From: Mobula hypostoma | Taxonomy: Eukaryota | DNA length: 64,000 nt | Direction: 5' to 3' | Assembly: GCF_963921235.1 (NCBI RefSeq) | Contig: NC_086097.1 | Span: 25,608,001 to 25,672,000, forward strand | Shown: piece by piece, positions 1 to 64,000 of the stretch | Layout: each line of letters starts with the position of its first letter | Position numbering within the stretch: position 1 is the stretch's first letter | Position numbers and translations under genes: made by a program | Notes under the pieces: model-generated | Databases searched by the model: none | What the model was told of the DNA's origin: nothing | The model's input: only the letters and a program-made list of their open reading frames with translations

Positions 1-482
1 GTTTCTGAACTCTACCTACAAGGATTCTACATCTTCCAATTCTATGTCACCTCTTCCTAAGGATCGATTTTATTTTTTACCGATTTTATATTTTTACCAA
101 CAGAGCCCCCCCACACCCTCTGCCTACCTGCCTGTCCTTTCAATACAAGGTGTATCCTTGGATTTTAAGCTCCCAACTATGATCTTCTTTCAGCCATGAC
201 TCAGTAATGCTCACAATCTCTAACTGCACTACAAGGTCATCTATCTTATTCCGTATATGTGCATTCAAATATAATACCTTTAGTCCTGTGTTCATCACCC
301 TTTTCGATTTTGCCCCCATGTTACACTTCAACTCAACCCATTGACTGCAATTTTGCCCTATCATCTGCCAGTCATTCCTATCAGACTCACAACACACTGC
401 ATCTACTTGTATACCAACTACCCCATCCTCAGCCCTAACACACTGGTTCTCATCCCCCTGCTAAATTAGTTTAAACCCTCCC
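1..482 (-). mobile_element. Degenerate CR1 LINE fragment (end of ORF1 and start of APE endonuclease)
   Basis: ORF 140..397 has LKVLYLNA...ITESWL...IQGYTLY. The ORF1/ORF2 junction motif TTTAAACTAATTTAGCAGGGGGATG is shared with other CR1 copies. Confidence 0.8.
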
Positions 483-1092
483 AAAATTACACCCTAAGTA
501 TTTAGTCCTTGCTGAATCTAAAAACCATGACCTCTTAATCTCTGGATGTTCAGGGCAAGCAATGGATAGGAATTTGGTGGTGTGTTGGACTTGCTTTAAT
601 TGGTAATGAGTAATCAGCTTGTCCTCCTTTGATGAATTCTGAAATATAGAAATTTTCTCAGTTTCCAGGTTGCTGATTTTATATTGTGGTAATGTTGTAA
701 GGCTTTCCCTTTCATCAAGTACAATTTTATTACTTTACAGTTTCAGATAAACCTTACCTCCTCCATATGTGTGTGTCTCCTCTCTCCCTCTCGCTCTCTC
801 TTTCTATTCTGTCCTCTTTTCCTCCCTCTCTTGCTCTTTCCAATCATTGTGCAGCACATTATTGTTTCCTTACAGACACTCTATATAGCCATCCATTACC
901 CATTTTTGTCCGTCCCCCAACCCTTCTCCCTCATCTCCCTCCCTTCCTCCTGGCTCCATCCACACATTTCACCATCTGGATCTCCTCTCCCATCTCATTC
1001 CATCCGCCCTCCATCACTCCTCAGTAATTCCCATTATCACCTGCTTTACTAATCAGATTCCAGAACTGGATGCCTCTGTGTATCTATTTATC

Positions 1093-4000
1093 ACCATAGA
1101 ACCATAGAAATTACAGCACAGAAACAGGCCCTTTGGCCCTTCTTGGCTGTGCCGAACCATTTTCTGCCTAGTCCCACTGACCTGCACACGGACTACATCC
1201 CTCCATACACCTCCCATCCATGTATCTGTCCAATTTATTCTTAAATGTTAAAAAAGAACCCGCATTTACCACCTCGTCTGGCAGCTCATTCCATACTCCC
1301 ACCACTCTCTGTGTGAAGAAGCCCCCCCTAATGTTCCCTTTAAACTTTTCCCCCTTCACCCTTAACCCATGTCCTCTGGTTTTTTTCTCCCCTTGCCTCA
1401 GTGGAAAAAGCCTGCTTGCATTCACTCTTTCTATACCCATCATAATTTTATATACCTCTATCAAATCTCCCCTCATTCTTCTACGCTCCAGGGAATAAAG
1501 TCCTAACCTATTCAACCTTTCTCTGTAACTGAGTTTCTCAAGTCCCGGCAACATCCTTGTAAACCTTCTCTGCACTCTTTCAACCTTATTTATATCCTTC
1601 CTGTAATTTGGTGACCAAAACTGAACACAATACTCCAGATTCGGCCTCACCAATGCCTTATACAACCTCATCATAACATTCCAGCTCTTATACTCAAAAC
1701 TACGATTAATAAAGGCCAATGTACCAAAAGCTCTCTTTACGACCCTATCTACCTGTGACAACACTTTTAGGGAATTTTGTATCTGTATTCCCAGATCTCT
1801 CCGTTCCACTACACTCCTCAGTGCCTTACCATTAACCCTGTATGTTCTACGTTGGTTTGTCCTTCCAACGTGCAATACCTCACACTTGTCAGTATTAAAC
1901 TCCATCTGCCATTTTTCAGCCCATTTTTCCAGATGGTCCAAGTCCCTCTGCAGGCTCTGAAAACCTTCCTCACTGTCTACTACACCTCCAACCTTTGTAT
2001 CATCAGCAAACTTGCTGATCCAATTTACCACATTATCATCCAGATCATTGATATAGATGACAAATAACAATGGACCCAGCACTGATCCCTGTGGCACACC
2101 ACTAGTCACAGGCCTCCACTCAGAGAAGCAATTTTCTACCACCACTCTCTGGCTTCTTCCATCAAGCCAATGTCCAATCCAATTTACCACCTCTCCATGT
2201 ATACCTAGCAACTGAATTTTCCTAACTAACCTCCCATGCGGGACCTTGTCAAAGGCCTTACTGAAGTCCTTGTGGACAATATCCACTGCCTTCCCTTCAT
2301 CCACTTTCCTGGTAACCTCCTCGAAAAACTCCAACAGATTGGTCAAACATGACCTACCACGCACAAAGCCATGTTGACTCTCCCTAATAAGCCCCTGTCT
2401 ATCCAAATGCTTGTAGATTCTGTCTCTTAGTACTCCCTCCAATAACTTACCTACTACTGACGTTAAACTCACCGGCCTATAATTTCCCGGATTATTTTTC
2501 GATCTTTTTTTAAACAACGGAACAACATGAGCCACTCTCCAATCCTCCGGCACTTCACCCGTAGACAGCGACATTTTAAATATTTCTGCCAGGGCCCCCG
2601 CAATTTCAACACTAGTCTCCTTCAAGGTCCGAGGGAACACCCTGTCAGGTCCCAGGGATTTATCCACTTTAATTTTCCTCAAGACAGCAAGCACCTCCTC
2701 CTTTTCAATCTGTACAGTTGCCATGGTCTCACTACTTGATTCCCTCAATTCCATAAATTTCATGCCAGCTTCCTTAGTAAATGCAGACGCAAAAAACCTA
2801 TTTAAGATCTCTCCCATTTCCTTTGGTTCGGCACAAAGCCGACCACTCTGATTCTCAAGAGGACCAATTTTATCCCTTACAATCCTTTTGCTCTTAATAT
2901 ACTTGTAAAAGCTCTTTGGATTATCCTTCACTTTGACTGCCAAGGCAACCTCATGTCTTCTTTTTGCCCTCCTGATTTCTTTCTTAAGTATTTTCTTGCA
3001 CTTCTTATATACCTCAAGCACCTGATTTACCCCGTTTCCTATACATTTCATACAACTCCCTCTTCTTCTTTATCAGAGTTGCAATATCCCTTGAGAACCA
3101 AGGTTCCTTATTCCTATTCAATTTGCCTTTAATCCTGACAGGAACATACAAACTCTGCACTCTCAAAATTTCCCTTTTGAAGGCTTCCCACCTACCAATC
3201 ACATCCTTGCCAGAGAACAACCTGTCCCAATCCACGCTTTTTAGATCCTTCCTCATTTCTTCAAATTTGGCCTTCTTCCAGTTCAGAACCTCAACCCTAG
3301 GACCAGATCTATCCTTGTCCATGATCAAATTGAAACTAATGGCGTTATGATCACTGGAACCAAAGTGCTCCCCTACACAGACTTCTGTCACTTACTCTAA
3401 TTCGTTTCCTAACAGGAGATCCAATATTGCATCCCCTCTAGTTGGTCCCTCTATATACTGATTTAGAAAACTTTCCTGAACACATTTTACAAACTCTAAA
3501 CCATCTAGACCCCTAACAGTATGGGAGTCCCAATCAATGTATGGAAAATTAAAATCCCCTACCACCACAACTTTATGTTTCCTGCAGTTGTCTGCTATCT
3601 CTCTGCAGATTTGTTCTTCCAAGTCTCGTTGACTATTGGGTGGTCTGTAATACAATCCCACTAATGTGGCCATACCTTTCCTGTTTCTCAGCTCCACCCA
3701 TAAGGACTCAGTAGACGAGCCCTCTAATCTGTCCTGCCTGAGCACTGCTGTAATATTTTCCCTAACAAGCAATGCTACTCCCCCACCTTTCATTCCTCTG
3801 CCTCGATCACATCTGAAACATCGGAACCCTGGAATATTAAGCTGCCAGTCCTGCCCCTCCTGTAGCCAAGTTTCACGAATTGCTACAACATCATAATTCC
3901 ACGTGTCAATCCACGCCCTCAACTCATCCGCCTTCCCCGCAATACTCCTAGCATTGAAATATATACACCTCAGAAGATTTTTACCACCACTCACAACCTT

Positions 4001-4420
4001 TCTATCAGCGGATTTGCTTAAACTTTCAATATCATTTATTTTCACCCCAGCCACACTGTCAGCTCTGGCACTCTGGTTCCCATCCCCCTGCAAATCTAGT
4101 TTAAAGCCTCCCCAATAGCACTAACAAACCTCCCTGAAAGGATATTGGTCCCCCTGTGGTTCAAGTGTAACCCGTCTCTCTTGTACAGGTCCCACCTGCC
4201 CCAGAAGAGGTCCCAATGATCCTGAAATCTGAAACCCTGCCCCCTACACCAGTTCCTCAGCCACTTGTTCCTCCTCCAGAGCATCCTATTCCTACCCTCA
4301 CTGGCACCTAGCACAGGTAGCAATCCTGAGATTACCACCCTTGAGGTCCTGCTTTTCAACTTCCTACCAAGCTCTCTATACTCACTGTCCAGGACCTCTT
4401 CACTCTTCCTTGCTATGTCA
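1093..4420 (-). mobile_element. CR1 LINE family A copy 1, 5'-truncated: SGNH-esterase end of ORF1, APE endonuclease and RT
   Basis: ORFs 4096..4455 (RDGLHLN), 3392..4093 (YFNARS, ETWL, GDFN), 3014..3391 (SDH) and 1168..3051 ([13 protein letters not shown]). Tail is (TTCTATGG)n. Confidence 0.95.
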
Positions 4421-4634
4421 GATTCTGCCATTACCTTCACCCTCCCCTCCCCCACCTCCCTCCAACTGCCCTTTTATTACCCAGCCTGCCTTCATCTATT
4501 ACCCACTTGCCTGCTATTCCCAACTCTACCACACCCATGGAGCAGTCCTTGGAACATCTATCAGCCCTACCAGCCTGTCCCTTTCCTCTTTACAATGGCC
4601 ATCTTCACTCTACACCATTATCTTGAAGGCTAAT

Positions 4635-4925
4635 TTTCAAGAGAATGGAACTAGAGGTCATAGGTTAACAGTGAAAGGGGAAGTTGAAGGTGAACTTCTT
4701 CACTCAGAGGGTGCTGTAATTGTGGGACGAGCTCCCAGAGGAACTGGTAGATATAGGTTCATTGCAACAGTTAAGAGAAGTTTGAATAAGTATATGGATG
4801 GGAGTGGTATAGAGGGTTATGGTCCAGGTACAGGTGGATAGAAAAAGGTAGAATAACAGATCAGCATAGACAAGATGAGCCAAGGAGCCTGTTTCTATGC
4901 TGTAGTGCGCTATGACTCTATATTC
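4635..4925 (+). mobile_element. Old CR1 3' fragment
   Basis: TRGHRLTVKG...LNKYMDG-like residual frame and CR1 3' UTR motif CCTGTTTCTATGCTGTAG. Confidence 0.7.
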
Positions 4926-5065
4926 AAAGTTCGAAAGGGTTGAGTTCGAACTGAGTTGAGTTCCTCCAGCATTTTGTGTGTTGCTCAAGAGCACAAGAGA
5001 ATAAACTAAAATAAAAGACACTTTCACCTCGGTCGATACTTAATTTGGAACTGAGCATTACTCAC

Positions 5066-5140
5066 CTGACTAGCCAGTATTTCCCGACTTCCTTCTGATT
5101 GGTCCAGCCTCCGTCGTGTGCGGCTGAGCTCTTGCTCAAT
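5066..5140 (-). CDS. CEP128: Internal coding exon of a coiled-coil centrosomal protein (CEP128-like), IEQELSRTRRRLDQSEGSREILASQ
   Basis: On the minus strand, a T-rich tract ending ...TGTTTAAG precedes a 75-nt open phase-0 exon followed by the donor GTGAGT. The peptide resembles my recollection of vertebrate CEP128 (LEQELELSRRLLNQSEGSRETLLHQ). Not in the ORF track. Confidence 0.82.
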
Positions 5141-5377
5141 CTTAAACAGTACCAAAAATAAAAATGAGCATTCAAGCCAACTACAGTAGGTTTAAAGGGT
5201 GGCATATCATGGGCCAAAGGGCCTGTACTGCGCTGTACTTTTCTATGTTCTACAGATGGAACTACTATGCTGCAAACACTACCACACGTTGCTCAGAAAC
5301 ATATACCTAAACTATCTTCCTTACAGTCACTGCCCTCAGTGGAAAGTTCCAGGTGATTGTACTCAGACCACACCTTT

Positions 5378-5638
5378 ATTTATTTATTTATTTAGCGATA
5401 CAGCACGGTAACGATCCCTGCTGCCCAATGAGCCCATGTCGCTGAACAACACCCATGAGGCCCATTAACTCACCAACCCGTACATCTTTGGAATGTGGGA
5501 GGAAAATGGAGTGCCTGGAGGAAACTCACATGGTCACAGGAAGAACGTACAAACTCCTTATGACAGCAGCAGAAAATGAACATGGGTTACTGGCCTCGTA
5601 GTAGCATTATGCTAGTTGCTACACTACCATGCAGCCCC
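5378..5638 (-). mobile_element. tRNA-derived HE1/V-SINE-like SINE
   Basis: Degenerate A/B-box head, V-domain-like core (TTTCCTCC...TTCCTCCCACATTCCAAAGA on the minus strand) and (TAAA)n tail. Related copies at about 13096-13245 (-), 30134-30430 (+) and 59530-59757 (-). Confidence 0.7.
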
Positions 5639-6467
5639 AAGATTTAATGGCATTTGCGCATTTCGGACTGCAGGTAAGAGGTTTCTTTAGTTTTTTTCAA
5701 AGCAGTTACCTGGTAGGATGCTCACACAAAATAAAGGACGTTGAACCCCTGACAAGATAGATATTCAATAAGCAACACAGACAAAATGCTGGAGTTCCTG
5801 ATGAAGGGTCTTGGCCAAAACATCAACCTTTTATTTCCCTCCACAGATACTGTCTAACTTGCTGAGTTAGACCAGAAGTCCATAAGATATAGGAACAGAA
5901 GTAGGCCACCTGGTCTGCTTCGCCATTCATCCAATTCTTCCAATCATCTCTACTCCCCTGCTTTCTCCTCATACCCCTTGATGCCTTTGCTAATCAAGAA
6001 CCTATCTGTCTCTGCCTTAAATACACCCATTGACTTGGCCTCCACAGCTGCTAGTGGTAACAAATTCCACAGATTTACCACCCTCTGACTAAAGTCATTT
6101 CTCGGCATCTCTGCTCTAAATGGATGTCCTTCAATCCTGAAGCCGTGCCCTCTTGTCCTAGACTCTCCTACCATGGGAAATAACTTTGCCATATCTAATC
6201 TATTCAAGCCTTTAAACATTCGAAATGTTTCAATGAGATGCCCCCCTCATTCTCCTGAACTCCAGGGAATACAGCCCAATAGTTGCCAGACGTTCCTCAT
6301 ACAGAATCAGAATCTGGTTTATTATCATCGGCAGGTGACGTGAAATTTGTTAACTTAGCGGCAGCAGTTCAATGCAATACATAATCTAGCATAGAAAAAT
6401 AATAATAAATAAAATAAATTAATAATAATAATCAATAAACTAGCAAATCAATTACATATATTGAATA

Positions 6468-7780
6468 TAAACACAAACAACAGGAATTCTGCAGATGCTG
6501 GAAATTCAAGCAACACACACTGACTCTCACAGCTATCTGGACTATTCCTCTTCTCACCCTGTCTCTTGCAAAAACGCCATTCCCTTCTCGCAATTCCTCC
6601 GTCTCCGCCACATCTGCTCTCAGGATGAGGCTTTTCATTCTTGGACGAGGGAGATGTCTTCCTTTTTTAAAGAAAGGGGCTTCCCTTCCTCCACTATCAA
6701 ATCTGCTCTTAAACGCATCTCCCCCATTTCACGTACATCTGCTCTCACTTCATCCTCCCACCACCCCACTAGGAATAGGGTTCCCCTGGTCCTCACCTAC
6801 CACCCCACCAGCCTCCGGGTCCAACATATTATTCTCCGTAACTTCCGCGACCTCCAACGGGATCCCACCACTAAGCACCTCTTTCCCTCCCCCCCCTGCA
6901 TTCCGCAGGGATCGCTCCCTACACAACTCCCTTGTCCATTCGTCCCCCCCATCCCTCCCCACTGATCTCCCTCCTGGCACTTATCCGTGTAAGCGGAACA
7001 AGTGCTACACATGCCCTTACACTTCCTCCCTTACCACCATTCAGGGCCCCAAACAGTCCTTCCAGGTGAGGCAACACTTCACCTGTGAGTCGGCTGGGGT
7101 GATATACTGCGTCCGGTGCTCCCGATGTGGCCTTTTATATATTGGTGAGACCCGATGCAGACTGGGGGACCGCTTTGCTAAACATCACGCTCTGTCCGCC
7201 AGAGAAAGCAGGACCTCCCAGTGGCCACACATTTTAATTCCACATCCCATTCCCATTCTGACATGTCTATCCACGGCCTCCTCTACTGTAAAGATGAAGC
7301 CACACTCAGGTTGGAGGAACAACACCTTATATTCCGTCTGGGTAGCCTCCAACCTGATGGCATGAACATCGACTTCTCTAACTTCCGCTAATGCCCCACC
7401 TCCCCCTCGTACCCCATCTGTTACTTATTTTTATACACACATTCTTTCTCTCACTCTCCTTTTTCTCCCTCTCTCCCTCTGAATATACCCCTTGCCCATC
7501 CTCTGGGTCCCGCCCCCCTTGTCTTTCTTCCCGGACCTCCTGTCCCATGATCCTCTCGTATCCCTTTTGCCTATCACCTGTCCAGCTCTTGGCTCCATCC
7601 CTCCCCCTCCAGTCTTCTCCTATCATTTTGGATCTCTCCCTCCCCCTCCAACTTTCAAATCCCTTACTCACTCTTCCTTCAGTTAGTCCTGACGAAGGGT
7701 CTCGGCCTGAAACGTCGACTGCACCTCTTCCTAGAGATGCTGCCTGGCCTGCTGCGTTCACCAGCAACTTTTATGTGTGC
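6468..7780 (+). mobile_element. Penelope-like element (Neptune type), 5'-truncated, with an inverted ~47-bp 3' terminus at its left end
   Basis: Frameshifted RT C-terminus, CKRNKCYTC motif and GIY-YIG (VIYCVRCSRCGLLYIGET). TSD TACATA(T/C)ATTGAATA at 6453-6467 and 7781-7795. Confidence 0.92.
7685..7720 (+). ncRNA. Minimal type I hammerhead ribozyme in the PLE pseudo-LTR
   Basis: AGTC-CTGACGA-AGG(GTCTCGG)CCT-GAAA-CG-TC^GACT. Core CUGANGA/GAAA/UH is intact, helix I is AGTC/GACT, and helix III is the palindrome ACGT. Predicted cleavage after C7716. Confidence 0.88.
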
Positions 7781-10700
7781 TACATACATTGAATAGATTT
7801 TTTTAATGTGCAAAAACAGACTGTATATTTTTTTAAAAAGTGAGGTAGTGTCCAAAGATTCAATGTCCATTTAGAAATCAGATGGCAGAGAGGAAGAAGC
7901 TTTTCCTGAATCGCTGAGTGTGTACCTTCACACTTCTGTACCTCCTACCTGATGGTTACAGTGAGAAAAGGACATGCCCTGGGTGCTGGAGGTCCTTAAT
8001 AAAGGACGTTGCCTTTCTGAGACTCTGCTCCCTAAAGATGTCCTGGCTACTTTGTAGGCTAGTGCCCAAGATGGGGCTGACTAGATTTACAACTTTCTGC
8101 AGCTTCCTTCGGTCCTGAGCAGTAGCCCCTCCATACCAGACAGTGATGCAGCCTGTCAGAATGCTCCCCATGGTACAACTATAGAAGTTTTTGAGTGTAT
8201 TTGTTGATAGGCCAAATCTCTTCAAACTCCTAATAAAGTATAGCCGCTGTCTTGCCTTCTTTATAACTACATCGATATGTTCAGACTAGGGATCTTGACA
8301 CCCAGGAACTTGAAACTGCTCACTCTCTCCACTTCTGATCCCTCTATGAGGATTGGTATGTGCTCCTTCGACTTACCCTTCCTAAAGTCCATAGTCAGCT
8401 CTTCCATCTTACTGACATTGAGTGCCAGGTTGTTGCTGCGGCACCACTCCACTAGTTGGCATATCTCACTCCTGTACACCCTCTCGTCACCACCTGAGAT
8501 TCTACCAACAATGTTGCATCATCAGCAAATTTATAGATGGTATTTGAGCTATGCCTAGCCACACAGTCATGTCTATATAGAGAGTAGAGCAGTGGGCTAA
8601 GCACACACCTGAGGTGCACCAGTGTTGATCGTCAGCGAGGAGGATATGTTATCACCAATCCGCACAGACTGTGGTCTTCCAATTAGGAAGTCAAGGATCC
8701 AATTGCAGAGGGAGGAACAGAGGCCCAGGTTCTGCAACTTCTCAGACAGGATTGTGGGAATGATGGTATTAAATGTTGAGCTATAGTTGACGAACAGCAT
8801 CCTGACAGAGGTGTTTGTGTTGTCCAGGTGGTCTAAAGCCATGTAGGGAGCTGTTGAGATTGAGTCTGCCGTTGACCTATTGTGGCAACAGGTAAATTGC
8901 ATTGGGTCCAGGTCCTTACTGAGGCAGGAGTTCAGTCTAGTCATGACCAACCTCTCAAAGCATTTCATCACTGTCGATGTGAGTGCTATCAGGCGATAGC
9001 CTTTAAGGCAGCCCACATTGTTCTTCTTAGGCACTGGTATAATTGTTGCCTTTTTGAAGCAAGTGGAAACTTCTGCCCATAGCAGTGAGAGGTTGAAAAT
9101 GTCCCTGAATACTCCCGCTAGTTGGTTGCCGTTCCCTTTCATTCCTGGAATCATTCTAATGAGTCTTCTCTGAACCCTCTCCAAAGTCAGTATATCCTTT
9201 CTATAATAAGGAGCCCAAAACTGCACACAATACTCCAAGTATGGTCTCACGAGTGCCTTATAGAGCCTCAACATCACATCTCTGCTTTTATATTCTACCT
9301 CTAGAAATGAATGCCAACATTGTATTTGCCTTCTGTACCACTGACTCAACCTGGAGGTTAACCTTTAAGGTATCCTGCACAAGGACTCCCAAGTCCCTTT
9401 GCATCTCTGCATTTTGAATTCTCTCCCCATCTAAATAATAGGCTGCCCGTTTATTTCTTCTACCAAAGTGCATTTCCAACATTGTATTTCATTTGCTACT
9501 TCCTTGCCTATTCCCCTAAACTATCCCAGTCTCTTTGCGTACTCTGTTTCCTCAACACTACCCGCTCCTCCACCCCCCTTTGTATCTGGCAAATTTAGCC
9601 ACAAATCCATTAATCCCATAGTCCAAATCATTGACATACATCGTAAAAAGCAGTGGTCCCAACACCGACCCCTGTGGAACTCCACTGGTAACTGGCAGCC
9701 AGCCAGCCAGAGTAGGATCCCTTTATTCCCACTCTCTATTTTATGCCGATCAGCCAATGCTCCACACATGCTAGTAACTCCCCTGTAATTCTATGGGATC
9801 TTATCTTGCTAAGCAGCCTCATGTGCGGCACCTTGTCAAAGGCCTTCTGAAAATCCAAGTACACCACATCTACTGCATCTCCTTTGTCTACCCTGCTTGT
9901 AATTTCCTCAAAAAATTGCAGTAGGTTAGTCAGGTCGGATTGTCTTTTCAGGAAACCACGCAGGCTTTGGCCTATCTTGTCACATGCCTCCAGGTACTCC
10001 ATAATCTCATCCCTAACAATTGATTCGAACAACTTACCAACCACTGATGTCAGGCTAACAGGTCTATAGTTTCCTTTCAGCTGCCTCCCATCCTTCTTAA
10101 ATAGCCGAGTAACATTTGCAATTTTCTAGTCATCTGGTACAATGTCAGAATCTATCGCCTCTTGAAAGATCATTGTTAATGATTCCACAATCTCTCCACC
10201 TACTTCCTTCAGAACCCGCGGGTGCATTCCATCAGGTCCAGGAGATTTATCCACCCTCAGACCAATAAGCTTCTTGATCACCTTCTCAGTAGTAATTTTC
10301 ACTGCACATACTTCACTTCCCTGACACTCTTGAATGTCCTGTATACTGCAGGTGTCTTCCATTGTGAAGACTGATGCAAAATCAGTTCCTCTGCCATCTC
10401 TGCGTCTGTCATACAATATCTCCAGCATCATTTTCTATTGGTCTTATATCTACCCTCTACTCCCTTTTACCCTTTAAATACTTAAAAAAGCTTTTAGTAT
10501 CTTCTTTGATATTAGTCACCAGCTTCCTTTCATAATTCATCTTTTCCTTCCTAATGACCTTCTTAGTTTTCTTCTGCAAGTTTTTAAAAGCTTCCCAATC
10601 CTCTATCTTCCCACTAGCTTTGGCTTCCTTGTATGCCTTCTCATTTGCTTTTACTTTGGCTCTGACTCACTTGTCAGCCACAGTAGTGTCCTTCTTCCAT

Positions 10701-11269
10701 TCAAAAATTTCTTCTTCTTTGGAATATATCTGTCTTGCACTTCTCTCATTTGTATGCAGTTCCTCCAGCATTTTCTGTGTGTTGTTCTAGATTTGCAGCA
10801 TCTGAAGAATATCTTCTAAAATATCCAATGAGTTTTCAAAGATTTTGTTCTTAAGGCACAGGTGATGCTGCAAGGTCCCACAGATGGTCACCACACTTGC
10901 CCCAATACAGTAAAAAACAACTTTTTATTGTGCAGTGTCGGTAGACATTCTAAAACATTGACACTTTAATCTAAAACAAATTGTTTTGGTTGTAACATAT
11001 CAATCTACAGTTGAAAAACTCTGCTTAGCCACTTCAAGGGGCATTTATTGTCAACCAATTAATGAACTAAAATCCTAATTGTGCATGATGGAAATCAGTG
11101 TGATGCGCTTCTATACCGCCAGGGACAAGTTTAAGGAGAACCTAACATGATGTTTTCCCTACACATATGAATATTTCATATATGTATTCCCCACACTTGA
11201 ATATTTCAGCTAAGAGTGTCCCTGGTTTATTGGCTGGAAAGAGCTATATGACCTGAGTTTAAGCAGTAT

Positions 11270-11880
11270 ACAAATAGAATCATAGGGTCATACGGCTTGG
11301 AAACAGGGCCCTTTGGCCCAACTCGCTCACACCAACCAAGGTATGATTCCCCTAAGTTGGTCCCCTCTACCCACATTTAGTCTATATCCTTCTAAACCTT
11401 TCCTATCCATAGTTATCCAAATGTCTTTTAAATGTCGTTATTGCACTTGCCTCTCCTACATTCTGTGACAGCTCATTTCTTATTAGTATCATCCTCTATG
11501 TGAAGTTGTTGCCCCACCGATCCCTTTTAAATCTTTCCCTACTCACTTTAACCTATGCCCTCTAGTATTTGATTCCCTGTCCCTGGGGAAAAAACTGAGC
11601 GTTCACCTTATCTATGAACCTCATTAATTTCACCCATCAGTCTCCTATGTTCCAACTAATAAAGTCTTAGTCCATCTAACCTCTCCCTATAACTCAGACC
11701 TTCAAATCCTAGCAAAATCTTTGCACTTTTTCCAGCTTACTGACATATTTGCTATAACAGGGTCACCAAAATCATACACAATGCTTCATGTGTGGTTTTA
11801 CCAATGTCTTGTACCACTGCAGCATATCATCTAAACTCTTACAGTTGATTACCTTATCGATTAATGCCAGCATGTCAGAT
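11270..11880 (-). mobile_element. Old CR1 3' fragment
   Basis: Degenerate similarity to the 3' ends of the younger CR1 copies in this window. Confidence 0.65.
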
Positions 11881-12475
11881 CTGTCTTCACCACTCTGTCT
11901 TCCCCGATGCCACTTTCAGCAAACTATGTACCAGTGCTCCGAGATCCCTCTGTTCCACAACACACCCCAGGGAACTATCATTCACTGTACAAGAACTACC
12001 CTGTTTTTACTTTCCAAAATGGGTTCATCCAAAGCCAAAACCAGAATGGGTTTCCAATCAAAATGCAAAATTACACAACATTTGGGAATCCTTAGCCGAC
12101 TTACTCAGCTAATGAAAATCCTTCTGTAATCTTCATTAAATTTCTTCATGTCTTCACATCTTGTACCATCAAATGCAAAAATGTCAGTGGTAAAGACATT
12201 TTTCTTGAGTTAGGAGCCAAACTGTGATGCTCTGGAAGCTTTCTGGACAGGGAGTGTGCAATGGTCACTTAACATTTCCCCATTCTATCCCTAATCTCAT
12301 CATGATTTTCATAAAGGATTTGTCCCTTTTCAAAGTTTTTGTTCATTGTTACTTTTGCTAACATATTTCTGATTTCCCTAGAGAAAAAAAATTTTACCTG
12401 AGCAACACACACAAAATGCTGGAGGAACTCGACAGGTCAGGTAACATTTATAGAAATGAATCAACAGTCAACATT

Positions 12476-13095
12476 TCATCTTTCTTCACCACCTCTTTAG
12501 TCAAGAAAGCACAGCAGAGTCTCCATTTTGAGGAGATTGGGGTGAGTGAGGCATCCCCCCCGCCATTCCAACTATTTTTTACGGGAACATCATTGCGAGC
12601 ATCCAGACCTGCTGTATCACTGTCTAGTATGGGAATTGCAAGTCATCTGACCACAAGTCCCTTCAGAAGATTGTGAGGACTGCTAAGGATCACCATCAGA
12701 CATGTTTACCAGGAGCGCTGCATATGCAGGGCCCTTAGTATCATCAATGATCCTTCCCATCCATCAATGATCCCCCTACCGTCAGGCAAGAGGTATCATA
12801 GCATTAGGATAAGGACTGTTAGGATGGAATATAGCTTCTTCCTTCAAGCTGTGAGACAACTGTTCTGCCTGCCACCAGCCAAGTCTCATCGCTTACGAAG
12901 CACCAATTACATTGAATTGTTTACTTTTTAACTTACGTCGTAAATGCACCATATTATTTATTAACTTATTTGTGGTAATACATGCTGTGTGTGAATTATA
13001 TATACTGTCTTGTGCACTTTAGTCTAGAAGAATATTGTTTTGTTTGGTGGTATACATGTGTATGGTTGAATCACAATAAAATTGATCTTGAACTT
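12476..13095 (+). mobile_element. Degenerate Rex1/Babar-like 3' fragment
   Basis: KKAQQ.LHF and SFFPQAVR-like remnants, then AATAAA and a short-repeat tail. Confidence 0.6.
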
Positions 13096-14769
13096 TGGAG
13101 TGTGGAAGGAAACGAGTGGATCCAGAGGAAACCCACACAGTCAGGGGAGCACACAGAAACCGCTTATAGACAACGGTGGGAATCAAAACCCAATCTTACA
13201 GCGGGGCTGTAAATTGTTGCACTAACCACTTTGCTACAGTGCCACTCTGCTGTCACAAACACTATAGCAACTTTAATCAGGGACAAGTGCTGGGTCAAAA
13301 ATACAAAAGCTACTCTTGGAGACACCATTTTGCTGTTAGCTACACAGAGACAATACCTTGCAAACAACTTTACTGAATAATATGAAGTTACTGATTTTAA
13401 ACCAAGAAACTTGCCACATAAAGTAAAGGCTTGTCCAGTCAGTCCAGGTGCACTTTCAACAAGATGATGTGTTTATTATTCAGTCAACTGGCATTCAATC
13501 TCTCAGCCATTGAAAGAAAATTCATTCCTTGAGGTTTAGAGTTGCCGGCATCCCCGGAATTATGGGAAGGGGAGAGCGGTATCACAATTTTCCATTACAC
13601 AAAGTTGCATTACCTGAGCATACAGCAAGAAATATGGATTGAAAGAAAATAAATTTTGTTTTGATTTATTTTGTTTCCCCCACATAAATTCTGTGAGAGT
13701 GAGATTTAGTCCGTATCTCAAATTTCTAGGTGTAATTTGTGCACTCTGTAGGGGCAAACTTTAATAACCCAAACAGCTGTAATGCAAGATACACCTGTGC
13801 TTTTTAAGTTTTTAAATTACTTTCTCTCTGCTTCTGATTTCTGATTCTGAGCATTATCTACATGTGAAATCACCAATTTTAATTTCCACTGCCTTTTCAG
13901 TATTTATGCTATTAATTTTGTTCAATAATTTGATTGGCTTGCCCTATTCATTTGGCTCCCAGATGTTCACTGTTCAATGCTGATGCTATCAGCTTACTTC
14001 TTTCAATAACTTGCCACTTGAAAATCTCAATGTGCTGGGAAATGTTTAATTAACGGTAGAGTTGTTATATTCACTCCGACAGCGAATTATGGACCAATGA
14101 GTTCTATTTGAGTATGATTTTAAACTTCAGTTGAAACAACTGCCATAATAAAGATAATCCCTCTAGTGATTTTACATTATTGCTGTTTGTTCATTTGTGA
14201 AAGAGAAGCAGCACTGTATCACCACTTTAATATTCTACATACATTTACACATTGAAGAAGCTTAATAACTTCAAAGATCCATTAACACAAAAAAACATTT
14301 TATTTAAGCACAATGCCAGAATACATTTCCCCCCAGTAATTCTGCAATTGTGATCTAATTGCCTGCATTTGAAAAGAATCTATTCTTTAAGATCTAAATA
14401 TAAATGATGTGTATGTGCCCAAGTACAGTAATTATATCAGAGACTGCAACTTGTACAATATGTTCTTTAGACTCAGAATTGCATTAGAGTTGTAGAATTA
14501 CTGGATGAATCATGGATGATTCATAACTGAATGACAATACGTTTATATTGCGCCCATTACAAAAGCTGCAGGTGATCTCAAAAGTTCCCATAATAATCCT
14601 AAATTTACAGCAATTTGAGCTTCAGAAACTCTGTCACTCTATCGTTAACAGAGAGATGATTAACAGAAGGGTTATATTTCCAAATTGACATCACTGAGAA
14701 GGCAACACAGGACTATACTACACAGAACCATTATGTACATGGCCATGTCAATTACAGGACAGTAATACA

Positions 14770-15580
14770 AATGTTGTGGATAGTGAAGAAGGTTGTCATA
14801 AGTTACAACAGAATATTGTCAATGTTCAAGGTTATAATGGAACATTGACAGGATGCAGAGCGGGGCTGAGAAGTGCCAAATGGAACTGGAGAAAGATACA
14901 GGGTTAATGGCTGGACCCTCTATGGGGTTCATATCCATAGATCCCTCACAGTTGCAGTGCAAGTTAATTGGATTATTGGATTAATATGTATAGTATATTG
15001 ACCTTCATTAGTTGGAGGATTTAATTCAAGATCCATGGGGTAATGTCGCATTTCCATAAAACCCTAGTTAGACCACACTTGAAATATTGTGCTCATTTCT
15101 GGTCGCCTCATTATAGGAAGAATGTAGAAGCTTTAGAGAAAGTGCAGTGGGGATTTACCAGGATGTTGCCTGGATTAGCGAGCATGGATTAGAAAGACTG
15201 AATGAGCTAGGGCTCTTCTGTTTGGATAGAAGGAGGATGAGAGGTGACTTGATAGAGGTGTACCACAGGCATAGATCGAATGGACATCCAAAGACATTTT
15301 CCCAAGGCAGAAGTGGCTAATACAAGGTGGCATAGTTTTAAGGTGATCTTAAGAATGTTTAGGGGAGATATCAGAGGTAGAATTTTTACACAGAGAATGA
15401 TAGGCTCTGGTAGAGGTAGTTACATTAAGAGCATTTAGGTACATTAAGAACATGTATGATAGAAAAATGGAAGGCTATCTAGGAGGGAAAAGTTAAATTG
15501 ATCTTAGCATAGTTTAAAAAGTCAGCACAACATCACAGGCTGAAGGTCCTGTGTGTGCTGAATAGTTCTATGCTCTATGC
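14770..15580 (+). mobile_element. Degenerate CR1 3' fragment
   Basis: AGACCACACTTGAAATATTGTGCTCATTTCTGG (RPHLEYC-like) and GAGGTGACTTGATAGAGGTG (RGDLIEV) remnants. Confidence 0.75.
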
Positions 15581-16659
15581 CCAGTTCTTAGAAGAGCTGC
15601 TTAATATTAAGAAGGCTGTGTCTGCTTAATATTTTTAAAAGGAGATTAATAACTAAAGCATCAATTGAAGTATAATTGACTGTAGGGGAAGTTGCAATAT
15701 CATAAATTTTCAATGAGAGTTTGCCAAATTTGAAATGCAAGATGTTCAACATCCTTCAGTAGCATAATGCACTTCTAAGGGCAACCAAAAGATTTAACAA
15801 GACTACACAAAACTGCATCTGTGGGAGAAAAGTGATTGTCAACATTATGGTCATTTCATCACAGTCATCTCCTACATTACCTGAGGGGTCCATGGACCCC
15901 AGGTTGTGAATCCCTGCTCAAGTAGGTTGTTATTTGGTTAAAAAAATTAAACCGATTAACTTCCAAACATGATTCTGCAATAAATTTGTTTATTTTTTTC
16001 TTTTTAATTTTTTTCTTCTGTAGACCATCTGCGGGGCTGTTAGCATTCAAAATATCCAAAATGAGGTGTGACAAGTAACAATACTGCAATATTGCAAGTA
16101 ACAAAATTGCTGGAATCTAGGACGAAAAGATGCTGCAGGAATTTAGTGGGACTGATAACTTCCATAAAGGGAAATGGACAGTTGACATTTCAGGTCAAGA
16201 TCATTCATCCAGATTGATGAAGGATGTCGATCGCAAATATAGGCTGTCCATTTGCCTCCACAAATGCTGCCCAACCCACTGATTTCCTCCAACTTTGCTC
16301 CAGTCTCTTGTTTCCAAACAGCTGTAGGAACTTAGAGGGACAGGCAGCATTTGTAGAGGGTAAATAGAGAGTTTTAGAACTGAACACTATCCCCAAAGGT
16401 CAATTATTGATCTGCACCCACAAATGCCACCTGACATGCTAACTTCCTCAAACAGTTTTTTGGTTAAAAAAAAATTAAACTATTTAACTTCTAAACTTGG
16501 TTCTGCGAGAACTGTTCATTTTAATTCTTTCATTTTAATTTTCTTTCATTTTAATTCTTTTTCTTTCTCCTGTTTCTTCTCCGATTGTCTAACACTTTCC
16601 TCTGACTTCCTAGATTTCCACATTCGATACAAATCGTAAATAACATCTCCTCTTTGCTG

Positions 16660-17432
16660 ACAATCAGAACAGGTGCACCGCAAGGATGCATGGTTAGCCG
16701 ACTGCTCTACAGTCTCTACGCTCATGACTAGACACAGCTCACATGCCATCTATACTGTAAATTTGCCAATGACACTACTGTTGCTGGCAGAATCTCAGAT
16801 GGTGATGAGGAGGTGCACAGGAGTGAGATAGATCAACTGGTTGAGTGGTGTCACATCAGCAACCTTGTACTCAACATCAGTATACCCAAAGACTTCAGGA
16901 AGGAAGATCAGAAGAACACCCATCAGTCCCCATCGAGCCGTCAACACTGGGAAAGGTGAGCAGCTTCAAGTTCCTGGGTATCAACTTCTCATTGGATCTA
17001 TCCTGGACCCAACATATTGATGCAATCATGAAGAAGGTACACCAGCAGGTATACTTCATTAAGCGTTTGAGAAGATTTGCGATTTCACAAAACATTCTAG
17101 CAAAATTCTACAGATGTACCACGAACAGCATTCTGACTGGTTACATCACCATCTGGTATGGGGGCTCCAAAGAATAGGATCAGAAAAAAAATGCAAAGGG
17201 TTCCACTCCATCATGGACGCAGCCAACTCCATCATGGATGCAAGCTTTTCCACCTTCAAGGAGATCTTCAATAGGCAGTCACTCAAGAAGTGGCATCCAT
17301 CATCAAGGATTCTCACCATACAGGACCTGCCCTCTTCTCACTTCTACCAGCAGAGATGAGTCACAGGAGCCTGAAGACACACTCAACACAAAACAACACA
17401 TTTCATGCCAATGATAATAAACCTGATTCAGA
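16660..17432 (+). mobile_element. Degenerate Rex1/Babar-like RT and 3' fragment
   Basis: ORF 16845..17177 has SSFKFLGI and ILTGYITIWYG. Tail GATAATAAACCTGATTC. Confidence 0.75.
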
Positions 17433-17884
17433 TACTCTTTTATCAAATCCTTGTTCTCTACCATGTTCTGAGATTGAAGTAATCCCTAAATTATGTACAT
17501 TGCTACACCAATGAAATGTTTCCAAGAGTTGATAATGACCAGCAAGTCAATCATGGGACCTTTCACACTCAAAATATTCAAAGTAAGGAGTGATAAGTCA
17601 CAATAAACTGAACAGCCTATAAATAATCTATCTCATCTATTCCACAATTCATATTATTTCAAACTAAAAAAAACTGTAGAACATAGAACAGTACAGCACT
17701 GGACAGACCATTCAGTCCATGATATTGTGCTGTCTTGGTGCCAATTTAACCCCAAGTTTATTGTCATCTGACTGTACATATATACAACCAAATGAAACAA
17801 CATTCCAGACCATGGTGCACCCACAAAACATGTAACACACACAGCTCATAAACTAAAATATTACCATAAATAAGATTATAAAAC

Positions 17885-18990
17885 ACATGTCAGGATGCTG
17901 TTCATCCACTATAGCTCAATAATTAATATCATTATTCCCACAATCCTGATTGAGAAGTTGCAGAACCTAGGCATCTGTACCTCCCTCTGCAATTGTACTT
18001 CCCTCTTCCTAACCGGAAGACCACAATCTGTGCGGATTGGTGATAATATCCCCTCCTCGCTGACTATCAACACTGGCGCACCTCAGGGGTGTGTTTGTAG
18101 CCCACTGCTCTACTCTCTATATACACATGACTGTGTGGCTAGGCATACCTACAATACCATCTATAAATTTGCTGACGTTACAGCCATTGTTGGTAGAATC
18201 TCAGGTGGTGACGAGAGGGCGTACAGGAGTGAGATATGCCAACTAGTGGAGTGGTGCCGCAGCAACAACCTGGCACTCAATGTCAGTAAGACGAAAGAAC
18301 TGATTGTGGACTTCAGGAAGGGTAATAAGACAAAGGAACATATACCAATCCTCCTAGAGGGATCAGAAGTGGAGAGAGTGAGCAGTATCAAGTTCCTGGG
18401 TGTCAAAATCTCTAAGGATCTAACCTGGTCCCAACATATCAGCAAGACAGCCGCTATACTTCATTAGGAGTTTGAAGAGATTTGGTATGTCAACAAATAC
18501 TCTCAAAAACGTCTATAGATGTACCGTGAAGAACAATCTGACAGGCTGCATCACTGTCTGGTACGGCGGGGGGGGGGGGGGGCTACTGCACAGGACCAAA
18601 AGAAGCTGCAGAGGGTTGTAAATTTAGTTGGCTCCACTTTGGGTACTAACCTGCAAAGTACCCAGGACATCTTCAAGGAGCCGTGTCTCAGAAAGGCAGC
18701 GTCCATTATTAAGGACCTTCAGCACCCAGGGCATGCCCTTTTCTCACTGTTATCATCAGGAAGGAAGTACAGAAGCCTGAAGGCACACACTCAGCGATTC
18801 AGGAACAGCTTCTTCCCCTCTGCCATCCGATTCCTAAATGGACATTGAATCTTTGGACTCTACCTCATGTTTTTTAATGTACAGTACTTCTGTTTTTTGC
18901 ACTTTTTAAAATCTATTCAATATATGTATACTGTAATTGATTGATTTACTTATTATTTTTTTTCTCTTCTATATTATGTATTGCATTCTG
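17885..18990 (+). mobile_element. Rex1/Babar-like LINE fragment (RT to 3' UTR)
   Basis: ORF 17895..18467 has [20 protein letters not shown] and YKFAD; ORF 18519..18848 has RFRNSFFPSAIR. Confidence 0.88.
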
Positions 18991-18999
18991 AAATGTAAT

Positions 19000-20560
19000 T
19001 CAAAATGAAAGCACTACAGGTAAATGGCAAACAGTACAGTAAACAGTACTGTCCTAGTGATTAGACCTCAGGTGGCAGGGTATTCATTAGTTTCGAAGCC
19101 TGAGGGAAGAAGCTGTTACAGTCTGGCAGTCCTAGTCCTGATGCTTCTGTACCTCCTTCCTCATAGCAGTGGATCAAAAAGATTGTGGGATGGGTGGTGG
19201 GGATCCTCTACAATGTTTTTGACACTTTGTCTGCAACGGTCCTAGTAATTGGCACAAATGGGGGTGGGGAGGGGGACACCAGCGATCCTCTTGGTGGTTT
19301 TAACCATCCTCTGTAGGGTCTTACCGTCTGATGCCTTGTAGCTTCCGTATCACACAATGATGCAGCCAGACAAGATATTCTCAATGGTGCTTCTGTAGAA
19401 AGTTGCTGGAATAGGGCCATGGAGCCCTGCCTGCCTCAATCTCCTCAGAAAGCGTAGACGATACTGTGACTTCTTAACTACTGAGCAAGTGTTATAGGTT
19501 CAGGTTAGATCATCCATTATGTGCACACTAAGGAACTTATTGCTCTTCACTTTTTCCAAAGCACGGCCATTGCTGTTCAATGCAGAGTGATCAACATGTG
19601 TCGTCCTGAAGTCCACAACCATCGCTTTTGTCTTGGCCACATTGAGACTCGAGTTGTTGTTCTCACACCTCTTGACAAGCTTCTCAACTTCCTCCCTGTA
19701 TGCCGACTCATCATTGCTGCTGACGAGGTCCACCACTGTTGTATCATCAGCAAACTTGATGATGCGATTTGAGCTGAATCTGGCAGTGCAGTCGTGAGTC
19801 AGCAGCAGGAACTGCAGAGAGCTGAGCATATAGCCCCAGGGACCACCAGTGCTCAACATAAAGGCACCTGAGATGTTGCTGCCAACTCAGGCTGACTGGC
19901 GTCGTTAACTAAGAAGTCCAAGATCCATTTGCATAGAGGGTTGTTGAGTCTCAATGAGGAGAGTTTGCCCACCAGCCTCTGATCGTGTTAAATGCCAAGC
20001 TGAAGTCGATGAACAACATCCTGTTGTATGGGAAATCGTTTTCTAGGTGAGACAGGTCATACTGGATGGCCAAGGCTATGGTATCATCAGTGCACTGGTT
20101 TGAGTGATCAGCGAAATGGAAAGGGTCCAATGTAACTGGACTGTGGCATTTTATATGATCCATTACCAGCCGCTCAAAGCACTTCATGATTGTTGAAGTT
20201 AGTGCCACTGGGTAGTAATTGTTGCTCTCTTGGGCACCAGAATGATAGTGGCTGCCTTGAAGCCTGCAGGATCAGTAGACTGTTTCAAAAAGATGTTAAA
20301 TATGTCCATTAATATATCTGTTAGCTGATCCACACAGTCCCTCAGCACTCGGCCAGTATGTTATCCAGCCCCACAGCTTTGCTTAGGTTTATCTGGCTAG
20401 GATCCTCCTCACCTCAGCTGCAGCCAGAGAGGGTGCCTGTTCCTCGAGGGATAAGGGTCTTTCCTCAATATCACATTATAGGCTGAATGCCTTCTATGAT
20501 TTGGTTATTCAGTACATCAAATCATAGAAGGCATTCAGCCTATCAGAAAGAGAGGCATTG
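19000..20560 (-). mobile_element. Older Rex1/Babar-like LINE fragment
   Basis: ORF 19500..19859 has IIKFADDTTVV; ORF 19951..20208 has [14 protein letters not shown] and RMLFIDFS. Confidence 0.82.
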
Positions 20561-21224
20561 GTGTTCCCCTCCTGTGTATCATCTATATCCCTCCATTCCC
20601 TTCTTAATCATTTTATCTTTTATCCCCACTCTCCACCCTCCATTAACAAAAGTTATGAATAATTAAACAAAAGGTGAGGATTTTCCTTTAACCTGTAGCT
20701 CTAGCTATGACTTTGAAAGCTAAAATTTATATATACTTTTTAAAAGATCGGCCTTTTATGGGTGATGTGGGCACAACTATCTATGCTGGTACATGATTTT
20801 TCCGACAACAAAATGTAGTTGAATGTTTCAAAAAGAAAATCAGAACAATATATTCTGCCCAATTCAACCACTATATTCAAACAAAGGTTCTTTAAGGGTC
20901 TAATTTAAACCTAGAGTCTTTATACTGTACAACTCAAACTACTTAATAATTCAAATCTATCTGACACAAAAGGAGCTGAATCATCAAGCATAGAAAATAT
21001 ATTTGATGGTACACTTGAAAAGATAAAAGCTTACAAATGAAAACTCTGAACTGAAAGCAAAACATTCTAAATCTTCCAATTCAACTGGACAGCCACCATA
21101 ACTTGAAAGTATTTCTTAATCCATATGAAAATAAACATAAAATCAGTTTCACTGATATCAAAATGAAATTATCTTCTGTGAGGATTGATAGTGCGATCAC
21201 TTGAGTTCAGTATGATGGTCCACT

Positions 21225-21597
21225 GAGGGGTTTACGGGTTGTTAAGAGAGGATTCCCTTAACGAAGAACACTTGTGCGTGACTTTAACGAGTTGAGGCTG
21301 ATGCATGGGCAGCCAACATGCCAACCTTGACAGATCATGATCAGGGCCCAGTGGCATGGAATGCAAGACGACTGGGAACCCTTCACTGCTGCAGCCTTCC
21401 TCCACCTTCACTGCTGTTACGATGTGTCGTCATCAACCACTGAAGTCTTGGATGGATCACTCTTTTTCTGGAATCACCCCCTTAAATTTACCATCATGGA
21501 TGGCCTACTAGGAGCTAAGCTGCAGACGGCATTGCTCTCAGGATCTCAGGAACCGACAAGTCTCTCCACCATGACAAAGTGACAATCCTTGGAGAAG
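21225..21597 (-). mobile_element. Non-autonomous element resembling an RTE-clade (Rex3/Expander-like) 5' UTR
   Basis: Starts GGATTGTCACTTTGTCATGGTGGAGAG on the minus strand. Homologous to 55676-56080 (+) and 56310-56590 (+). No ORF. Confidence 0.55.
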
Positions 21598-22869
21598 TGT
21601 GAGCATTATCTGCCACTGTAATATAGTAATGTCCAAACAAATGTGCAAAGCCAAATAACTTGTACAAGAAACAAAACACCCTCTGTAACTTTCATCACAG
21701 CACACGTTGCTTGAAGCAACATGTATGGAGGATACAATACACAGGATTGGAAAAAGCTGCAGAGGGTCATAAACTCAGCCAGTTCCATCATGGGCATAGT
21801 CTACCCAGCATCGAGGACATCTTCAAACGGCGAAGCCTCAAGAAAGTAACATCCATCATTAAAGATCCCCACCACCTAGGGCATGCCCTGTTCTTATTAC
21901 TACCATCAGGGAAGTAATATAGGATACTGAAGAAGTTCAAAGTAAATTTATTACTGAAGTACTTATATATCACTATATACTGACATCATCACTATATCTT
22001 GCGGGCATACTAGGGTGAAGAAGCTATTTAAGAACAACTTTCTCACTTCCCCCATCAGATTACTGATCAATGCATGGGCCCAAAAACATTCCCTCAACAT
22101 TTTGCTCTCGTTTTGCACAACTTATTTAATTTTTACATTTCTTATTATACTTACAGTATGTTTTATGCACTGGACTGGACTGGACTGCTGTTGCAAAACA
22201 ACACAGTGAGGGGGTCGGGGATTGTTATCGTGGCTGCTTTTTGCTGCAGGGAGCGGGGTTGTGCAAATATTGTTTTTTTTTCTTTTTGGTCTCGAGGGGT
22301 AGTTGACGTATTTTCTTTCATCAACACACATGGTCTTTCTGTATTTAATGCCTGTCTGGCGTGGACAAATATCCGAGCTGTATTGCACATGCACATTTTG
22401 ACAGTAACATTTGAATTTTATGACGTATGTCAGTGATAATAAACCTGATTCCAATTCTGAGATCTCGTGTAGAATTACATCAGTATATAATTAGTCCATT
22501 GTCATCTGTCAAAAGGTAGATAATATTTTCTTTTCAAATTAATAGTAATTAATGGAACTTCTTTCTGAAAATGACACTTCAAGTAGATAAAGTTGGGAAG
22601 AAGATGCAGCCTACATCATTCAGAGTCAGGAAGTTGTGTTACAGCTGTATAAAGATTTGATTACACAAGAGACTGCAGATGTTAGAATATGCAGCAACAA
22701 TTTGCTGGAGGAACTCAGTAGGTTGAGTAGCAGCTGTGGGAGGAAAGGAATTGTCAGTGAATTTAAGAGGAACTATCTATGTTTCGGGTACTGATGCAGG
22801 GTTTCAATGTGAAACTTCAACTGTTCCTTTTCCTCCAGAGATGCCACTCATCCCACTGAATTCCTCTAC

Positions 22870-23046
22870 GGAGGGAGGAGAAGATGGCGGCGCAATGCAG
22901 CGGACATGGCCATTCCGAATGAATATCGATATGTGTAACTAGGGGGCCGTGCATCAGTCCGGATTTGATGGAGATAGCCGTGAAAGTGCAGAGGAACATC
23001 TGGAGTAACTTCTGAAATGCCTGCTTCGCTGCCGCTGCTACTGTGC
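22870..23046 (+). mobile_element. GC-rich segment starting AAGATGGCGGCG (YY1 motif), probable LINE 5' end fragment
   Basis: YY1 consensus at about 22881-22892 with an abrupt composition change. Confidence 0.4.
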
Positions 23047-24707
23047 TTATTGCTAAAGTTTGGATCAGGCTGCATTTGCTGTATGGTGTGCAGTTCTGGT
23101 TGCCCCGTTGTGGGAAGTATGCATGTGGAGGCTTTGCCTGTCTAAATGACTCTTAAACTTTGCTATTGTATCAGTTTCAATCACCTCCCCGAGCAACAGG
23201 TTCCAGGCACACACCACTCTCTGTGAAAGCAAACTTGCCAACTATGGTTGTTCTCCTTAGAACAAAAAAGGTTGAGAGGTAACTTGATACAGGTCCTGCA
23301 GTACTATGATGGATTAGACAAAGAAAAACTGTTCCCATCAGTTTATAATACAAGGTCAAAGTAATACAGATTTAAGGCGTTGGGCAGGAGATACAGCAGA
23401 ATGAGCAAAAGAATTTCTTTTAACCATAGTGAGTGGAATTCACTGCTTACAGGAAGCCACAGGGAAAGAGCACCAGCATGATCTCAAAGGGCCAAATGGA
23501 CACCTTCTGTGCTACAATGACTCTGGGATGCTGTGAAGCAGACATAATTAAGTTTGCACATTAATCACAGACATGTAAAGTAGTGCAGAAAACACCCCAG
23601 GCTATTCACACCTAGACAAAATGAAAATACATATACTATTAAACAACCCCCTAACCAAGTCACTTTCAGGAACAGTAACAGCAACAGAAAAAAAATCACT
23701 GCAACTTTTTCAGAAGAATATCACAATTTGTTACGGCACATCAAGCAACATTATTGGAGGCGATGCATTGTATCAGCTGATATCAATTTATCCTCTATAA
23801 CTCAAACAGATCTTCGTTTCAGGAAGCAGGTAATGTTCTTTCAAAGGACTCCACACTAATCTATTTCTACATCAAACTAAACTAGTTTTGGCATTTGTTT
23901 CCTTATGCCCCCAAACACAGCGGTCAATTTGTACATCACTAGGTCCAAAAAACAACAAAGATGAATGACCAATCAATTGGTTCTGTTTCCTGCTGTTGGT
24001 GGCAAGAGTAATGACAGAGAACAGTCATATCCTTCCAATAGGAGCCTCAGTTCAATATCTCATCTGAAAGACTGTACTACCTTTAGTGCAATGCTCCCAA
24101 GCATACATGCCTACTGAAGGGACACATGAAGTTTCATGTAGTGTTAGTCAAATGGTCTGCTACTGTAAAGTTATTTAATAACATACAACCTTATTGTCTG
24201 AAAAGGTAATATGTCATTCAAAGGTTGAGCGAGATCAGGCTTTTTCTTTGGAATGGACGAGGATGAGCAGTGATCTGATAGAGGTGTACAAGATGATAAG
24301 AGGCACAGACTGAGTGGATAGCCAAAGAGTTTTTCCCAGGGCGGAAATGGCTAATACAAGTCAGAATAAGAGGGGAGGGGAATGTCAGAGGTAACTTCTT
24401 TACACTAGTGGTGAGTGTGGGGAACACCCTGCCAGGGGTGGCGGTAAACACAGATGTATTAAAAGCATTTAAGAAGCTCTTAGAAAGGAACACGGATGAA
24501 AAAAATTGTAGGGCTATGGCGGAGGGAAGTGTTCGATTCATCTTAGAGTACATTAAAGTTAAAAATTCAAATTAAAACTTATTACCAGAGTACATACATG
24601 TAACCACATACAACCCTGAGATTCTTCTTCTGCAGTCATACTTAGCAAATCTATAGAATAACTGTAAACTGTAAATATCAGGAACTATAAACTGTAAACA
24701 AACTGTG

Positions 24708-25295
24708 TGTGACGCGTTGTAAGGTTTCACTGCTAATGTAATGGCCTCTCTGTAATGTTTCACTGCTAATGTAATGGTTTCTCTGTAGCAGCAATGTCTG
24801 AGTTATGACTAGAGATAACAGGGGTTTTGGAATGTGGGCTATCCAATGAGAGGCGTGTTGTTCTTTCTTGTGGGTCTGAGAGAAGGAATATCGTGGTCAT
24901 TTGCCGGTGAGAGATAAAGAGAGAAGACGCAAGTAGAGAGAGTTGGTCGACCGCAGGACGGAGTGGACTTGGAGCGAGGGTCCAAAGGTCAGCAACACTC
25001 AGAGGAGGTCAATGAGGAACGGATGGACGGAACCGTGAGCTCCGACGTGCACATTAAACTGTTTCATTAGAAAGGGCCCTTCTTTTTATTTTCTTTATAA
25101 CCCTATATTCAGATTAAGATTTATAAAGTTCAATCATTTACTTGCATATGGTGTACTGTTTGATATTTTGAGGTACGGATTTGTAACCGGACAACACATC
25201 ACACAGCATCCACACAAATGAGATTTTTCAGTTTGGCTGGGCCAGAAGTTGTCTTCCCCTAGACACATGCATGCTGGCCGAACCTGAGGGTTAAA
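24708..25295. mobile_element. Solo LTR (588 bp), probably Gypsy/Ty3 class
   Basis: Begins TGTGAC and ends GGGTTAAA (TG...CA with one substitution). 4-bp TSD TGTG at 24704-24707 and 25296-25299, with the host repeat resuming across it. Internal CCAAT (24843), ATTAAA (~25052) and a ~30-bp duplication near its start. Confidence 0.72.
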
Positions 25296-25437
25296 TGTGC
25301 AAATGCAGATATAAATATAAGGTCAGCACAACATTGGAGGGTTGAAGGGCCTGTACTGTACTGTTCTATGTTGAAATACTTCCAAAAGCAAAAGACTCAA
25401 CACCAGAGAGATGCGATCAGTCAAAATATTAACTTAC

Positions 25438-25518
25438 CAGGAACTTCTCCTCTTGAGATTTTGAAAGTTTACTCTTCATCCCCTCCACTTCGTCAATCTT
25501 ATCACGTTTCTTTAACTC
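25438..25518 (-). CDS. CEP128: Preceding internal coding exon of the same gene, ELKKRDKIDEVEGMKSKLSKSQEEKFL
   Basis: On the minus strand, TTTTGCTATTTATTTTTAAAAG precedes an 81-nt open phase-0 exon followed by GTAAGT. It joins in frame to the 5066-5140 exon and resembles the recalled CEP128 segment immediately upstream (EALKKQEAKADEHEGAIKNKLRQTETEKNQ). Confidence 0.78.
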
Positions 25519-25875
25519 CTTTTAAAAATAAATAGCAAAACTTAGACTTCAAATACCACAAGCACCAATTTTCAAACAGAACAATTCTTAAAAGAGATGC
25601 AGATTTGGAGAGTGAATAGAGATGTTTTCTGTTCCAACTATTTTAGATGAGTGTGTGTGTGAACAAAGATTACTAGGGTGTCAACAGGTTTGCATAAAGC
25701 AAAATCAAATACACCTGCACCAGTTGGGACAACACAACTCTACAGAGGCTAAAAAGAATCAGATTCTATTATTTCACAAACACGAGGAAATCTGCAGATG
25801 CAGGAAATTTAAGCAACACACACAAAAAATGCTGGTGAACGCAGCAGGCCAGGCAGCATCTATAGGAAGAAGTAC

Positions 25876-25912
25876 AGTCGACGTTTTCGGGCCAAGACCC
25901 TTCGTCAGGACT
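25876..25912 (-). ncRNA. Hammerhead ribozyme variant (one extra A after GAAA)
   Basis: Minus strand reads AGTCCTGACGAAGGGTCTTGGCCCGAAAACGTCGACT. Confidence 0.7.
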
Positions 25913-26827
25913 AACTGAAAGAAGAGATAGTAAGAGATTTGAAAGTGGGAGGGGGGGGGAGGGGGAGGGGGAGATCGGAAATGACAGGAGAAGACAGGAG
26001 GGGGAGGGATGAAGCTAAGTGCTGGAAAGTAGATTGGCAAAAGGGGTACAGAGCTGGAGAAGGGGGAGGATCATGGGATGGGAGGCCTAAGGAGAAAGAA
26101 AGGGGGAGGGAAGCCCAGAGGAAGATGGAGAGCAGGCAAGGAGTAATGTGAGAGAGAAAAAAGAGAAAACAAAAGGGGAGGGAAATAATAGATAAATAAG
26201 GGATGGGGTAAGAAGGGGAGGAGGGGCATTAATGGAAGTTAGAGAAATCAATGTTCATGCCATCAGTTTGGAGGCTATTCAGATGGAATACAAGGTGTTA
26301 TTCCTCCAACCTGAGTGTGGCTTCATCTTGACAGTAGAGGAACCCATGGATTGACATATCAGAATGGGAATGGGACATGGAATTAAAATGTGTGGCTACT
26401 GGGAGATCCTGCTTTCTCTGGCAGACAGAGCGTAAGTGTTCAGCGAAACAACACCTTATATCCTGTCTGGTAGCCTCCAACCTGATGGCATGAACATTGA
26501 TTTCTCTAACTTCCATTAATGCCCCTCCTCCCCTTCTGACCCCATCCCTTATTTATTATTCCCCTTTTTTTTCTTCTTTTTTCTCTCTCTGTCCCTCTCA
26601 CAATCACTCCTTGCCTGTTCTCCATCTTCCTCTGGGCTCCCCTCCCCCTTTCTTTCTCCCTAGGCCTCCCATCCCATGATCCTCTCCCTTCTCCAGCTCT
26701 GTATCCCTTTTGCCACTCAACTGTCCAGCTCTTAGCTCTATCCCTCCCCCTCCTGTCTTCTCCTATCATTTCGGGTCTCCCCCTCCCCCTCCCACTTTCA
26801 AATCTCTTACTAGCTCTTCTTTCAGTT

Positions 26828-26863
26828 AGTCCTGACGAAGGTTCTCGGCCTGAAACGTCGACT
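26828..26863 (+). ncRNA. Minimal hammerhead ribozyme
   Basis: AGTCCTGACGAAGGTTCTCGGCCTGAAACGTCGACT with an intact core. Confidence 0.85.
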
Positions 26864-27574
26864 GTACCTCTTCCTATAGATGCTGCCTGGCCTGCTGTGT
26901 TCCACCAGCATTTTGTGTGTGTTGCTTGAGATTCTATTATTTTATTATCTTCATGTATTTATGTTTGAATTTTGTAATATCCTGAAATCTGTAAATAGGT
27001 GTACAATGTGTCATACTAATTTGCCTGTATATAAGATTTTGGCTCTCAAAACCTTTAAAACTGAGAAGGGTTGCCAAATGTACAGATTTATGTACAAATA
27101 ATTTAGCAGCAGCAGATAGGGACACAAAAAACTGCAACACGACGAAGGAGGAGAGAGGATGGATCTCTGCTTTGAAACAATGAAACTTGGCATGAACATG
27201 ATCAGTAATAGGAAGCATGCGGTGTGCTCTGAACAACTGTGGTAGAGGCCCACAAAAATATGCTCCAATCTCCTGCAGGAGTGGTCACATGGATAAACTT
27301 TACACCATTATTAATCACACATTGAGATTCATTACCGGTCCCACAGTTTTAAATCACAAAGTGTGCAGTTTGTGACCTCCTGAGTGATCTAGGGCTATCC
27401 TCTTTGGAGTAAAAGAGGATGAGAGGTGACTCGATAGAAGTGTACAAGATGATAAGAGGCATAGATGCAGTGAATGGCCAGAGACTTTTTCCCAGGGCAG
27501 AAACAGCTAATACGAGTCATAAACTTAAGGCATTACAAAAGTTCAAAGTTCAAAGCAAATTTATTATGTAAGTA

Positions 27575-27879
27575 TGTACCCCTTGCCCATCCTCTGGGTT
27601 TTCCCCCCTCCCCCCTTTCCTTCTCCCTGGGCCTCCTGTCCCATGATCCTCTCATATCCCTTTTGCCAATCACCTGTCCAGCTCTTGGCTCCATCCCTCC
27701 CCCTCCTGTCTTCTCCTATCACTTCTGATCTCCCCCTCCCCCTCCCACTTTCAAATCTCTTACTAACTTTTCCTTCAGTTAGTCCTGACGAAGGGTCTCG
27801 GCCCGAAACGTCGACCGTACCTCTTCCTAGAGATGCTGCCTGGCCTGCTGCGTTCACCAGCAACTTTGATGTGTGTTGC
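27575..27879 (+). mobile_element. PLE pseudo-LTR-only insertion (no inversion) with hammerhead at 27781-27816
   Basis: Matches 7490-7780. TSD TTTATTAT(G/C)TAAGTA at 27560-27574 and 27880-27894. Confidence 0.88.
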
Positions 27880-29187
27880 TTTATTATCTAAGTACATGTG
27901 TGCTACCTTGAGATCATTCAGAGGAATGTATGGGAGGATGACAAGTAATTTTTTTTTGACACAGAGGGTGGCAGTGTGTTCCATGCACCCTCCACTCTCC
28001 ATGCAAATAAATCTACTTCTGATACCCCCCCCCCGTATTTTCCTCCAATGACCTTAAAATTATGCCCTGTTGTATTAGCCATTTCCACCTTGGGAAAAGT
28101 CTCGGATCTCCCCTCTATTTATCACTCTTATGACCTTATACCATGTACTACCTTGAGATTCATTTGGGGGAATGCATAGGGGAATATTAGAGGCAGTTTC
28201 TTATTTTACACAGAGAATGGCAAGTGTGTAGAATGCACTGCCAAGGGTGGTAGTAAAGGCAGATGTATTGTGGACATTTAAGGCATATGGATGGAAGAAA
28301 ATTGGAAGGCTATGTGGAAGGGAAAGATTCGACTGATCTTAAGAGTAGGTTATAGAACCAGCACAACATTGTAGGCTGAAGGGCCTATATGTGTTTATGT
28401 TCAAACAGAGACACTATCAATGAAGGCAGATGAAGATGGGCACAAATTGATGACTGCAGATTTGAGCAGGGAAATGCCCGAGATATTTAAAGTCACAAAG
28501 AGTTGGTACACAAGGTACATAAACTCTGGGAACAGAGGGGAGAATAAATCAGACTCATGTGCCAAAAGGAAAGTGTTGAATGATGGAAAAGTTTATGCTG
28601 AAGAGTTTCACTACAATACAAAGTAACATTCCCCTCCACCTCCCATCCTTTGGCACAGCCCCAGATCCCCACTTGCCCATCTTTTGATGTTTCCTCGATG
28701 AGAAAAGTGAATTAAAAGCTGAAACACACTGATTGAAACAGTCCCTCACTTAATGTCTCCTGGCATAAAGGCTGCAGGAGTGACTTTGGTATATACTACC
28801 TGGCATAATGCCCCAAATAATGGAAGAAGCTGGTGACAAAGACTGGCATACACAATCGGATGACATCATTCAGCGCATCTCTCACTCAATGACAATGTGT
28901 TTTTCTCTGCTGTACTAAATGACCAAAATGAGTCAGAGCCACCCTCCGGCCAAAAGAATAAAAAAGCTCCTAAATGCAGCTGGCAAGAAAATACCCTCAG
29001 CGACAAGTCAGCATCTGGTTTCATTTACAAATGGTGCAGATGGAGCAACCAGAGCAAATTGTGAGTGAAACAAGCAAAGGCAATTTTCTCATGAAATCAC
29101 AGGCCATCAAATATTCAGCTGTCTACATCAAAAGAAGCAAACTGGAGCCATAGAGTTATACAGCACAGAAACAGGTCATTGAAACTT

Positions 29188-29965
29188 GCCAAGATGGCGT
29201 CAAGCTGCTATCTCCATCAAGGTCGCACCTCAGTTGTTTTTTCAGGTTTTGTTTGAGGTTTGTAGAGATGGCTTAGGGATAGAGAGGGCAGTTATGGGTC
29301 GGGTTACAGTTTATGGATGGGGATGTGAGGAAATTAGAGGACAGGTAGGAGTCTAAGCCTCTGCTCCACATTCAAAGGTGAGCATCGTGGACGTGGTTGA
29401 ATGTTGGGCTGGTAGACCAGCAATGACATTCGGGGTCCCACCATTGGCAAGTTCAAAGTTAGGGGCCTAGAGTTAAGGTCTGCATCCAGCAAATGTCATT
29501 CATTGTCATCGGCAAGTCCTGGGACAGTACCAAAAATGTAAGGGTTGATCAGAAGTCCAGATCGAAGTCCAAAGGTTGATCGGCTGTCCAGAAGTCAAGA
29601 CACGATGGCCAGAGCCTTGGATCTGCAAACTTCTGCAGGTCCACTGGAGAAGTCGAAGGCCTAATGTCTGCGAATCCATGAGTCCTGGAGTTAGAACACT
29701 GAGTATGTGTGTGGGTAGAGTGGTGGGAAGGAGGGAAGTACAGGTCTTGTTTTGCTGGTGTTCCTTTGTAATTTGGTACATTGTTTTGTTATGTGCTGTG
29801 TTGTTCTGCCAAACGTGGTTAGCATGCTATGTTGCTGCTGGAATGTACGGCGACATTTGTGGGCTGCCCTCAGCACAATCTTGGGTCTGTTGGTTGTTAA
29901 CACAAATGGCGCATTTCAGTGTATGTTTTGATGTACATGTGATAAATAAAAATGAGTCTCAATCT
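29188..29965 (+). mobile_element. Non-coding interspersed repeat starting AAGATGGCG with a LINE-like 3' tail
   Basis: The tail ...CATTTCAGTGTATGTTTTGATGTACATGTGATAAATAAA recurs at about 30380-30425 (+), 46470-46540 (-), 50735-50880 (-) and 57695-57735 (-). Confidence 0.5.
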
Positions 29966-32723
29966 GATCCAAGCATCTACCTGAGCTATAACATTTGCCC
30001 CTTTTTTCTCTGAGCCTTTATTATCCATGTACCTCTCCACTTTCTTCACAATATTACAACACCCCAATAAATTGCTCATTTGAACACGGAGAAAAAGCTT
30101 TAAAATGACCTGCAACACCACTCCAAGGTGAGGATGGCATGGTAGGACAGCAGTCAGCATAACACTTTACAATGCCAGCGAACTAGTTTCAATCCCCACA
30201 ACTGTCTATAAAATTGTACATTTTCCCCATGACTGTGTGGGTTTCCTCCGGATGCTCTGGTTTTCTCCCACACACCAAAGATGCATGTATTAGTAAATCG
30301 TGGGCATGTTGGTGCTGGAAGCATGGCAACATTTGCAAGCTGACCCCAGCACTTTCTCGGGCTGTGTTGGTCATTGACACACACAATGCAGTTAGCTGTA
30401 TGCTTCAGTATACATGTGACAACTAAGGCTAGTCTTTTCTCTCAGAGTTGTACAGCATAGAAACAGAGCCTTCAGCTCAACTCGTCCATGCTGTCTGGGC
30501 TAGTCCATTGGCCTACGTCATGTCGCAACTCCAAAACCAGGGGCTTTGGCCTGTGCAGAACACTAGCAGAAAACCACAAAGGATGGCTAGACTGGAGATA
30601 AAGAATATTACAGCACAGTATGGGCCCTTTAGCCCACAATGTTGTGCCGACCTCTTAACGACCTTCTAACCCTTTCCTGTTGCAAGAAGTATGAAATGTT
30701 GAGAACGGAGTATGAAGAAGCAAAGTAGTATGGATTCATTGGCTTCCCAGGACCCAAAATGCATCAGTGTGTGATTATAAACACAATAGATTATGCAGAA
30801 GCTGGAAAGTTTAAGCAACACACACAAAATGCTGAAGGTACTCAGCAAGTCGAGCAGCATCCATGCAGGGCATAAGCAGTTTAGATTTCGGGCCAATGAA
30901 GGCCACTCCTTAGATGCTGCCTGACTTGCTGAGTTCCTCCAGTATTTTGTGAGTGTTACTCAGTGGGTGATTGTATGTGCCCAGCACACAGTGATTAAAT
31001 AGTAAAAGTGAAGGACAACTCAAGACACCATTCACACACAAGCATGTTCGTTTTGAGATGCTGCGCATATCTGATGCCAGCACATACTTCCCTGTCCACC
31101 TCACTCTTCACAGCACTAAATCCATTCACTGCAAAATGTGATTTAACAATAAAAGACAGTTCCTATGTTTAAGGTATAATGGGTTTCAACTGCAGCTAAC
31201 ACACTTTCTGTCCAATGATCAATACTTAACTGCTAGGACCAGTAGTGTTACTGTTACTCTCCTGTCAGGTCAGAGGAGCTTAATATATAACACTGCAAAA
31301 AGATTTATTGACTCAAAGGTTGGCTTTATTACAATTTGACATTGCTTTAGTAACAAAGCTTGATATTTATAAAATTTAAACCGCAGCCTCAGCTCAAAGT
31401 TGAAAAGCTAGAAAGAAATTGTCAGATGTTTAGCTCAGGAACATTGGGTTTGATTGTGAGTGCCTTCACAATGTCACAACACTTATTAGTTCTCCATCTG
31501 AACACAAGGCAAAGACATAAAGTGACTGAAGGTGCCAAGCCCGGACAGTACAAGGACGGTGCGGGGATGGATAGCCTTGGAACTTCAATGATATGCTTCA
31601 TGTCAGCCATCCTGTGCATACCATCCAAAGAAAGGTGAATCAGTAAAACATCACCCTGCTGTTTGAAGCATTGTGTGATCACTGTACGGATGGCATCTAA
31701 ATTAAATGTTAGAAATTCACTGTATAAAATGCTGAAAGTAGATTTCACAGTACAATGTGTATTATAAATAAGATTTTTCTTTCCTACCCCAAGAAAGTAA
31801 CGCATTTTAATAGTGTCTGTTCTTTTGTGCAGCACCCAGCTGAAGGTGAGCAACAGACAGAAAATGAGAAACAAACATCCTCAATCCATATTTGGTCATT
31901 ATAAAGTGAGAAGGAACCCCCACTGACACTAGCTGCAAAGCAGCAAAGGTCTCTTATGAAGGCAAGGTGTGGAAAAAACAAGAGGAATTGGATTAAAGTT
32001 CCCTGAATACAGTGTAGTCAGGAAAGGAGAGTCATGTCAGCACTGAATAGGGGAATGTTCCAGTGCCAAAGAGAGGATATGCTGGAGCAATCAAAGGAAA
32101 GATATGCTTAAAGGGAAAAAAAAATCAGGGATGCAGTGATACCACTCCAAGTATTCAACAGGTACCAACTAGTGGAATGATGCTGAAGAACAAATTTACA
32201 GGGAATTACCAGTTGTGAAAATAATAGTGGATTTGAACTATCCAAACATTAGGTTGGGTTAGACCAATCAGCAAGGAAGTGGGTGGGATTGAGGGTCAGA
32301 AAGAGGAAGAGAGAGACATACAGAGAGAGGGAGAGAGATTCAAGATTGTTTAATGTCAGTTCCTGGACACAAGTGTAAAAACAACAAAATAATTGTTACC
32401 CTGGATCCAATGCAGCACAAAAAAAGAACACAATAATGATACTAAAAATAGAGGGCTATGCACTAGGGAAATTCTAGGCAGTTTCTAGAGTAGGTTACAT
32501 GGTTAGCGCAACATTGTGGGTCAAAGGGCCTGTATGTAATGTGCTGTAAATTTCTATGTTCTATGTTTAAAAAAATACACACAATATGAAGAATTAAAAA
32601 AGCTTACAATACCATCCAAAAGCTGTATGTATATATGTGCCTAAGACTTTGGCACTGTACTGTATATACATATATTGATCAGATTGACAACTGCAAATGC
32701 ACAATGGGAAGTCTTTAAAATGG

Positions 32724-32883
32724 AAACAACAGGAATACTGCAGATGCTGGAAATTCAAGCAACACACATCAAAGTTGCTGGTGAACGCAGCAGGCCAGGC
32801 AGCATCTGTAGGAAGAGGTGCAGTCGACATTTCAGGCCGAGACCCTTCGTCAGGTCTCGGCCTGAAACGTCGACTGCACCTCT
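32724..32883. mobile_element. Miniature fold-back PLE tail insertion (160 bp)
   Basis: The minus arm runs from the 3' terminus into the hammerhead, then a short plus arm follows. TSD TCTTTAAAATGG at 32712-32723 and 32884-32895. Confidence 0.88.
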
Positions 32884-33159
32884 TCTTTAAAATGGGATGT
32901 TTTAGCTAGTCTGGATGAGAGAGAAAGGTTAGGAAATTTAAACCAGGACTTCTTGGATCATCAAGAGAAAATTTAACCATGAAAAACTATCCATGCAACA
33001 AATGCCAGGTAAATAATTGGGAACAAGACTGATTACAGTAAGTTCAGAGAGAAACCGATATAAGTGAGGCAAGGAGAGCATGCGAAAGACAGGCAACAAA
33101 AGCAAAGGCCAAAAATGTGCCACAATACTTTAACACATAAAGGTCTGCATGAATAGAGG

Positions 33160-33400
33160 CAGAGCACTGAGCGTCATAGGAAGTTATTCTTGCCTATGGC
33201 CATCAAACTTTACAACTCCTCCCTTGGAGGGTCAGACATCCTAAGCCAATAGGCTGGTCCTGGACTTATTTCATAATTTACTGGCATAATTTACGTATTA
33301 CTATTTAACTATTTATGGTTCTATTACTAGTTATTATTTATGGAGCAACTGTAACGAAAACCAATTTCCCCCGGGATTAATAAAGTATGACTATGACTAC
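33160..33400 (+). mobile_element. 3' end of a Rex1/Babar-like LINE with (TATGAC)n tail
   Basis: RKLFLP.AIKLYN-like terminus, AATAAAG and TATGACTATGAC. Confidence 0.6.
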
Positions 33401-33589
33401 TCAGAGACCAAATAAGAAATTTTGTTATGAGGGCAGAGTGCTTATGGAGATATTAAATGTACATCTTGATATTGATATTGGTTTATTATTGTCACATGTA
33501 CCAAAACACGGTTTTACATTACCATCCATACTGCTAATTTCAGAAAGCAAGTACATCAAAGGTGGTGCAAAGAGAACAGCAATTTCAAA

Positions 33590-34206
33590 GCCTCTACTAT
33601 TTCAAAAGTCCGCACAGGTTTAGCATGTCATCTAAAACTTTGACAAACTTCTATAGATGCAGGATAGAGTATATCCTAACTGGTTGCATCACGACTGGGT
33701 ATGGAAACACCAATGCCCAAGAACGGAAAGTGGTGGATACCGCCCAGTCCATCACAGGAAAAGCCTACCCCACCACTGGGCATATCTACAAAGAACACTG
33801 CCACAAGAAAGCAGGATCCATCATCAAAGACCTCTACCATCCAGGCTCTCTTCTCGCTGCTGCCATCAGGAAAAAGGTACAAGAGCCTCAGGTCCACCAC
33901 CACCAGGTTCAGGAACAGTTCAACCATTAGGTTCCTGAACCAGCATGGATAATTTTATTCACCTCAACTCTGAACAGATTCCACAACCTATGGACTCAAT
34001 GTCAAGGACTCCACAACTCCTGTTCTCATTACTATTTACACAGTTTGCCCTCCTTTGCACATTGGTTGTTCGTCAATCTTTTAAACTGGTTAAAGTGTGC
34101 AGTTTTTAAATTGATTTTATTGCATTTCTTTGCCTCACAGAAAATAAATCCCAAGGTAGTATATAGTGACATACAGCATATGTACTTTGATAATAAATTT
34201 ACTTTG
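33590..34206 (+). mobile_element. Rex1/Babar-like 3' fragment
   Basis: ILTGCITTGYG and LLPSGKRYKSLRSTTTRFRNS. Tail AATAAATTTACTTTGA. Confidence 0.75.
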
Positions 34207-34362
34207 AAAAAGCAGAATTTGTTACATTTACAGAGTAAGTTCAGTGTGCAGATGGACAATAAGGTGTAAGGGCCATGAGCGGGTAAATTGAGTTCAAGGG
34301 TTAACATACAACATATGTTTATGGTACAAGATATCTGTTCAAGATCTTTTAACAATGAGATA

Positions 34363-34753
34363 CACTCAGTGGTCACTTTATAAGGTACAGGAAGTACCTA
34401 ATAAAGTGGCCACTGAGTGTATGTTCAAGGTCTTCTGCTGCTGTAGCCCATCCACTTCAAGCTTCAACGTGTTGTACACCCAGAGGTATTCTTCCGCACA
34501 TCGCTGTTGAGGCACATGATAATTTGAGTTACGGTTGGCATCAGTCTGAACCAGTCTGGCCATTCTCCTCCGACCTCTCTTATTAACAAAGCATTTTCAT
34601 TCATAGAAATGCTGCTCACTGAATGTTACTTTGTTATTCACACCATTCTCCGTACATCCTGGAGACAGCTGTGCATGAAAATCCCAGGAGATAGCAGATA
34701 TTTGCATTAACAAGCAGGTGCAGATGTGTACCTAATAAAGTGGCCACTGAGTG
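34363..34753 (-). mobile_element. Internally deleted Tc1/mariner element
   Basis: TA-flanked ~28-bp TIRs CACTCAGTGG(T/C)CACTTTAT(A/T)AGGTAC and a frameshifted transposase remnant (MARLVQTD...). An extra TIR copy sits at 34394-34419. Confidence 0.8.
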
Positions 34754-34767
34754 TAGAAGCTAACACG

Positions 34768-35801
34768 GAAACATAGAAAACCTACAGCACAATACAGGCC
34801 CTTCAACCCACAATGCTGTGCCAAACATGTACTTTAGAAATTACCTAGGGTTACTCATAGCCCTCTACTTTTCTAGTCTCCATGTACCTATCCAGGAGTC
34901 TCTTAAAAGACCCTATTGTATCCGCCTCCACCACAGTCGTCGGAAGCCCATTCCACACACTCACCACTCTCTGCGTTAAAAAAACTTACCCCTGACATCC
35001 CCTCTGTGGCCGGCTGGTGGCGTAGTGGCATCAGCGCCAGACTTCGGAGTGAAGGCTCCCGAGTTCAAATCCAGCCGGCTCTCTTGCACGCTTTCCATCC
35101 GTGCTGGGTGGAGCGTCGAGCTAACAACTCGGCCTCGTAAAAATAAGAAAGCCTGCTAAAAAAACGCCATCACGACGGCATCCCGATGACTCCACTCAGA
35201 GTTAATGGCTTTCTTCTTCTTCTTCCCCTCTGTACCTACTTCCAAGCACCTTAAAACTGTGCCCTCTCATGTTAGCCACTTCAGCCCTGGGAAAAAGCCT
35301 CTGACTATCCCTACGATCAATGCCTCTCATCATCTTATACACCTCAATCAGGCCACCTCTCATCCTCCATCACTCCAAGGAGAAAAGGCCATGTTCACTC
35401 AATCTATTCTCGTAATGCGTGCTCCCCAATCCAGGCAACACCCTTGTAAATCTCCTATGCACCCTTCCTATGGTTTCCACGTCCTTACTGTAGTGAGGTG
35501 ACCAGAAGTGAGCACAGTACTCTAAGTGGGGTCTGACCAGGGTTCTATAAAGCTGTACTATTACCTCTCGGCTCTTCAACTCAGTCCCACGGTTTATGAA
35601 GACCAAGTACCGTATGGCTTCTTAACCACCCAGTCACCATGCGCAGCATCCTTCAGTATCCTATGGACACAGACCCCAAGGTCCCCCTGATCCTCCAAAC
35701 TGCCAAGAGTCTTATCATTAATACTATATTCTGCCATCATATCTGACCTACCAAAATGACCCACCTCACACTTATCTGGGTTGAACTCCATCTGCCACTT
35801 C
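34768..35801 (-). mobile_element. CR1 3' fragment interrupted by a SINE
   Basis: MEFNPDKCEV and LVRPHLEYCAHFWSP motifs. Tail TTTTCTATGTTTC on the minus strand. Confidence 0.85.
35008..35223 (+). mobile_element. Young tRNA-derived SINE with (TTC)n tail
   Basis: A box TGGCGTAGTGG, B box GAGTTCAAATCC, CpG-rich. Exact 10-bp TSD TCCCCTCTGT at 34998-35007 and 35224-35233. Confidence 0.88.
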
Positions 35802-36499
35802 TAACCTTCAGCCTGATAGTACAATTCTCAAGCTTTTCTATCTTCTGCCTGGAGAAAAGAGAATGACCATGATGAGAGGGGTCTTTGATTATGCCGGCTG
35901 CTTATCCTAGGCAGTAATAGGGGATTCGATTGTAAGGGGAATAGATAGGCATTTCTGCGGCCGCAAACGAGACTCCAGGAAGGTATGTTGCCTCCCTGGT
36001 GCAAGGGTCAAGGATGTCTCTGAGCGGCTGCAGAACATTCTGGAGTGGGAGGGTGAACAGCCAGTGGTCGTGGTGCACATAGGTACCAACGATATAGGTA
36101 AAAAACGGGATGAGGTCCTACAAGGCGAATTTAGGGAGTTAGGAGATAAGCTAAAAAGTAGGACCACAAAGGTAATAATCTCTGGATTACTACCAGTGCC
36201 ACGTGCTAGTCAAAGTAGAAATAGGAGGATATCTTAGATGAATATGTGGCTTGAAAAATGGTGCAAGGAGGAGGGATTCAAATTTCTGGGGCATTGGAAC
36301 CAGTTCTGGAGGAGGTGGGACCGGTACAAACAGGACGGTCTGCACCTGGGCTGGACTGGAACCAATGTCCTAGGGGGAGCATTTGCTACTGTTGTTCAGG
36401 AGGATTTAAACTAATGTGGCAGGGGGATGTGAACAAGTGCAGAGAGACAGAGGGGTGTGAAATGAGGGTAGAAGCAAAAAGTAGTAAGGTGAAAAGTAA

Positions 36500-36721
36500 G
36501 CAACACACATCAAAGTTGCTGGTGAACGCAGCAGGCCAAGCAGCATCTATAGGAAGAGGCGCAGTCGACGTTTCAGGCCGAGACCCTTCGTCCTGACGAA
36601 GGGTCTCGGCCTGAAACGTCGACTGCGCCTCTTCCTATAGATGCTGCTTGGCCTGCTGCGTTCACCAGCAACTTTGATGTGTGTTGCTTGAATTTCCAGC
36701 ATCTGCAGAATTCCTGTTGTT
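36500..36721. mobile_element. Miniature palindromic PLE insertion centred on a hammerhead
   Basis: Perfect ~93-bp inverted arms around ...CTTCGTC CT GACGAAG... plus the 3' terminus. TSD TAAGGTGAAAAGTAA at 36485-36499 and 36722-36736. Confidence 0.93.
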
Positions 36722-38672
36722 TAAGGTGAAAAGTAAAGTGGCTGGCCGGCAAATCCAGGGCAAAAATCAAAAAGGGCCACTTTTCAACATAATTGTATAA
36801 GGGCTAAGAGTGTTGCAAAAGCAAGCCTGAAGGCTTTGTGCGTCAATGTAAGGAGCAGTTGTAACAAGGTGGATTGAATGTGCAGATAGTTAGTAATAGA
36901 ACCATAGAACCATAGAAACTACAGCACAGAAACAGGCCCTTTGGCCCTTCTTGGCTGTGCCGAACCATTTTCTGCCTAGTCCCACTGACCTGCACACGGA
37001 CCACATCCCTCCATACACCTCCCATCCATGTATCTGTCCAATTTATTCTTAAATGTTAAAAAAGAACCCGCATTTACCACCTCGTCTGGCAGCTCATTCC
37101 ATACTCCCACCACTCTCTGTGTGAAGAAGCCCCCCCTAATGTTCCCTTTAAACTTTTCCCCCTTCACCCTTAACCCATGTCCTCTGGTTTTTTTCTCCCC
37201 TTGCCTCAGTGGAAGAAGCCTGCTTGCATTCACTCTATCTATACCCATCATAATTTTATATACCTCTATCAAATCTCCCCTCATTCTTCTACGCTCCAGG
37301 GAATAAAGTCCTAACCTATTCAACCTTTCTCTGTAACTGAGTTTCTCAAGTCCCGGCAACATCCTTGTAAACCTTCTCTGCACTCTTTCAACCTTATTTA
37401 TATCCTTCCTGTAATTTGGTGACCAAAACTGAACACAATACTCCAGATTCAGCCTCACCAATGCCTTATACAACCTCATCATAACATTCCAGCTCTTATA
37501 CTCAATACTACGATTAATAAAGGCCAATGTACCAAAAGCTCTCTTTACGACCCTATCTACCTGTGACGACACTTTTAGGGAATTTTGTATCTGTATTCCC
37601 AGATCTCTCTGTTCCACTGCACTCCTCAGTGCCTTACCATTAACCCTGTATGTTCTACGTTGGTTTGTCCTTCCAACGTGCAATACCTCACACTTGTCAG
37701 TATTAAACTCCATCTGCCATTTTTCAGCCCATTTTTCCAGATGGTCCAAGTCCCTCTGCAGGCTCTGAAAACCTTCCTCACTGTCTACTACACCTCCAAT
37801 CTTTGTATCATCAGCAAACTTGCTGATCCAATTTACCACATTATCATCCAGATCATTGATATAGATGACAAATAACAATGGACCCAGCACTGATCCCTGT
37901 GGCACACCACTAGTCACAGGCCTCCACTCAGAGAAGCAATTTTCTACCACCACTCTCTGGCTTCTTCCATCGAGCCAATGTCCAATCCAATTTACCACCT
38001 CTCCATGTATACCTAGCGACTGAATTTTCCTAACTAACCTCCCATGCGGGACCTTGTCAAAGGCCTTACTGAAGTCCATGTGGACAATCTCCACTGCCTT
38101 CCCTTCATCCACTTTCCTGGTAACCTCCTCGAAAAACTCCAACAGATTGGTCAAACATGACCTACCACGCACAAAACCATGTTGACTCTCCCTAATAAGC
38201 CCCTGTCTATCCAAATGCTTGTAGATTCTGTCTCTTAGTACTCTCTCCAATAACTTACCTACTACTGACGTTAAACTCACCGGCCTATAATTTCCCAGAT
38301 TACTTTTCGATCCTTTTTTAAACAACGGAACAACATGAGCCATTCTCCAATCCTCCGGCACTTCACCCGTAGACAGCGACATTTTAAATATTTCTGCCAG
38401 GGCCCCCGCAATTTCAACACTAGTCTCCTTCAAGGTCCGAGGGAACACCCTGTCAGGTCCCAGGGATTTATCCACTTTAATTTTCCTCAAGACAGCAAGC
38501 ACCTCCTCCTTTTCAATCCGTACAGTTGCCATGGTCTCACTACTTGATTCCCTCAATTCCATAGATTTCATCGCAAACAACAGGAATTCTGCAGATGCTG
38601 GAAATTCAAGCAACATACATCAAAGTTGCTGGTGAACGCAGCAGGCCAAGCAGCATCTATAGGAAGAGGCGC

Positions 38673-38708
38673 AGTCGACGTTTCAGGCCGAGACCCTTCG
38701 TCAGGACT
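38673..38708 (-). ncRNA. Minimal hammerhead ribozyme (inverted arm)
   Basis: Minus strand reads AGTCCTGACGAAGGGTCTCGGCCTGAAACGTCGACT. Confidence 0.88.
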
Positions 38709-39375
38709 AACTGAAGGAAGAGTGAGTAAGGGATTTGAAAGCTGGAGGGGGAGGGGGAGATGCAAAATGATAGGAGAAGACAGGAGGGGGAGGGATAGAG
38801 CCGAGAACTGGACAGGTGATAGGCAAAAGGGGATACGAGAGGATCATGGGACAGGAGGTCCGGGAAGAAAGACAAGGGGGCGGGGGGGGTGACCCAGAGG
38901 ATGGGCAAGAGGTATATTCAGAGGGACAGAGGGAGAAAAAGGAGAGTGAGAGAAAGAATGTGTGCATAAAAATGAGTAACAGATGGGGTACGAGGGGGAG
39001 GTGGGGCCTTAGCAGAAGTTAGAGAAGTCGATGTTCATGCCATCAGGTTGGAGGCTACCCAGACGGAATATAAGGTGTTGTTCCTCCAACCTGAGTGTGG
39101 CTTCATCTTTACAGTAGAGGAGGCCGTGGATAGACATGTCAGAATGGGAATGGGATGTGGAATTAAAATGTGTGGCCACTGGGAGATCCTGCTTTCTCTG
39201 GCGGACAGAGCGTAGATGTTCAGCAAAGCAGTCTCCCAGTCTGCGTCGGGTCTCACCAATATATAAAAGGCCACATCGGGAGCACCGGACGCAGTATATC
39301 ACCCCAGTCGACTCACAGGTGAAGTGGTGCCTCACCTGGAAGGACTGTTTGGGGCCCTGAATGGTGGTAAGGGAG

Positions 39376-39531
39376 GACCTATGTTCGTGATATCACCCCT
39401 TGTTCAATCCCTTCCGACCTATGTTCGTGATATCACCCCTTGTTCAATCCCTTCCGACCTATGTTCGTGACATACCTCGACACTGTTTTATCACCCCTTG
39501 TTCAATCCCTTCCGACCTATGTTCGTGACAC
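39376..39531 (+). repeat. Tandem 40-bp repeats at the PLE inversion junction
   Basis: Unit GACCTATGTTCGTGATATCACCCCTTGTTCAATCCCTTCC at 39376 and 39416, partial at 39456; the native copy is at about 39489-39531. Confidence 0.95.
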
Positions 39532-40954
39532 TTCTCACGCTCTTAAACTTTTCGATGATTTTAAGTTCCCTGGCCCCCACCGCTTTATTTTCACCATGGA
39601 TGTCCAGTCCTTATATACTTCCATCCCCCATCAGGAAGGTCTCAAAGCTCTACGCTTCTTTTTGGATTCCAGACCTAATCAGTTCCCCTCTACCACCACT
39701 CTGCTCCGTCTAGCGGAATTAGTCCTTACTCTTAATAATTTCTCCTTTTGCTCCTCCCATTTCCTCCAAACTAAAGGTGTAGCTATGGGCACCCGTATGG
39801 GTCCTAGCTATGCCTGCCTTTTTGTTGGGTTTGTGGAACAATCTATGTTCCGTGCCTATTCTGGTATCTGTCCCCCACTTTTCCTTCGCTACATCGACGA
39901 CTGCATTGGCGCTGCTTCCTGCACGCATGCAGAACTCGTTGACTTTATTAACTTTGCCTCCAACTTTCACCCTGCCCTCAAGTTTACCTGGTCCATTTCC
40001 GACACCTCCCTCCCCTTTCTAGATCTTTCTGTCTCTGTCTCTGGAGACAGCTTATCCACTGATGTCTACTATAAGCCTACTGACTCTCACAGCTATCTGG
40101 ACTATTCCTCTTCTCACCCTATCTCTTGCAAAAATGCCATCCCCTTCTCGCAATTCCTCCGTCTCCGCCGCATCTGCTCTCAGGATGAGGCTTTTCATTC
40201 TAGGACGAGGGAGATGTCTTCATTTTTTAAAGAAAGGGGCTACCCTTCCTCCACTATCAACTCTGCTCTTAAACGCATCTCCCCCATTTCACGTACATCT
40301 GCTCTCACTCCATCCTCCCACCACCCCACTAGGAATAGGGTTCCCCTGGTCCTCACCTACCACCCCACCAGCCTCCGGGTCCAACATATTATTCTCCGTA
40401 ACTTCCGCCACCTCCAACGGGATCCCACCACTAAGCACATCTTTCCCTCCCCCCCCTCTGCATTCCGCAGGGATCGCTCCCTACACAACTCCCTTGTCCA
40501 TTCGTCCCCCCCATCCCTCCCCACTGATCTCCCTCCTGGCACTTATCCGTGTAAGCGGAACAAGTGCTACACATGCCCTTACACTTCCTCCCTTACCACC
40601 ATTCAGGGCCCCAAACAGTCCTTCCAGGTGAGGCATCACTTCACCTGTGAGTCGACTGGGGTGATATACTGCGTCCGGTGCTCCCGATGTGGCCTTTTAT
40701 ATATTGGTGAGACCCGACGCAGACTGGGAGACCGCTTTGCTGAACATCTACGCTCTGTCCGCCAGAGAAAGCAGGATCTCCCAGTGGCCACACATTTTAA
40801 TTCCACATCCCATTCCCATTCTGACATGTCTATCCACGGCCTCCTCTACTGTAAAGATGAAGCCACACTCAGGTTGGAAGAACAACACCTTATATTCCGT
40901 CTGGGTAGCCTCCAACCTGATGGCATGAACATCGACTTCTCTAACTTCCGCTAA
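39440..40954 (+). CDS. PLE RT plus GIY-YIG endonuclease ORF (N-terminally truncated, otherwise uninterrupted)
   Basis: TMDVQSLYTSIPH, QTKGVAMGTRMGPSYA, RYIDD and LPFLD motifs; CKRNKCYTC linker (Cys motif typical of the Neptune group); VIYCVRCSRCGLLYIGET...RFAEH. The first ~10 residues come from junction repeats. Confidence 0.93.
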   Translation: MFNPFRPMFVTYLDTVLSPLVQSLPTYVRDTSHALKLFDDFKFPGPHRFIFTMDVQSLYTSIPHQEGLKALRFFLDSRPNQFPSTTTLLRLAELVLTLNNFSFCSSHFLQTKGVAMGTRMGPSYACLFVGFVEQSMFRAYSGICPPLFLRYIDDCIGAASCTHAELVDFINFASNFHPALKFTWSISDTSLPFLDLSVSVSGDSLSTDVYYKPTDSHSYLDYSSSHPISCKNAIPFSQFLRLRRICSQDEAFHSRTREMSSFFKERGYPSSTINSALKRISPISRTSALTPSSHHPTRNRVPLVLTYHPTSLRVQHIILRNFRHLQRDPTTKHIFPSPPSAFRRDRSLHNSLVHSSPPSLPTDLPPGTYPCKRNKCYTCPYTSSLTTIQGPKQSFQVRHHFTCESTGVIYCVRCSRCGLLYIGETRRRLGDRFAEHLRSVRQRKQDLPVATHFNSTSHSHSDMSIHGLLYCKDEATLRLEEQHLIFRLGSLQPDGMNIDFSNFR

Positions 40955-41247
40955 GGCCCCACCTCCCCCTCGTACCCCATCTGTTACTCATTTTTATGCA
41001 CACATTCTTTCTCTCACTCTCCTTTTTCTCCCTCTGTCCCTCTGAATATACCTCTTGCCCATCCTCTGGGTCACCCCCCCCCGTCTTTCTTCCCGGACCT
41101 CCTGTCCCATGATCCTCTCGTATCCCCTTTTGCCTATCACCTGTCCAGCTCTCGGCTCTATCCCTCCCCCTCCTGTCTTCTCCTATCATTTTGCATCTCC
41201 CCCTCCCCCTCCAGCTTTCAAATCCCTTACTCACTCTTCCTTCAGTT

Positions 41248-41283
41248 AGTCCTGACGAAGGGTCTCGGCCTGAAACGTCGACT
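41248..41283 (+). ncRNA. Minimal hammerhead ribozyme (sense arm)
   Basis: AGTCCTGACGAAGGGTCTCGGCCTGAAACGTCGACT. Confidence 0.88.
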
Positions 41284-44200
41284 GCGCCTCTTCCTATAGA
41301 TGCTGCTTGGCCTGCTACGTTCACCAGCAACTTTGATGTATGTTCCATAGATTTCATGCCAGCTTCCTTAGTAAATACAGACGCAAAAAACCTGTTTAAG
41401 ATCTCCCCCATTTCTTTTGGTTCCGCACAAAGCCGACCACTCTGATCTTCAAGAGGACCAATTTTATCCCTTACAATCCTTTTGCTCTTAATATACTTGT
41501 AAAAGCTCTTTGGATTATCCTTCACTTTGACTGCCAAGGCAACCTCATGTCTTCTTTTTGCCCTCCTGATTTCTTTCTTAAGTATTTTCTTGCACTTCTT
41601 ATACACCTCAAGCACCTGATTTACCCCGTTTCCTATACATTTCATACAACTCCCTCTTCTTCTTTATCAGAGTTGCAATATCCCTTGAGAACCAAGGTTC
41701 CTTATTCCTATTCAATTTGCCTTTAATCCTGACAGGAACATACAAACTCTGCACTCTCAAAATTTCCCTTTTGAAGACTTCCCACCTACCAATCACATCT
41801 TTGCCAGTGTCCCAATCCACGCTTTTTAGATCCTTTCTCATTTCTTCAAATTTGGCCTTCTTCCAGTTCAGAACCTCAACCCTAGGACCAGATCTATCCT
41901 TGTCCATGATCAAATTGAAACTAATGGCGTTATGATCACTGGAACCAAAGTGTTCCCCTACACAGACTTCTGTCACTTACCCTAATTCGTTTCCTAACAG
42001 GAGATCCAATATTGCATCCCCTCTAGTTGGTCCCTCTATATACTGATTTAGAAAACTTTCCTGAACACATTTTACAAACTCTAAACCATCTAGACCCCTA
42101 ACAGTATGGGAGTCCCAATCAATGTATGGAAAATTAAAATCCCCTACCACCACAACTTTATGTTTCCTGCAGTTGTCTGCTATCTCTCTGCAGATTTGTT
42201 CTTCCAAGTCTCGTTGACTATTGGGTGGTCTGTAATACAATCCCACTAATGTGGCCATACCTTTCCTGTTTCTCAGCTCCACCCATAAGGACTCAGTAGA
42301 CAAGCCCTCTAATCTGTCCTGCCTGAGCACTGCTGTAATATTTTCCCTAACAAGCAATGCTACTCCCCCACCTTTCATTCCTCTGCCTCGATCACATCTG
42401 AAACATCGGAACCCTGGAATATTAAGCTGCCAGTCCTGCCCCTCCTGTAGCCAAGTTTCACGAATTGCTACAACATCATAATTCCACGTGTCAATCCACG
42501 CCCTCAACTCATCCGCCTTCCCCGCAATACTCCTAGCATTGAAATATATACACCTCAGAAGATTTTTACCACCACTCACAACCTTTCTATCAGCAAATTT
42601 GCTTAAACTTTCAATATCATTTATTTTCACCCCAGCCACACTGTCAGCTCTGGCACTCTGGTTCCCATCCCCCTGCAAATCTAGTTTAAAGCCTCCCCAA
42701 TAGCACTAACAAACCTCCCTGAAAGGATATTGGTCCCCCTGTGGTTCAAGTGTAACCCGTCTCTCTTGTACAGGTCCCACCTGCCCCAGTAGAGGTCCCA
42801 ATGATCCTGAAATCTGAAACCCTGCCCCCTACACCAGTTCCTCAGCCACTTGTTCCTCCTCCAGAGCATCCTATTCCTACCCTCACTGGCACCTAGCACA
42901 GGTAGCAATCCTGAGATTACCACCCTTGAGGTCCTGCTTTTCAACTTCCTACCAAGCTCTCTATACTCACTGTCCAGGACCTCTTCACTCTTCCTTGCTA
43001 TGTCATTGGTGCCTATGTGCACCACGACATCTGGCTGGTCACCCTCCCACTTCAGAATGTCATGCAATCAATCAGAGACATCCTTGACCCTGGCACCTGG
43101 GAGGCAACGAACCATCCTGGATTCTCTGTCACGACCACAGAACCTCCTATCTGCACCTGTAACTATCGAGTCCCCTATCACTACCGCTCTCCTCTTTAGC
43201 TTTTAATGAATATGATATAGTTGGGATCACAGAGACATGGCTCCAGGGTGACCAAGGATGGGAGATCAACAGGGGATATTCAATATTCAGGAGGGATAGA
43301 TATGAAAGAAAAGGAGGTGGGGTGGCATTGCTGGTTAGAGAGGAAATTAACACAATGGAAAGGAAGGACATTAGCCGGGAGGATGTGGAATCGATATGGG
43401 TAGAGCTGCATAACACTAAGGGGCAGAAAACGCTGGTGGGAGTTGTGTACAGGCCACCTAACAGTAGTAGTGAGGTTGGGGATGGCATTAAACAGGAAAC
43501 TAGAAATGCGTGCAATAAAGGAACAGCAGTTATAATGGGTGACTTCAATCTACATATAGATTGAGTGAACCAAATTGGTAAGGGTGCTGAGGAAGAGGAT
43601 TTCTTGGAATGTATGCAGGATAGTTTTCTGAACCAACATGTCGAGGAACCAATTAGAGAGCAGGCCATTCTGGACTGGGTATTGAGCAATGAGGAAGGGT
43701 TAGTTAGCAATCTTGTCGTGCGAGGCCCCTTGGGTAAGAGTGACCATAATATGGTAGAATTCTTCATTAAGATGGAGAGTGATATAGTTAATTCAGTAAC
43801 AAAGGTTCTGAACTTAAAGAAGGGTAACTTTGAAGGTATGAGACGTGAATTAGCTAAGATAGACTGGCAAATGATACTTAAAGGATTGACGGTGGATATG
43901 CAATGGCAAGCATTTAAAGATCACATGGATGAACTACAACAATTGTTCATCCTAGTTTGGCAAAAGAATAAACTAGGGAAGGTAGTGCACCCGTGGCTGA
44001 CAAGCGAAATTAGGGATAGTATCAATTCCAAAGAAGAAACATACAAATTAGCCAGAAAAAGTGGCACACCTGAGGACTGGGAGAAATTCAGTGTCCAGCA
44101 GATGAGGACAAAGGGCTTAATTAGGAAAGGGAAAAAAGATTATGAGAGAAAGCTGACAGGGAACATAAAAACTGACTGTAAAAGCTTTTACAGATATGTG

Positions 44201-46029
44201 AAAAGAAAAAGATTGGTTAAGACAAATGTAGGTCCCTTACAGTCAGAAACAGGTGAATTGATCATGGGGAACAAGGACATGGTAGACCAATTGAATAACT
44301 ACTTTGGTTCTGTCTTCACTAAGGAGGACATAAATAATCTTCCGGAAATAATAGGGGACAGAGGGTCTAGTGAGATGGAGGAACTGAGGGAAATACATGT
44401 TAGTAGGGAAGTGGTGTTAGATAAATTGAAGGGATTGAAGGCAGATAAATCCCCAGGGCCAGATGGTCTGCATCCCAGAGTGCTTAAGGAAGTAGCCCAA
44501 GAAATAGTGGATGCATTAGTGATAATTTTTCAAAACTCTTTAGGTTCTGGACTAGTTCCTGAGGATTGGAGGGTGGCTAATGTAACCCCACTTTTTAAAA
44601 AAGGAGGGAGAGAGAAACCGGGGAATTATAGACCGGTAAGCCTGACATCAGTGGTGGGGAAAATGCTGTCAGTTATCAAAGATGTGATAACAGCACATTT
44701 GGAAAGTGGTGAAATCATCGGACAAAGTCAGCATGGATTTGTGAAAGGAAAATCATGTCTGACGAATCTCATAGAATTTTTTAAGGATGTAACTAGTCGA
44801 GTGGATAGGGGAGACCAGCGGATGTGGTATATTTGGATTTTCAAAAGGCTTTTGACAAGGTCCTACGCAGGAGATTAGTGTGCAAACTTAAAGCACACGG
44901 TATTGGGGGTATGGTACTGATGTGGATAGAGAATTGGTTGGCAGACAGGAAGCAAAGAGTGGGAATAAACGGGACCTTTTCAGAATGGCGGGCAGTGACG
45001 AGTGGGGTACCGCAAGGCTCAGTGCTGGGACCCCAGTTGTTTACAATATATATTAATGACTTAGACGAGGGAACTAAATGCAGCATCTCCAAGTTTGCGG
45101 ATGACACGAAGCTGGGCGGCAGTGTTAGCTGTGAGGAGGATGCTAAGAGGATGCAGAGTGACTTGGATAGGTTGGGTGAGTGAGCAAATTCATGGCAGAT
45201 GCAATTTAATGTGGATAAATGTGAGGTTATCCACTTTGGTGGCAAGAACAGGAAAACAGATTATTATCTGAATGGTGGTTGATTTGGAAAAGGGGAGGTG
45301 CAACGAGACCTGGGTGTCATTGTACACCAGTCGTTGAAAGTGGGCATGCAGGTACAGCAGGTGGTGAAAAAGGCGAATGGTATGCTGGCATTCACAGCAA
45401 GAGGATTCAAGTACAGGAGCAGGGAGGTACTACTGCAGTTGTACAAGGCCTTGGTGAGACCACACCTGGAGTATTGTGTGCAGTTTTGGTCCCCTAATCT
45501 GAGGAAAGACATTCTTGCGACAGAGGGAGTACAAAGAAGGTTCACCAGGTTGATTCCTGGGATGGCAGGACTTTCATATGATGAAAGACTGGATGAACTA
45601 GGCTTATACTCTCTGGAATTTAGAAGATTGAGGGGGGATCTGATTGAAACGTATAAAATTCTAAAGGGATTGGACAGGCTAGATGCAGGAAGATTGTTCC
45701 CGATGTTGGGGAAGTCCAGAACAAGGGGACACAGTGTGAGGATAAAGGGGAAGCCTTTTAGGACAAAGATGAAGAAAAACTTCTTCACACAGAGAGTAGT
45801 GAATCTGTGGAATTCTCCGCCACAGGAAACAGTTGAGGCCAGTTCATTGGCTATATTTAAGAGGGAGTTAGATATGGCCCCTGTGGCTAGAAGGATCAGG
45901 GGGTACAGAAAGAAGGCAGGTACAGGGTTCTGAATTGGATGATCAGCCATGATCATACTGAATGGCGGTGCAGGCTCAAAGGGCCGAATGGCCTACTCCT
46001 GCACCTATTTTCTATGTTTCTATGTTTCT

Positions 46030-46240
46030 AAGGCGCATTGCTGAAGCACAACACAATTGTAAGCTGCGCAAGTCCAGACCCACCTGTGCAACAACTGCAG
46101 TGCCTACACATGTCTGTCCAACATGCACCAGGACATTCCGTGCCTGAATTGGCCTGACCAGTCATCTTCGGACACACCGCATTCAGTCTCAAAGTGACTA
46201 ACGGTGTCGAGGTCTTCATCGACGACGATGGACGAACCAC
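46030..46240 (+). mobile_element. RTE-clade LINE 3' end with C2H2 zinc finger
   Basis: Translates HVCPTCTRTFRA*IGLTSHLRTH, followed by a short 3' UTR GTCTTCATCGACGACGATGGACGAAC. Confidence 0.75.
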
Positions 46241-46549
46241 TGATATGTAATGGGGAGATGGAACCAGGCTGGGAGGGTACTGAGTCTGGGTAACCAAGGG
46301 GGAAGTGTTGGAAAAGGTGATCAAAGGGAGAACTTGGAAATTGGGAAAGGAACAATGGGGGCTGGGGGTAGAGCGGTAGTATTGGGTACTTGGAATTGTA
46401 AAGTTCAATGTTTGAGTGAAGCCAAATGCAAACTAGAAGAATGACTCCTTATATTCCACTTAAAATTAAATTTAAAACATACAGTGAAATGAGTTGTTTG
46501 TATCAACGAGCGATGTAATCTGAGGACACAAATCACTAACCCTAATGTT

Positions 46550-47015
46550 AAGACCATAAGACACAAGAACAGAATTAGGCGAATCAGCCCATACAGTCTG
46601 CTCCACCATTCCATCATGGCTAATCTCTTGCAATCCCATTCTCCTGCGCTCTCCCTTTATCTTTACACCCTTCCTAGTAAGAAACTTATCAACTTTCACT
46701 TTAAATATACCTGCTGACAGGGCCTCCACAGCTGTCTGAAACAATGAACTCCACAGATTCACTTTTCTCTGACAAAAAAAATCCCCTTTAATCTTTGGTC
46801 CAAAGGGACATCCCTCCATTCTGAGGCTGTGCCCCCTGGTCATGTACTCTCCCACTAACAGGAAGATCCTCTATCTAAGCTTTTCAATATTTGGTAGTCC
46901 TTGACCATCAAATGCTCCTTTCATTCCCAGGATCATTCTCGTGAACCTCCTCTGGGCCCTCTCCAATGTCAGCACATCCATTCTTAGATATGAGGCAATA
47001 CTTACAACACTCCAA
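46550..47015 (-). mobile_element. Old CR1 3' fragment
   Basis: ORF 46472..46855 has TRGHSLRM...VNLWSSL. Confidence 0.75.
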
Positions 47016-47371
47016 ATATGAATTGCACAGGGTAAACAGTAAACAATAAGTACAACAATAAATAGAGCGATGAGTGCAAGGCAACAGATGATTTCAGTAA
47101 CCTGTAGTGCAAAAAGAAATGCTAAAGTGACTATGACAGAAGAGATAGAATTGAGAGTTCAAGCATGAGGTATTACCCACCAGAAAGAGGGTGTGAAAGA
47201 GGTGGTTGGTTCAGAAGTCTGATAGAAATGGTTAAGAAGCTGTTCTTGATTTTAATCAGCTGGGCTTTCAAGCTCCTGTTCCTTCCCCAAAAAAATAGAA
47301 GAAAGTAAAAGGAATAGCCAGGGTAGCAAGCATCCTTGATTATACTGTTGACTTTCCTGATGCAATGCAGT

Positions 47372-50300
47372 GATGAAATGCTTTGAGAGTTTGGTCATGA
47401 CTACTCTGAACTCCTGCCTCAGCAAGGACCTGGACCCATTACAATTTGCCTATCACCACAAAGGATCAACAGAATATGTAATCTCAATGGCTCTTCACAC
47501 GGCCTGAGACCACCTGGACAACACAAACACCTATGTCAGGATGCTGTTCATCAATTACAGCTCAGCATTTAATACCATTGGTCCCACAAACCTGACTGAG
47601 AAGTCACAGAACCTAAGCCTCTGTACCTCCCTCTGCAATTGGATCCTCAACTTCCTAACCGGAAGACCACAATATGTGCGGATGATGATAACATCTCCTC
47701 CTCGCTGACGATCAAAACTGGTGCACCTCAGGGGTGTGAGCTTAGCCCACTGCTGTACTCTCTATATACACAGGACTGTGGGGCTAGGCTTAGCTCAAAC
47801 ACCATCTATAAATTTGCTGATGATATAACCATTGTTGGTAGAATCTCAGATGGAGACAAGGGCATACAGGAGCGAGATATGCCTACTAGTGGAGTGGTGT
47901 CACAGCAACAACCTGGCACTCAATGTCAGTAAGACAAAAGAGCTGATTGTGGACTTCAGGAAGGATAAAACGAAGGAACACATACTAATTCTCATAGAGG
48001 GATCGGAAGCAGAGAGAGTGAGCAGTTTCAAGTTCCTGGGTGAACTTGATCTCTGAGGACTTAACCTGGTCCCAACATATCAATGCAGTTACAAAGGCGG
48101 CAAGACAGCGACTATACTTCTTTTGGAGTTTGAAGAGATTTGGTATGTCAACAAATACACTCAAAAACTTCCACAGATGTAATGTGGAGAGCATTCTGAC
48201 AGGCTGCATCACTCTCTGGTATGGAGGGGCTACTGTACAGGCCCGAAAGAAGCTGCAGAAGTTTGTAAATCTAGTCAGCTCCATCTTGGGTACTAGCCTA
48301 CAAAGTACCAGTACACCTTCAAGGAGCGGTGTCTCAGAAAAGCAGCGTCCATTATTAAGGACCTCCAGCACCCAGGGCATGTCCTTTTCTCACTGTTACC
48401 ATCAGATAGGAGGTACAGAAGCCTGAAGGCACACACTCAGTGATTCAGGAACAGCTTCTTCCCCTCTGCCATCAGATTCCTAAATGGACATTGAACCTGT
48501 GAACACTACCTCACTTTTTTACTATATATTATTTCTGGTTTTTGCACAATTTTTAATATATTCAATATACGTATACTGTAACTGATTTACCTTCTTGTTC
48601 TTCTATATTTCCGGAGTTCACACCTGGATTCCGTGCAGCAACTGGTATCCCCCGAACTCAGTCATACTGACAGCGGTCTACATTCCCCCCCAAGGCGGAC
48701 GTGGAGTGTGCTCTGAACACACTGTACGCCAACATCGGTGAACTTGAGACCAGGTATCTGGAGGCTTTACTCATTACAGCCAGGGACTTTAACCAGGCCA
48801 ACCTCAGAAAGGCATTGCCAAAGTTATACCAATATGTCTCCTGCCCCACTAGAGGCCAAAATATACTTGACCACTGCTACACAGCAGTCAAGGATGCCTA
48901 CCGTTCCATCCCACGACCTCACTTCGGAAAATCGGACCATCAGGCCGTACTCCTCCACCTGGCTTACAAAGAGAAACTGAAGCAGGAGGTCACGGTGTCA
49001 AAAGTAGTGTCGCGTTGGACGGAGGAAATGGATGAGGTCCTCCGTGACTGCTTTGAATCGGTGGACTGGTTAGTATTCAAGGACTCGGCAGCTAACCTCG
49101 ACGAGTATGCCTCAGCTGTCACGGACTTTATTTGGAAATGCACAGAGGACTGTGTGTCTCGCAAGACGATCCGGGTATTCCCTAACCGGAAACCTTGGAT
49201 GAATTATGAGGTCAAGTCCCTTTTAAAGGCTAGAGCTGCAGCTTTTAGGTCCGGGGATACCAGTCGCTACATGGAATCCAGGCGTGAACTCCGGAAAGCC
49301 ATTAAGGGTGCCAAGAGGCAATATCAAGCCAAGTTGGAAGCCCAGGCTAACCGGAGGGATGCCAGTAGACTATGGCAGGGTCTAAATGAGATCACTGGGC
49401 GCAAAGAAAAGGCTGGGAATATCAATAACTGTGGCGCTTCTCTTCCTGACGAACTTAATGTATTCTACGCAAGATTCGAAAAGAAGAGAACCGTCCTGCT
49501 CCCTCCGGATGAACCAGACCTGATGGCATCGAGATTCATCTTCACCGAGGAGGACATTAGAAGGGCCTCCCTGAAGATAAATCCAAGGAAGGCGATGGGC
49601 CCAGATGGCGTCCCAGGACGGGTTCTCCGGGCCTGTGCAAGCGAGCTAGCTGGAGTGTTTTCTGACATCTTCAACTGATCCCCTCGTGTTTTAAGACGGC
49701 AACGATAATCCCAGTGCCGAAGAAGAGCAAGGTGGCATGCCTGAATGACTATCGACCTGTGGCTCTGACATCAATTGCTATGAAGTGCTTCGAGAGATTG
49801 GTTATGGCACACATTCTTCTAGGGTGCATCACAACCTGGTATGGAAGTTGTCCTGTCCAAGACTGGAAGAAGCTGCAGAAGATCGTGAACACAGCCCAGC
49901 ACATCACACAAACCAGCCTTCCATCCTTGGACTCACTTTACACCGCACACTGTCGGAGCAGTAGGATAATCAAGGACACGACCCACCCAGCCAACACACT
50001 TTTTGTCCCTCTTCCCTCCGGGAGAAGGCTCAGGAGCTTGAAGACTCGTACCGCCAGATCTGGGAATAGCTTCTTTCCAACAGTGATAAGACTGCTGAAC
50101 GGATCCTGACCCGGATCTGGGCCGTACCCTCCAAATATCCGGACCTACCTCTCAGTTTTTTTGCACTACCTTACTTTCCATTTTTCTATTTTCTATTTAT
50201 GATTTATAATTTAATTTTTTAATATTTACTAATTTTTACTATTTTAAATATTTTTAATATTTGTAATCCAGGGAGCAGGAAGCGCAGAATCAAATATCGC

Positions 50301-50447
50301 TGTGATGACTGTACGTGCTAGTATCAATTGTTTGGCGACAATAAAGTACAAAGTATAAAGTATTATGTATTGCATTAAGCTGTTGTTGCTAAGTTAACAA
50401 ATTTCACAACACATGCCGGTGATAATAAACCTGATTCTGATTCTGAT
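47372..50447 (+). mobile_element. Rex1/Babar-like LINE (47372-48609 and 50361-50447) with a second Rex-like element in its 3' UTR
   Basis: TGAPQGC, YKFADD and ILTGCITLWYG motifs. The 3' UTR resumes at 50361 and ends AATAAACCTGATTCTGATTCTGA. Confidence 0.85.
48610..50360 (+). mobile_element. Rex1/Babar-like LINE of another family, endonuclease intact and RT core deleted
   Basis: ORF 48701..49678 (YIPP upstream, DFN, LDHCY, GKSDH) and ORF 49714..50109. Tail AATAAAGTACAAAGTATAAAG. Confidence 0.85.
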
Positions 50448-51532
50448 CATTAAGAGGGACTAGATAGAAGAAATGACGGGCCAGTGACTGGGCAATTCAT
50501 ACCACTCTTTGCAGGTTTCATTGCACCAGAGCAAGCAGTTGTCCTAGCAGGCTGAGTGTAACCTATCAAGATATTTGCTATGGAGCATATGCAGAAGCTC
50601 AAAACAATCCTTGCGATTAAGCCAAACCTTTTGAGACCTCAATATATATGCTGATTTGCTTTCTCGATCACCACAATGGACCAGGGACCAGGAGGGACCA
50701 GGAGAGATGGTGATATGGATGTTGAGAATTCAAATTCAGATGCATTTATTTATCATACATACATCAAAACATACGTGTAATTTGCATTAACAACCAACAC
50801 AACCTAATGACGCGCTGGAGGCGGCACACAAGAGTCGTCATGAATTCCAGTGCCATCACGGCATGCCCATCATGTTCAGAAAAATAACAGCAACAAAACA
50901 ACATCAGCAGAACAAATTCCTTTTCTTCCCCCGCCTCCCCCCGCCCCCATCCACTCGCACACATATATAGTCTGCCAACTCCAGAACAGGCCAGGCCTCC
51001 AGCGTCCACTGAACTCACTGATTCTTAGACAGTGGCTTCCAAATTCCGCAGTGCTCGACTTCTGGACTTTTGAGCAACCTTCAGGCTTTGATCTTCAGTA
51101 TTGATCCCAGGACTCATTGACGTCGGGACCTCCCGAGAAGCTTGAAACTGATAACAGGCTATTGATCAAGACAAGGTAGTGTTCATCTCATCCCAACCCC
51201 TCCCCCTCCACACTTCCTTAGGTTAGAAAGGTCAAGATCTAGGTTATTATTCTGACACCAGGACACATGTTTGCCATCTCTTTCCTGGACCTCACCTCAT
51301 CATTGCTGTTGATCCAGCCTATAACAATGTTGTCATCGGTGAATTTGAAGATCGAGTTGCTGGTGAATGAGACCATACAGACATTGCTATACAGCAAGCA
51401 GTGCTGAGCACCAAGCACAGAACCCTGGGGAGCACTAGCGTTGAGGAGTCGGGTGAATGAAATGCTACGACCTATTCTAACTGACTGAGGCCCGCCAGTC
51501 AGAAAGTCTAAAAATCAATTGTAGATGGGGTT

Positions 51533-53592
51533 TCATAGAAACATAGAAAATAGGTGCAGGAGTAGGCCATTCAACCCTTTGAGCCTGCACCGCCGTTCAG
51601 TATGATCATGGCTGATCATCCAACTCAGAACCCTGCACCAGCCTTCCCTCCATACCCCCAATCCCTTTTAGCCACAAGGGCCATATCTAACTCCCTCTTA
51701 AATATAGCCAGTGAACTGGCCTCAACTGTTTCCTGTGACAGAGAATTCCACAGATTCACCACTCTCTGTGTGAAGAAGTTTTTCCTAATCTCGGTCCTAA
51801 AAGGCTTCCCCTTTATCCTCAAACTGTGACCCCTCGTTCTGGACTACCTCAACATCGGGAACAATCTTCCTGCATCTAGCCTGTCCAATCCCTTTAGGAT
51901 TTTATACGTTTCAATCAGATCCCCCCTCAATCTTCTAAATTCCAGAGAGTATAAGCCTAGTTCATCCAGTCTTTCATCATATTAAAGTCCTGCCATCCCA
52001 GGAATCAATCTGGTGAACCTTCTTTGTACTCCCTCTATGGCAAAGATGTCTTTCCTCAGATTAGGGGACCAAAACTGCACACAATACTCCAGGTGTGGTC
52101 TCACCAAGGCCTTGTACAACTGCAGTAGTACCTCCCTGCTCCTGTACTCAAATCCTCTTGCTATAAATGCCAGCATACCATTCGCCTTTTTCACTACCTG
52201 CTGTACCTGCATGCCCACTTTCAATGACTGGTGTATAATGACACCCAGGTCTCGTTGCACCTCCCCTTTTCCTAATCGGCCACCATTCAGATAATAAACT
52301 GTTTTCCTGTTTTTGCCACCAAAGTGGATAACCTCACATTTATCCACATTAAATTGCATCTGCCATGAATTTGCCCACTCACTTAACCTATCCAAGTCAC
52401 CTTGCATCCTCTTAGCATCCTCCTCACAGCTAACACTGCCGCCCAGCTTCGTGTCATCCGCAAACTTGGAGATGCTGCATTTAATTCCCTCATCCAAGTC
52501 ATTAATATATATTGTAAACAACTGGGATCCCAGCACTGAGCCTTGCGGTATCCCACTAGTCACTGCCTGCCATTCTGAAAAGGTCCCGTTTATTCCCACT
52601 CTTTGCTTCCTGTCTGCCAACCAATTCTCTATCCACATTAATACCTTACCCCCAATACCGCGTGCTTTAAGTGTGCACACTAATCTCCTGTGTGGGACCT
52701 TGTCAAAAGCCTTTTGAAAATCCAAATATACCACATCCACTGGTTCTCCCCTATCCACTCTACCAGTTACATCCTCAAAAAATTCTATGAGATTCGTCAG
52801 ACATGATTTTCCTTTCACAAATCCATGCTGACTTTGTCCGATGATTTCACCACTTTCCAAATGTGCTGTTATCACATCTTTGATAACTGACTCTAGCAGT
52901 TTCCCCACCACCAATGTTAGGCGAACCGGTCTATAATTCCCTGGTTTCTCACTCCCTCCTTTTATAAAAAGTGGGGTTACATTAGCCACCTGCCAATCCT
53001 CAGGAACTAGTCCAGAACCTAAACAGTTTTGAAAAATTATCACTAATGCATCCACTATTTCTTGGGCTACTTCCTTAAGCACTCTGGGATGCAGACCATC
53101 TGGCCCTGGGGATTTATCTGCCTTCAATCCCTTCAATTTACCTAACACCACTTCCCTACTAACATGTATTTCCCTCAGTTCCTCCATCTCACTGGACCCT
53201 CTGTCCCCTACTATTTCTGGAAGATTATTTATGTCCTCCTTAGTGAAGACAGAACCAAAGTAATTATTCAGTTGGTCTGCCATGTCCTTGCTCCCCATAA
53301 TCAATTCACCTGTTTCCGTCTGTAGGGGACCTACATTTGTCTTAACCAATCTTTTTCTTTTCACATATCTGTAAAAGCTTTTACAGTCAGTTTTTATGTT
53401 CCCTGCCAGTTTTCTCTCATAATCTTTTTTCCCCTTCCTAATTAAGCCCTTTGTCCTCCTCTGCTGAACTCTGAATTTCTCCCAGTCCTCAGGTGAGCCA
53501 CTTTTTCTGGCTAATTTGTATGCTTCTTCTTTGGAATTGATACTATCCCTAATTTCCCTTGTCAGCCACGGGTGCACTACCTTCCTTGATTT
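51533..53592 (-). mobile_element. CR1 family B copy 2 (ORF2 3' two-thirds and tail)
   Basis: ORF 51982..53685 from VVHPWLT onward is highly similar to 43976-46026. Confidence 0.93.
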
Positions 53593-53951
53593 GAGGAGAG
53601 GGACAGTATGAGTGTGAGGGCAGTTTGTTGTTCTCGGTGCTGGATGTGGGAGGCCCTGGAGTCTCCAAGCCTCCCGGACGTCCACATCTGCGCCAGGTGC
53701 GCCGAGATGCAGCTCCTAAGGGACCGCGTTAGGGAACTGGAGCTGCAGCTCGATGACCTTCGTCTGGTCAGGAAGAGTGAGGAGTTGATAGAGAGGAGTT
53801 ACAGGCAGGTGGTCACACCGGGGCCACGGGAGGCAGACCAGTGGGTCACGGTTAGGAGGGGGAAGGGGAAGAGTCAGGTAACAGAGAGTACCCCGATGGC
53901 TGTGCCCCTTGACAATAGGTACTCCTGTTTGAGTACTGTTGAGGGGGACAG
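53593..53951 (+). mobile_element. CR1 ORF1 N-terminus (zinc finger and leucine zipper), inverted relative to the adjacent CR1 body
   Basis: MSVRAVCCSRCWMWE...HICARCAEMQLLRDRVRELELQLDDLR...VPLDNRYSCL. Confidence 0.85.
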
Positions 53952-55675
53952 GGTACAAAAGTTGAGTTGACAGGCGCTGAGGAGACCAGCGATCCCCAGT
54001 GATTCCCAGTCCTGGGTTAGAAGTCCGCATAGATGATGAGTCCCGGGTACAGGCAGGATCTAAGAGGGCCAGCAGCTCCCCATCCAGGTCACTGGACTTG
54101 GTGGTCCATATGAGTCTGGAAGTTAACCCGTGATTGGTGGGTGAAGCCAAAGGTTGAAGTCCAGAGCACAAAACGTCCAAACTAGTGGGGGCCAAGGTAT
54201 ACTTATTCAGGCTGGATAAAGTGGTCATGTTCATGTTCATGTTTCTGGACTCAAGACAGTCCTGAGGTAGACGCTCAGACCACTGCTGTAATGCTCTTTG
54301 TATTTGTGTCCCACACTTAAGTCTCCATCTGCAAGCCAGAGGGAGCACACCCCAACAAGTTCTATTGTTTATATTGTTTCAGTTATTCTAGTGAATGTAA
54401 TATTATTATGAGATTTTCTTCATCTGTAGGGATACCCATAAGTCTATGCATTCTTAACCCAGAGAAAGACCATACTCAAACAACAATTTAGTAGTAGCAG
54501 CAAGGCACATGAACCACCAAGGCATGAAAAACAAGTGTTTGTAAATGGGATTAGTATGGATGGTACAGGTTGATCAGCTTGGGCAAGATGTTCCAAACGC
54601 CCAGTTTCTGTACTGTATGACACAGGACTTAATTTGTTTTAATTAAATCAGAAAATAGAAACGGCATCATCTCTAAAAGCTAAAATCTATGAAAATGCTG
54701 CAACTCCAAACTTCCACAATGCTGAGTTAAATGAATTTTGTTCCAACTGACTTGTCCCATACTTGCAAGTACTTGATGATCCCTTTAACTAGTGTGGTTT
54801 ATTTCCTGCTGTTCAGAATTGATTTATTTTGTGTGGCTCACACCAAGTGTTAATTGCATACAGCCAAATCAATTTTACATGCGATGCTTCCACACATCAT
54901 CCTTGTATGCTTAAAGCGCAATTGAATATTTCATTATGTGCACTATATACAGTCAAGTTGTGATGTACAATCAACTTTGCATAAAAATTCAATCAGTTAG
55001 CACCATATTTGTTGCGACAGACAACAAAATTTCTAGGTCTATATTTTTAATGTCCTTATAATACTGATGAACATTAATGCCATTTGAATGGGTAAAATGT
55101 ACACTGAGCATCCTGTAAAATTAATATGTACCCCCATTACATGCTTTTTCATTACATAATAATGGCTACCCGTAGCAAAAAAGATGTACAATGTATAAAA
55201 TAAATTGGAGAGGCCTTGATCATTCAATTCCTTTCATACAATTACAACTTAGCTACAGTTTTACTATTCCCAAAGCTACAGCTTCCTGCAAGACAGAAAA
55301 TTATGCCAATGACATTGCATTACAAACCTTGTAACATGCACTTGTTAGCAAGCAAACCAAGCACATAATATTTTATTAAAGGCAAAGTAAGGCACGTCAG
55401 GTGTTGGTCTTCATAGCCTCAAAGCATCAGAGGTCAACAGTTCTCATCGCCAAGACCATTTCTATTAATATTTTAGAAAGGAAATATTCAAACAATAATA
55501 TCAATTGCTTGCCTTTCTTTTTGCCACTGCATAGTCTCACAATCAATTACCATTGGATTCAAAACACCTTTTACACTACAATATCATACTGATCAAAAAT
55601 TTCATTCTGAACTATACTCACTTATTCACCACATCAGTTCCTACCATACACTTTTGTACATGTATAGTCAAAACA

Positions 55676-56080
55676 TCTTCTCCGAGGATTGTTACCTTAT
55701 CATGCTGGAGAGGTTTGAGTTCCTGAGATCCCAAGAGTGATGTGGTCTGGAATTCTATCTGGTACTTGGCTTCTGGTAGGATTACACATGGCAGTAAGGT
55801 AAGGGGAGAGGTTCCAGACAAAGAGTGATCAAACCAAGATCTCAACAGTGGAGCTGTCAGAAGGCGATGACACAACATATCGGCAGTGATGACAGAGAAA
55901 GGCTGCAGCAGTGAAGGGTCTCTAATCACCCTACATTCCATGCCACTGGACCCTGATCCCGCTCAGTGAAGGACTGTGTGATGGCTGCCCATGTATCAAC
56001 CTCACCACGTAAAGCGAAGTCACACACAGGCATTCTCCATCAAGGGAATCCATCCTATCAACGTTGAGGACTCACCTAAA
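55676..56080 (+). mobile_element. RTE 5' UTR-like non-autonomous repeat (second partial copy at 56310-56590)
   Basis: GGATTGTTACCTTATCATGCTGGAGAGG...TTCCAGACAAAGAGTGATC, homologous to 21225-21597. Confidence 0.55.
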
Positions 56081-56701
56081 GAAAATCTATTTGGAGAGTA
56101 TCAAGCACAGCTCAAGTGATTGCACTACTGCTACAAGTCAAGATGTTCAAAGTAAAATCAAGATGTACAAATAGCAGCAGGAATTGTTCCAATCACTTTC
56201 CAATACATATGCTTGAGATTATTCATTACCATCACCATTGTTTAAATATGGATTTCTTCTCTGAAGGTCATCACTTTGTTGCTGTGGAGGTGTTAGTGAG
56301 TTCATAAGAACAATGCTGTCTGGAACTTAGCACCTGGTAGGGTCACCCATGGCTATAAGTTCAAGGGGAAGGTTCCAGAAAAAGAACAATCCAACCATGA
56401 TGTTAACAGTGGAGCTGGTGGACTATGATGTCACATCACAAAGGAAGTGAAGGTGGAGGAAAGCTACAACAGTGAACCCTGATCTCCATCTGTCAAAGGA
56501 CTGCAATGGCTGCCTGTGATAACCTGAAAATCTTCTCTCAGATTAAAAAAAATGTTAAACAAAGTCATACACGGGCATTCTCCATTCTCCATGAGGTGAA
56601 CAACACACTGGATTCAAGTGATTGCCTTACTACTAAATACAGTATGAATTTAAGTGTATTTATTAAATAATCTACTTGATCCAAAAATTATATCTTAATT
56701 T

Positions 56702-56800
56702 CAGTCCTGATGAAGGGTCTTAGCCTGAAATATTCACTGTTTACTCCTCTCTATAGATGCTGCCTGACCTGCTAAGTTCCTCCAGCATTTTGTCTTGTGT
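56702..56800 (+). mobile_element. Older PLE tail relic with a degenerate hammerhead
   Basis: CAGTCCTGATGAAGGGTCTTAGCCTGAAATATTCACTG followed by GATGCTGCCTGACCTGCT...TCCAGCATTTT. Confidence 0.75.
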
Positions 56801-59800
56801 AATCTAAAATCTTCCCTCTGTTTTAACCAGATTTTCTCCCAGTTTCTATATTTCCTATAGCAATATTTTTTCATATAATTTTTTTTTAAGTCTAAGAGAA
56901 GATTTCCAGGTTATCAGTCCTGATCTGGAAAACACAACAGTGACTGACTGCTCATTGTCATTTCATCTTAAGTGATTTAAGACAGCGTTCCCTTCATAAA
57001 TTGTGCTAACATCAATTCTCAAGTTCACACCATGCTGACACCACATGAGATTTTGATCTTTCATTGCATCTTGAATTCTTATTTCTGGTCTATCAGATCT
57101 TTGATTTCTCTTCTGTTTTGAAACAATGAGATTTAATGTAAAACATAGATTTTTATTATTCTATTTATAGAGGTCAGAGAGAGGAAGAAATCCCTATCAC
57201 ACATGCCAAAAGTTATTGATTACAACTGGGAGTAGCATAATCAGAAAGGTCAACTCCTCGAACAGCAAGTGAAGTATTACAATATTGTCTGCTAATTGGA
57301 GGCTAAGGCTTATTCAGGCTCTGTCTGCTAACCTTCAAGTACTTTGCCAAGTCAATAGTAAACAATCCCGACAGCTTGCACCATCCATTTCTATTGTACA
57401 TTGCTTGTAAGGGTAATGAGAAATCCTCTTTCCCTTCTCTGCACTTTATCCATTTATAAATCTGCTCAGTGACTACTCCAGGGAATATTAAACATCCATC
57501 TCCAATCCAATCTCCCACAGATTGTATACCACGATTACACAAATAAATGGTTTTGGTCTCACTCAACAACTGATCGGGATTATAGCTCCTCTGTGGTTAG
57601 TGACCTGACCAAACTATTTACTTTTTTATTTTATTCTTGCAGATTCTCTACTAGTTTCCCCTCCCTGCAGATACCACTCATAGTTCACATTCCAATTTAC
57701 TTATCACATGTACATTGAACATAAAGTGAAATGCACCCCTTACCTCTCTTCCTCTCTCCCAACCCCCCAGACACACACACACACAGTCCTCAACCCCTCA
57801 ACCCCAGGACAGGACTCCAGGCTTTGGCCATTGGACTATGACTTCCGGACTTCCAATCGACCTTCGATCTTTGGTTATCAACCACCAGAATAGCCAATTA
57901 GCCAATGATGGGACTCGCAGGTCAAAACTCCAAGAGTGCCTGGCCTTTTGAGCACAAAGCGGAGACCTTGACTCTGGATGCCCTTTGCTACCGGTCCAAG
58001 TCACTGGCCTTCAATCTGCAGAGCAGGGGTCTGACTCCATTCATACTCCATTGTTCCACAGATAGCAAGCACCATTCAGTATCTTGTTCGGGGGGCAAAT
58101 TTAGAAAGCCATACAGCATGGAAACAAGACATTTTGCCCAGCACGTCTATGCTAACCCAATGTTGCAGCACTTGGCCTAGACTCCAATGCCTAGGCAATT
58201 CAAGTGCTCAATTAAACATTTATGAATACTGTCAGTGACCCTGCCTACACCACTTTCTCGTTGGGCCTTAAGGGCCAGTTACCATGCTGTATCTCTAAAT
58301 AAAATATGAATGGGTACCTACTGATCAGTATGAAAGTGATGAGCTGAATGACCTGTTTTGAAGTTGCATAACCCTATTTTAATCAAGCCGTAGAACAGGC
58401 TCATTAGGTCGAATGATTTCTGCTGTTTCTGGCAAAGTTTGCACGAATAATTCCTCAGATATTTCTTTTAATCCATCCGCAGCATGAGAACATTACTGGC
58501 AAGGTCAGCATTTGTAGTCCATCCTTACTTAGCCGGAAACTGAGGGATAAGAATCAATCACAATGATGCTCTGGGGTCACTTACAGACCAGTCTAGGTAA
58601 AAATGATCAACTTGTTTCTGAAAGCCATTAGTGAAGCAGAAGGCTTTATATGACGACTGCTACTTTCATGGTTATTGTTAAGACTAGCTTATTTTTATTT
58701 CCAAACTTATTTAATTACTTAATTTTAAATTCCCCAGCTGCCATGGTTGGATTCAAACTCATGTTTCTGGCTCAGTGATCCGGAACTCTGGCTGCAAGTG
58801 CAATAGCTTAATAATACTATGTTCTTGTGTACGCACTAATCTGAATCAATGATAGAGTAGAGCACAGATTTCTTGTTTCAGAAATGAAACAAAAAGAAAC
58901 TAGAGTCCCTCAGCCGTTCATTAGGCTTAACATGAATTAGTAAAAGCTAGACATACGTACATTTTAAATGCATGGAGAATTTCTGCCTTCAAGTGATGAC
59001 ATTTGCACTCAATAGGTTCATTATGCCGATGGCATTTCAGTTGCTTGATGGAATGAAAATATATTTTTTATATATTAAAAAAAATTAACCTTTCTTCAGT
59101 TTACTAATTCAAAACCATGGGCAACCTACAACGATGTTTAAAAGTTTTATTTAAATGAGTTTATAAACTAGGATTGGGTGATATTATTTAGAAGGTCAAT
59201 CTCGATACAAGGGGATATACAGTCAATCCACGGATTATAGTGCAAACAAAAGCAAATTTCTGTAGGAACTTCTGCAGGTCCTCAGTCGGCATTTTGGGTT
59301 GAGATTGTTCATCTGGTCCAGAAACATTGACTGTCAATTTCCCTCCATAGATGCTGCCATACCCGAGGAGTTCCTCAAGCATTTTGTTTGTTGAGGCAGA
59401 GAGATAGTCAACATTTCAGATGCGAACATGCATCAGGAAAGAAATGACAATCATCCCTTGTGTCTCTACAGATGCTGCATGACTCACTGAGTTTTGCCAG
59501 CAGTTTGTTTTTTTTCCCCCCCCCCCCATTTATTTTTATTGAGATGCTCTTCTGGCCCAACAAACCCATGCCAGCCATGTGACTAATTAACTCACCAACC
59601 TGTAGTCTTTGGAGTGTGGGAGGAAACTGGAGCAACTGAAGAAAACCCACAAGGTCTTGAAGAGAACATAAAAATTCCTTACAGACAGCAGTGGAATTGA
59701 ACCCAGGTTGCTGGCACTGTAATAGCGTTATACTAACCCACCATACTGCCGTGCTGCTCCTCCAGAATCCAGCACCTACAGTCTCTGGTATCTCCACAAA

Positions 59801-60504
59801 TTATAATGCTGACTCTTAAGGATGGTTGATCTTTCTCTATTCCATTTCAGATGCCTGCTTCTCCAGCCATAACAAGCACCTTGTGAACTCAAGCAATAGC
59901 AAGGTTCATGGAAAGCTGGGGTTACATAAAGCCAAGAAACAAGAATAGAATGGTCACACATATGCTGCAGCTCTGAAATAAAAGTGGACAAGGCATGAAA
60001 TACACCACAGCTATAAGAAGCACTCTTAATAATGACTAATCTGTACAAAATTGTTAATCACCTATCAATTTAAGTACATTGGTTAGAATAACTAACAACT
60101 ATAAAAATACAAATGGAGATTGCAGTACAATGTGAATTATTTCCCATCTCAATAGAACATATGGCACAAAAGTTGGCAGAGTTGTGGATAGCGTGGAAGG
60201 TTGTTGTAAGTTGCAATAGAACATTGACAGGATGCAGAGCTGGGCTAACAAGAGGCAGATGGATTTCATTCCAGAAAAGTGCAGAGATTCACTTTGGAAG
60301 GTCAGATGTGAAGACAGAATATAGGATTAACGGTAGGATTCTCAGCAGTGTGGAGGAACAGAAAGATCATCAGATTCACACTCATAGATCCCTCAAAGCT
60401 ACGGGGTGGTTAAGAAAGCATATGACATGTTGTCGTTCATTAGTCGGGGGAATTGAATTCAAGAGCCACAAGATAATGTTGCAGATTTACTTGCATGTTT
60501 TACT

Positions 60505-62720
60505 GGTTTGAACCTCCCCACATTAGTTCAATGAGGTCTCCAGGGGGACCAATATCCTTGCCGGCAGGTTAGCTAGAGCTGTAGGAGAGGGTTTAAACTA
60601 ATTTGGCAGGGGTGTGGGAACCGGATGGAGCTGTTGGTTTACAAGCAGAGGCACTGTGTAGTGAGACTGTCATGAAGGATGTGCAGACGATAATTGCAGT
60701 CAGTGGGATGAGTTGCAGTGTAAAAGAGGGGTAAAATCTAAAAGTGTTGGATACAGGATTAAAGGTTTTATTTTTGAATGCACACAGTATGCAGAATAAA
60801 AAGATGATCTTATAGCTCAGTTAGAGATTGGCAGGTGTGACCTTGCAGGCACACTGAGTAGTCGCTGAAAGTAGATTATAGCTGGGAGCTCAACATCCAA
60901 GGATACACATTGTAACAAAAGGACTGGCAGGTAGGCAGAGGGGGTGGTGTGGCCCTGTTGGTAAAAGATTAAATCAATTCCTCTGAAAGAGGTGACATAG
61001 GATCTGAAGAGATAGAATCCTTGTCGGTAGAGTTAAGAAACTACAAGGGTAAAAAAAAAGGACACTGATGGGAGTTATATATAGGGCTCCAAACAGTAAC
61101 CACGATATGGGCTACAAGGGAGATAGAGAAGGCTTGTCAAAAGAGCAATGTTGCAATAATCGTGGGGAATTTCAATATGCAGGTAGATTGGGAAAATCAG
61201 GTTGGTGCTGGACCATGAGAATTTGTAGAATGCCTATAAAATGGCTGTTTAGAGCAGCTTGTGGTCAAGCCCAGTTGGGGATTGGCTATTCTGAATTTAG
61301 TATTCTGTAATGAACCAATTTTAATTAGGAAACTTAAGGTGGAGGAACCCTTAGGAGCCAGTGACCATAAAAAGACAGAATTTGAGAGGGAGAAGCTAAA
61401 GTCAGATGTATCAGTATTAAAGTGGAGTAAAGGGAATTACAGAGGCTCAAGAAAGTTGCTGGCCAAAGTTGATAGGGAAGGGACATTAGCAGGGCTGACA
61501 CCAGAGCAGCAATGGCTGGAGTTTCTGGGAGCAATTCAGAAGGCACAGGATAGATACATCCCAAAGAAGTAGTAGTATTCTAAAGGCAGGATGACAAGGG
61601 AAGTCAAAACCGACATAAAAGGAAACGAGAGGGCATATAATAGAGTAAAAATGAGTTGGAAATTACAGGATTGGGAAACTTTTAAAAACCAACAGAAGGC
61701 AACTAAAAAAGTCACTGGGGGTGGGGGGGGAGATGAAATATGAAGGTAAGCTAGCCGAGATTATCAAAGAGTATACCAATAGTTTTTTCAGATATATAAA
61801 GCCCCCTCCTTTACTCTCCGTATATCCATGACTGTGTCGTCACCCATAGCTCCAATCTGCTAATTAAATTTGCTGATGATACTACACTGATTGGCCTAAT
61901 CTCAAATAGTAATGAGGCAGCCTACAGAGAGGAAGTCATCACCCTGACACAGTGATGCTAAGAAAACAACCTCTCCCTCAATGTCGCAAAAACAAAGGAG
62001 CTGTTTGTGGACTACAGGAGGAATGGAGACAGGCTAGCCCCTATTGACATCAATGGATCTGGGGTTGAGAGAGTGAACACCTTTAAATTCCTCGGCATAC
62101 ACATCACTGGGAATCTCACATGGTCTGTACATACCAGCTGTGTGGTAAAAAAAAACAGCGCCTCTTTCACCTCAGACGGTTGAAGAAGTTTGGTATGGGC
62201 CCCCAGATCCTAAGAACTTTCTACAGGGGCACAATTGAGGACATCCTGACTGGCTGCATCACTGCCTGGTATGGGAACTGTACTTCTCTAAACCGCAGGA
62301 CCTTGCAGAGAGTGGTGCGGACAGCCCAGCGCATCTGTAGATGTGAACTTCCCACGATTCAGGACATTTACAAAGACAGGTGTGTAAAAAAGGCCTGAAC
62401 GATCGTTGGGGACCCGAGCCACCCCAACCACAAACTGTTCCAGCTGCTACCATCCGGGAAATGGTACCGCAGCATAATTCATGCTGACACAACTGTATTT
62501 CTATGTTATATTGTTGCACATACTGTTTATTATAAGTTACTATAAATTGCACATTGCACATTTAGATAGAGACATAACGTAAAGATTTTTACTCCTCATG
62601 TATATGAAGGAGCAAGTAATAAAGTCAACTCAATTCAATAAAGAGTAAAAGAGAGGTGAGTATTGATATTGGACCACTGGAAAATTATGCTGGAGAGGAA
62701 GGAATAGGGGACAAGGAAGG
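60505..62720 (+). mobile_element. Degraded CR1 (ORF1 end and endonuclease) interrupted by a Rex1-like element at 61801-62637
   Basis: GVIYRAPN and PLGASDH motifs. The insert has KFADDTTLIG and ILTGCITAWYG and ends AATAAAGTCAACTCAATTCA. The host FFRYIK|SKREV resumes after it. Confidence 0.8.
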
Positions 62721-63354
62721 ACATTATACTGTTGCATATTTAACTATATGTCATATATGCACTTTATGTTATTTGTGCATCTACAGAATATTTTTAAATT
62801 ATCTGTTAATTATTATTATGTTAATTTTATTTTATGTGCTGTCTGAGATATACCAGTACTGTGCTTTGCACGTTGGTCCCAGAGGAACACAGTTTCGTTT
62901 AGTGATACACGTGTATGTGAGTGACAATAAACTTGAACTTAATTTCTTCTCACTTCAGTCCCAAATGGCAATTTTTTTTTATTTTGAGACTGTTCTAGGC
63001 ATTGCACCTGCCATCCAACCTGTTATCTCCAGTATCATGAACCTTCACTGTGTTTCATCAACTGCTTCATCCCAAAGTCTTTAATTTTCAAATAAAACAC
63101 TGAACAAAACACACTGGCTGAACAGCACCAGATCAGAAACCATTAGTATGGCTTTCTGGGGAGAACACAGCGATGGGTGAAATTGGAACTGCTCTGCTGC
63201 ATGCCACATTTTAAATTAGGTCAATTTTTAATTTTGAATTTTACATGCATACATTTTTGCTAACCAAATTTGTTAAGGGTTCTGGGGCAAAAAGCAGGTA
63301 TATGCAGTTAGGTCAAATATCATGTGTGATCCTGTTAATAGTTTAACAATAACT

Positions 63355-63956
63355 GTCAATATCTCTGGGGACCGAACCTGGACAACCATATTGATGCAGG
63401 TATAAAGAAGGCAAGACAGCAGCTATATTTCATTAGGACTTTGAGAAGATTTGGTTTGTCACCTAAAACATTCGAAAACTTCTACAAATGTACTGTGAAG
63501 ATCACTCTGACTGGCTGCATCACTGTCTAGTAAGGCAAGTTACAGAAAGTTGTAAAATTAGTCGGCTTCATCATGGGTATTAGTCCCCATAGATCCTCAG
63601 GGAGCAGTGTCTCAGAAAGGTAGCATCCATTATTAAGGACCTACACCACCCAGGACATGCCCTCTTCTCATTGTTATCATCAGAAAGGAGGTACAGAAAC
63701 CTGAAGGAACTCAGCAATTCTAGAACAGCTTCTTCCCCTCTGCCATCCAATTTCTAAATGGGCATTGAACCTATGAACTCACTACTTTTTTTTATTTCTG
63801 TTTTTGCACTACTTATTTTAGCGTAACTAGTTATTATACATAGACACACTTACTGTAATTCGGTTATTTTCTATATTTATCATGTATTGCATTGCACTGA
63901 TGCTGCAAAGTTAACAAATTTCATGACATATGCTGGAGATATTAAACTTGATTCTA
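63355..63956 (+). mobile_element. Rex1/Babar-like 3' fragment
   Basis: Homologous to 18420-18990 and 48060-48600. Confidence 0.8.
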
Positions 63957-64000
63957 AATGACTCACATTTCTTGCTTTAAGGGTCAGTTCAAAGAGACAG

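Follow-up and report, generated by a model that had tools for sequence, protein, structure and literature searches.

Minimal hammerhead ribozyme motifs of an abundant Penelope-like element within the CEP128 gene of the devil ray Mobula hypostoma

Hammerhead copies at the CEP128 locus

The window analysed here (64,000 nucleotides of the Mobula hypostoma genome, contig NC_086097.1) lies entirely inside the devil-ray CEP128 gene, which is encoded on the minus strand. A 3,055-nt contig from run X1, presumed to represent RNA, gives exact coverage of a coding exon of 27 amino acids (25438..25518, minus strand), and the next coding exon, of 25 amino acids, was located at 5066..5140 on the same strand. 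The gene and its orientation had been recognised correctly in a preliminary description of this DNA, as had the distance of about 360 nt between a sense-strand hammerhead and an exon acceptor.

The intact minimal hammerhead at 7685..7720 (plus strand, antisense to CEP128) forms the 3' end of a solo, 5'-truncated copy of a Penelope-like element (PLE) at 6519-7790. Another intact copy (41248..41283, plus strand) is situated about 290 nt past the stop of a 5'-truncated PLE open reading frame (39431..40954, plus strand) with reverse transcriptase (RT) and GIY-YIG domains, in an insertion that ends near 41344. The first ~39 nt of this frame are a local duplication, and an apparent common break at 39470 was rejected as an artefact of this duplication in the query. 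The only intact copy in the CEP128 sense in the window (38673..38708, minus strand) is located within a 777-nt arm (38601-39377) that is 97.7% complementary to 40586-41355. The copy closest to the acceptor (25876..25912, minus strand; predicted cut 25880, 362 nt upstream of the acceptor at 25518) carries an extra A in the core GAAA (GAAAACGUC) and belongs to the inverted arm of an insertion at 25794-26940, the other arm of which holds a near-intact copy with one helix II/loop change (26828..26863, plus strand). The near-intact copy at 27781..27816 (plus strand), with GACC and the outer helix I pair broken, is part of a separate solo insertion (27574-27891), and the DNA between these last two copies is unrelated. 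A fold-back insertion at 36490..36722 (plus strand) turns within the hammerhead: its plus arm begins with CGTC at 36589, its minus arm lacks C3/U4, and a perfect fold-back (36558-36629) has the 36589 copy as one of its arms. The seven copies first listed as intact or nearly intact were placed correctly, but those at 25876 and about 36589 do not deserve that status, and the seven represent five insertion events, since inverted pairs share one target-site duplication.

Among the copies first listed as decayed, those at 5795, 16212, 22787 and 56701 are real old copies. They correspond to a decayed pseudo-LTR (pLTR) end at 5795..5877 (plus strand), two decayed fold-back ends at 16127..16460, a decayed inverted pair at 22681..22868, and an end with an A6 core and a lost palindrome at 56701..56806 (plus strand). 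The copy at 59280 belongs to old ends that have lost most of the core (59243..59510), while the one at 32822 lies in a young fold-back insertion (32740..32894, minus strand), in whose minus arm the 5' strand of helix I is missing and GAAAUGUC is present. An old fold-back end without a core (30796..30963) had been missed. Four exact copies were counted in the window against 0.66 expected, and 10 against 9.0 expected in the surrounding 864 kb, so that the family is dense locally but average in its surroundings; for pLTR ends of all ages the numbers are 26 and 249, respectively. Tandem repeats with one hammerhead per unit, the mark of retrozymes, were not found in the window, where copies are solo or inverted.

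The motif, its abundance and its element

A search of the 3.48 Gb genome gave 36,060 exact matches to a 34-mer of the motif and none for the reversed control, which excludes a chance origin. When CpG-type decay was allowed, 61,635 copies were counted, again with no control match, so the single family comprises at least 61,635 near-exact copies. The genome-wide count proposed in the preliminary description thus confirmed its expectation of very large numbers.

The type I core (CUGANGA ... GAAA ... UH with helices I and II) is present in the motif; the copy at 25876 with its extra A, the arms at 32822 and 36597, and a subfamily with C at position 6 (C6) depart from it. There is no loop 3, and positions 15.1-16.1 are palindromic, so that a shared helix III is possible; helix III had been described correctly as an A15.1-U16.1 pair around CG, and the palindrome ACGU occurs in all three age tiers. 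For helix II, pairing of GGGU with GCCY after an unpaired A is more likely than the AGG/CCT pairing first suggested. An unpaired base between 9 and 10.1 and a G10.1-C11.1 pair occur in the CCC forms, while the commonest young form has G-U. The core, the missing loop 3 and the palindrome fit the loop-less, dimer-type minimal hammerheads defined as a class by Cervera and De la Pena in 2014 (PMC4209133), as far as that source describes them. A search of Rfam gave no hammerhead match up to an E-value of 10; its miRNA matches were rejected, being fold-back insertions. The literature search found no paper on the ray PLE family or on C6 in PLEs; the paper by Lunse and colleagues and the supplements of the Li et al. 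preprint may cover them. The motifs are real and of a kind already known, namely self-cutting-RNA motifs in the end repeat of a PLE.

Their position in PLE pLTRs, as originally stated, is supported by 12 of 14 fetched loci (picked out of 30 for the presence of a 5' hammerhead), in which two hammerheads on the same strand, 3,462-3,745 nt apart, flank the ORF. The full unit of about 3.5 kb reads hammerhead, tail, ORF of about 1,040 amino acids, 3' UTR, hammerhead. In locus L096 the frame is open over 1,043 codons, as a single ORF with RT plus GIY-YIG at its C terminus; its Pfam matches to both domains are below the cut-offs, and 1,204 homologues with these domains (PF00078, PF01541) were retrieved, named PLE reference proteins not being found among the matches. 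A CX4CX2C linker (CKRNKCYTC at residue 910) separates RT and endonuclease, and a CX2-5CxxC linker is a mark of Neptune and Nematis (PMC8557442). The element is thus likely of Neptune type, a clade assignment drawn from a linker motif common to Nematis and not from a tree. Further traits of endonuclease-bearing PLEs that were observed here are partial tandems forming pLTRs, inverted 5'-truncated copies and the tail. At 18 of 30 loci there are short units (about 260-510 nt) with internal deletions. A figure of 137 candidates for the copy number of the long element was discarded, as a piece further 5' gave 1,446.

Insertion ends, conservation and the role of cleavage

The insertions terminate some 65 or 110 nt beyond the predicted cut site, so truncated copies carry the motif passively. 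All 30 exact-motif loci end in the tail, and 15 of them extend more than 60 nt upstream. Around the cut (-5 to +8), clean 5' ends are flat at 1-3 per position; of 91 breakpoints, 21 are clean and 57 are inversion joins. An apparent pile-up at the cut site (12 of the 91 at +1) was rejected, 10 of the 12 being inversion joins, several via helix I complementarity. The flat distribution indicates that the templates were uncut, which matches the PLE of the anole, whose main substrate is unprocessed RNA and whose hammerhead depends on the protein, as far as given in PMC11167929. Reverse transcription would start in the tail, read through the uncut hammerhead and usually stop or turn early, so nearly every insertion, however short, would carry the motif.

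The hammerhead alone is predicted to fold into an inactive rod (-11.5 kcal/mol). The active dimer, whose modelled structure nests without conflict, is placed at -11.9 to -12.5 against -23.0 kcal/mol for two monomers, a deficit of about 10 kcal/mol relative to a pair of inactive rods, by nearest-neighbour energies that ignore tertiary contacts and proteins. Cutting would be slow and occur only as a dimer, probably with help from the element's protein.

Between subfamilies, the motif is more conserved than its flanks (33 of 36 columns against 163 of 324 in the 3' UTR), in agreement with the excess predicted in the preliminary description, and as conserved as coding sequence (197 of 216). Coding constraint on the motif itself was rejected, since inspection by eye showed a stop in the ORF frame directly past it. 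The oldest and the youngest tiers are both A6. Together with the coding-level conservation this indicates that something selects the motif, which counts against the passenger reading given below. Tier majorities do not differ in the stems, and covariation was seen in none of the stem pairs; such invariance says nothing about pairing. Conservation of the loop equals that of the core. Subfamilies differ at a single core base, and this base is catalytic (A6C), which weakens the case for cleavage as the conserved property. A pattern enriched for the A6C subfamily gave 7,173 copies, with C at the position in 61 of 100 among the matches listed; this middle-aged subfamily with full ORFs has roughly 4,400 copies at least. 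One full-ORF copy with C6 is locus L395, the C6 tier also formed partial tandems, and A6 copies of the same age exist. In another hammerhead, A6C lowered the rate to 3.55e-6 per min at 0.3 mM Mg2+, compared with 0.3 for the native form (PMC7151607). That an older lineage reached thousands of copies with an altered catalytic base suggests that cutting is perhaps unneeded for spread and, judged from sequence, it appears dispensable in at least one subfamily.

With a probability of roughly 0.8, the motifs are minimal, loop-less type I hammerheads in the pLTR of a very abundant, likely Neptune-type PLE, and the copies in the CEP128 introns are likely dead passengers, with cutting of the host RNA rare or absent. 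An unlikely alternative is that the main reason for the retention of the 36 bases is their use as the start signal of the element's RNA, either as an internal core promoter acting as DNA or as a fold that binds protein, with hammerhead chemistry secondary. Initiator elements follow the consensus YYANWYY, and the start of the motif fits it in all tiers. A pile-up of copy 5' ends was seen at the first base of helix I, with 1,474 at +1, 582 at +3 and 177 at -10 (from slightly different search patterns). Nine of 30 +1 copies are clean joins, and in most of these nine a target-site duplication is visible near the first base; 20 of the 30, however, are inversion joins, whose breakpoints can be moved by microhomology with helix I, and most full-length copies extend past +1. 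A splice acceptor formed by the pyrimidine tract and AG before helix I was rejected, as starts at the A (1,474) outnumber those at the T after AG (582) and a donor was not identified. The conserved loop and the stem pairs without covariation favour a start signal, and so does ACGT at +28 to +31, which resembles the RGACGTGY element of Drosophila Penelope (PMC2377424); on the other hand, the Drosophila hammerhead sits after an intron and not at the start, as far as described in PMC4209133 and PMC2377424. In a fuller form of this proposal, which is speculative and rather improbable, the chemistry would be dispensable: the C6 subfamily, crippled or manganese-switched, would have spread while the other bases stayed fixed because the 36 bases double as a start signal inside the element, with the initiator at helix I and ACGT at +28 to +31, from which short transcripts would arise and seed mini-insertions. 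A little less probable again is the model of Cervera and De la Pena, in which both hammerheads of a full-length unit, helped by protein, cut as a dimer, and the released 3.5-kb RNA is circularised and copied for more than one round, cleavage being needed for spread. Direct-repeat hammerheads 3.5 kb apart agree with it, as do the core retained in the oldest and youngest tiers and the low dimer activity of other minimal hammerheads (PMC4209133, in part). A cut-and-ligated circle would also explain why 13 of 14 full-length loci reach upstream of the 5' hammerhead, an observation that counts against the passenger reading, but such more-than-unit copies also arise from read-through or tandem transcripts. 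The partial tandems and full-ORF copies of the C6 tier, despite the crippling effect of A6C in another hammerhead (PMC7151607), speak against a need for cleavage, as do the insertion of the anole PLE in vitro, unchanged by hammerhead mutants in the experiments of PMC11167929 consulted, and the success of Naiads without hammerheads (PMC8557442).

The idea that sense-strand copies pair via ACGU and cut the CEP128 intron, put forward at first, is very improbable. The location of the whole window within CEP128 is in its favour, and a loose pairing rule gave 6 solo copies in sense against 23 in antisense (p=0.002), with 2 against 8 for intact copies across 381 kb. Under strict, element-aware pairing, however, the counts are 22 and 35 (p=0.11), and the antisense bias is not significant; all copies number 47 against 60, and the neighbouring stretch up to a 7TM exon holds 8 against 10. 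LINE controls did not display an antisense excess. The only intact sense copy is predicted to be sequestered by its own inverted arm in a 70-bp duplex (-148 kcal/mol), the near-acceptor copy carries an inserted base in its core, and the two remaining sense copies are halves of fold-backs. Host-intron cutting would matter if true; support for it was not found.

Relation to known hammerheads and significance

The ray motifs share with the minimal hammerheads of metazoan PLE pLTRs the lack of loop 3, a palindrome at 15.2-16.2, a helix I of 4-5 bp, the unpaired base between 9 and 10.1, a place in both pLTRs, thousands of solo copies and a proposed dimer, as far as set out in PMC4209133. They differ in a short helix II (4 bp), in U instead of C at 11.1 (G-U) in the commonest young form, and in number, at least 61,635 copies compared with about 9,000 in Xenopus, the highest found in the part of that source consulted; no shark or ray term was found in two supplementary files. 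The Poseidon PLE PAc of Anolis carolinensis (Frangieh et al. 2024, PMC11167929, in part) likewise has a hammerhead at the pLTR-ORF junction and two insertion end points in a tail within the 5' end of the ORF, with ends at the cut site not seen. In the ray element the predicted cut lies upstream of the likely start codon, and the ORF encodes a Neptune/Nematis CX4CX2C linker; protein assistance was shown for PAc and is only predicted for the ray element. The PLE-associated small hammerheads of Lunse, Weinberg and Breaker (PMC6765202, in part) have a diminished helix III and cleave as dimers, as predicted in the ray. The CUGCYGA core of the middle-aged subfamily recalls a natural A6C hammerhead from phage Bcep176. 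The phage ribozyme is single and monomeric, and its Mn2+ preference has been measured (PMC7151607, in part), whereas A6C in the ray marks a retrotransposon lineage. Non-LTR retrozymes (Li et al. 2026 preprint, 10.64898/2026.07.22.740005, in part) are also derived from PLE pLTRs and have short units (363 bp on average in its one chondrichthyan), as does the ray; unlike these tandem arrays, the window copies are solo, inverted or fold-back.

As first described, this is a textbook PLE minimal hammerhead in a new host, notable chiefly for its abundance. The function of PLE hammerheads has been called unclear, with the question whether they simply parasitize PLEs (PMC8557442). The ray family offers two handles on it, a successful subfamily with a changed core and insertion ends that accumulate at the motif's first base and not at the cut site, which make the role directly testable with natural sequences. 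If the chemistry is dispensable, comparing A6 with C6 would amount to a natural experiment that asks whether hammerheads are of use to PLEs or are simply carried along by them.

Motif copies in the window and the genome

The 36-nt motif (AGTC CTGACGA ... GAAACGTC^GACT) was found in the window sequence at the coordinates reported by a preliminary description made from the sequence alone. Among the copies listed there as intact or nearly intact, those at 7685 (+), 38673 (-) and 41248 (+) are intact and those at 26828 (+) and 27781 (+) nearly so, while the copy at 25876 (-) has one surplus A in the GAAA box and that at 36589 is an arm of a fold-back insertion. The copy at 32822, listed as progressively decayed, is also such an arm; in both, the turn falls within the motif. 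Copies 25876/26828 represent one inverted insertion and 38673/41248 another, because target-site duplications are common to each pair.

The very large copy number expected for this genome was borne out. In the 3.48-Gb genome the exact 34-mer gave 36,060 matches and a 34-mer with CpG-type degeneracy 61,635, with 0 for the reversed 34-mer control. Exact copies numbered 4 in the window (0.66 expected) and 10 in the surrounding 864 kb (9.0 expected). A profile search located 249 pseudo-LTR (pLTR) ends of all ages in 864 kb around the window, which by rough extrapolation, if this region is typical, would give about a million genome-wide. Three same-strand motif copies at 145-nt spacing form a small tandem array at G000:C2:12242895-12243219 of the ray genome, which could fold as dimers.

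Other repeats in the window include two minus-strand LINE copies (35900-43070 and 1090-4470, 97-99% identical), which we read as CR1-type; one of them hosts two nested Penelope-like element (PLE) insertions, 36490-36722 and 38571-41344. A large inverted pair of LINE pieces lies at 43970-46024 and 51534-53592 (1,211 nt at 94%, 698 nt at 95%). Short palindromic elements at 34358-34424 and 20475-20546, with sub-threshold Rfam miRNA matches, are probably MITE-like repeats with no relation to the PLE.

Element structure and breakpoints

Sub-threshold Pfam matches to RT and GIY-YIG were obtained for the window ORF 39431-40954. Thirty loci were recovered through a 5' piece of the ORF; in 14 of them a hammerhead lies on the same strand ~430 nt upstream, and 12 of these 14 have a second one 3,462-3,745 nt downstream, so that the proposed location in PLE pLTRs holds; one of the 14 retains an open 1,043-codon frame. 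Between RT and EN lies a CX4CX2C linker, a type described in PMC8557442 as a mark of Neptune and Nematis PLEs; the likeness is one of linker motif. By eye, the middle-tier pLTR of fetched locus L395 has an ATG ~22 nt past the predicted cut site, seemingly in frame with the ORF, and in the young tier one additional base sets this ATG out of frame and leaves a short upstream frame. Middle-tier loci with an ORF start (L365-L394) include 18 of 30 short, internally deleted units of ~260-510 nt, which look like precursors of non-LTR retrozymes. In about ten the sequence resumes at the hammerhead's first bases, and those keeping both motifs have two same-strand hammerheads near each other.

Genome-wide, 2,299 copies keep the tail past the motif and have no GAA box. 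From the first 100 listed, 91 distinct junctions with context were taken (30 loci and 60 of the other 70 fetched, 10 being left out, several as apparent indels); they comprise 57 inversion joins, 13 rearrangements on the same strand and 21 clean ends. The clean ends showed no pile-up at the cut site, being flat from -5 to +8. With similar, three-mismatch patterns, 5' ends were counted at the A of AGTC, the first base of the motif, in 1,474 copies, at +3 in 582 and at -10 in 177. Thirty first-base starts comprised 20 inversion joins, 9 clean starts, most with visible duplications, and 1 deletion; 12 of 85 incidental copies start at +1 or +2. The simplest reading of the pile-up is an RNA start at the first base, where the sequence fits an initiator consensus; against this, 13 of 14 full-length copies extend beyond that base, and microhomology or polymerase pausing could also be its source. 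A pyrimidine tract and AG immediately precede helix I (window 7660-7690 and all tiers), similar to Drosophila Penelope, where an intron end was mapped to helix I; no donor site was found.

The CEP128 host gene

The CEP128-like host was correctly recognized: a devil-ray (Mobula) CEP128 protein, to which an exon 145 kb downstream has 100% identity, has its exons on the minus strand between window coordinates +138,377 and, at the least, -243,079. Exons 25518-25438 (-) and 5140-5066 (-) are consecutive in this protein, the former being exactly covered by a 3,055-nt contig of sequence run X1 (RNA by the tool's guess). Upstream of CEP128, fetched locus L346 (1175-2596, +) contains a large 7TM receptor exon with a Pfam 7tm_1 match, which we take from synteny to be TSHR.

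Cutting of the CEP128 intron by sense copies, also suggested earlier, is not supported. The one intact motif in CEP128 sense within the window (38673) sits in a 777-nt arm whose complementarity to 40586-41355 is 97.7%, with a folding energy of -148 kcal/mol for the 70-nt duplex across it, and the copy 362 nt from a CEP128 acceptor is the one with a core insertion. Solo copies in sense versus antisense numbered 6 and 23 under a loose pairing rule (p=0.002) and 22 and 35 under element-aware pairing over 381 kb (p=0.11); intact copies (2 versus 8) are too few to judge. A weak genome-wide effect on host introns is compatible with these data from one gene.

Conservation, predicted folding and copying

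Three age tiers were distinguished, the tree covering 53 of 78 copies (all non-young and 30 random young). End branches measure 0.25-0.4 in the old tier (A6 at core base 6), 0.07-0.16 in the middle tier, which is mostly CUGCCGA, and mostly <0.1 in the young tier, again with A6. The majority sequences of the young (55) and middle (14) tiers agree at 33 of 36 motif columns, compared with 163 of 324 in the 3' UTR, 57 of 78 in the post-cut stretch and 197 of 216 at the ORF end (Fisher p=6e-7 and 0.03 for these column comparisons). The motif is thus conserved beyond its flanks, a check proposed in the preliminary description. No covariation within it was seen between these majorities, and catalytic A6 is one of its three differences. 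A middle-tier-enriched pattern occurs at 7,173 places; among the first 100 listed, base 6 is C in 61, A in 36, T in 2 and G in 1, and therefore C6 copies number roughly at least 4,400. A stricter C6 pattern gave 736 matches; of 30 such loci, 21 belong to the middle tier and 9 are young copies with a point mutation. C6 is present in a copy spanning the entire ORF and in 5' pLTRs that continue into the beginning of the ORF. In another hammerhead, A6C brought the rate down to 3.55e-6 per min in 0.3 mM Mg2+, with 0.18 left in Mn2+ (PMC7151607); by analogy, the C6 burst may not have needed full cleavage.

The best monomer fold (-11.5 kcal/mol) is a rod pairing core GACG with CGUC, and is predicted to be inactive. 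Active dimers are predicted at -11.9 kcal/mol in the helix II register first proposed and at -12.5 with a helix II of 4 bp; two monomers together reach -23.0 and the best inactive dimer -31.3, tertiary contacts being left out of all these energies. The C6 form lacks the rod, and its dimer reaches -21.9 kcal/mol. Exactly this loop-less motif was defined by Cervera and De la Pena (PMC4209133), who found minimal hammerheads (min-HHRs) in Xena, Poseidon and Neptune pLTRs and dispersed by thousands in vertebrate genomes, cleaving at low level, in dimers only. The predicted energies fit this low activity as well as the anole HHR's need for protein (PMC11167929). By sequence and position the ray motif is a putative ribozyme working like a min-HHR; the kind is already known, and the ray family is a newly added member. 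A literature search of incomplete coverage found no paper on this ray family, and none on a PLE lineage with C6.

In all 30 loci of an exact-motif search the insertion ended ~65 or 110 nt beyond the cut site; in 15 of them truncation lay ≤60 nt upstream of the motif. These ends agree with the anole PLE, for which PMC11167929 describes two internal priming sites and a tail. Copying would start behind the hammerhead; nearly every insertion would therefore carry the motif, and its copy number would thus require no selection for host function.

Follow-up and report, generated by a model that had tools for sequence, protein, structure and literature searches.

How do truncated copies of a retroelement come to lie in a genome as two inverted arms whose 3′ ends both face outward? 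The 64-kb window analyzed here (the whole stretch of 64,000 nucleotides) raises this question at five loci, copies A–E, each of which consists of two such arms. All are truncated Penelope-like retroelement insertions in which the two outward arms, one tailed and one tail-less, lie within a duplicated target; across the window these duplications measure 12–16 bp. Two further duplicated-target copies, beyond the five of the original prediction, were also identified (H and F). The features are as follows.

6453..6467: left target-site duplication of copy A (15 bp, with 1 mismatch between left and right copies)
6468..6519, minus strand: tailed arm of copy A (52 nt; its long end is the longest of the six; ends within the short-start zone)
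6519..7780, plus strand: tail-less arm of copy A (3′ part of the ORF, 3′ UTR, hammerhead-like motif)
7781..7795: right target-site duplication of copy A (15 bp)
25761..25774: left target-site duplication of copy B (14 bp)
25775..26448, minus strand: tailed arm of copy B (older subfamily)
26446..26928, plus strand: tail-less arm of copy B (sequence wholly inside that of the tailed arm)
26929..26942: right target-site duplication of copy B (14 bp)
27560-74 and 27880-94: direct repeats of copy F (15 bp, 1 mismatch)
27575-27879, plus strand: copy F, single-armed, 5′-truncated and tail-less (only a short end)
30764..30975: copy H, old and two-armed (direct repeats 30764-79 and 30960-75, 16 bp, 2 mismatches)
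about 30780-30896, minus strand: tailed arm of copy H
about 30891-30959, plus strand: tail-less arm of copy H
32712..32895: copy C (duplications 32712-23 and 32884-95, 12 bp)
32724-32854, minus strand: tailed arm of copy C
32853-32883, plus strand: tail-less arm of copy C (31 nt)
36485..36736: copy D (duplications 36485-99 and 36722-36, 15 bp)
36500-36592, minus strand: tail-less arm of copy D
36590-36721, plus strand: tailed arm of copy D
38557..38571: left target-site duplication of copy E (15 bp, within a CR1 LINE)
38572..39377, minus strand: tailed arm of copy E (806 nt)
39378..39470, plus strand: templated filler at the inner junction of copy E
39471..41342, plus strand: tail-less arm of copy E (1872 nt)
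41343..41357: right target-site duplication of copy E (15 bp)
1093..4420, minus strand: insertion-free paralogous copy of the CR1 LINE (copy E target present once, 2749-2763, 1 difference)

The duplications of 12–15 bp claimed for A–E were all borne out by alignment scores of 12–15, as compared with a best score of 10 (one case) among 300 random position pairs, 270 of which scored 0; each of the seven loci scores above the best random pair. A profile search of the window returned 31 matches at E<10 with a profile built from some of these matches, and the reversed window, used as a control, returned one (E 4.3). The arms of the seven duplicated-target copies account for 13 of the 31. By the same scoring, no duplication above the random range was found at 11 boundary pairs flanking older pieces, a survey from which the weak matches at 4957, 62259, and 63733 were left out; the window contains no full-length copy of the element. 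The empty site of copy E is uninterrupted in the paralogous CR1 and is also crossed by three contigs of run X16. Identity of the two copy D arms across 89 compared columns is compatible with palindromes that are assembly artefacts or post-insertion rearrangements. However, exact target duplications, the empty site, arm-specific transitions in copy E, a consistently one-sided tail, and publication of the same layout for other phyla leave that explanation with almost no probability.

The tail-less arm of copy E contains an uninterrupted, 5′-truncated frame, extending to 40954, for a predicted reverse transcriptase (RT), Cys linker, and GIY-YIG nuclease. Pfam RVT_1 (E 4e-5) is followed by GIY-YIG (E 4e-4) within this one ORF, both below curated cut-offs, and the protein shares 45–55% identity with many longer RT proteins over 98–100% of the query. 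By this predicted order, RT then C-terminal GIY-YIG in a single ORF, the element is an EN+ Penelope-like element. The corresponding ORF part in the tail-less arm of copy A comprises the RT thumb, Cys linker, and GIY-YIG, and is frameshifted. The linker between RT and nuclease reads C-x4-C-x2-C, which matches the Neptune/Nematis motif CX2-5CxxC and so excludes the Penelope and Poseidon clades. From vertebrate distribution, we take "Neptune-like" to be a likelier label than Nematis.

Hammerhead-like motifs occur in both arms of copy E.

38673..38708, minus strand: minimal type-I hammerhead-like motif in the tailed arm (by eye, against PMC4209133)
about 41248-41283, plus strand: second hammerhead-like motif, in the tail-less arm (by eye)

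As in the metazoan Penelope-like type-I hammerheads described in the accessible text of PMC4209133, the cores CUGANGA and GAAA, one additional base ahead of stem II, a palindromic remnant of stem III, and a pseudo-LTR position can be recognized. While these core motifs are present by eye, predicted single-strand minimum-energy folds give the motif's hairpin and no catalytic core; Rfam returned no hammerhead match at E<=1 on 36400-41500, and the 174-nt pseudo-LTR end folds no better than shuffles (z −0.72). Rfam microRNA-hairpin look-alikes, which arise from the palindrome of copy D, fell below the gathering score and were rejected. The predicted cut in the tailed arm of copy E lies between 38676 and 38677. 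The proposal that a hammerhead links the templates finds no counterpart in copies A–F: none has an arm boundary at the predicted cut, and arms that reach the motif continue through it, so that hammerhead cleavage was rejected as the arm boundary. In the available text of PMC11167929, cleavage is dispensable in vitro. Unlike the ribozyme-based proposals in the accessible part of PMC4209133, these insertions give no sign of having been shaped by cleavage or by ribozyme dimerisation.

All six two-armed copies (A–E, H) pair one tailed with one tail-less arm, an outcome with a chance of at most 0.5^6 = 0.016 if arms chose independently. The original prediction cast this as a fixed terminus for one arm and a freely variable end, 25–110 nt short, for the other; neither description survived tabulation of the ends. 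The six long ends lie 0, 0, 1, 4, 4, and 8 nt past the shortest one, a span of nine positions. Six of the seven short ends fall in an 8-position cluster 31–38 nt upstream of the shortest long end, with copy C an outlier at about 89 nt, and the long-minus-short distances in the two-armed copies are 34, 35, about 35, 42, 45, and 90 nt. What had been called a fixed-versus-variable rule is the published one-sided Penelope tail: Penelope-like insertions carry a 30–40 nt "tail" at one end only, according to the available parts of PMC8557442 and PMC3846280. The combination of this tail, an inverted 5′-truncated copy, and a target duplication is present in 6/6 two-armed copies; the architecture is real and already published for such elements.

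The closest known layout, as far as these two partial sources describe it, is the canonical EN+ Penelope-like insertion unit, represented by Pen2a_Av of Adineta vaga (PMC3846280) and by Fig. 2 of PMC8557442. In that unit the ORF as a rule has a direct pseudo-LTR upstream, whereas only two truncated arms are found here; its duplications are 8–10 bp, against 12–16 bp here, and its tail is 30–40 nt, against 34–45 nt with one of 90. The accessible accounts of EN+ units in these papers contain no two-primer model, and that of PMC8557442 names the formation of inverted and tailed ends as unresolved. The accessible part of PMC9977147 holds nothing further on insertion ends, and no explicit two-primer model of Penelope inversions was found in the literature searched.

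Microhomology between the target and the variable end, which the original prediction had listed among the points to tabulate, was found at 7/7 short ends in the window (1–2 nt each; calls for A and H ambiguous). The sum of 11 nt has P = 0.0036, 0.0013, and 0.026 (n = 7) under three nulls. Target microhomology was present at 2/5 scorable long ends.

The relation between the arms bears most directly on how they were made. As originally claimed, the arms of copy A represent adjacent RNA segments (overlap about 6 nt), the layout of classical twin priming and the only instance of it here, while in B–E the same stretch was copied twice, with overlaps from 31 to about 760 nt (longest in E). The arms of B–E and H are not the adjacent, non-overlapping segments of L1-type twin priming; these copies act like twin priming but differ from its classical product. 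The tail-less arm lies wholly within the tailed arm in B, C, D, and probably H, but not in A or E. In B, C, and D the tailed arm extends further 5′, by about 145, 10, and 5 nt; in copy E, 42 nt are unique to the tailed arm and about 1.1 kb to the tail-less arm.

Containment in B, C, D, and probably H would be expected if tail-end cDNA had folded back and been copied as DNA, the copy being blocked about 35 nt short by bound protein and joined to the opposite target end by microhomology. The short-end microhomology is likewise the expected trace of end joining, and C and D turn at 2–3 nt inverted matches spaced 5–10 nt. However, because each arm of A and E holds unique sequence, neither arm is a DNA copy of the other; simple fold-back therefore fails at these copies, and two RNA-templated syntheses are likely. 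Furthermore, copy F uses a short end without any tailed arm, copy B would require about 3 nt to close a loop of 145 nt, and two start sites were demonstrated in vitro (PMC11167929, in the text available). Fold-back is thus improbable. The arm geometry fits two first-strand cDNAs, and we consider it probable that the insertions record two RNA-templated syntheses, one from each target strand. The claimed priming from both target ends is in turn well supported by arm orientation, by the unique sequence in the arms of A and E, and by the activity of an anole protein described below.

Inner junctions differ from copy to copy in all cases examined. That of copy C has a 2-nt microhomology and lies in the hammerhead-like motif, that of D has a 3-nt microhomology, and the filler of E is built from 13-nt and 27-nt blocks of the long arm's 5′ end, re-copied as c-b-c-b-c. 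Such diversity argues against a single pass over a read-through transcript of an inverted parent, or over a circular or tandem intermediate, with endonuclease cut-out leaving a one-sided tail. Though the accessible text of PMC8557442 explains the tail by an intermediate that the endonuclease resolves, and circular templates are proposed in that of PMC4209133, the second arm would then end randomly and not within an 8-nt zone, and circles yield tandems, not inversions; we regard this route as very improbable.

With two syntheses accepted as probable, the number of templates becomes the question. It is possible, if doubtful, that the target ends primed on two template copies, either separate RNAs within a dimeric complex or the two pseudo-LTRs of one tandem transcript, as in the original prediction but with no hammerhead joining them. 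Double copying in 5/6 copies would be explained without displacement; in D. virilis the active form consists of partial tandems (PMC2377424), and, in the available parts of the sources, the anole protein is predicted to be dimeric (PMC11167929) and L1 opposite-orientation insertions arise from two RNAs (PMC11702581). The ORF in the window lacks the N-terminal region through which the anole protein is predicted to dimerize. Two templates would, however, need an extra reason for the 6/6 tailed/tail-less pairing and for the tailed arm of A halting where the other arm begins, and by four-taxon counts no arm pair here is drawn from different subfamilies.

Sequence similarity between arms does not settle the number of templates. 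By four-taxon counts of informative sites, the arms group together against other copies in B (19:1, 19:2, 46:1) and in E (9:1, 12:1), but over the last ~95 columns those of B are no closer to each other (12 differences) than the tailed arm of B is to C or D (10). The arms of E differ at 7–8 of about 755 sites, all seven in the pairwise alignment being transitions, a divergence similar to that between the host CR1 and its paralogue (40/3334). The variant CATACAT occurs in both E arms and in 0 of 8 other arms covering that column. Its restriction to copy E holds within the window but not genome-wide: it is a common subfamily marker, at up to 18% of contig depth in run X1, and was ruled out as a private marker, so it is no proof of a shared template. 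Four variants common to the E arms, within the stretch compared with the contigs, account for up to 18, 35, 28, and 48% of the contig depth summed over the same run; as subfamily markers, they prevent arm similarity from identifying one molecule. Two templates are therefore possible and no more, since the variant carried by both E arms marks a subfamily, and a single RNA accounts at least as well for the strict pairing and for the way the arms of A abut.

At just under even confidence, we prefer twin priming in which both ends use a single RNA and strand displacement takes place to a model with two RNAs. The enzymatic steps that we infer from the observed architecture, duplications, empty site, end positions, and microhomologies would run as follows. 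A two-protein complex would cut staggered nicks 12–16 bp apart, so that both sides are left with a 3′ overhang. One target end would prime in the downstream start zone, at the tail end, positioned by protein and without base pairing; the other would prime about 35–45 nt upstream, aided by 1–2 base pairs. Where the trailing enzyme halted at the start of the leading one, classical twin priming as in copy A would result; where it displaced the leading cDNA and re-copied the same RNA stretch, copies B–E and H would result. The two cDNA 3′ ends would be joined via 1–3 nt microhomology, with templated filler added in copy E, and priming by a single end would give an ordinary single-armed copy such as F. 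More tentatively still, priming of both target strands on a single RNA, at RT sites about 35–45 nt apart and with the trailing RT re-copying, may be the default of Penelope-like integration; if so, a single reaction would produce both the one-sided tail and the inverted pseudo-LTR, a link not made explicit in the literature consulted.

The end of the tailed arm of copy A in the short-start zone was counted for the one-RNA model. Against it, 5/6 copies duplicate the same stretch, by up to about 760 nt; in B, C, and D it is the supposedly trailing arm that reaches further 5′; and the short end of copy C lies outside the zone. Double copying on one RNA would require displacement, a putative activity of this enzyme. 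The R2 RT is capable of strand displacement, and Penelope-like enzymes are not known to have RNase H.

The nearest biochemical comparison is PAc (Poseidon, Anolis carolinensis). As reported in the accessible text of PMC11167929, the purified protein, predicted to be dimeric, nicks and extends both strands in vitro; reverse transcription starts internally at two sites bounding the tail, targets are AT-rich, and uncleaved RNA serves as template. PAc belongs to a clade without the Cys linker, which the copies here have. The same start sites are used on both strands in vitro, so no asymmetry was observed there, whereas pairing here is one-sided; inverted two-armed products and one-sided pairing lie outside the analysis in that text. 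With L1 twin priming, as covered in the available part of PMC11702581, the copies share a discrete duplication (12–18 bp in L1), microhomology where the second primer anneals, and, in copy A, breakpoint spacing within 1–10 nt as at the inner breakpoints of L1, and probably also RT extension of both target ends and end joining of two cDNAs. Unlike here, L1 starts at poly(A), its second primer can lie anywhere, and its segments seldom overlap, as opposed to two narrow start zones and a stretch mostly copied twice.

The family is young and abundant, with clean 12–16 bp duplications and empty-site paralogues, and is therefore suited to testing one RNA against two RNAs and fold-back. The 24 runs listed all consist of assembled contigs. 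One run alone contributed over 100,000 contig records, although contig depth is not copy number; a search of viral, metagenome, and prokaryotic genome contigs with a degenerate pseudo-LTR pattern yielded 0 matches. None of the 24 loose-end matches listed, beyond which lie 1190 more, corresponds to the short end, so its absence carries little weight. Loose ends at 38634 in run X13 are explained as well by subfamily divergence and were not used as short ends. Junctions concentrate at the long end, with 193–261 contigs per listed position at 38573–75 in three organisms and with contig flanks that are long, AT-rich, and mutually dissimilar. Among the 15 joints listed (44 more exist), two are strand switches in the short-start zone, at 38614 and 38619, in one contig each from two other organisms.

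Five two-armed insertions in this repeat-rich vertebrate DNA have the inverted, tailed layout that is canonical for Penelope-like elements with an endonuclease; the pattern is real and its kind already known, and it is useful for working out the mechanism of insertion. These insertions (A to E), whose 3' ends point outward as originally noted, are listed below with two copies recovered by profile search (H and F) and with older remains.

6468-7780: A, two-armed, 15-bp direct repeat with 1 mismatch
25775-26928: B, two-armed, 14-bp direct repeat
32724-32883: C, two-armed, 12-bp direct repeat
36500-36721: D, two-armed, 15-bp direct repeat
38572-41342: E, two-armed, 15-bp direct repeat; tailed arm 38572-39377 (minus strand), tail-less arm 39471-41342 (plus strand)
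30780-30959: H, old two-armed copy, 16-bp repeat with 2 mismatches
27575-27879: F, single-armed, tail-less copy, 15-bp repeat with 1 mismatch
5760-5877, 16127-16462, 22669-22866, 59276-59508, 10758-10814, 12400-12478 and 56701-56802: decayed remains of old pseudo-LTRs from related families, several as inverted pairs

The direct-repeat search scored 12-15 for A to E and never above 10 at 300 random position pairs; in the older Penelope-like fragments of the window, no target duplication was detectable. The CR1 LINE that hosts E has a paralogue at 1093-4420, which matches it at 98.8% (40 of 3334 aligned bases differ) and contains E's 15-mer target once, indicating that the repeat arose on insertion. 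The two CR1 copies (1093-4420 and 36901-43005) are young, 5'-truncated and 1.2% apart, with long open frames, and one represents the empty site for E. Among other inverted sequences, the pairs at 5760 and 22669 are apparently cut on their right side by other sequence; palindromes of ~65 bp at 20478-20543 and 34360-34422 gave no match to the Penelope profile; and CR1-type LINE pieces at 43977-46024 and 51534-53585 lie inverted 5.5 kb apart (94.8% identity over 2 kb).

The reading frame of E encodes an RT followed by a GIY-YIG domain, both domain matches being weak. Among 920 matches, the best named relatives of the frame come from Mobula hypostoma (95%), Hypanus sabinus (78-89%) and sharks (63-72%), which makes a ray the likely host. 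Its linker has a C-x4-C-x2-C motif, which groups the element with Neptune/Nematis and not Penelope/Poseidon. This frame also shares 78-88% identity with ray proteins annotated as isoforms of kinase-domain or chitinase-domain genes, which suggests that gene models have taken in element sequence.

Relative to the outer end of D's tailed arm, six such long ends lie at 0, 0, +1, +4, +4 and +8, and seven short ends (those of tail-less arms) at -31, -34, -34, about -35, -37, -38 and -89. Both are zones of 8-9 nt, C excepted, and the originally noted opposition of a fixed to a variable end does not hold as stated. The long-minus-short difference is the known Penelope tail; five copies have 34-45 nt of it and C has 90. 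Frangieh et al. (PMC11167929) showed that two RT start sites delimit this tail. Among the rows listed for contigs aligned to E's tailed arm, junctions pile up at the long zone in three organisms, with 261 contigs at 38575 (run X1), 219 and 247 at 38574-75 (X5), 193 at 38573 (X13) and 26-33 at three positions (X16); the flanks beyond are long, AT-rich and unlike one another. The short zone was absent among the 24 loose-end rows listed (1190 more exist), so it may be more diffuse than the long one; to that extent the asymmetry originally noted may hold.

Target microhomology of 1-2 nt is present at all seven short ends (11 nt in sum; A and H ambiguous; P = 0.001-0.026 under three nulls), against two of five long ends. 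This resembles L1, whose second primer uses microhomology (PMC11702581), and the anole enzyme, which begins reverse transcription without homology (PMC11167929).

With duplications on both sides and arms directed outward, each arm sits where cDNA primed by that target strand's 3' end would lie, by analogy with target-primed reverse transcription; each 3' end would then prime one arm. DNA fold-back is geometrically possible for B, C and D but cannot yield E, in which 42 nt of the tailed arm are missing from the other and about 1.1 kb of the other from the tailed arm, or A, whose arms overlap by about 6 nt. At least A and E therefore need two RNA-templated syntheses, and fold-back is improbable as the main route. 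Inner junctions have microhomology of 1 nt (A), about 3 (B), 2 (C) and 3 (D). In E the junction holds templated filler, in which a 13-nt and a 27-nt block from where the long arm begins are copied again, which looks like one cDNA end priming repeatedly on the other. The block order at 39378-39528, c-b-c-b-c-a-b-c (13, 27 and 18 nt), resembles what microhomology-primed synthesis would leave if it ran iteratively, or the RT if it jumped a 40-nt loop repeatedly.

Informative sites pair B's arms with each other over other copies by 19:1, 19:2 and 46:1, and E's by 9:1 and 12:1; on this comparison the arms of each are sisters. Differences between arms number 0/89 in D, 1/27 in C and 8/753 columns in E (27-28 from A); B's arms are 6-12% apart depending on alignment, closer than to other copies overall, though not over the last 95 columns. 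The roughly 1% between E's arms, against 1.2% between host CR1 and paralogue, fits arms that were identical when inserted; gene conversion between arms is a possible alternative source of similarity. The CATACAT variant, previously taken as evidence of a shared template, does not serve as proof: within the stretch compared with contigs, E's arms have four variants in common, CATACAT among them, which in the best-matching organism can make up as much as 18, 35, 28 and 48% of the summed contig depth but <3% in a relative (about 2% of contig depth for one arm-specific change). They mark a recent subfamily, not one molecule.

One tailed and one tail-less arm occur in 6/6 two-armed copies (chance at most 0.016 if arms chose independently). 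A's tailed arm ends at the start of the other, and two contigs from other organisms, among the joints listed, switch strand at this same zone. A single RNA engaged by RT at two sites would account for both the pairing and A's abutting arms, and we tentatively favor one RNA as template of both arms. The trailing enzyme would displace the leading cDNA, so that one RNA stretch is copied twice; such strand displacement is plausible for an RT that, we assume, lacks RNase H. Two templates, one per arm, explain double copying directly but require a separate cause for the tail asymmetry, and are somewhat less likely; other routes are very unlikely. A to E work like twin priming, with only A its classical product; an explicit two-primer account of Penelope inversions was not found in the literature searched.

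A minimal type-I hammerhead-like motif, identified by eye in E, has its predicted cut at 38676/38677. No arm of A to F ends there, which argues for uncleaved templates, as in the anole in vitro system (PMC11167929), and the suggested ribozyme-linked RNA dimer found no support. The 5' edge of the motif, about 25-31 nt further 5', is where 3 of 11 arms stop. Loose contig ends also peak at 38707-38708 (193-517 contigs per row in three DNA runs, among rows listed), in part because a related subfamily differs in its upstream sequence. Many copies start at this edge, including the inner ends of C and D and the pieces at 5796, 22788, 56701 and 16214. Directly upstream lie a splice-acceptor-like pyrimidine tract with AG, and an initiator-like TTAGTC. 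The edge could correspond to the 5' end of the RNA, to a splice junction or to a pause of the RT, or could partly reflect subfamily divergence; in D. virilis this position of the ribozyme is where the intron ends (PMC4209133). Among the joints listed, one from 38708 to 38674 (X1, 3 contigs; X5, 2 contigs) yields a tandem repeat of the 35-nt hammerhead core, as though the enzyme had skipped over the base of stem I. At 38685, the base closing stem II, most young-subfamily copies carry U, turning a G-C pair into G-U; C makes up about 20% of the depth in X1 and about half in X13.

Follow-up and report, generated by a model that had tools for sequence, protein, structure and literature searches.

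Introduction

What does a short, almost fully self-complementary element with a hammerhead core at its centre represent: a self-propagating family that resembles MITEs or retrozymes, or a by-product of retrotransposition, and does the ribozyme itself decide where such a copy ends? This question is raised by a hairpin at positions 36485-36736 of a 64-kb stretch of DNA (the window, by which we mean the whole stretch that was analysed). A sequence-only reading had described it as a 222-bp perfect palindrome with its own TSD, and had proposed that the ribozyme structure or cleavage region is a hotspot for RT termination and arm joining.

PLE insertions in which an inverted truncated copy is accompanied by a one-sided tail and a TSD have already been described (PMC8557442, PMC3846280; Goubert 2022, PMC8969392). 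Craig et al. 2021 (PMC8557442) report an inverted 5'-truncated copy plus a 30-40-bp tail, and Arkhipova et al. 2013 (PMC3846280) an inverted pLTR with a 31-bp tail and a 9-bp TSD. Cervera and de la Pena 2014 (PMC4209133) found pairs of minimal hammerheads on opposite strands, 100-700 bp apart, as well as many single motifs from truncated PLEs. For PAc Poseidon of Anolis, both target strands are cut and extended in vitro, a dimer is predicted, and two RT start sites bound the tail (Frangieh et al. 2024, PMC11167929). The assembly of tandem and inverted PLE structures and of their tails is named as unresolved in PMC11167929 and PMC8557442, and the former leaves aside arm joining and in vivo cDNA stops.

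Results

The hairpin consists of two PLE 3' ends

The element proper spans 36500-36721 (222 bp) and lies between exact 15-bp repeats on the plus strand, at 36485-36499 and 36722-36736; the last two nucleotides of the left repeat also match the element end (microhomology). This 15-mer cannot be extended any further, occurs only twice in the window, and would match by chance with a probability of about 1e-6 even when a 30x30 search box is allowed for, so that the exact TSD claimed for the element stands. The arms are complementary without mismatch over 95 bp (36498-36592 with 36595-36689), that is, the 93 bp around a central CT that had been noticed before plus 2 bp that overlap the TSD, and none of 200 shuffled sequences folded equally well (z = -30). 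However, only about 188-192 bp of the element are palindromic. The final 32-34 nt (from 36688 or 36690 to 36721) are present on one side only and have no pairing partner, and the element is therefore not a 222-bp palindrome.

This one-sided extension (36688-36721, plus strand) is the PLE 'tail', comparable to the 30-40-bp tail of PMC8557442. With signed positions counted from the C of the hammerhead's CUGA as 0 (36593 in the hairpin), the remainder resolves into a tail-bearing arm on the plus strand (36590-36721) and a tail-less inverted arm on the minus strand (36500-36592), which runs from +2 to about +95 and is without C3-U4 of the hammerhead, its cut site being intact. Both are PLE 3' ends, the tail-bearing one with a single difference at 95 positions from the arm 38572-39377 of a longer copy (38572-41342), and both accommodate a 3-nt overlap, GTC, at 36590-36592. 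The hairpin is two PLE 3'-end copies head to head, one with a tail and one without, between 15-bp TSDs. As such, the sequence-only reading was correct in holding these hairpins to be merely MITE-looking products of retrotransposition, but it overlooked that a one-sided tail with an inverted arm is the published PLE insertion pattern, which is present at all sizes in the window.

The insertion lies within a decayed LINE (35910-36900, plus strand), which we take to be of the CR1 type and which matches, at 72.8%, the region upstream of an Exo_endo_phos ORF. In translation, the insertion site falls between an ORF1 remnant, presumably 'esterase'-like, and the start of the endonuclease frame. The repeats of the window as a whole resemble those of a cartilaginous fish. 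A further palindrome of the window, at 34360-34422 (63 bp, 29-bp arms), is not related to PLEs; an exact 28-nt copy of one of its arms is found 334 nt away, at 34728-34755.

Larger and smaller copies share the same plan

Three long two-arm copies in the window are built like the hairpin, from a tail arm, an inverted tail-less arm and a TSD. That at 38572-41342 combines an 806-nt tail arm (minus strand) with a 1967-nt tail-less arm (plus strand), and a LINE copy of 98.5% identity, in which the corresponding site near 2752 is empty, bears out its 15-bp TSD. The other two, at 6476-7780 and 25775-26928, have tail arms of 44 and 676 nt, tail-less arms of 1262 and 482 nt, and TSDs of 15 bp (one mismatch) and 14 bp, respectively. 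The tail-less arm is thus the longer one in two of the three copies (44/1262 and 806/1967), and the tail of 32-34 nt again occurs on one arm only in the other two-arm copies of the window. At the small end, the 160-bp sister at 32724-32883 has a tail arm of about 131 nt, an inverted arm of 31-33 nt that starts at +10, a GG overlap and a 12-bp TSD, and does fold back inside the ribozyme as had been noted; an older-subfamily fold-back at 30777-30959 is centred on a decayed ribozyme, with a one-sided tail and a 13-bp TSD (one mismatch). Of the 10 loci tested in the window, 7 have a TSD of 12-15 bp, one of them checked against an empty site, and a TSD search at six older PLE loci of the window found none (0/6). 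Junction overlaps measured 3, 2 and 1 nt at three of the five junctions tested, the other two being such that our script could not anchor them.

The tail-less arm of the long copy contains an RT and GIY-YIG frame (39431-40954) from which the 5' part of the ORF is absent. Pfam identified RVT_1 (E 4e-5) and GIY-YIG (E 4e-4), both under the curated cut-offs, and the parent ORF had atlas matches at 0.97 to animal RT/HTH/GIY-YIG clusters. A C-x4-C-x2-C stretch precedes its GIY-YIG domain, and a Cys-rich motif between RT and EN is the criterion for Neptune (PMC8557442, PMC3846280); judged by this motif, the parent is probably a Neptune-type PLE.

Several other arrangements in the window deserve mention. 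The head-to-head junction of the long copy (39376-39531) contains three repeats of the tail-less arm's start, spaced by 40 and 58 nt, which resembles repeated re-priming. At 27574-27879, a 306-nt tail-less arm sits within a 15-bp TSD (one mismatch) with only about two extra bases and no tail-bearing partner. Old, decayed fold-back pairs directly adjoin each other at 16124-16459 and 59250-59510, which suggests insertion into or beside earlier copies. Furthermore, the LINE copies 1093-4420 and 36901-43005 are 98.5% identical and have long open frames, the second carrying the long PLE and the first representing its empty site; both the LINE and the PLE family look recently active.

The junction lies outside the ribozyme's cleavage region

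A putative minimal type I hammerhead extends over 36590-36625 on the plus strand, with the 5' strand of helix I, CUGAnGA, helix II, GAAA, a palindromic ACGU helix III and the 3' strand of helix I, the cut falling after 36620. This designation is based on the motif together with the published description of minimal hammerheads (PMC4209133); an Rfam search of the whole window gave no match at gathering score, and the core pattern matched six times in the window against 0.01 expected, each time within a copy of the hairpin's PLE family. The central CT of the hairpin (36593-36594) corresponds to C3-U4 of the core. As the sequence-only reading had it, the plus strand retains a full core (CUGAnGA-helix II-GAAA-CGUC) with a helix I of 3 bp, compared with four Watson-Crick pairs and one G-U in the parent, and the minus strand has lost the CUGA, reading AGGA in its place.

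The same reading had also pointed to the cleavage region as the hotspot. The junction, however, precedes the GUC cleavage site by 26-28 nt, with that site preserved in either arm, and hence lies outside that region. In addition, folding locks the core within a 92-bp duplex of -204 kcal/mol, so that self-cleavage (as a dimer) is not expected of a full hairpin transcript. A different arrangement was seen at 38674-38708, where a joint going back 35 nt, an apparent tandem duplication of the ribozyme core alone, occurs in contigs of three organisms (X1, X5, X9); such a minimal head-to-tail pair of cores could form a dimeric hammerhead.

PLE arms tend to end in a zone upstream of the ribozyme

By nhmmer, 17 PLE-end loci were identified in the window, and 10 of them have an arm that ends between -6 and +22. 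Among these are the old fold-backs at 16124-16296, 22697-22868, 30777-30959 and 59250-59389. The old copies are 60-80% alike and their ends accordingly imprecise, and one of the queries began at -5; on the other hand, this census was not tied to the ribozyme core.

A generic hammerhead core pattern yielded at least 123 metagenome loci, mostly AT-rich host DNA from other organisms. For 29 of the 123 listed loci, tblastn gave matches to the window's ORF that typically end about 85-185 nt upstream of the core, which identifies the loci as related PLEs. After seven were dropped as representing the same locus, 116 remained, of which 25 lacked a relative, 50 had to be censored and 41 could be called, a 5' end being called only against a closer, longer relative. 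Of these ends, 28 (out of 41) fall 2-22 nt upstream of the CUGA, corresponding to 28 of the 80 copies at risk in that zone, as against 3/48, 0/39 and 2/39 in the following three bins. Compared with the region of 26-100 nt (5 ends in 126 bin-risks) this gives a Fisher p of 4e-9 when loci are treated as independent, which those of the same family are not. Stricter similarity cuts left 25 of 37 and 16 of 24 ends in the zone.

Tail-bearing and tail-less arms end alike, with 14 of 20 each in the same zone, despite starts about 50 nt apart. This indicates that the stop is fixed on the RNA, and is set neither by the distance copied nor by the length of the insert. The script that sorted the arms misfiled at least three tail-bearing ones (L047, L071 and L011, by eye), one locus was set tail-less by hand (L115) and one was left out because its downstream sequence is lacking (L040); the corrected numbers, 15/23 and 13/17, do not change the result.

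A self-palindrome centred within 16 nt of the CUGA was present at 13 of the 123 listed metagenome loci and at none of 53 control loci (genome_contigs), 12 of which do have some inverted repeat, none centred on the motif. Among 18 hand-picked inverted metagenome loci, eight have a TSD of 12-16 bp where one would be expected, together with a one-sided tail. None of 13 further palindromes in the flanks of the metagenome loci was ribozyme-centred, and exact family patterns had no match in viral_contigs or metagenome_contigs.

Could this pile-up have arisen artificially, from the search pattern, from a bias of short-read assembly towards short copies, or because sequence upstream of the ribozyme diverges faster? 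The pattern requires an intact core, and therefore ends downstream of the CUGA could not be sampled in the metagenomes; moreover, in many contigs the sequence breaks off 10-60 nt upstream of the core, and subfamilies differ in their upstream sequence. Against this, a closer and longer relative was required for each call, the result is stable at three similarity cuts, and copies in the pile-up are no more diverged than others (1.70 versus 1.76 score per nt). Arms of differing total length share the same end position, hairpins mark their own junction, and the window census is independent of the core. We therefore regard an artefact as quite unlikely. The proposal of a hotspot, with junctions distributed non-uniformly along the pseudo-LTR, is thus upheld by 10 of 17 window loci and 28 of 41 metagenome ends, but the hotspot is not the cleavage region, since both arms cross the cut site and ends accumulate 5' of the whole ribozyme.

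Two side observations concern the metagenome loci. Most long copies of the AT-rich families have CG-rich alternating runs in the pLTR, at about -50 to -110 from the CUGA, which look promoter-like. Furthermore, two genome_contigs loci (L142, L144) are on contigs of bacterial metagenome-assembled genomes and their hammerhead motif is preceded by a PLE frame of animal type (tblastn E 1e-63 and 1e-5); they are probably host DNA binned into a bacterial genome.

Probably two cDNAs rather than one

We consider it likely that the hairpin is a dead-on-arrival minimal insertion of an endonuclease-bearing PLE, built by two cDNAs that stopped upstream of the CUGA. The RT-GIY-YIG protein would nick both target strands about 15 bp apart, and one cDNA would be primed per nick, one at the outer and one at the inner RT start site, these sites bounding the tail. 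Both cDNAs would continue past the cut site and through the ribozyme, to halt about 0-22 nt upstream of the CUGA, after which their 3' ends, GAC and GTC, may anneal via 3 nt and be filled in to give a near-symmetric hairpin. Pairing of two such ends reproduces the observed junction exactly. The 3-nt GTC overlap exists because the parent reads GTC-CT-GAC; mini inverted repeats of this kind are not special, as 13 occur in a 799-nt arm.

Alternatively, a single cDNA could have snapped back and primed the second arm itself, which would need only one RT start. The identity of the arms (93/93 nt) agrees with this, as do symmetric hairpins that lie far from the zone (L080, L040, L026) and suggest that arms are coupled rather than independent. 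At the 32724 junction, too, an 8-nt loop would be feasible, and one arm there is short. At the 36593 junction, on the contrary, snap-back requires a 2-nt loop, and folding the last 30 nt of the cDNA never gave that hairpin (-1.0 to -2.8 kcal/mol across end positions). Neither can it yield tail-less arms longer than the tail arm, for which a second RNA-templated synthesis is needed, and it leaves unexplained that the ends of tail-less arms fall within about 15 nt of one another. We therefore think snap-back an unlikely origin for the hairpin, and adhere to the two-cDNA reading. For the 32724 copy, whose short arm starts off the inner start site as would fit snap-back, and for symmetric hairpins away from the zone, it is possible.

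What halts the two cDNAs?

The sequence-only reading held the ribozyme responsible, in that its folding or cleavage would stop the RT and trigger arm joining. Indeed, the pile-up tracks the position of the ribozyme in many families with differing upstream sequence, no other shared landmark was found at the zone in 21 long metagenome copies (neither an initiator nor a splice acceptor marks it consistently), and the parent can form a stem-loop over -22..+11. The ends, however, are on the far side, where the RT has already passed the ribozyme, and a block by structure would be expected at the 3' foot of the helices. Both arms retain an uninterrupted cut site, and the parent region folds no better than shuffled sequences (z +0.88). 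In vitro, furthermore, hammerhead mutants did not alter product size, product length tracked the template's 5' end, the main template was uncut RNA, and none of the RNA-seq reads had an end at the cut site (PMC11167929). On balance, it seems rather improbable that the ribozyme acts in this manner.

Our tentative preference, at somewhat less than an even chance, is that the stop is the 5' boundary of the template, whether a transcription start or a splice-related end. Such a boundary fits ends located past the ribozyme, in vitro synthesis that reads on to the template's 5' end whether or not the ribozyme is mutated, and the acceptor- and initiator-like sequence of the parent. This candidate 3' splice site (41228-41245, plus strand) comprises a branch-point-like word, a pyrimidine run and CAG, and overlaps an initiator-like TCAGTT, 6-8 nt before the CUGA; it was picked out by its likeness to the splice and initiator consensus motifs. 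A GT donor for it was not found. Two joints that skip the 3' UTR, 38708-39021 and 38704-39031, were considered as spliced forms and rejected, as their ends are not GT-AG and a donor was not found at the ORF end. The D. virilis PLE offers an argument in each direction: its intron ends at helix I (PMC4209133), in agreement with an RNA boundary, whereas its start site is 46 nt upstream of the 75-nt intron, i.e. about 120 nt upstream on the DNA and not beside the ribozyme (Schostak 2008, PMC2377424), which counts against a boundary at the zone. Awkward for a transcription start, too, is an open ATG at -22 to -33 in two metagenome families, upstream of the zone and with a frame that runs through the ribozyme. 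The main rival to the RNA boundary, which we find conceivable though doubtful, is release of the RT after a folded ribozyme or protein-bound domain; other causes come behind these two.

In each of the four runs that were inspected, sequencing depth falls about twofold immediately upstream of the ribozyme. We did not use this as evidence, as depth recovers at a greater distance and does not measure copy number.

Dead end or family?

Ends upstream of the ribozyme together with junctions that differ between loci speak for dead-end products, left by a stop that recurs and joined through 2-3 nt of microhomology, rather than for a retrozyme or MITE family that propagates itself. Of the two possibilities that the sequence-only reading had left side by side, it is thus the dead end that gains support, and a retrozyme-like family is disfavoured by differing junctions, the head-to-head arrangement and the buried ribozyme. 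A family of non-autonomous hairpins mobilised by the PLE protein would be consistent with a young unit that retains the tail and a complete plus-strand core, the more so as pLTRs can mobilise cargo in trans (PMC3846280) and PLE-derived retrozymes exist (10.64898/2026.07.22.740005). Opposed to it is the junction itself: several loci with an identical one had been proposed as the sign of self-propagation, and that of the hairpin was seen at 1 of 17 window loci. The test is not decisive, because a hotspot and the GTC-CT-GAC microhomology of the parent would recreate the junction independently. Still, the 13 ribozyme-centred hairpins among the 123 listed metagenome loci differ in their centres from locus to locus, also within one family. 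Retrozymes are moreover head-to-tail, and the core is held in the -204 kcal/mol duplex. The family is very large, with 211,994, 113,098, 64,946 and 14,160 contigs of the four runs matching the monomer; only one strand-changing joint is among the 15 listed of 579, and the weak observation can be added that the hairpin's junction is absent from these 15 and that none of those in the DNA runs (run type guessed) had high depth. Taken together, a self-propagating family appears highly improbable.

The hairpin, then, is a real, young and ordinary PLE insertion at the small end of the known size range, and most likely a dead end. It is probably inert.

Discussion

The single hairpin is ordinary, and it is the stop zone common to several families that is worth following. 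A stop that is fixed on the RNA upstream of the ribozyme, and common to the two types of arm as well as to distant families, directly constrains the mechanism of PLE insertion, and can be examined in the existing in vitro PLE system. Stubs that end just upstream of the ribozyme hint at where copying usually stops. In the literature searched, mostly the text of open-access articles, we did not find a clustering of arm 5' ends just upstream of a PLE hammerhead.

More speculatively, and with considerable reserve, we suggest that PLEs of vertebrates and invertebrates might share a programmed intermediate akin to a 'strong stop'. The RT would start in the upstream pLTR on either side of the tail and run off at an RNA boundary just 5' of the hammerhead, whereupon two cDNAs, one per nick, would be joined head to head by microhomology. 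If true, short hairpins would be a genomic record of the RNA 5' boundary and of a two-subunit, two-primer insertion, readable in PLE-rich genomes without RNA data. At a more practical level, PLE stubs are abundant, with 17 PLE loci in 64 kb, and annotation would mistake them for MITEs or retrozymes.

MITEs are class II elements whose terminal inverted repeats are symmetric, whose TSD is short and of fixed length, and whose many copies are alike in length and structure; in the window, the form of the hairpin was seen at 1 of 17 loci. Like them, the hairpin is short, hairpin-shaped, non-coding and flanked by a TSD. Unlike them, it has asymmetric ends owing to the one-sided tail, a long TSD of variable length (12-15 bp) and arms derived from the 3' end of a retroelement, and sizes differ between loci. 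With non-LTR retrozymes (10.64898/2026.07.22.740005) it shares a non-coding, PLE pLTR-derived sequence and a type I hammerhead, but where these consist of head-to-tail units with a ribozyme in each, the hairpin is one head-to-head pair with one core.

The ribozyme motif resembles the minimal type I hammerheads of PMC4209133 in its core nucleotides (CUGAnGA and GAAA), in helices I and II, with a short helix I, and in a palindromic helix III that needs a dimer. It departs from them in that the junction trims helix I to only 3 bp, the partner arm is without CUGA and the core is part of a long duplex. As for PAc Poseidon, RT would start internally at two sites that bound the tail, in vitro for PAc and presumed for the hairpin, and the PAc ribozyme is located about 110 nt upstream of the inner start (PMC11167929). 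The parent of the hairpin seems to be from a different clade, with a Cys-rich RT-EN linker that is Neptune-like by motif.

The hairpin agrees closely with the complex insertions of EN+ PLEs (PMC3846280, PMC8557442). An inverted, 5'-truncated copy joined at the 5' end, a tail of 30-40 nt on one arm, a TSD, a junction overlap, a pLTR hammerhead and a single-ORF parent that encodes RT with a GIY-YIG domain at the C terminus are all found here as well. The hairpin differs from the published complex insertions in its arms of only about 95-130 nt, which contain no ORF, and in TSDs of 12-15 bp compared with 8-10 bp in the rotifer examples.
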